Made by a program: the position numbers and the translations under genes. Below are positions 1 through 35,802 of a stretch of 35,802 bases of DNA, one piece after another. Positions within the stretch are counted from its first letter, which is position 1; each line of letters opens with the position of its first letter. This DNA is from Perkinsus chesapeaki ATCC PRA-425 (Eukaryota; Protista; Perkinsozoa). The notes below the pieces were generated by a model. That model made no database searches, had not been told where the DNA came from, and saw only the letters and a list, made by a program, of their open reading frames with translations. The stretch covers positions 1-35,802 of the forward strand of contig JAAPAO010000365.1 in NCBI GenBank assembly GCA_013115145.1. The letters run 5' to 3'.

Positions 1-2137
1 CGTGCTATAATCGATCAAGCTATGGGCGTCGGCGCAATGTACACTGATAGGGGGCTCTGGGGATTCCTTACACCTATGTTTGAAATCTTGGCAGTAGGTG
101 ACATCATTCTCAGTATCGCTAACGCTATGTGACATATCCCATGTCCCCGATAGGCACTATAGTAATTTGCATTCGCGTTGAATTGGCAGTGGCAATTACA
201 ATGGCAGTCTCCAATTCTTTCCTCTCTGGAGGCGTTGAATCAACTATAGCGTTGATTTATTCCTCTGTGAAATTCACTCAGCGATGGCTCGACGTAACGA
301 GAAGCATCTCTTATACACTTCTGTGACAGAAGTTCTGTCCCTTTCTTCATACTGAAACAAGGAGTGTATGTATGTATTTCCGGGCGAGTGCTGGCTGGGG
401 AGGCTTGTGCAAGGTGGTGCTAGTCGTGTTTAATGTGAGTGGCATCTATAACCTGGTTCGGTTGGCAAGCGAACTGTTCTGGTATGCGGATGGTAACAGA
501 TAAAATCTACTACGTCGTAATGACTCATCGTGTGTCCGAAACTTGGCATCGCAAGGATGTGTAAGATCGCCCAACTTCACAAGGCTTTATGCTCCGCATT
601 ATCCCATCAAAGCTGGACGTCCTGAGTAAGGTCATGGGAAAGGCTCATGTCTCACTTCCAGCAGGAATTCGCCGTGTAATCGCTCGGCCCGATCACGGCA
701 ATTCCGTGTGCCGCGACGGCAAAAACACTACTGAGAGCAATCTCCCGAAAATATTCGGGTCTCCGACATTGGCACTGCCGAATCGGCAGTACTTTACTTT
801 ATACTAGCCTACAAATGCCTTCTGATATGTTATTTGTCAAAGGCCACTGTGAGTGTTCTACAATTAAGGGGAAGTCTTGAAAGATCTCCCTGATTTACAC
901 TGGATAGTTCAAGTTGTGTTCAGAGCCTGCGAAAGCTTGGCCGCCCAGTTGTTCCTAGTCGGGGGTGACTTCAAGAACTGCTGAGAAATCGTGGTTAGCC
1001 GCGGCAGGTGGAAGACAGCGATCGCTACAGCCCCCGCTGTCTCACTACAGTACGTTCCCGCTCCGAGTGTGTGGTGCAGACCACAACATCTGGGGCACTA
1101 TTAAGCAGCACTGGTGAAAGTGCAGCCCCGGCGCTGCTATAAGGCGGTGGCTGACGGGCGAGTGCCTGCAGTTTGCAATGGTGTTAGCGTCCCTCCTAAC
1201 GAAGCTGGTGATCGATCCCAGTTCCTCGAGGTGGTCACTTGACACTCGCTTTGCTGACACGGGGGCTTCTGTCTAAACTTCTGTCTTTGAATTTTATAGC
1301 ATAGCCCTCTTTTCTGAGGCATCTGGCCGTATTGCAACAAGTCTAGCTCGCTCTTCCTGGACACGACTCCAGGCTTGCGGCATCTTTCTTGGCGAGGAGG
1401 ATGTTGAGGGCGCTCTAGCTCTACTATGCCAGTACCATCTACGGTAGGACGGACGGTTAGCCCATTCCTCCGTTAAACGAATATGCGCACCATCGAAGGA
1501 AGTTACGGCCGGGTTGGTCAGGATCTGCGGAGAGTTGAAGAAGGAAGGTCGAGGAGTAACCTCGGATGCCTTACGGATGTAACAGCGGCTTACGAACTAA
1601 CTCTTGCCATGTTCCCGCCTGCCGGCGGTTTCTGCGCGGCATTATTTACCGCGTTACCACAATCTCGTGGGACAATGCCCCTTATGGAGTAATGGAATTG
1701 CGATAATGATGCCCTTGTAGGTGTACCAGCATCCTGGCATATGCCCAATAGGCAGGGTTAAATGACCAGCGCGTCGCAGCGCCGGGAACAGCTTATGGGC
1801 AGCGCAAAGCATATGCCCTCTTCAACCACCCTCGCGCGTCGTTAGGGAATCGTCCAAGAAGGCAAGTGGTCAAGGTCTCAGTGAACATGCACGCATGCGC
1901 ACCCCACAACGACAAGTCTCGTCATTGTTGGTACATCGGACCGGACCCGAAGGCGTTGTTGAGGAGATAAACCGATGCACACATCTGCATGCGAGTTCTA
2001 TATAGCATTGGCTGTGCTAAGCACGACCGGCTTCCGCAACCTGTCCCCGGCGGCGCATATCTGAGGTCACCTTTTTGCTCCACGACGTGGATTTGGCATC
2101 CCCTGTGCCATCTTAGACTTCAGTCTCGTCTATTACC

Positions 2138-4035
2138 ATGATATCCCTACTACCAATCTTTTTTGTACTCACCCAAGCGGTTCCCCTCCAGTGGCAAGCA
2201 ATCGATAACGGTGGAGGCCCCGGGGCCCGAGATCGGCCAGCTATCGGCTACGACCCTCTACGTAAGTCAACCGCCCCTTTCCCATATGCACGCCTGCTTT
2301 GGTAGGTAATAACCTTGTTTCGTTTGGTGGCCGTTCGGGAGCGACACTTCACCAGGACACTTGGTACTTCAACCTAGATTCCGGAACTTGGACGCAAGTC
2401 AACGCCAGAAACCCTCCCCCGGCCCGCTATGATGCCATTTCTGGTAGAGTCACCCAGAAGCTGATCCCCAGAACTGATGCGGTAGTTGTTAGGTTTCGAC
2501 GAGTTCACAGGGCTCTTCGTCATGTCAACCGGTGACGCAAACCCTATCTTCTTCAATGACATTTGGGTGCTGGTGGACTACAGCACTCCCAACGCGCAGT
2601 GGATCAGAGTCGATGCGAACTCGACACTCACATTCGAGCCAAGGTGATCTATTTTCTCAGCTTTAATGTAGCTCACCACCACAGATATGGCTGTGGTGGT
2701 GGCATGGCCAAGGACGGCTACTTCTACATCAGTCTGGGATTCGGCGGACAGCGCCGTTTCTCCGACACGTACCGTTTCCAGATCCGGTCCGCATCGGATG
2801 GCTCCTGGGAGAAGGTAAGTAGAATCTTAGTATGCCCGAAACCGTGGGATATGATCTCTCAGGTCGCCGACGGTTACCAATATGCCATCGATGAGCCACA
2901 TGCTCGTTGTCTCGTCGGTAATGCTATCATCCCCGACACCTCCCGCGGCAAGTTCATGATGTATGGTGGATGCGCCAATGGCTTCACAGTGGGCGGCCCT
3001 TGCCCAGCCTACGATACGTGGCTTTTGGACAGTTCCAGCAATTGGAAGCGTCAAGCTGACGGGCCCATACCGACCGTCTTTGGTGACATGGCGGCCTGGG
3101 GTATGAATCATGTGATGATGTATGGTGGAAGTGAAGCCAGTCAAGTGATATCAATCACGAAGCAAAGCCCAGCTGATGTTCATATGCTTGATATTACCAC
3201 TAACAAGTGGACAAGTTATGTAGCTACACTTCCTTCCGGCATACCCAGCCTTACGACGTCATCGCCTGCAGTTGCCTTACACCGACTAGTGCCAATCTCC
3301 ACAAACCCGCCATCGGTGCTGCTATTCGGTGGTCGAATCAACGGTCACGTATTAATGCTTACTGGAGCCCTCAATGACACTCCAACATCTAGTGGGTGGT
3401 TCTACCTCTCTTGGATTTGGCTGCATGGTATTTTCATGTTCGCTGGGTGGGGGTTGTGCCTTCCAATCGGCGCCTTCATCTTTCGCTACTTTCGTCACGC
3501 CAACTTCGCATGGCCAGCTCATCTTGCCTTGCAGACCATGGGGTTGGCATTCAGCATTGTTGGCTTCATCGCATCCTTCTATACTGGCGGTACATTCGAC
3601 TTTGCTCATGCTTATATTGGTATTATAGTTTTCATTCTTGGTTGCCTACAGCCTATTAACGCCGCGTTCAGATGCCATCCTCGAGGACGAAATTTCCTCT
3701 GTAAGATTGACTACGGCAAGAGGTACATCTTCAATGCGATCCATCAGATCGGTGGTAGGGCAGCCATTATTCTTGGTATCGTCAATATTATGCTGGGCAT
3801 TCCCCTAGCCCAATTGCGAGCCGGTTGGCTAATAGGAGTCGGCGTCTGGTTCTTGGTCTTCATCTTGGCTCACTTTGTGTGCGAGCTGCTCCGCTGGATG
3901 GGTATTCTGCCTCGCATCCCTCGAAGCTATAATGAACTATATTTGCCTGGCCCATTCAAGAAGCTCCACACTAATGCCCATCGTGATGAGGATCTTATCG
4001 CCGAGCAAATAGACCCGTCAATGGCTAAAAACTGA
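2138..4035 (+). CDS. Secreted kelch-repeat beta-propeller fused to a C-terminal cytochrome b561 (FRRS1/CYBDOM-like) domain; 5 exons
   Basis: Spliced ORF with GT-AG introns 2262-2305, 2444-2492, 2644-2684, 2815-2862. N-terminus MISLLPIFFVLTQA looks like a signal peptide. Kelch GG..W repeats (FGGRSG..DTWYF..W; YGG..DTWLL..W; LFGGR). C-terminal TM helices with four His in b561 spacing (WLHGIFM, PAHLALQ, FAHAYIG, AIHQIGGR). Confidence 0.9.
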
Positions 4036-6360
4036 ACCAAGTGCTGAAAATAGTCCTGTATGCTGTCTAATGTAATTGATGTTGATTAAATACTGTTGGC
4101 GGATTTTTTATCTAAGCGGCCGGCCGCCCAAGCGAGTCAATGTTAGTCTTAGAGAACAACAACTATAATCGAGCCGAAGGAGTATGGATGCTTTCAACGC
4201 AACCTTCTTTATTATTTGCATGCTGTCGCGTTCAAGTCTACTTCAAATGTCATGATGGCACAACCTACTGAATGCAATACAAACGAGATAGTACGATCAT
4301 ATTAAACGAGATCAAATAAGAAATCCTGCCAACACTTCAGCCATGAGATCGATGCTTCCCATATTCGGTGGTTCCAGTTGTTTCCAGGGACCTTAGGAAA
4401 TACCAAACGCATGTGGACGTCAGTATCTGGTCACTGGCATAGATCACACCTCAATAAACACTCATAGATGGATCGTGTTCGGGCACTGTTGCTCATGGCA
4501 ATGCCATGAGCCTAAAGAAGGGGAAGTGAAGTCCAACTTAGTGCCATGACTTCAACCACTAGCTAAAGTGTGATAAAGGGGCGAGCGTTATAATACACTC
4601 TCATAACCGGCTATGAGCATTCATCACCATGGTTGCTATCTGCTAGGCTCGGATAGGCTTCGAGTCGTAACCTGTACTTGGCACAGTGGCCCGAATAGTT
4701 AATGCATTAATCGCTTGGTTTCCATTATCAACAGTGTCGAGGCCGTCCAGGTGAATACACCCCGCGTCGCGCCTCGCACGTACCTGGACACTCTTTCGGT
4801 GGGATACAGCAAGTCAAGGCAAAACCACCCGAAAGAGTATTCGACTGGACCAACAACAGTTACCGATTGCTGCCTGTTGGTGATATCAGCCTACTAGCCA
4901 TCAGATTTGAGGTCATCAACGAACTGCTCCAATGAATTCATGAAGTGCGCCAGCTGGGCAAAGGCCCGACTCGCTCGCTCGTGTTGCGGTACGGCTTCGG
5001 GCTGATTATGGACGGAACCGTGAACCGAGGCTTCGTCTTCTTCTAACTCAACACTAGCTCTGCCAGATGGATGATCGCTCATTTAGTGCTTGTAGTGATA
5101 ATGGTTGACCGAGCAACAAGAACAGTAAAAAACCCCTAAGTATAAAGCGTTCTCAAAGCCTCATACAAGGTATCATAGCTAATCGTCAACAACTAATCGG
5201 TCACATCACATACAGCTAGTCTTGTAATCTTGGGGTTCCTACACGGAACGACTGTTTACTAACATAAAGTCTGATAACGATTTACTGGCATCAAAACGCC
5301 ATCAATCACTTTTCTAATCTGATCGTAACTATAAATAATAAGGTATTAGCTCTATACCATTAGCTAACATCTCCATAAAATCCGTAAAATCACTACAGCT
5401 CGCCCGACCTACCACATTGAACGATTTGTGACACAGGCATGGAATCCCCCCGGGTGAACTGGGGCGACTCAATCAACCATCTGAAGCAGTTTCGGCGGTT
5501 TAGTCGTGGTTGCGTTCGCCGAAGCGGCGGGTGGTCGTTGAGACAAATCAGAGGAGAGTCATAGCCAAAATGATTTTGGCAAAATCTGGTCATAGCTGTC
5601 TGAGACGCGTGACGCGGGCAAGGATAGGCTCTACCAGGGGATTTCTGCTCACAGGAGTGTTCCTCTCAAGCACTAGCAGGTAGGAATAATGAGCCGCTAT
5701 CCGTCCCTACTGTTGTAATTTACAACTTGTCATCATTATTTGGCTTCAAGCTCGACCTTTCAGTGATGAAATTCTGCCTCAAAGCATCCGCGTTCTCATG
5801 CCCGCGACGCGGCCAAACTGCCAAATGCGAAAGAGAGCGCGATAAGATAATCTCAGGGGCTTAATTTAGCCTAGTTGGGGCAATCCCAGCACAGGTGAAA
5901 CTCAAGGTCACACAACGGCTATCAGGGGCCGACTTTCGCTGCCGAATAGCCCCCTTTTCGTGAAACATTCTACAGGCGGCGCGTGCACACATTCAATGTG
6001 CCACATCGGGGTACCCACGGACCAGAACGACGCTGGCCTGTCTCTCCTGAGTAGGAAATATCCTGGAGCTAATGCCTGTCCTGCAGTTCCCCATTCGCAG
6101 GGATAGGATATAGAATACAACGAGTTGGAAATGACAATTACTGGTTCATCGTTCGGCTCAGCCGTACTCTTACTGAAAATCGTACGCATACACACTACTC
6201 GCGGCGTCACTGCCAGGCTGCAAGAAGTGGCAGATTCTCCCGCTATTTACCCTTCGGGAGTCCTTGAGCTCAGTAGGTCCCGATTCGGGACCTCCTGAAC
6301 TCAAGGTCGTCTCCGAGCGGACTCCTGTCAGGTTTATTTCGTATCTTTTCGCGTATCCAC

Positions 6361-6831
6361 ATGATCAACCGCATCATAACCGTTCTGGTAATGCTCGCCG
6401 CTGCAGCTGGTGATCTTTTCGACACCCTTCCAAGGAAGTACTGTATCGACATCACCGTTAAGCGTTTATTCATTGACTGGCAAACTCGTCATGAGGTCTA
6501 TTTTTGGAAAGAGGTGTATATGGAGTACCGACAACTCAATTCCCGCAAGTGTATCCCTTTTTGGTGGGAGAAACGCACTCTGAAGGAGGTTAAGATGCTC
6601 TACAATCGCTGCTATGACGCTCCTCAGCCATATGTTGCTGACCGTAACCTTACAAACTTCTACTTCACCAAGAATGAGTTCGCCGCTATGCGTCATTATG
6701 ATGAAGATGATACTCTACAGTTCGTGATCAACGGCGAGCTTCGCAAACTGAGGAGATGCAAAATAGCATGGGAGCCTCTTCTCCCAAGCAATGCTATAAC
6801 TACTTATAGCCCCAAGCTGAGGGACAACTAA
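6361..6831 (+). CDS. Hypothetical secreted protein, 156 aa, intronless
   Basis: Hydrophobic N-terminus MINRIITVLVMLAAAAG-DLF with an AxA-like cleavage site; 4 Cys; aromatic-rich beta-strand pattern. No recognised family. Confidence 0.7.
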   Translation: MINRIITVLVMLAAAAGDLFDTLPRKYCIDITVKRLFIDWQTRHEVYFWKEVYMEYRQLNSRKCIPFWWEKRTLKEVKMLYNRCYDAPQPYVADRNLTNFYFTKNEFAAMRHYDEDDTLQFVINGELRKLRRCKIAWEPLLPSNAITTYSPKLRDN

Positions 6832-7275
6832 GATTCTCCCTGGATGCGAACGTTCAGTTCGCACTGGAGGAGCGAGGTGGCAGCTGCATCTTTTCCGTGG
6901 CTCGCTGCTCAGCGATATCTTCGCCTTTTAGTCAGCTTATTGTTATCATCTTTACTGATGAACATTTCCCTTCTTTATTTCTTAACCACCTCTATCAAAG
7001 TTCTCTTGTTGAGTTGTCAATATCCCAAATTGCCTGCCCGGTACCGTACAATACGGTCCGCACTCAACGCCCAAGAACCACGCCGCGGCGTGGCTAGCAC
7101 CACACTCGGTGCTTTTCAATAAAAAGGCTTTTCAATAAAAAGTTTTTAAGATCAGCGGTGGAGACCACACTGCAGAAACGGCCCGTTCCTCGAAGCTACA
7201 GGTGTTAGCATACAACTAAAGTAACACAACACTCCCAACGATGCAAACTCGGCATCACCTTCGAGTACATGCTAT

Positions 7276-8469
7276 CTAGCTCCGCTTGTCAACCTTCACA
7301 CGAAGAGAAACAAAACCCATCTTGTTCACACATGCCTCATCGAAGAGGTCAACTTCAACACATCTTTCTTCACAATCATAGTCGTCATCTTCGATCAAAA
7401 GCTCCTCGGTGCCACCAACGACTTTGTTATCACCGCACACTACGAACACCGCAAAACTCGTGAAGGGCTCATCACGTTCGATAACTACACTCTTCGAGCG
7501 GAGCTCGACCGAATCTGCCACTCGAGACATGGAGGCCCGTCTGGTCGGATTGTTGAACAGAATGTCGAGTGGGTGCTCGCCGTCCAGACATAGCAACGGC
7601 CACATGCCCTTCAGAGGAGCAAAGTTCTTCCGATGAAGGCCAATCTCCAGCGGCGTCACCGTTAAGCAGTACGTAGTTCCTTCTGCGCAAATAGCTGTTT
7701 CCGCATAACCAAGAGGGTGCCCTCGAATGTCCTTGAAGAATACCCGCCCTCCAGATTTAAAAGTGTCGCTTAGGCCTACCACGGCTGATCGATCAAGAAT
7801 TGCTACTCGATAGCTTTCAGCTTCACCACAGACCATACGGTAGCGTTGTAAAGGGTTAAGGAGGTTCAATCGCTGAGACCATCGACAGGGAAGCTGCGCA
7901 GCATCTCGATAGTACTCCCCTCCACGAACGAGTAAAAACGCCAGACGGCTTCCGTTCAAGTTGACCTCGACGTTTCGTATAACAACCGAAACAGATTGCT
8001 CGCTCCGATCTGGTAGAGCATTCTCTTTGGGTAGTGAGGCTCCAGAGAACAGAGGTCGACCAACGGCCACAGGTAAGCACCGTCGGGCATCCTTAGAGCC
8101 GGTAGAGAGATGACCGATCGTATCAAACAGCGCGACAAGAGCTTTCGTGCGTTTGCGTTCATAAGCCTGGCATGCCGAAAGTGCTTCGAGGCAATTCGTT
8201 GGGGAGGGGGAAGGGCGAGCTTGCGCCGGTGTAGCATCCTCTTGCTTGGCGTATTCGGCCAAAGCCAGTAAAAACTCATCACCGTCGATCTTCTTTTCTT
8301 TTTTCGCAGGGTTCTTTCGCGTGCGCAACCGTGGAACCCTGGCGTGAGGCTGGGGTATCCTTGAGGAGGTATCTTTCGGGTGCTGCGGTATAACAAGACT
8401 TCTTAGTTCTTCTTCAAGCTGATGCTCTAACACCGACAGGGATGACAGGGAGGCATTGAGGGAAGCCAT
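7276..8469 (-). CDS. Hypothetical protein (about 397 aa) with a disordered N-terminus and a beta-rich, possibly C2-like C-terminal region
   Basis: Long uninterrupted ORF. The likely ATG (MASLNASLSS) follows a pyrimidine tract and AG (ttctttcag). C-terminal alternating-hydrophobic strands such as FAVFVVCGDNKVVGGTE..VEVDLFD..MGFVSLRVKV resemble C2 strands; the fold call is tentative. Confidence 0.7.
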   Translation of the reverse strand: MASLNASLSSLSVLEHQLEEELRSLVIPQHPKDTSSRIPQPHARVPRLRTRKNPAKKEKKIDGDEFLLALAEYAKQEDATPAQARPSPSPTNCLEALSACQAYERKRTKALVALFDTIGHLSTGSKDARRCLPVAVGRPLFSGASLPKENALPDRSEQSVSVVIRNVEVNLNGSRLAFLLVRGGEYYRDAAQLPCRWSQRLNLLNPLQRYRMVCGEAESYRVAILDRSAVVGLSDTFKSGGRVFFKDIRGHPLGYAETAICAEGTTYCLTVTPLEIGLHRKNFAPLKGMWPLLCLDGEHPLDILFNNPTRRASMSRVADSVELRSKSVVIERDEPFTSFAVFVVCGDNKVVGGTEELLIEDDDYDCEERCVEVDLFDEACVNKMGFVSLRVKVDKRS

Positions 8470-9123
8470 GCAGAAAAAATCTCGATATGATATCTGAAAG
8501 AACACGTAGTGGTGGAGAAATGCGCACAATTCCCTCCAAGTTTCCCTCCCTTGCCGGCCGATTGAAACTGTCCTTAATAACGAGCAAATACATGATACAG
8601 CAATCACGTCTTCCTGCTCTAAGGCTACTGGCCTTAATCGTCATCAACTGCTCCTTCTTCCTCGGGCCTCGAAACCCTCGACGAGTCTTGACGGCACAGT
8701 AGTAGACTGTGTGTCTACACTATGCCATACACAGTATGGACAGTACAATGCACGATAATATACATACACAATATAGACTGTGTATAAGCGGTCTCAGTCC
8801 AATGCATATTCACAATAATAAACGTGAACATCTTACTCCCACTTGTTCAAGAAGTGTGCCGGTGTAGTGGCATACTCGCCAGCGCCCGGCCGAGCAATGG
8901 GGGAAAAACCAGGCGATGATTTCCTTGAATTTGTCCCTGCCGCAAAAGTACTGCAAATTGACAACCAAATCCATCTTTAGGATGCAAGTATGATAGCATA
9001 GGTTAGAGCTTTATTAGATTCAGAAACCGATTGAGAAACTGATACGATTTCCCGGGACAATCAGCCGGGAAGTCGAATGAATGTGAAACTACTTCTAGGC
9101 GATGGAATAATGACGGCGAGTGC

Positions 9124-12100
9124 TCAATAAAGAGCATCATCGCTATCTGACAGGATGGACTCTCGATCGCACTCGAGAGAAGATTCGCTCGATTCGATTG
9201 AGGGGACCTTCGAAGAGTGTGTTGCCCCGCCCCACGGACAAGGATCTTGATCGGCATCCGCTGGTGAAAATCGGTAAATCTTTTGGCGAGACGACACCTT
9301 CTGCAACCGACTAGTAGGTGGCGGCGGTTGTGGGACCTATAAAATGAGGTCACCAGGGATTGAACCCGGGACCTTTCGATTGCTCACCTCAGCATGGACA
9401 TGAACGGGCGCCGTTGGAATGTAATGTTTATACCTGAGAATCTTCGCTCGCCAGAATCCTCCGAAAAATCGACCTACTCTGGATACCACATTTTCGACTT
9501 CACAAAGACTTCCGCATCCAGTGGCGTCGGAATTCTCGTCAGGCCCCTGCAGGAAAACAAACGACTGTGCCAATTTCGCGGCGCGTGACTTACTTCTTGG
9601 ACCCGTAGATAACACACTGAGCAGCAACCTTGCATGCCACCTCGCGCATTTTCGACATCGGCGGGAGAAGCGTGCGAGTCTTCATTTCTTCGACTGTGAC
9701 CATCGATGCGATCGTTCCTGATGAAGAACTCAATTCCACCAATACGTGAGCTCATCTTATCATACTCGCCGCTATATAGAACAGTTGGTTCGGTATGACC
9801 GCCAAGTTGCCTGCTGTTGCCGCTAGACCGATGCCGGGGAAGACATACCTACACAGTACGGCAGCCTTAGAACATCTGTTAATTGCCAACGCGCATCCAC
9901 TCTGGAAACGTTACGGAAATCGACTCCACGTTGGTCCCTAAAATATGTCGGCGACTACCACTGTAGGAGGGAGAGGGAGTTCAGTGAGAGTTACGTTAGC
10001 CCCGGCGGCTACGAAAGGTCCTTTGCATTCCAAGTCGGACTGATGAGCAGATGTAATGTAATTTCTATAACTTAACCACGCTTCGTCCCTAGAGAAATGT
10101 TCACAGGCTGAAATGACACTCTAGCTGAAATCACAATCGATCACGCGGTACGGCAATCAACCTCCTAAGAATCTTACATGTTACTGGCTTGAGCAGGTAT
10201 ATAGTGCTCATCTGTCTCCGGGAATGCATGAGAGCTGAGCTTATACGATTTCCCGCTCGGAACGTCTGAGGTCAAAAGATACTCTTCACTTTCTCAACCG
10301 GCCTTACGGTATGCTGGCATCGGACTTCCCGAGGCAAAGAGGCATTTGCCGTCGGTCGCGCGATAGGCCTCCTCTGCCGTGCACTCACAGCAGTTGGTCG
10401 GGTTTGACAGACTGAAGACAATCGGATACTCGCAATTCTCGTTCATAGCCTTCAGGAGCTCGGAGGAGAAGAGACCACTCTTGGCGGAGACGCTGAAAAG
10501 GAGCGCAACATGACCTATTCGGTATCTTCAAGCTTCAACCTAAGATACTCAGGTCAAATATTCTCACCCTATCAAAACAGTCGGTTTAACTTCTTTCACC
10601 ACAGAAAGGAGATCGTTCTTTCCACATTTCATAGGCGGCTGGACATAATGCACTCTGTACCTGAACGGACAAAAATGATTTTGTCTTAGCGGAGCGACGC
10701 GAGTTTTTCTCACTTTGCTCGTCCTTTGGCCATTTCGTACTCCTTCTGTCGATCAGTGCTGACAAGCCCCTTCGAATCAACCAGCCAAATTCGCGATTCT
10801 ACAGTGAATAAAACGTGACTCAAAAATCGTCACTCGCCACAAAAATCTTACTGGCTTCTTCCAAAGGGATTCCCTCTTGTGCCAAGGCCTCGCAAATGAG
10901 TCGGACGATACCAATTGCCGCACCACCAGAGCCAGCGAAGACCTAACGAAATCGATCGCTTGATCGATTAGCAGCATGGAGACTTACAAATCTTTGACCA
11001 TCAAGGGAGTATCTTTTCTTGCCGAGCTCGGCTTGACTGGTGGTCCTGTTAAGTCGGGTGGCACCTTTATCCTGCGCTTGCAGGTAAGCGCGCGTCTGAC
11101 AAGGTCAGAAGATTCTGACACCTCTAGCTGTGAATAACCCACCCTGAGGCCTGCCAATATAGCTCCCAAGACGACGCCTGCTGTTCCCTGAACATCATCA
11201 TTAAATGTGCCTAAGCAACCTTTTCATGCAGACGACCCAGGTTCGATCCCGGCACCCTACGTATTGAAGCCGAATAACTATCCAAGATCATAAAGGCATT
11301 CGGCTGGCTGAAATCTTCCCACTGAATCACAGCGTTCGGCCACCGCGTCAGCACCGCCGAAACAAACTCATCAATCATGGCAAAGTAGTCGGTGCTCTTC
11401 AGTCGCCTCTGGTGCTCGCCGATATAAAGCGGGTCGTTGAGCAAATCCTCGTTGTCTGTTCCGACATCGAGAATACAAGGCAAAACCCGCGCAGGGTTGA
11501 GGCCCGCACAAGCCACATACAAAGATACTTTACCAACCGAGACACCCATACCGTTAGCACCAAGATCGCCAAGACTAAGAATACGGCTGCCGTCGGTAAC
11601 AACCTAAGGTAAGCTCAAGTTGAGCTAAAGATACGCTTAGAAAGGGATCTTTTACCACTAGGTCGACCTCTTCATTCGGGCAGTTGTAGACGACCTCCTT
11701 GAAATGGCCTTTATCGCTGTATGTGAAGTAGAGGCCCCTCGAGATTCGCCAGACACTCCCATATTGTTTGCACCTAAGGCGTCGGATTTTTACGATTTTT
11801 CCATCAGAAATGCCAACGATATAACTCTGAAGTTTTACAGGATGCAACAGAAAGGAACGCTAATATGTTTGCATCAAGAACGTCGAAGGTCTCCTTCCGA
11901 AGGAGTCAAAAGAGAATCGACGACGACCCAGCGCGCCTATCGTACGGGTATGCTTTGATGGCGAAAAAATTCTTAGGAAAAACTAACTACACTATCCGAT
12001 GGAGAAATCTACAGGGATTCAGAATATATATGTCACACCGTTTGAGGCATTTTCCTACAAGGTAGTTAATCAGTGATATCACTTATCGATTTTAGCGTCA

Positions 12101-13337
12101 AAAATAATATAAGTTAAGTATTACTGTGATACAGCCTGCCAGAACGTAATATGATATTTCGAGGTTTCAAAATTGAAATCATATTTTGGCAGGCTGTAGT
12201 TGAAGTGATCGACAACGACTCATCGTTGTAAGGAAAACTCGAACAACAACAAGTCTGGAGTTACCCGATGTAGCAAGAGGGAAGTGCTACTGGATTCGCA
12301 TTGCGTCAGAAATAATGCCACAAATGGAAGCAAAACTCAAAGACGGTAAGATACAAATTAGGTCGGCTCAATGTCATTTACCATTGACGGCTACAGACCT
12401 AGACTTACACATCACCAACTGTTGGAATGAATACAATACGATGAAGCTCTTCAAGGTTATCCACCAACAACCGATAATACAGGGTCTCATTACGATCGAA
12501 GATGGCTGAAGAAAAAAACGATGAAAATGATACCTCTCCAACGCGCTCAAGGACCGCCAGATCATCAACAACATGAATCACTCAGTAATAACCAACGGGG
12601 TTGTCAGAATGTTAATTTGAGGAGTAACATTTCATCCAAGTTTCATTCCGCCCGACCTCTGCTCGGGTTTTAGTCCAAATTCGGGTTTTCATCGTCACCC
12701 AAACTTCCACGTTTTCGGGCTTTCACGCTCACTTACTCAAAAGTCTATCCGGGTTTGTCTCTTCCGATGAAACCCAAATCTCTCTCCTATCAAACCAGAC
12801 TCCTGTCGTCTCTTACCTTGCAGATCCATGAATCGCGATAAATCTGTATCCCTCATCCTCAACCGCTCCATGTTACGCGTCATTTGCATTTCGATATTGC
12901 ATTGCCTCACAGGAATCAGACCTCTCAAATTCAACTCATCTCGCTCAATCTCAGTGAACTGAGTGCCCTTGTTCAACACCTGCGTTAAGAAAATGCAAGT
13001 GATAGCAAGATGACCAAGATCCACTTCAGGAATTTACGTAAACAACTGAACCAGAAGTCCTCCTCGTTTCTACTCGAGGATTTCGATGCGAAATTAATTC
13101 CGAATTTATTAGTTCAATAAACTTTTCCGGCGAAAATTGCCAACCGTTTCAAAAACTTTTCTTATACACCAAGAGGCAACAAACGTTGAGGAAATGCAAG
13201 TGATAGCAAGATAAGCAAGATTCTCTTCTTACCGGGTTACGAAGAATATTCGCTCCTCTCGCAGATACGAGCATAATATCTTTCGCATCGTTATACTGCT
13301 CACTGGCAGCCTTAACTCCAACGATACTCAGTGGCAT
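9124..13337 (-). CDS. Malic enzyme (NAD(P)-dependent malate dehydrogenase, decarboxylating), multi-exon
   Basis: Spliced motifs in order: [133 protein letters not shown]. Confidence 0.95.
9337..9387 (-). other. 51-nt malic enzyme intron carrying a tRNA 3'-half-like sequence (sense)
   Basis: gtgagc AATCGAAAGGTC CCGGG TTCAATC CCTGG TGACCTC A TTTT atag. Confidence 0.75.
11211..11260 (+). other. 50-nt malic enzyme intron carrying a tRNA 3'-half-like sequence (antisense to host)
   Basis: Plus strand CCTTTTCATGCAGACGAC CCAGG TTCGAT CCCGG CACCC; includes a possible TTC anticodon loop. Confidence 0.7.
12980..13232 (-). repeat. Malic enzyme intron 1 bracketed by 38-nt direct repeats (family A)
   Basis: Copies at 12983-13020 and 13184-13221, 34/38 identical. 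Confidence 0.85.
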
Positions 13338-13627
13338 GCTGCTCAAGAATTGACCTGAGTCCGCTAGTGCGAATCTCGCTCGCCCGAATGATCGATTTGC
13401 ATTCACGATGAATTCCCGTATGGTTTTCCCAAAAGCCGGAAAAGACCGCAAAAATTCGGAAATATTTCCGGAAAAAATATGCGTTTGTTCAACTAAATTT
13501 TTTTAATATCGGAATACCATGCGTAAGCTCAAAGAAACACATGGAGGGTTCACAGTGGGCATGCATTCGGCCCTTCTACTTCTCCTAGGGGTACAATTCT
13601 AGTCAAACTGTCCGGGTCACCTCAGCA

Positions 13628-15459
13628 CTAGTAAAATATTTTATCTGAGGCTGAACGAGCCCCTGTTGAAACGTTCGACAAGCCAAAGCGTCTTCCTGAT
13701 GAAATCCCGTGAAGTGCGGGGACACTCCCCATCAAACGAAGGGAGCGTACAAAGCTGGACGGCGGTTCAGAACTGCAGAAATAATCTTATTTCAAAATCG
13801 TCTCACCTCCCATTTGCATAATCAACATCACTTGACGACTGCAATTTATGAACAAATCTTCTACACCATTGCCAGTTTTCGCTGACACCTATCACAAACG
13901 CCATTGATAAAAGCGCTCGCCCGGCTGATCGATTTGTCCAGCCAGCGCCTCACCTCGACATAAAGGAACCTATTGCTCTTAGCAGCTCTAGTGCCTTCTT
14001 CGGTACTAACTTGCCACATTTCGGGGTTCATGTCGCATTTGTTGGCGACAAGCACGATAGAGGTCGCGGACTTGAGCCAGCTGACGGAAGATTCGCCGGG
14101 CTTCGATACCCTCGAACGCTCTCGCTCGATGAACGCCAGAAGATTCTCGAAGGACTGACAAGGGGAGCAAAATCATGGGAAACTTTTTGCCCAAAATTTC
14201 GCAGTTTTTGACGTAAAATTTTTCGCAAAAAATTTTCAGAGGTAAAAATACGAAGTTATTTGGAGGAAAATGTGAACCATTTTTATAACAATAATTTGCG
14301 TTTTTCACGAGGACAAGTTGATCTCAAAATGGAGGAATATTTCATCAAAGGGAAAAATAAAAAGTAAAATATGCAACAAAAGGCAGACGGAGCGATGCAA
14401 CAAATTCACACTTACTGTCCTATCGGTCACATCATAGACCAGAAGCACCACCGCAGAGACATTTGCATAGGTGTAGGCAAACCGAGAATAATACGTATCA
14501 AATATGCATAATTGAAGACGTGATTGCTGAACCTGAAAAATATCTTTCTAATCGGTTTACGCACTATAAAGATTTCTCACATCCAAAAGAACCTTCCCAC
14601 TGTTGATTGCTGTCGTTGGGCAATAATCGCTTCGGAAAGAATCTTCAACAATTCTGTTAAATAAGCCAGTCTTGCCAACGCCGCTCGGTCCAAGTATGCA
14701 GTACCTACCAAAACCACTAAGTTATTTTTCTGACACCTCTAGCTACTGGACAGAGAAATCCCATTTCTGCAATTGTATGCCACCGAAGCCGTCATTCGGC
14801 GCTTCCCCGCCGCCGCCACCGGCCTCAGTCGTGACTTCTTTCGTCGACTTGATGCACTGCTCGGTTTCTTGACGCTCCTTGGCGAGAGCCTCCGCTCGAT
14901 CGGAGAGGATACAGTTGATTATTGTATTCCACTTCTGCAGGGTCTCTATGCTTGCACAGGATGCTAGATCTTGCATGGGCATGAGGTCGACATCGAAGTT
15001 ACCTAGAAAAGATACTCAATGCTTACTATTGAACGGATGAATCATTTCCATGTCACTTCCTCATTACATTTATCAGAGGTTGTGGAAGATACTATATTTC
15101 GTATTTGCTACTACTGTACTATGTTAAATGGAAATATATTTTCGACAATATGTGCGTAAGTATCACAACCTACTTCTGGAATGTAAACTCACAAGCACAA
15201 CCTACTTCTATTTCCTGCAATCTCTGCTCGCATCGTCTCTCCCTGCGAGGTGATAGAGCTCATTTCTCCCTCCGTGCCTGACAACCCAAAAGATGCTCTT
15301 CGCACTATAAAGGATATTCTTCACCGTGCGCACTCACCTTGAAATGCCACACTTTGTGAGCTGACTACCTGATACAAAAGATATTTTCCGATGTAGCTTT
15401 AGACCTACCCTAGGCGGCGGTGAATATCTGCCTTCGAAGCTCCACATGTGCCTTTGCAT
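13628..15459 (-). CDS. Atypical Ras-superfamily (Rab-like) small GTPase with N-terminal extension and degenerate G3
   Basis: Spliced G1 GPSGVGKT, G2 YCPTT, LLVYDVTDRTSF, G4 VLVANKCD, G5 EVSAKTGNGV. G3 reads IFDTYYSR. No C-terminal Cys motif. The 5' exons are less certain. Confidence 0.85.
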
Positions 15460-15915
15460 CTTATCAGCGATGAAAATCAAACAAGTGGTTGAAAAACAAC
15501 AACAACAACTACTAGGCCAAAAAATAAGGAAAAATAATGGCACACAGACGACCACTTTCACAGTAGGAAAGTTACGGACAAAAAATCGGGGGGAAAATAA
15601 TAATCATTTTTCCCCCACAAACACTCGAAATTTCGGCCATAAATTCCCTGCCCAATGTGGTGTTGCGAAATAACAGAAAGAATCTCTTAATTTCAAAAAT
15701 ATCTGCCGAAACATCATCCCACCGTGGTGGCGTGAAGCCAACTAAACGCCTTTCTGGACAGGAGGTGCGGTGGTGATACTCAGAGTAATTTCCAGAGGAC
15801 CGAAAACTGCACAAAATATGGATTTTTTTTCACCGGAAAAAATTTTCCAGAAATTTTCCGTGGAATCCGCGCAACTCAACGGCAATCTGTGGGAAAATAT
15901 GTATCAATTTTCGAA

Positions 15916-18297
15916 TCACTTCCCTATTGGTTTCCTGACGTTCGAGGTTTGTATATAATTCAACCGATGTGCCCTGTGGGCCTGCTTCTTAGCGAACTTC
16001 TGCCATGAGTTCTGCGCTTGCCTAAAATATGACAATATCGATCTGCCGTTTCAAAAAATAGTGTCAATCCCATGACGACGGAATTTGCCGTTGGCTCTTC
16101 CACCATACGAAGCTCCGAAAGTTCCAAGAAACACGTAAAGGTCTCAGGCATGGAGTGCTGATAATATGTATTAAAATAAAAGCAACTTGAAGATGCGGGC
16201 CGATTCACTATTTCTCGTTTGATGCATTCTCCAGACAAATTGTTTATAAAGACTGACCAATCCAAAATAAAGAATCGCTAAAAAGCACGCTACAAGTTAA
16301 GATATGCTACTAAAACTAATGGAAGTAAGATACGCGTTGCGCACTCGAAAGATCTTGGATATCCTACTTAGATTCCTTATTCTTCAGCTCTTCTCGTTGC
16401 TGAGTCTTCAATTGATGGATTTTTCGCTTTTTAGCATCTGCCCAGAACCGACATCAAAAAATATCTTTGCGCACCCGGAAGAATTTCCGTAAGATTCTTC
16501 GGGACATCGCATAGCACAATAAACCTAGCAGCGTATCTTTCTCACCTATCGACGCCTCCGAGTCGACCTTCGGATCAATCTTGTATTTCTCCGGAATCCT
16601 GTAGCCACCCGGCGTAACATATCTGCCCGAAAAATGCCCCATGCCGGAATCGAACTCGCGCCATTGAAACTCACTCCTTTTCAGCTACCGCAGTTGCCTT
16701 TTTAGTTTCAACAGCCTTCGGTATCAGCCTACAAAGGAAAGAAAAATACCCTCGCCGGGCGTCGAACCCACGACCTTCCTCACCGAATCTGGTCGATACT
16801 AACCTCCTCCGGTGTCTGTCCTGGATCTTCCTCAAATAGAACCTTATACCCCTTCACTGTATGCTCCAATACTGTACACTGGTACCTACGCAGCCATTGC
16901 ATTTAGCGCGCGCCCAGTTGATCGATTTTCCCCCACCATAATCCATCCTGGGACCAAATTGCCTGCACTGTCGAGCCCACCGGAGCCTCTTGCGGCCTCG
17001 GCGGTTTCAATAGAGCCACATCTTGGACTTTGTATTCTCTGCGTTGGTCGAAACCAATGAAACGAACGGCGCATCTGTCGGGATAATCTCTCTCGTGAAC
17101 CACGGAAGGTTCTTACCGCTCTGTGCCGATCTCATCCACCCGTACGCCAGTGATCTCGGCATTGAACCTAAAGCAAGGCGATTCTGGGAGACTCTTCCGT
17201 ACTCGCTCGCCCAATACGAGAATAATAATTTTACTTCCTCGGAAATTACCCCGCGGACGACGGTCGAGCCAAATATGATATTCCTTGCCACTTTAGAAAA
17301 ATGTTGTATATCTAAATATTTAGATTCGATTCACCTGGGGGAATATTAATTTGTCCTGGGCTTTTATTAATTAGATCTTGAGAAGGCGTAGGCTAATAAT
17401 CTATTAAGCCTCTCATTTTCCTATTTTTCCATCAGAAAGCTCGCCTACCCTCCCCTTACCATTTATTCTCATAAAACACCTCGCACGTCCTCCCAACCAA
17501 ATGGCTTCGTGCAGACGTCTGAGCCGATCCCGATGCTGCCGTCGGTGGTGCCGCCGCGGCCTTCTTTTCCGCCTCGAGCGCGGCAGCTGCTGCCAGACGC
17601 TCCTTCTCGATTTCCGCGCCCATCGCGAGCACAGCTGAGGTGAACGATAAATCATAGAGAACAACAGCCCTCGAAATACTCATGAAATACAAAGGAAAAA
17701 TTACCGAAATTTTCGGGCATAAATTGATGTGAATTTATCAGATAAAAATAAGCTTCACAAAAAATGACGTATCTGATACAACAGATGAAGGATTATAAAA
17801 CACGCGATTAAGCTCATAGGGGGAATCCCAGTTGAGATTTCTGCATTGAAGGCATTTTTTCGCCGCAGTTTTGGGAGTAGGTGATCAAATTAGACAAAAA
17901 ATTCCAGGCAAAATATACTGTATTAGTTCCCTTAGAATAAATGAAGAATTGTGATTAATATATTATAATATTCACTCTAAGATCGTTCTATTCGATATAT
18001 TATAAATATATTTAATTCTATTGTGATTCCCTTCGGTAATATTTCTTGCTCACTTTCTTTCTGCTTTTCACTCTCCTCCAAGATGTGGACAGTATCCTTC
18101 AGCTGCTCATAAATCTAATAACCGAGAATAGAACTCACGACCTCTCGCTTCACAAACAACAGCATTAACCAACTCACCTCTTTGATCTCTTCATTTTCCG
18201 GATCCTGATCCAACAGCGCCTTCACCTGTGATAACTGCTCCTGATAATACGCCAGATCTCCCGACTCCCCGCCCGTGGCCGCCGCCGTAGAAGACAT
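15916..18297 (-). CDS. SMNDC1: Splicing factor SPF30/SMNDC1-like protein with two Tudor domains
   Basis: N-terminal coil YQEQLSQVKALLDQDPENEEIKE; Tudor 1 CEVFYENKWFNAEI..VRFIGF; Tudor 2 VQAIWSQDGLWYQCTV..YKVLF; C-terminal YRIPEKYKIDP..KKRKIHQLK..QNSWQKF, typical of SPF30. Confidence 0.88.
16623..16674 (-). other. 52-nt SPF30 intron carrying a tRNA 3'-end-like sequence (sense)
   Basis: gtgagtttcaatggc GCGAG TTCGATT CCGGC ATGGGGC A TTTTT cgggcag; the T-stem is degenerate. Confidence 0.65.
16729..16783 (-). other. 55-nt SPF30 intron carrying a tRNA 3'-half-like sequence (sense)
   Basis: gtgagg AAGGTC GTGGG TTCGACG CCCGG CGAGGGT A TTTTT ctttcctttgtag. Confidence 0.75.
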
Positions 18298-18657
18298 CGG
18301 TTTAGAATCTCAACTGCAAACTTGGACACCACTTCTTACTCTTTCCGGTCAGGGTAGCAGTCGACCGACTAGCACCAGGGCTGGCACCCAACCCACCAGC
18401 TAGCAGCGAGCTACTGCTAGCTGACCATCGATAAGTAGCCCTACACCAACCTTTCCGATATGCCACCGATTCATCCGTAAACTACATAGAAAGTTTACCC
18501 TGGTGTCACCCGCAACCTGGGGATCCAGAGGTGCTCCTCCGAGATCGTCAATACTCCAAATGGAATTCGGCTGCGGGCTGAATTTCACTCGACGGGAGAT
18601 ATTAAAACACTATAAAACTCAACAGCTTAGCTTCACACCAACCCACGGGCATGACAA

Positions 18658-18693
18658 ATCTTGCTCATCTTGCTCTTACTTGCATTTCCTCAA
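18658..18693 (+). repeat. Solo family A copy overlapping the stop codon of the Btk-motif gene
   Basis: ATCTTGCTCATCTTGCTCTTACTTGCATTTCCTCAA, 33/36 identical to the reverse complement of 13186-13221. Confidence 0.85.
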
Positions 18694-21600
18694 TATCCCA
18701 ACAGACACCACGCATCTGGATTAATCACTCTATACCTGTAATATCATTCTCACGCGCCACGAAATCACTATCAGTCTGTGTACTCGCAACCTCGACTGTC
18801 CTTATCGAAATTCATGCAACAGGACCAGCCCTCCTTATTTTCAAATTCGATCAGGTCGAATTTACCGGGATGGTAGTGCTCTCGATACCTAATCAGCGAG
18901 AACCACTCGCACGCACCAATTGCACACTTTTAAAGTGCGCAACACTAAAATGAAATAAGTGCACGGCCGACCTGGTTACCTCCGATCTTGTGTGGTAAGG
19001 GACAGATTGGGTCGGAAGCTTTCATGTGCTATTGGATAGCGGCGATTCTGAAACAGATATCATACCCAGTCACGAAATTGGGTTCCTTGGACGCCTCCTG
19101 GCGCCGAGGGGCGCAAATTTTCCTGATGATATGCCATATCATTAGGAAAAGTTGCCAAAATACTTGCATGTTTTTACATTACCTGGTATTGTTATAATGA
19201 TTACTATTATGTGATTCTATTATGGTAATAGATATGGTAATCATTACCACATCTGATATGGTAATCATTACCATATCGGATATGGTAATGTGAAAACATG
19301 CAAGTATTTTTCAAATTTGCAACAAGTCTTTCTTAAAAAGAAATATCTTTCCTTGTCGGAATGGTCCACTAGGACAGACCACATCACCAGACTATCATAA
19401 TCCAACATCTCTATCACCAGTCTAGTAGTATCACACCGCGAGTAGATCAAATGCTTTACACTTGTACTACAAAGACACGAAAATTCTCAGGAAGAGGCAT
19501 ACAACGTTCCCATGTTAGCTAACATGGTCTTGCACGGCAAGTACACCATGCGGGGTGTAACAGATGCGATTTGGTTAACGCCAAGGCGGGTAAGTCGGTC
19601 TGGGCTCGACATGGCAAACTGGAGTTGTGATGAGTAGACTATGCTCTACCAGCATTGGCGGTATATTGGATCCACGAAGCGAAAGAGGCAATGCTTCTGA
19701 GGCATACTACAGCCGAGTAGAAGCGTATGACAGAATAGGCCCTATTCAATTGGGAGATATCACTTTCTCTACAGTTACTGGAGACGGTGAATAATCGTCT
19801 CCAGTGATGAACTTCATCTTGGACATGAACATGAGCTTAACCTATCATTAAAGAGGACTGAAGATTTAGTGAGCCACTGACAGCAGGGAGTCCAGCAGAC
19901 TCAGTCCTCCTCTAGCAGCGCAGGCTAAGCAATCGTAAGGACAGAAGAATCGTGTCTTGAAGACAATATTCAGAAAGCATCCAGCCCTCGAAGCGAACAA
20001 GAGGACCCGGTACTGACACAGCTAATGGCAATTCGTCCAATGCTAGAACCCCTGTTGCGTCATATAGCGACTACAAGCCATACCAGCCGTACAACTAGCA
20101 TATATATTATATAGAAGCCAGTGGCTTCTAGAAGTGGTCAACTTCCCCGTAATACTGTATGTGGCTTCAAGCCACATACAGTATTACGGGGGCTCCTATC
20201 CGTCTACTGTGCCGGTGAACGGGACAAAGTTATACAGCTGCACTATATTACTCACACAATTATTGCACCATAGTCGTACCACCGTATTACTGGCTTTCTT
20301 TACCTGTGATGCTTTCGCCCATTACTCACTCTGTTTACTGCCCTATCTCGTCAACTATGAGCGCGTTGTGTTACGACTACGCTATCCTTAACGAGATAGT
20401 GCACAGCTTGTCGCGTTTGGTGATCATCCAAGAGAGAGCTGTGTTGATGCCCGGGGCAAGCTCCGCAGGGACACTGCGCTGATTCGGGACATCGTGCCCC
20501 AAATGAGCGCAGTGGAGTCCCAGTGGAGATAGTGCAGTTATCACAAAGCTTATTTATCTGTAGCGTAATTGTGTCCATATTAACAAGTTAGACTTATCCC
20601 TTAATCTCCATGTTGAGTTAATGACCTTTGCTACACCAGCGGGCAATGACAAGCTGATAGTCGTATGACCAGCTGGATGGATATGCGTAGGAGTTCCTCA
20701 AAACACCATCAGTAACAGCGGAAGGGCTTCGACGGAGAGATTCTTCCCGAGAGAGTCTCCCAAAGACGTTACAGAGGCAACGGCTTGTCCGATTCTGCGA
20801 TACTAATGGCGCCAAGAAGGAAATAACTGAGTCACTTGAGCTGACTCTGCCACTGAGCTTCACGATAGCTCGAATATGGAACCATTAACCTGCTTCGGGG
20901 CAGCCACAAACGGTAGGACCCCAGAGAAAAAAAATTTGATCTTCTAGAGTCCAGCAGATCAAATGCTCTTTCAACTAAGGGGATAAAAAGCTTTAGATGC
21001 TTTAAAAGGGGGATACTGTCTGAATCCATAGAGTTTTAGGCTACCTGAGTGAGTAAGCTTTACGGAGAATATGAGGACTTTCCTCATTCTTTTGGAGAGC
21101 GATCATATCGACAAACGATTAGCGAAGCTCTCGAGTAGAAGCAGTTGACACACAGAAGCAACGACATATAGCCAGACCATCTGGCCAAGACGTTGAAGTC
21201 GGACGCTTGACTCCGAGTACGAATGAGTTGTTGGCGATCGACTTCGCGAGAGAAGGTTCGGTAACCATCATCTGGGTTGATTACATCGATTTCTTAATTG
21301 GAGTATCCCCTCGCTGGATCAAAATTCCGTCATAGAACTCTCCCCAGATAGTGGATCTCTTGAGGTCATATTCTCCCGACCATTCTTCACCTTTTCGGGT
21401 AGATACTAACTAAGTATGGGAAAATTATGTCCTACAGTACGCTTAATACTGAGTGCATGTACTGGTGGGTGCTCGGTAGAATCGCTCATTCCCGTGCTCA
21501 TCCGGCTTATATTTTTATCCTGACTTTTCTGGCTCAACTAGTGGGTCCTTCGTGAGCCCTGTCTTGTAGGTGACGACTACGAAAGCATTGAACGCCATAT

Positions 21601-22520
21601 GATGCGGAATGAGTGAATTAGAGATTATCCTCAACTCTACTGCTGCAGCACTAGATATCTCGCGGAATCGTGACAGGCTCGATACCGGAGCTCCCAATTT
21701 GATCGTCGTATCCAGAAGTATATCTTATACTGGTTACGTGAGCGAGAGCGTCAACTCACCTTCTCATCCGATAACAACTTCTCATCCAGCAATCGCCGGG
21801 CCATGGCCTCAAGCCTCCCCATCGACGCATACGGAAACTAGTCAGTAATTTCGTGGCGCGCGAACCCCACTTCATCTACCTCCACGCGGAGCTCTTTGAT
21901 GAATTCATCCCGTATATCCGCGTACTGTCTCTTCTTTTCACGCACTAGCTCCTGGAATTCGGCCACATGCTCTTCTGGCCTGTAAAAGACCCGTTGAGAA
22001 AATGCAAGGCGGGTCAAGATTGCAAGTTCCCCCGAACCCATACTATCATAGACAGAATCTGCGACCTAATCCACGTGAAATTCAACAACAGCCTGTCGCT
22101 TCACTCAGCGTTGAGGAAATACAAGTGGGACCAAGATATCCAAGATTCTCCCTGTTCTTACTTCCTATACGTCTTGTGGTTCACACGTGCGTTGACGTCT
22201 CCATTCATTTTTATTCTTCTTTTCTCATCTTTTACAAACGCCTCCACTCTAGCTTTAATGTCATCTGCTTGGCACGTGCTCGATGAGATATTCCACGACC
22301 CGACAAAGTCATTATCAGAATTAGCACTGTGGCCGCTCGCACCTAATAGGCCCAAAATATGTTCATACCGACTTTTCCTCCAGCGGCTGCAGTCTAGGAA
22401 CCCCCCCTCATACATGACACTTCATACGCTTTCATTTCCAACTTCCCTCACCAAACTGTCAGCTGGAGCTTTTGCACCAAAGCGTCCCAGTGGGAAGTTC
22501 AGGATTTTTAAATTTCTTCG
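18690..22520 (-). CDS. Uncharacterised protein with a C-terminal Cys/His motif resembling a Btk-type zinc finger; 5' end unresolved
   Basis: Exons join in frame: ..FVGSWNISS..RVNHKTYRK|PEEH..LRVE|FPYASMGRLEAMARRLLDEKLLSDEK|NRRYPIAHESFRPNLSLTTQDR|RYREHYHPGKFDLIEFENKEGWSCCMNFDKDSRGCE|YRVINPDAWCLLGY*. Includes a 2712-nt intron at 19048-21759. Confidence 0.75.
19157..19310. mobile_element. MITE-like foldback element in an intron
   Basis: 27-nt terminal inverted repeats (19157-19183 and 19284-19310, 26/27 match). Inside are tandem palindromic units GATATGGTAATCATTACCA(C/T)ATC. No clear target-site duplication seen. Confidence 0.55.
20300..21360 (-). mobile_element. Degenerate non-LTR retrotransposon ORF2 remnant (post-RT region), intronic
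   Basis: Stop-interrupted fragments in LINE order: HYLGRVL (cf. KYLG after RT), ASKAFYPL..GL..IKFFFSGVLP (thumb-like), SFGARCPESAQCPCG..H (cf. C-terminal zinc knuckle). No YADD motif found. Confidence 0.35.
21980..22161 (-). repeat. Intron bracketed by two family A copies
   Basis: The copy at 22109-22146 is 32/38 identical to 13184-13221; a shorter, more diverged copy lies at 21992-22020. Confidence 0.8.
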
Positions 22521-22599
22521 CATGAATAAGACCCTCGTATTATTCCCAAGGACAGTGAGGCCGATCAATCATAACCAGTCCTGCCGACCCCCCCCTATA

Positions 22600-24560
22600 T
22601 ATTCCCCGCGAGTCCCAAATCCCTTATGACCTTTCTCATCAACGGCATTCATCCACTGCTTCGTTAATTTACCGATTGGTCCTTTGCCGGTAACCATCAC
22701 AACGTGTCGAATCGTATCGCGCTCCTCCCTTGTCAATGAAGATGAGAACTCATCAACTGAATACTTCTCCGCTGATTTCGCTTGCCACTGAGAGCACGAT
22801 AATATAAAGCCAAAATTTATTCCTTTTCCGTGTTTTTCCTCAATTCAGAAAACGCTCGAATTCCCTGAATGCCCCCGCTTCTCCCCGACGTATTACAGTT
22901 CGTAGTACACATCACCAGCGCGGCGCTGGCAGACACATACCTCCAGGGGTCATCTGAATTCCCATCCCGAGCAATTCACATCTCACAATAGTGGTGGTAT
23001 GGAACTTAGGGCTCCTACAAGCTGCCATACTACCAGATTGTATCGTAGAGTTGAACTATCAGTAGTTATTAACAGATAGTAACTATCTCACCCTTCTATT
23101 ATCGACAACAGATTCATCTTGAAATGCATAGGAGATTACTTTTGCAGGGAGGTATTTCCTTTCGTGCGCTCGGTCGCAGACTCCATTAAGTGATTATTTC
23201 CCGATAAAATACAAAGTGTTAGTTACACTAATTAATTATGTCATTGTCTGTTAGTTACAGTCTAGTATTTGCGTTTATAGTGTTCTTATTATGTCGGTGC
23301 GTATGTTAATTATTAATTATTCCTCAAATCAAACAGTTACTCATTTATTTTCAATTAATCATTTATTATCGTTAATTATTAATTACTCATACACACCAGT
23401 GGAACTCCCACTAATTTTCCACAGTAAAAAGGCAAACCTTAGTAGCACCAGCCCAATCGTTTCCTCCCCTAGTACCACTGGTTGATCCATGAGCCCCGCT
23501 CTGACCTTCAATAGCTGCCCTCTTAAATCAGTCCTTATAGGCTTATCATCCGCCTTAACACCTAGCCAACAGAACGCTAGGCAGATCATCGAACAGTTCG
23601 GGCAAGGACCGAGCGAATCCATAAAACCAGTATACCCCATGTGTATGCCATTCCGAACCCTATTATTGCTACTTCACACACCTCATTCATTAATTCTCCA
23701 AGGGAGCCGTCGTTTAAGCATTCAACTTATTTACCGATACTCTTTTGGCGTCTACGGATCCCAAAACTATCCTTCACAATTTCCTGGCGCGTGACGCTTC
23801 CCATTATTACTAATGTCCCATGGCCTAGGTATATTGTCAGGTGTATCGAGTATCTTAGGTCGAATACTCGAATTAACCGCCTTCTTGAACGCTATGACGG
23901 CTGCTGGCATATCAGACGAGTGGAACACCTGCAAAACGGTATATAATAATTACCAAATATAAAATAAATTTTTATGGAACAAAAAGTTTTCAGGAAATAA
24001 TGAAGTCCTGGGAATATACGGAAAATAATAATGCGCATTCCAGAATGATCCTAGGATGCAATCCGAGCCTTCCTGCAGCACGCCCGAAGTATTGGGAGCT
24101 CCTACCACCTACACCGGAGTGTGAACTTTTCGTGCCATCGTGCAATAAAATAAACATACGATTCTACGGCCGCCATTTTTCACAAAAACTAGGCCCTTAT
24201 CAGACCATTTTTTGCAGGCTGGTCTTGCAAATTCAATTTACTTTAAGCCTTGTAATATTGGCTCAGGTACCTACTCAGTTGTAGAAACTTTCTTCTGAAA
24301 ATGAAGCCTCTCTGATTCCTCTAGTATTTCCAGTTCTAGTTTTACTCACTCCGTGATGCCATTCTTTCGTATTTGTTACCGTAAATTATCTCATACATTC
24401 CGTACCGTATCATGGCTCCATCTGGCCACCCCAATCTCTCATGTCCTTCCTACCCGCTCGCCATTCCTATAATCAATTCTTTCACCATGGACACTTCCAA
24501 CTTGGAATGATGCCTTCTTGAACTTCATCGCTGATTCCTTTGCTAGTTCTCCTGTACCTA
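22600..24560 (-). CDS. Probable coding exons of an unresolved hypothetical gene (may be the 5' part of the 18690-22520 gene)
   Basis: Several AG/GT-bounded open segments (GTGELAKESAMKFKK.., GAMIRYGMYEIIYGNKYERMASR, VFHSSDMPAAVIAFKKA, VLGEETIGLVLLRFAFLLW, FSSSLTREERDTIRHVVMVTGK). No single consistent splice path was established. Confidence 0.4.
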
Positions 24561-25001
24561 TGAAACACGGAGTCGGTCTTAGTAGCTGCAATAGTGATAT
24601 GAAAGGATTCAGAAATGGCATTGAGATGGCTTAGAAAAATGTGCCAGAAGAATCGATAAAAAGACCTTTGCGGAATTTTCTAGAATCAATAAATTTTCAT
24701 TGTTCCTTTTAATTTCCAACACAGGTCTGAAAGAATGTGTCGACAGCGAAATAGAGGCTGCCGTACTTTGAATGGATGTGAGATTGAGAACACTAAATGA
24801 GTATAAGACATTGTTAATGCGTGCCGTGGTGGAGTAAAAAAGTCTTCATTAAATTTTTTATCTCCGAGGTACTACGACGCACAGAAAGCCTACAACAAAC
24901 CTCTAACATATCTTGCACGCTCCAACCCAAGATGCCCTATTACATCTGCTCCGCCATAGCTTATCAGCGTCATCGTATCCTTTCTTATTGAAGTGTGCCA
25001 A

Positions 25002-26436
25002 ATGGCTTTCCATCTTCAACAACTAAAAAACGCAACTCGGCAAGTCTTGTGTGGGCTAGCGCATAATTTCGTGGCGCGCGACAGCGCATCCAGCTTGATC
25101 GTATCACTGTCAGCCGGTAGAAGTGACGATCCCTCATTATTTATGGGGAAAACTAGTACTGATAACAGGAAGGTAAGGTATGATAGATGCACAGGCTGGC
25201 ATGAACGCCAAGATGTTCATTAACTGAAATCTGGGCTTCGGAACAGTTCAGCATCCTGCATGTTGAAAGTAGGTTTGCTGTCGATTCCAAAACTTCTTGA
25301 TCGACCTCGATGAAATGAAATAAACTATTGGATCAACATTGCGGCAATAAGAAGGCCGGTATAAGGGAACTATTAAGTTGATAATAACTATTAGGGGTGA
25401 AATAAATTCAGAAAACCAAAGAGCAAAGCTTGCTGTTTCATCGAAATAATATTATTATTTTTCCCTATAATTGATATTATTTAGTTTTCCTTATAATTAA
25501 CATTATTATTCTTCCCTATAATTAATATTATTTAGTTTTCCTTATAATTGACATTATTAGCTTTCCTTATAGTTATTATTATTAGTTTCTCCTATAATGT
25601 TTTCCCTATTACCATCAACCGATCACATAGATCCCCGTAGTGTAATATTATCACCTTCGGACGTCATTAAATCTGGATATGTATTAAAACAAAGCAAGCA
25701 TCTAAGACAGTGGAAGCGCCGATGGTTGGTGCTAACCAATGACATGCTATGTAGCTTCACAGCAAAAGGTAATACGGCCGGGTTCCAAAAACGAAACATT
25801 TCAAAACTACGTTTGAGTTCGAGAAGTGGTCTCTCGGAAGTTTGATAAAAATGCAAGTCAGTGAATATTTTTTTATTTTTAGAAAAAACATTAAAACCTT
25901 TCGGGAATCCTACGGCATATCAGTTTTCAAACCTGCACTTTCTCGCCACTCGCTCGTGTGCTTTTGGGCGGTCTGCAAGCTCCTTCATATTCTATGTTAT
26001 TTTTTGTATCATTAATAGGATATTTCGAGGCTTGAGCTCATTGTTAGTAGATGGTTTTTACTATCAGGGGCGATGGCGTATCCGACTGAGGCGCTGTTGT
26101 TGCGATTGTGTTCATCGGTGAAATCGGCAGACGAGGAAACGGGACAGGCTAATTCTTTCAAGTAAGAAGTATCTTGTATCGGTATGAAATGCACGCTTCA
26201 AGCTCAGAGTTGACTCTTCAAGTAGAGTTTTCTATCTAATAGCGGAAACGCCTTCCGAAAAGGAATCGTGGATCGGTCAAATTGGTCGGCAAATGATTCG
26301 TCCTGAAGTAATATTAAATCGTGAGAATGACGATGTCGAATCTCCGGCGGAGCGGAACACCTCTACCGCTTATGTGGTGGGTAGCTCATTTGGATCTCGG
26401 AAAGATATGTCACAATTCCCTAATGGCTTTGATTGA
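25002..26436 (+). CDS. Small pleckstrin homology (PH) domain protein
   Basis: Spliced PH domain: VIKSGYVLKQSKHLRQWKRRWLVLT..LCSF|..PTEALLLRLCSSVKSADEETGQANSFK|VDSSSRVFYLIAETPSEKESWIGQIGRQM, with the conserved C-terminal helix Trp. The first exons are tentative. Confidence 0.85.
25440..25610. repeat. AT-rich degenerate minisatellite (about 21-23-nt unit) in a PH-gene intron
   Basis: Repeated TTCC(C/T)TATAATT(G/A)A(T/C)ATTATT units. Confidence 0.8.
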
Positions 26437-26501
26437 CGAAAACAAAAAGGATTGCGTTTTGGAAGGGTTCACAAGAGTTAGTTTTTTCGGTATTTTCAAT
26501 A

Positions 26502-28567
26502 ATGCCGGCTACTACGTGTGCGAAGGCGTTGCAGTTGTGGCAGGAGAAGCATGAGGTAATGTATCAAACCTCTCGCGTATCTTGCACGGGTCAACCTGGG
26601 ATAGGTGTGGTCTCTTTGGTTGCTTTCAGTAGACTCGTCCATATCGTTTGCACTTATTACATTTCCGCTTCGCGCACGTTTCCATCAGACTGAGGGAATG
26701 GTACATCTCTCGGAAGCGACTGAAATTTCTGTTTTTCCCGCAATGAACCTGTGGTTAGTGACTCGGCAGTAATAGTGGTACATAGTTATCAATCCGCATT
26801 TACGTACGAGGTGGGGCTAATGCGATGGCTCAGTAGGATTCTCGGAAGAATATAATCTCGGGTATCACCTGTAGTAGGATCTATCACCGATAATAGGCTC
26901 TATCACCGATAATAGGATATACGTGTCCAGCGTGAAGAAACGGCCATTGCATTTTCACAGGTGATTGCTCTAGGGCTCCTAGAACGTACTTGTTTCAGGG
27001 GGCCAATCCAGAGGAGGCGGAAATAATCAAATTGATGTGTCTGATACCACCAATAGAGAAGCTGGACTCAGTGCTGAATAGTCTGGTTAATGTAGAAGTC
27101 TGGGGCGAGGATCGAACCGGGGACCTCTTGATGGTTAGGTTAAACATTTATCTCTCTCGACTAATTGCATTGACAAGATGATACCGCTGCCTGGATTGAA
27201 GAATCTGCAGATTTTGTCGCTGGGAAGGAACCAGATTAAAAAGATCATGTGTCTTGAGGAAGTAATGCCGGATGCGTCTAGCGCCGCGGTGGGGTTGTTT
27301 AACGACTCACCAAGGTCAGTAGAAATGTGACTCACCAAGGTCAGTATAAATGTGACTCACCAAGGTCAGTATAAATGGGACTCACCAAGGTCTGTAGAAA
27401 TGGGACTCGCCAAGGTCTGTAGAAATGGGACTCACCAAGGTCAGTAGAAATGTGATCTCGACGGAAAAGCTAGTAGCTTTCGTAGTTCTATTGATTCTCG
27501 TAGTTTGTGTCTCTGGGCTGTGGTAGCTTTTGCAAAAAATAGAGCTCGATCGAAAAGGAGACTAAACACTGAAGCTGTGGTTGAATCCTCCTCGCTGTTT
27601 CTGAATGGTCTTATCTATACGTTATAAAAGCTCTCGTTTGTTAATTCCGTAAGTTACCAAGAATCTTCGACGCAGAGGAGTTACAGCGTCCGCATTTGAT
27701 CAGGTCGGTGCATCACTGCAGCAGTTATGGATATCCTATAATCAAATATCCTCACTGGTAGTATCTTTGCGCACTATAACGATTTTCCTCTGGAGTTCAG
27801 GACGGTCTCGGCCCCTGTGTAAAACTGCACACACTTTACATTTCCAATAACAAGATCGCTTCGTGGGACGAAGTCTCGTGAGGATTTTTTGCGATAGATT
27901 TTTTCGATTGAATTTCTCCTTCAGGAAGCTTTCGTCATTGCCGCAACTGACTAATGTGTGTTTGGTGGGAAACCCGATTTATGAGGTCGGAAAAATGCGG
28001 GATGCGGGGATCGAACCCGGGTCATTCGATACCATCAGGGCTTCACTCGCAAAAGCGTTCGTCCAATTGTCATGAAGCATTTTCCAGGCGTAAAGACTCT
28101 CGATGGGGAAATGGTCACTGGTAGGAGGCAGGAGATTTGATATCGATCACTAGGGCGTGCGCTACTTGTAAATGTGTAGGTGTGGACAACACGGATGAGC
28201 TGATAGAAACGTTGCGGACGAAATTGGTCGAGAAATACGGAAGCCTGGACAAGGCGTTTGAAGGGTATGGCGATGATCTCGCTGTTAGTGAGGAGGAATT
28301 CGGGAAGATTATGGCTGAGTTCGGCATTGAAGGGGTCAGCGCTGCGGTAAGAGAAGGGACACAGGTTCGATTCTTGGCGCAGACATTCTTTGTCGTGGCC
28401 TGTGAGAGGCCACTGTCACACGTTCGGTCTGTTGTTGAGTGGTTTTTGCTGACCTCGCTTTATCCAGCCTTATATGGCTTTATATTCCTCAGGATGCCTT
28501 TCGACATGTTGATGTCGACGGAACTGGACAAGTTACCATTGGTGCATTCAAGTCTGCTATTGGCTGA
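26502..28567 (+). CDS. DNAL1: Axonemal dynein light chain 1 (LC1, leucine-rich repeat) with a C-terminal EF-hand extension
   Basis: [18 protein letters not shown]|[31 protein letters not shown]|[71 protein letters not shown], followed in frame by an exon ending [24 protein letters not shown]. Confidence 0.92.
27092..27138 (-). other. 47-nt DNAL1 intron carrying a tRNA 3'-half-like sequence (antisense to host)
   Basis: Minus strand ctaaccatcAAGAGGTC CCCGG TTCGATC CTCGC CCCAGAC ttctac. Confidence 0.65.
27304..27453. repeat. Tandem repeat, 6 x 25 nt, in DNAL1 intron 3
   Basis: Unit GACTCACCAAGGTC(A/T)GTA(G/T)AAATG(T/G), head to tail with no spacers. Confidence 0.95.
27986..28038 (-). other. 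53-nt DNAL1 intron carrying a tRNA 3'-half-like sequence (antisense to host)
   Basis: Minus strand gtatcGAATGAC CCGGG TTCGATC CCCGC ATCCCGC A TTTTT ccgac. Confidence 0.75.
28347..28392 (+). other. 5' part of the last DNAL1 intron (28347-28492) carrying a tRNA 3'-end-like sequence (sense)
   Basis: gtaagagaagggac ACAGG TTCGATT CTTGG CGCAGAC A TTCTTT. Confidence 0.65.
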
Positions 28568-28651
28568 TACAGTAATATCATGTATATGATGATACTCATG
28601 TTAGTCTTGCCATTTTGTGTTACTAGTATTTTGAAAAGTGGCCAAAAGACA

Positions 28652-28790
28652 GTGTCAAAGCGGGCGTTAGTGGTTTGTGTCAAAGCGGGCGTTAGTGGTT
28701 TGTGTCAAAGCGGGCGTTAGTGGTTTGTGTCAAAGCGGGCGTTAGGGGTTTGTGTCAAAGCGGGCGTTAGGGGTTTGTGTCAAAGCGGGC
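28652..28790. repeat. Tandem repeat, about 5.5 x 25 nt, downstream of DNAL1
   Basis: Unit GTGTCAAAGCGGGCGTTAG(T/G)GGTTT, head to tail. Confidence 0.95.
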
Positions 28791-29304
28791 GCGCGTCAAT
28801 GCCACATAGGTGACCAAATAGTGCCTCCACGTCGTAGGGCCCATGAGTACGAACTTGTGCGTTTAATAGCATTTGAGTCGCATATCAGTACTCGGTTAGA
28901 AGTATGTTGAATATTGCTTGTTTAATAAAGCTCGAAGTTTAACGTCAGGAAGGAAATTTGTTTTGTGTCTCTCCTTCCGCCAGAAGGAAGATTTATCCAA
29001 CCGGACTTTCTATTATATCCCTGTTCCGGGAGCACTCCTTGGTTTTCAAGGCAAAGATTCCCGCGACTTTTGACGAGATTCAGGCTTGACAAAGCGGATG
29101 GTACTCGTCGTACTGTACTGCTCGTTGATTAGGGGTAATGCGATCCGGATTCGTTGAACAAATTTTGTTTCACGGAAGTTCAAGTTTTTTCATGCTATCC
29201 AATTTGGTCGAATCCCCGAATTTCTCAGAAGCGGTGCTCTCAGGCGCTTTTATGAGCGTAAGCTTTTCCTAAAGCTGTTGAATGATAATATTATCGATTT
29301 TGCT

Positions 29305-32136
29305 TTAGGTATGTTCAATTGTGGCCGCGGGAACTTCGGTGTTTTTAGTTAACTTGATGAAAGGCGGGCAAACTGCACCGAGGGTGCTGGAAAGTAGGTG
29401 CCAGTGAGTTCGCCTCCATCTCCACCGATGGCCGTTGTTGATTTCGGCATCTTTTAAAATTGTCTTTATTAAGTGTAGGAGGCTGGAGTTCTTCACTCTT
29501 CGCACCAATGGCAGTCTATGGTAATTTGTTGGTAATTTACCATCAATTAAATGTTTCAAGACCCGTACTCGATCTGAGCGTGTTTCGCTTTGATACGCTC
29601 TGACAGAGCGGCTCTGCTTCTGATACTGATCCTGGAATTGCGGGGCTTTTTATTGAGAACTCTCCTAGAGAAACTTCCCTTAGCAAGGAATCATTACACA
29701 GGAAGTTACAAACCTTGACGGCAACTGGATGAAGTATCGGCTCCCGTGGCAATAACGTTGCTCTACTCGGTAGTGGGAATCGGTTTGAACTGACTTGGAA
29801 CTTACATGGATTGAGGATCAATGATGAGCCCCACTCAGGGTCACGGTAACCTGGAAGTTCCAGGCTGGAACGGGTTAGCCGGTTACCATTGGTGGCCTAC
29901 TTCCCCGGTGGCGGCTTTGGGGTCCCTAATTTCTCTTCAATGTCAAATATTGTTGGATGTCCGCGTCGAAGTATATCGGCGGCACCTCGCAGACTCCGGT
30001 CTAACGTTGACACTTTGCCTAGGCCCTAGGGTTTGTATACGCGACCGTTTGCATTACGGTATTGTCTGGTATTACCAGACTGGTAGCCAGCCAAGACTAC
30101 GGCATGAACTTCGTGCCGTAAAGGCTGGTTAGAAGTCCTAACTTGGGACTCGGACTGACTCACTCAGGGAGTCTCCATGGGCAGCTCTCACTGGGGGGCA
30201 CACAGTCAGAGCTCTTCTGGTAAGTCCAATCTGAACGAGAAATTCTTGCCAAGAATTAGACTGAGTATACCACGTACCCTGCCAAGTTGGTCGTGCCTCA
30301 CGGTGGATGACCTATCTGCCATCAGGGTCCTCGCATAAATCTCAGCGCTAGGAAGGAGGTACTGTTCCAGCGTAGCTGGGGAGAAGTTCAGGAGATCTGG
30401 CAGTTCTGAACTGGTGTCTTGATCGATGTTAGCGATGTCACGGCCAGTCATTACCTTGGAGATGCCTTTCAGGATGTAAGTGAATAGCAAGTCGGTGGAC
30501 AGTCCACCGTGGACTTCATTCTGCCTCGTATGCCGAGAAATTAGGAGAACCCAACCCTCCTTCCTAAGCCACCACCGCATTGATCGGATCAATTCGGTGG
30601 CGGCGAATCAATTTGATCCGTTCAATGCATGGGTTTGCGGCATAAAAGCAGCAACTTGCTGCCAGCAAGGTACATGCCGAGAATTAGAATAGACTGCGCG
30701 CGCGTCTACATTGATATTAGCAAGTGTTTCGGAAGTCTAAGAACGTAATTAGTTGAGCCAAGATGACTACAATTTAGATCTCCAAGAGTTTCGGTTATCG
30801 AGCAAGATTAGTTGAGCCAAGATGACTACAATTTAGATCTCCAAGGGTTTCGGTTATCGAGCAAGATTAGTTGAGCCAATATGACTACAATTTAGATCTC
30901 CATAATATGGATTACATTTCAATTTGAGATTCTCAAAGGGTCACTCGTGCATATCTTCTCTGTTAGCTGCTGTATCGGATAGCCGGATAATTTGAATCCA
31001 GGCAGACAAATCGTTTCCTGTTAGTGTATACGGAGACTGACGCCAGGCCTTCGTAAGTCATGAATGAGACTCCGTTTTCCTGTCAGGCAATCCCATTGGA
31101 TATGGCATTGATAATCTGGGTCTTAAACTGTGCGAGTTTCGTAATATGAAATTCGCATTAACTGTTGATTGAGATTGGAAAGGGTTTCCAGGAAACCCCA
31201 TCCGGCCTTGTCAACCATTGGCTTTGGAGCTCCTTGATCATACTCATAAGACCTCCTATATGACGAGACTATGACTCCTCGCGTATGACGAGACTAGTCT
31301 GACGCAATAGCCTGCTGCTAGTGCCAGAAATTTGGTACCATCACTCCATACTTCTCCAAAAGGCCCGGAATCACAGGGGCTTTTCTTAGAGCAATAAATT
31401 TACTCGTAGATGACAGTGCCAAAGGAATGCATTCTTCCATTTAGTAGCTCTTTCAGTTTCTCTTACCGTTTTTCCTCAATCTTGGATTCTGATAAGGGCT
31501 TTCGCATAGTTGGCACGGTCTGCTGGTTTCCAAGAGCCTGCTGGGGTGAGGACGGTAGCTATATCGCCCTGCTCATCATTCTCCTTTGCCTCGATTCGAC
31601 GCGCTTGAACAATGCCTCAACAACGTCGCTGGGGGCAGGCGAATTACGCCGAAGGAACGCCGAAGGACTCCCTCGTTTGTCGGAGGGCATCGGTCCGATG
31701 CCATCGGACAATCGCTTTTCCCGGCTCTGCTCGGCGTTGTCGTTCGTGGAGGTTAGGAGCTGTGCTAGCAGGCTGCTAATGTGTTGCTCCGTGGGTCGGA
31801 TGTCACCTTTGTTGTCGCGGGGTGGGGCGGGGAGCCGGAGCGGCTCCTTGGTCTTGTTGGACGTTCTTTCCAGGCGCGGATCTTCGCCGCTTGCAGGGCC
31901 GCTGTTTTATGGGGTATATTGAGCACCAGTTCCTCGAGCTTAGTGATGGAGTCCATTTTTAGTAGCATGAAGCCGTCTACGTCGGCGAATAAGGTTCTCA
32001 CGGAGACGCTGCCCACAAAGGGAAAGTGCTCCTGGGCCGCGAGGGCTTCGGATGTGGAGGACTTGCGGGTAACCGGCCTCGCTTAGGCAGTCGAGGCCGG
32101 AGGAGGGGTGCTGGTAATGGAGTCCGAATTGGCCAT
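29305..32136 (-). pseudogene. Chain of decayed ORF fragments (pseudogene or old retroelement-like remnant)
   Basis: Consecutive minus-strand protein-like segments broken by stops and frameshifts: MANSDSITS..*..VRTLFADVDGFMLLKMDSITKLEELV; EQHISSLLAQLL..VVEALFKRVE; MSMIKELQSQW..; FTYILKGISKVMTG..EQYLLPSAEIYARTL. No diagnostic RT, integrase or recombinase motif recognised. Confidence 0.4.
30748..30901. repeat. Tandem repeat, about 2.6 x 59 nt
   Basis: Unit ATTAGTTGAGCCAAGATGACTACAATTTAGATCTCCAAG(A/G)GTTTCGGTTATCGAGCAAG. Confidence 0.95.
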
Positions 32137-32698
32137 GAAAAATATTGACGTAGCGATTGAGGATTCCTCGTCAATTCTTTGCGATGAGTGAGCAATGCTC
32201 GATTCCGCGATTCCTGTTGCAGGAGATTCCTCAGTGAGCAACAGGAATTGCTGCACGGGCGGCGAGCGAACACCCCTGTGGGGGACTAGTCGCACCGTAT
32301 GGAAACACATGTAGCCACTACTCTGCAAAGCTAGCCGCTATCAAGGGCTGCTAGGACCACTTTGTCCCGCGGCGTCGTGCGAGGCAGCATGTTCGGCCAC
32401 TCTGGAACCTGTCTTCCAGTAATGCATTCCGCATACTGTACGCGGCATACATTTTCGCGCACAGGCTCAACCTGCTGTTGGCAGCATTGAACCACTATTA
32501 ACTGAAGAGTGCGATGCGAAGTTCGCATTGCGAACATTCAAGAAAACAACAACTTTGCAAACTACATTTTCGAAGAAGTCGGATATCGTCTCAATTACCA
32601 TTTCTCGACTAGTTAGTAGAAAACCCGAACAGCGGCCTGACTAGCGGACCGAGCTCGCCGGACTCAACTTCGTTCCGTTTGCGGCAGACGGCTTCGCA

Positions 32699-35152
32699 AT
32701 GCGAGCATTTTCCGATAGTACTTCCGACTCGGGAGTAGTCTCGGGAGTTCCGAGACTCCGATCGGCCCACTATACTAGTGGTCCACTAGTGGTGGCGCGG
32801 GTTAATGTCACCCGTGGTATCAATCGGTCGGCAATCCCGAAAACGTGTGAAATTCACACTATGAATTTCTTCCCCGGTGCTTTGTTTCCCCAAGTGGTTT
32901 TCGAACTACTGGAGAGGTTCATGCTCAGCGATAATACGAGACGTTTACTCTCGACCTGCATAATCATTCTCCTCTCTCAGATTTTTTCCTCTCGTTCGCA
33001 TGTGCCGTGATGAGTTGTGACAGTCTCGGTCACCTTCTACCCGAGGTTGCACACGCTGGTGGCGCGAGTAAGCTGTGGACCTATCTGAATGGCTTTCTTA
33101 CCCAGCTACGAATCTTGGAATCTATTATAGCCGAGAAGTTTAAAATACTTTCCTCATCTGATCGGGCGGCAAAAATGGATCGAAACTCATTTAGTATCTT
33201 CACCGGTTAAATAGAATTTGGATTGGAAATGAGAATAATATCCTTACAACTTTTAAGTTACAAGGAGGACATAGTATTTCGCTGAGACAATTTCATGTTC
33301 GTTCTCTTTCACTCCCACCTCCTCGCAGCGATGGCTTGAGAGTCTCAAGTTGAGACCTGTGCGCAGTATCAATGGGCACGAGAATGACGCATTGCCGGCA
33401 GTAGCTACGCGGTTTAGAAATTTCCCTGAAATGGTCGGTCGATCGGTGTAGGCGAATTTCCACAGGATTTACAGTGCATTTTTAGGTTATCTGTTTTTCT
33501 TCCTCGGCGTGGCACTGACGCTTGGGATCAACACTGGAGTGGACGCGCTCCATCGGCGCTACCATCAAAAGCACCCTGGTCACCACGATGGTGAAATTAA
33601 GAACTTTGGAGTGGCGAACTTATTGGTTGGTTGCTCTTGTCGATCAGTTGATCGATTTCGGCTTTCAGATCGAGCTTCTTCATAATTTCGTCGACGGGCT
33701 GTCTCTGGGAATGGCCTATCTTGGTCCTAGTAAGTCCGTTTGGTTCTTTTACCTGATTTTCATAAAAGCATCCGTGAGAAATTTTTACCATTATTTTCGC
33801 GCTCAGATATAGCCAGTGCGCGTGCTGTGACCGTGGCGGTAGCCGCGCACGAAATACCGCAGGAACTTTCTGACGGCGTCGTTCTGCTTGCGGCGGGTTT
33901 GCATCCAGCAAGGCTTCTATGGTTAGTTTGCGAATTCTTAACCACACTCGACCATTCTCACGTAGGTTGAATTTTCTGGTGTCGTTGACGTGCCCTCTGG
34001 GTGTTGTCGTCGCATTCATGCTTCAAGCGGCTCTGGCTCGCAAGGCTTACGCGGTGAGTGCAGCGATCATAGGGATAAACGCCCGCAGAGAAAAGCTATG
34101 GACTTGAGTAGTCCAAAAGCGGCTTCGCAAAATCCATCGAGAATCGCAGCCAGGGGCGTATTATTAAGGGAGTCATTTACTCTCAACTTCAGACTCTCGA
34201 GTAAAAGCTCATTGTCCGAATGTATCCCAAACAGCACTTTGCCTTCAGCGGATGTTGCATGACGTTCGAGGCTCGGATTTTGGGCGGCTTTGAACCAGAT
34301 ACTTCCAAGCGGCTGTCATTAATATGCTTCCCTGCTCAAGCCAACGACTGATTATTCTCAGGCCACGGCAGCACTGGCAGCAGGCAGTTTCACCACGTTC
34401 GCTATTTTCATCATGGGCGAGCAAGTTGTTAACACAACCATACAGATTATGACTGATAATACCGCCAATAACAGAGGCTTCATACAGATCTTAACCTCGC
34501 TAGGCCCCGTACTTGTTGCGGCCTGGCTTGGAGTGGCTCTGGTAAGTGCTGGCAGCACTGTGCTGCGGTTGTGGATAATACTGAAGTAGCATACAATGCG
34601 CGTTTGTTGGTAAACCTCAATAGAAGTGAAATTCACTTAGTGAATATCTCAAAATAATTAGAATAATCTGAAGCTTCGAGTACTACACACCTCTATGGAC
34701 AACCACACCTGTTATCTCATATTGTTATTTTATTAAACCAATCGATTCCCTCGGTTCCAATTCACTCAACTTGCTCAACATATGCGAACGCACAATGGAT
34801 ATTCTCATCGTACCATATTGTGTACACAATATAAGAAATCTATGGCTGGGCTTGGAGCACCCAGGCTGGGTGACCCAGCCGAGTGGGAACGATCTCGCCA
34901 TAGAGGTCTCCTGTATACTCCAGGCTGGAGTATACAGGAGACCTGGAGTCTCCAGCAATTTATTGGCGCAAGTCTGGTCCTGTTAGGTTCATTCGGTTCA
35001 TGAAGCTGCCGAGGGTCAGCTCATGACCGACGGTGATCAGTTCAGTGTTATATCTACAGTTGAGGCATTCTTCCGACCGACGGTGAGGGCGTGCGCTGAT
35101 GCGAAAACCTGAATATTTTTTTTCTCAGGCGTATGTCCACGACGAGATGTGA
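32699..35152 (+). CDS. ZIP-family (SLC39, LIV-1-like) divalent metal transporter; both ends approximate
   Basis: Spliced motifs: FLSFACAVMSCDSLGHLLPE, His-rich loop HRRYHQKHPGHHD, TM4 ELLHNFVDGLSLG, TM5 VAAHEIPQELSD, LNFLVSLTCPLG, ALAAGSF. Confidence 0.85.
34904..34944. repeat. Perfect 20-bp inverted repeat with a 1-nt centre, in a probable ZIP intron
   Basis: AGGTCTCCTGTATACTCCAG-G-CTGGAGTATACAGGAGACCT. Confidence 0.95.
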
Positions 35153-35802
35153 GTACTTCTGGTACGGCCAGTACACAGCCGGTATTTTATAGCCTTTAGC
35201 CGTCTCACAGAGCCATGTTGCGTTATTTAGGCTCTGAGCCATGTCAATATGTATTCACTCAAGAAGCACATAATGTGCCGTACGTCACCCTTTATGACCA
35301 GATTGAAGACAGTGACCTGGAGGCTTAACGCTCTAGTTTCCAATAAGCAATGTTCTACTATTTTTACCTGTCACCATATGAAGGCAAAGATAATATCTTC
35401 AAGATATGTCTCTCGAATATCCGAGAGAAGCCAAACGACGTTCGTGGTTACGTTCTTTCATATGAGGCTGGTAACAACATCGGAAGGTCAAGCATTGGGT
35501 TACCCAGTTTTGTTATCGGTAGCCGATAGTTTCCGATTGAGATGACAGTACCAGGTCTGTCCTCCTTAGTGTCGGTTAGTAGCAGACTACTGACAACGCT
35601 AGTATCTTTGAGTGACATACTATGTCATTCTGCAACTATTAGTTGCCTAGTGATAAGTTAACAAGAAATAGATAGATGAATAAGGAAGGGAGACAGCCAG
35701 TACGCTAAGCTAAGTGTAGACAAGTGCGCACGGGATGTTAACGATTGGTACACATAAATTAGGTACACTTAATGTTTGATCTCCATAAATCACGTTCATA
35801 CT

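Follow-up and report, generated by a model that had tools for sequence, protein, structure and literature searches.

Are the short sequence modules that recur in the tiny introns of one Perkinsus chesapeaki locus the debris of intron gain, or are they elements that selection has kept? Perkinsus is a shellfish parasite and a basal relative of dinoflagellates and apicomplexans. The DNA analysed, hereafter the window, is a stretch of 35,802 nucleotides (positions 1-35,802, forward strand) of contig JAAPAO010000365.1 from P. chesapeaki ATCC PRA-425 (assembly GCA_013115145.1). An earlier note on it had proposed that six or more orientation-independent modules, distributed over six or more genes, reflect a genome-wide process of intron gain or turnover through the capture of small RNA or DNA fragments.

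Introns in the window were called with a self-trained Viterbi gene finder combined with splice scores, which replaced an ORF-bridging detection that proved too noisy; genes between 18 and 26 kb are still missed or merged by this finder. From 9337 to 33668, it predicted ~27 short introns (40-77 nt), ~14 of which carry a strong module (tRNA T-arm-like in six, X in four, Z in two and B in two), and a AAGARTATCTTT-like element is present in five further short introns (Table 1). A single element occupies a third to a half of a ~47-nt intron. Family A occurs at both ends of two long introns, 12980-13232 and 21980-22161; an ortholog search with the exon beside the latter, a candidate intron, returned no homologue. 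Together with the genome-wide counts given below, these figures confirm that recurring modules in short introns are real, and the four introns of the kelch/cytochrome-b561 gene (2262-2305, 2444-2492, 2644-2684 and 2815-2862) are indeed devoid of them, the motif scan being empty in 0/4. Modules do occur across several genes, but solid models exist for only four: malic enzyme, a Ras-family GTPase, SPF30 and the gene at 26.5-28.6 kb. The A copy at 18657 and the B copies at 18750, 21847, 23778 and 25065 could be placed in no convincing intron (splice-score sums of at most 0.6, no gene model).

Table 1 Module-bearing features of the window and the module-free kelch gene
Position	Strand	Feature	Support
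2138-4035	+	kelch/cytochrome-b561 gene	Pfam Kelch and Cytochrom_B561
9337-9387	-	malic enzyme intron, 51 nt, sense tRNA 3'-part (T-arm CCGGG/TTCAATC/CCTGG)	gene finder, splice score 5.7, T-stem 5/5 pairs
9547-9593	-	47-nt intron, B at 9572-9588 immediately past donor	splice score 6.9
10266-10307	-	intron with AAGAATATC-related element
10799-10851	-	53-nt intron, B-like motif 10830-10846, reverse orientation	gene finder
10943-10987	-	45-nt intron, ATCGATC palindrome (family Y)	inverted pair I19
11096-11142	-	47-nt intron, Z at 11113-11129, rRNA-sense in transcript	18-mer identical to rDNA
11211-11260	-	50-nt intron, antisense tRNA T-arm/B-box piece 11234-11257	gene finder
11604-11655	-	intron with AAGAATATC-related element
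12980-13232	-	253-nt malic enzyme intron, A at 13184-13228 (donor) and 12983-13027 (acceptor)
13355-13406	-	candidate 52-nt intron, X	weak splice score, -0.4
13889-13953	-	65-nt Ras-family GTPase intron, X at 13911-13934	Pfam Ras on adjoining exon
14533-14580	-	intron with AAGAATATC-related element
14705-14746	-	42-nt intron, 5' end is Z (14727-14743)	gene finder, rDNA match
15278-15337	-	60-nt intron, AAGAATATC element	gene finder
15369-15408	-	intron with AAGAATATC-related element
16623-16674	-	52-nt SPF30 intron, sense tRNA-like B-box piece	gene finder
16729-16783	-	55-nt SPF30 intron, sense tRNA T-arm piece	T-arm stem check
16886-16936	-	51-nt SPF30 intron, X
18657-18769	.	A (18657-18693) and B (18750-18766) upstream of SPF30 start codon	best intron candidates -4.8 and 0.6; no demonstrable intron
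21838-22161	-	B (21847-21863) and 182-nt candidate intron 21980-22161, A at 22109-22153 and 21992-22036	weak gene model
23778-23794	-	B in weak 59-nt intron candidate 23752-23810	score 0.5
25065-25081	-	B, probable intergenic DNA between divergent genes	no acceptable intron candidate
27092-27138	+	47-nt intron, antisense tRNA-like B-box piece	gene finder
27986-28038	+	53-nt intron, antisense tRNA T-arm piece	inverted pair I7, T-arm stem check
28121-28179	+	59-nt intron, X	gene finder
28347-28492	+	146-nt intron, sense T-arm-like piece at 5' end	gene finder, T-arm stem check
33626-33668	+	second family Y copy	inverted pair I19

The elements are 13-30 nt long and form the families tRNA T-arm/3'-part, Z (AGCTAGAGGTGTCAGAA), B (TCACGCGCCACGAAATT), X (AATCGATCA-N3-GGGCGAGCGC), AAGARTATCTTT and A. 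Genome-wide searches, in which the reversed pattern of each motif served as the control, yielded 990 copies of B (control 2), 373 of X (1), 486 of Z (9), 34 of A (3), 151 of AAGARTATCTTT (11) and 2211 of the B-box (346). All six are over-represented relative to this composition-matched control, the main families 6- to 500-fold. Families C, D, F and G of the earlier note could not be matched to the families defined here. The flanks differ among copies and similarity is confined to the 13-30-nt cores, indicating discrete motifs rather than transposon copies. No occurrence of the B and Z 13-mers was found in the literature searched. New in this analysis are motifs B and X and the AAGARTATCTTT element, the finding that they co-cluster, and the estimates of how many copies lie in introns. 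The two-copy families Y, U and V could be due to chance.

Another question is whether these motifs are specific to introns. Short introns hold just ~30-45% of the copies of B, X and Z, with a 2-3.5-fold enrichment over other non-coding DNA, as estimated with a home-made gene finder and by donor proximity (54% donor coverage, 8% chance per side), the context of copies beyond 200 kb being deduced from pattern counts; therefore, the modules are not intron-specific. In an unselected 200 kb, ~2% of ~440 predicted short introns contain a module, which identifies the window as an atypical hot spot, and the 487 predicted introns of this sample share 10-14-mers at the shuffled level only. Particular genes have several families side by side in their introns: different families co-occur within one gene in the window and at another locus (L023), and several match the same contigs (e.g., C167, C454 and C1240). 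Nearby copies of one family are in direct, not inverted, orientation. Independence of orientation holds for the tRNA-like pieces and X, which are equally frequent in both directions, but not for B and Z, which are biased ~2.8:1 and ~4:1, respectively, in short introns. This bias of B and Z would also fit a role at the RNA level, as opposed to factor binding to DNA.

Which of the modules can be traced to known RNAs? Z reproduces exactly a conserved segment of LSU rRNA, which we take to adjoin the peptidyl-transferase centre. Of 80 eukaryotic rDNA contigs, 61 contain the Z 17-mer unchanged, the match at L085 falls within the Rfam LSU hit there, and the 18-mer of intron 11096-11142 matches 80 of 80 rDNA loci. 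More than 100 copies are letter-perfect, many show decayed rRNA similarity past the 17-mer (AAAGT.ACC), and a 34-nt LSU-like stretch is present at G000:C135. Only this one segment of ~5.5 kb of rRNA is represented among the modules, a misfit with the random capture of abundant RNA. B-box or T-arm pieces occur in 6-8 window introns; they comprise 3' parts only (20-35 nt within 40-55-nt introns, no A box) and keep 4-5 of the 5 stem pairs and the TTCRANN loop. At least two module classes, Z and the tRNA 3' parts, thus correspond to fragments of cellular RNAs, as the earlier note had supposed for the tRNA halves.

For the remaining families, several candidate origins were rejected. B, X, A and AAGARTATCTTT are absent from the 80 rDNA contigs; among the matches listed, those of B and X fall elsewhere than the 5S and SRP loci detected, and a further search with a 5S pattern gave zero matches. 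The similarity of family A to a spliced leader is not significant. A hairpin role was discarded, since no excess folding was seen in module introns relative to the remaining ones. Rfam searches of the whole window and of a 61-nt Z intron, included for positive control, gave nothing useful, and no Rfam family matched the modules, the method being too insensitive for fragments.

If intron gain had generated these introns, are their positions restricted to one lineage? The cross-species sample is small, consisting of one 10-kb locus of a second Perkinsus species (L025) and one 1-kb locus of P. olseni (L084). At least 15 intron positions (13 detected automatically, 2 by hand) are common to the window and L025, and module-bearing introns are as positionally conserved as those without modules; no lineage-specific intron was seen among the positions compared at this one locus. 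Fourfold sites are saturated (15/46 identical). Intron gain, as advanced in the earlier note, is not supported by these shared positions; that introns with and without modules are equally conserved is the first of the two outcomes which the note had named as refuting it. In the pooled comparison, identity reaches 73% in modules and 59% in the remaining intron interior, against a baseline of 52% for unrelated intron pairs (Fisher p=0.0017).

L025 carries B, X, A, a AAGAATATCTTT element and tRNA-like pieces. Identity to the window is 74-95% in its X, B and tRNA-like modules, with the remainder of each intron scrambled. The tRNA-like pieces of introns 9337-9387 (position kept) and 11211-11260 (L025 4959-5031) retain 20 of 27 and 20 of 21 nucleotides, respectively; B of 9547-9593 (L025 6574-6634) retains 14 of 16, and X of 13889-13953 (L025 2139-2193) 19 of 24. 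X of the candidate intron 13355-13406 aligns ambiguously with L025. Blocks TTTTGTGGCG.AGTGACG of intron 10799-10851 and GCGCAC..GAAGAATATC of intron 15278-15337 are likewise common to both loci. In P. olseni, the SPF30 introns 16886-16936 and 16729-16783 keep X (at 740-761) and the AGGTCG..GGTTCGA core of the tRNA-like piece, respectively. Thus, X, B and tRNA-like modules, conserved in place, appear to be selected rather than recent captures. The families are unequally constrained: conservation beyond the neutral level is seen for X, B and the tRNA-like pieces, but not for Z (two sites) or Y (one site). Z, perfect in the window, is degenerate in both orthologous introns, being weakly similar in that of 11096-11142 and degenerate at the shared position of 14705-14746; Y (10943-10987) is not conserved, which marks it as a weak family. 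Family A varies between the loci in the number of its copies and in their position, and the counterpart of the malic enzyme intron 12980-13232 is one 46-nt diverged A-type intron.

Old introns conserved in position, together with purifying selection on the elements, lead us to read the modules as putative recognition sites for cellular factors. They would form a genome-wide vocabulary of 13-30-nt elements, spread over non-coding DNA generally and residing also in ancient introns; the factors would be conserved ones, most simply DNA-binding proteins, with TFIIIC on the B-box as the sole known candidate. The orientation bias may have been shaped by compatibility with splice signals, as antisense Z resembles a branch point followed by a pyrimidine tract and AG. 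From sequence comparison, we infer that conservation reflects function, and that this function consists in the binding of factors, probably to DNA; we put at about even the chance that the modules are factor-binding elements under selection, situated in old introns as well as elsewhere in non-coding DNA.

Among the alternatives, the modules may be relics of ancient capture, in which small pieces of abundant RNAs and of other DNA, reverse-transcribed or acting as filler, entered breaks in the common Perkinsus ancestor and created or refilled tiny introns. What survives of the capture proposal is the presence of tRNA 3' parts and an exact LSU segment in introns in both orientations, the decayed rRNA similarity of many Z copies and some turnover of modules, namely, of Z and of A between species. 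Nevertheless, we regard this scenario as unlikely: none of the compared introns is lineage-specific, X, B and tRNA-like cores have outlasted the saturation of synonymous sites and so are not neutral relics, a single rRNA segment is used, B, X, A and AAGARTATCTTT have no match in rDNA, the B and X matches listed lie apart from the 5S and SRP loci found, and the majority of copies lie outside short introns.

Mimicry at the RNA level, whereby pre-mRNA elements imitate tRNA, rRNA or other RNA targets, so that RNA-modifying or processing enzymes, snoRNPs or Argonaute/Piwi small RNAs tune splicing or transcript fate, seems rather improbable. Over half of the copies are outside short introns, possibly in untranscribed DNA, the tRNA-like pieces and X are indifferent to orientation, and neither the folding of module introns nor the (fragment-insensitive) Rfam search lends it support; consistent with it are the mainly rRNA-sense Z copies in introns (89 vs 46), the bias of B (112 vs 62), the preserved T-arm stems and loops, motif lengths of 17-24 nt, which fall in the small-RNA range, and the existence of Piwi-domain genes in the genome.

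Introners and introner-like elements are known from Micromonas, Aureococcus and fungi. They have also been reported in Amoebophrya (PMC7789003), an alveolate related to Perkinsus, and the likeness to our case is that unrelated genes have many spliceosomal introns containing a repeated sequence. In introners, however, the whole intron is shared, terminal inverted and direct repeats are frequent, and insertions are lineage-specific; here, introns at unrelated sites share the cores only, in line with the earlier note's distinction from classical introners, no inverted terminal-repeat pairs were seen among nearby copies of one family, and the positions compared are ancient. Mobile elements (introner- or MITE/SINE-like) that generate introns and provide the splice sites with their own ends are therefore very improbable, also in view of the shuffled-level k-mer sharing. 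Approximately 14 of 44 antisense X matches directly adjoin a consensus donor, always in one register (GCGCTACTTAC), and some B copies lie immediately 3' of GTAAG, as expected of such elements, but tight packing in a 47-nt intron explains this abutment; two introns with A at each end and a solo 52-nt A intron at L023 also point in their direction. Chance, compositional bias or assembly artefact, conceivable for Y, U, V and the weak intron candidates, is refuted for A, B, X, Z, the B-box and AAGARTATCTTT by the control counts, by chance-level matching of the B 17-mer in 596 Gb of prokaryotic genomes and by recurrence at orthologous sites of independent assemblies.

The putative recognition sites can be compared with several other systems. 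ETC (extra-TFIIIC) sites are B-box-only TFIIIC sites of yeast and human, mostly intergenic. Like them, the tRNA-like modules are isolated B-box consensus sequences (GGTTCGANNCC), dispersed, orientation-independent and conserved, without a complete tRNA gene (ARAGORN found zero tRNA genes in the window); unlike them, many modules sit in ~47-nt introns beside unrelated motif families, and occupancy by TFIIIC would be a prediction. A Pfam B-block_TFIIIC search of the exon-split genome found no domain. tRNA-derived SINEs also disperse tRNA-related sequence through non-coding DNA in both orientations, but they possess A and B boxes, a body and a tail, whereas the modules are short 3' parts, ancient and conserved in place. 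Mauro and Edelman reportedly described, in 1997, rRNA-like sequences in primary transcripts, short pre-mRNA stretches identical to conserved rRNA; Z differs in being a single LSU segment with ~490 largely intronic or non-coding copies. Dispersed families of short motifs that mark chromosome domains or gene sets, exemplified by the C. elegans pairing-centre motifs, are similar in having 12-20-nt motifs in hundreds of copies, regionally clustered in introns and intergenic DNA; those are bound by dedicated proteins, and here several families co-cluster at the gene scale.

To our knowledge, almost no cis-regulatory code has been described in Perkinsus. The present analysis yields five or six motif families with hundreds to ~1000 copies each, conserved past neutral saturation and concentrated in the tiny introns of certain genes, i.e., a ready and testable list of candidate functional non-coding elements. 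It also corrects the idea of intron gain, as the introns are old and their recurring parts appear to be selected words that occur outside introns as well. The presence of rRNA-identical and tRNA-like words beside orphan motifs suggests seeking one common explanation rather than a tRNA-only one. Tentatively, such an explanation might be a Perkinsus 'address code' of selected short elements (tRNA T-arm and LSU copies, B, X and AAGARTATCTTT) in the bodies of a subset of genes, mainly in micro-introns, read by Pol III-type or architectural DNA-binding factors or, on pre-mRNA, by RNA-modification or small-RNA machinery. If true, this address code would represent an undescribed class of intragenic cis-elements.

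The window corresponds to one entire contig (G000:C2799) of a eukaryotic assembly totalling 41.7 Mb. Its genes are interrupted by very short introns, which we called with a small self-trained Viterbi gene finder. The training sequence consisted of 200 kb of unselected genome (contigs C1090, 1-130 kb, and C663, 1-70 kb) and the window. On convergence, it predicted 487 short introns, most commonly 46-47 nt long, whose consensus is AG/GTAAG ... TTTTCAG/G. The malic enzyme, GTPase, SPF30 and kelch genes were all recovered; the program fuses adjacent genes and fails at ~18-26 kb of the window. Homology searches, run exon by exon, revealed a 90%-identical fragment of the malic enzyme exon on a Logan contig and, for the SPF30 exon, a protein labelled Perkinsus olseni with 92% identity, which places the DNA in Perkinsus. 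No tRNA gene was found in the window.

Features of the window with their coordinates
Feature	Coordinates	Source
Kelch/cytochrome-b561 gene	2138-4035	Pfam
Long intron with a family A copy at both ends	12980-13232	
Ras-family exon	13861-14055	Pfam
Long intron with a family A copy at both ends	21980-22161 (candidate intron)	

The gene finder placed ~27 short introns in 9337-33668. Pieces of a tRNA T-arm/B-box, whose stem keeps 4-5 of its 5 pairs around a TTCRANN loop, were present in six of them, motif X (AATCGATCA-N3-GGGCGAGCGC) in four, and motifs Z (AGCTAGAGGTGTCAGAA) and B (TCACGCGCCACGAAATT) in two each, while a AAGARTATCTTT-like element was detected in five further short introns of this region. 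The recurrence of modules across introns described in the earlier note was therefore borne out, as was its remark that the kelch-b561 introns carry none (0/4). Five more B or A copies (18657, 18750, 21847, 23778 and 25065) have no demonstrable intron. The second half of X (GGGCGTGCGCT, GGCGAGCGAAG) also occurs alone in introns 35083-35128 and 9434-9477, once immediately 3' of the donor, and X may consist of two half-sites that can stand apart.

Genome-wide, copies were counted against the same pattern reversed as a control. This gave 990 copies versus 2 for B, 373 versus 1 for X, 486 versus 9 for Z, 34 versus 3 for the A core, 151 versus 11 for AAGARTATCTTT (some as 25-nt tandem arrays) and 2211 versus 346 for the B-box GGTTCGANNCC. 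The flanks of the copies differ; therefore, these are discrete motifs of 13-30 nt, not pieces of a longer repeat. The B 17-mer showed no excess over chance in 596 Gb of prokaryotic genomes, and the B and Z 13-mers were not found in the literature searched.

Other repeats were also observed. Three non-coding tandem arrays of unrelated units (27279-27478, 28627-28816 and 25444-25596) have a period of 25-26 nt and 5-6 listed copies each, and the AAGAGTATCTTT element likewise forms 25-nt arrays at G000:C2084:7966-8077 in the P. chesapeaki assembly; periods of 25 nt seem to come up repeatedly in this genome. At 30748-30924, a 59-nt unit is repeated three times, and its minus strand matches the Perkinsus spliced leader at 17/18 positions (sequence from PMC3101222). 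This array fits the non-functional SL-like tandem repeats described in the same paper. Two perfect palindromes with a 1-nt centre and arms of 23 and 20 nt (20145-20191 and 34904-34944) are accompanied by a nested inverted-repeat hairpin (19157-19310), for which matches to Rfam miRNA models were sub-threshold only. On C1090, an 809-aa ORF without introns (L003:4913-7342, i.e., G000:C1090:24913-27342) has bacterial and viral DegT/DnrJ/EryC1 aminotransferases as its nearest atlas clusters and is possibly a horizontally acquired sugar-modification gene.

The location of the copies was assessed by the presence of a GTRRG donor 0-25 nt upstream of an exact core in either orientation. For B (427 exact cores), a donor lay upstream of 62 cores read one way and of 112 read the other way, with a gap of ≤12 nt in 87 of the first 100 of these 112; for Z (402 cores), the counts were 89 rRNA-sense and 46 antisense, and for X (210 cores), 42 and 44. 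Calibration on our own sample gave a chance rate of 8% per side and showed that GTRRG represents 54% of predicted donors. After correction for both values, the share of copies inside short introns is estimated at ~40-45% for B and X and ~30% for Z. Short introns make up ~10% of the DNA according to the home-made gene finder, on which compartment sizes and intron shares depend. Copies are thus enriched 2-3.5-fold in short introns versus other non-coding DNA, with the majority still elsewhere. The orientation independence suggested earlier holds for X and for the tRNA-like pieces (5 sense, 6 antisense) but not for B (~2.8:1 in introns) or Z (~4:1, rRNA-sense favoured).

Several families occur together on the same contigs (C167, C454, C498 and C1240), and a second locus, L023, carries B, B-like, solo-A and tRNA-like introns consecutively. 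The window harbors 11 B, X and Z copies versus 1.6 expected, and the unselected 200 kb contain three. In the latter, any module was found in ~2% of 440 introns, and k-mer sharing among introns was no higher than in shuffled sequence. Therefore, the claim that a large share of introns bears modules applies to module-rich genes, but not to the genome.

The cross-species evidence on the age of the introns comes from two loci, one of 10 kb and one of 1 kb. The first, L025, is a 10.2-kb contig of a second Perkinsus-like species syntenic with window 15460-7282. Across the long malic exon, identity is 87%, 94% and 48% at codon positions 1, 2 and 3, and 15/46 four-fold sites agree; neutral sites are therefore saturated between the two species. 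Donor and acceptor fall at identical alignment columns in 13 introns, and two additional introns (9337-9387 and the family A intron) were matched by hand. Intron gain, as proposed in the earlier note, is thus not supported at this locus, since all compared positions, with or without a module, are common to both species at this divergence.

The modules themselves are conserved: identity between the window and L025 introns is 19/24 for the X core, 14/16 for the B core, and 20/21 and 20/27 for tRNA-like pieces, and a B-like block in intron 10799 is common to both. Pooled module identity reaches 73% versus 59% for the remaining intron interior (p=0.0017) and 52% for unrelated intron pairs. At the P. 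olseni SPF30 locus (L084), the X intron and one tRNA-like intron are conserved likewise. Z is degenerate in 2/2 orthologous L025 introns, and the weak palindromic family Y showed no conservation in L025. Family A shows turnover: two A copies, 87% identical, lie in the 253-nt window intron, its counterpart in L025 is a single diverged A-type intron of 46 nt, and an expanded GTPase intron of L025 carries an additional A-like copy. As for intron length, L025:1132-1407 (~275 nt), which contains a GGGCGAGCG piece besides an A-like copy, is orthologous to the 48-nt window intron 14533-14580 and so is a micro-intron expanded in one lineage; in the reverse case, an L025 intron of 47 nt corresponds to window 15003-15205 (203 nt).

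Sequences of rRNA and other RNAs served as leads only, with tool checks where stated. The starting lead was the Z consensus, which resembles a conserved segment of LSU rRNA. Extending the Z pattern with adjoining rRNA sequence identified a 34-nt LSU-like stretch at G000:C135:5826-5859. The adjoining downstream conserved LSU sequence was not found in the assembly at ≤3 mismatches, so this stretch is a fragment and the nuclear rDNA seems largely unassembled; the sole Rfam LSU match in the assembly is a 630-nt piece (G000:C3219:4365-4994). The exact 34-mer is present in at least 119 metagenome contigs. Of these, 80 rDNA contigs were fetched, and 61 contain the exact Z 17-mer; the 80 include one contig from a human-gut metagenome, possibly human rDNA (L144), used in bulk k-mer tallies only. 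In the rDNA contig L085, the Z match falls within the Rfam LSU_rRNA_eukarya hit. Many Z copies show decayed rRNA similarity immediately past the core, and within the 236 kb examined this is the sole segment of the rDNA unit that recurs. B, X, A and AAGARTATCTTT are absent from the 80 rDNA contigs and were rejected as rRNA pieces, and their listed copies fall elsewhere than the 5S and SRP loci identified; family A as a spliced-leader relic was rejected because the similarity was not significant. Ancient capture is a possible origin of the tRNA- and rRNA-derived words, but it leaves unexplained both their conservation and why just one rRNA segment is used.

The modules are most likely selected recognition sites, not the products of recent fragment capture or mobile introners, because the elements are old, their cores are sharp and conserved amid scrambled surroundings, and the copies lie in old introns and other non-coding DNA, co-clustered in certain genes. 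Recognition could also, less probably, take place at the RNA level, through mimicry of tRNA or rRNA that enzymes of RNA modification or processing, or small-RNA machinery, would perceive. Exons with a Piwi domain (G000:C3210:7974-8153 and G000:C255:875-1197) indicate that the genome encodes Argonaute/Piwi-type proteins. Action at the DNA level is favoured because neither X nor the tRNA-like pieces prefer an orientation, most copies are outside short introns, and module introns show no folding advantage over the rest; compatibility with splice signals could account for the biased orientation of Z and B. The modules would thus serve as putative factor-binding sites in the DNA of P. chesapeaki; the sole known candidate factor is TFIIIC, at the B-box.
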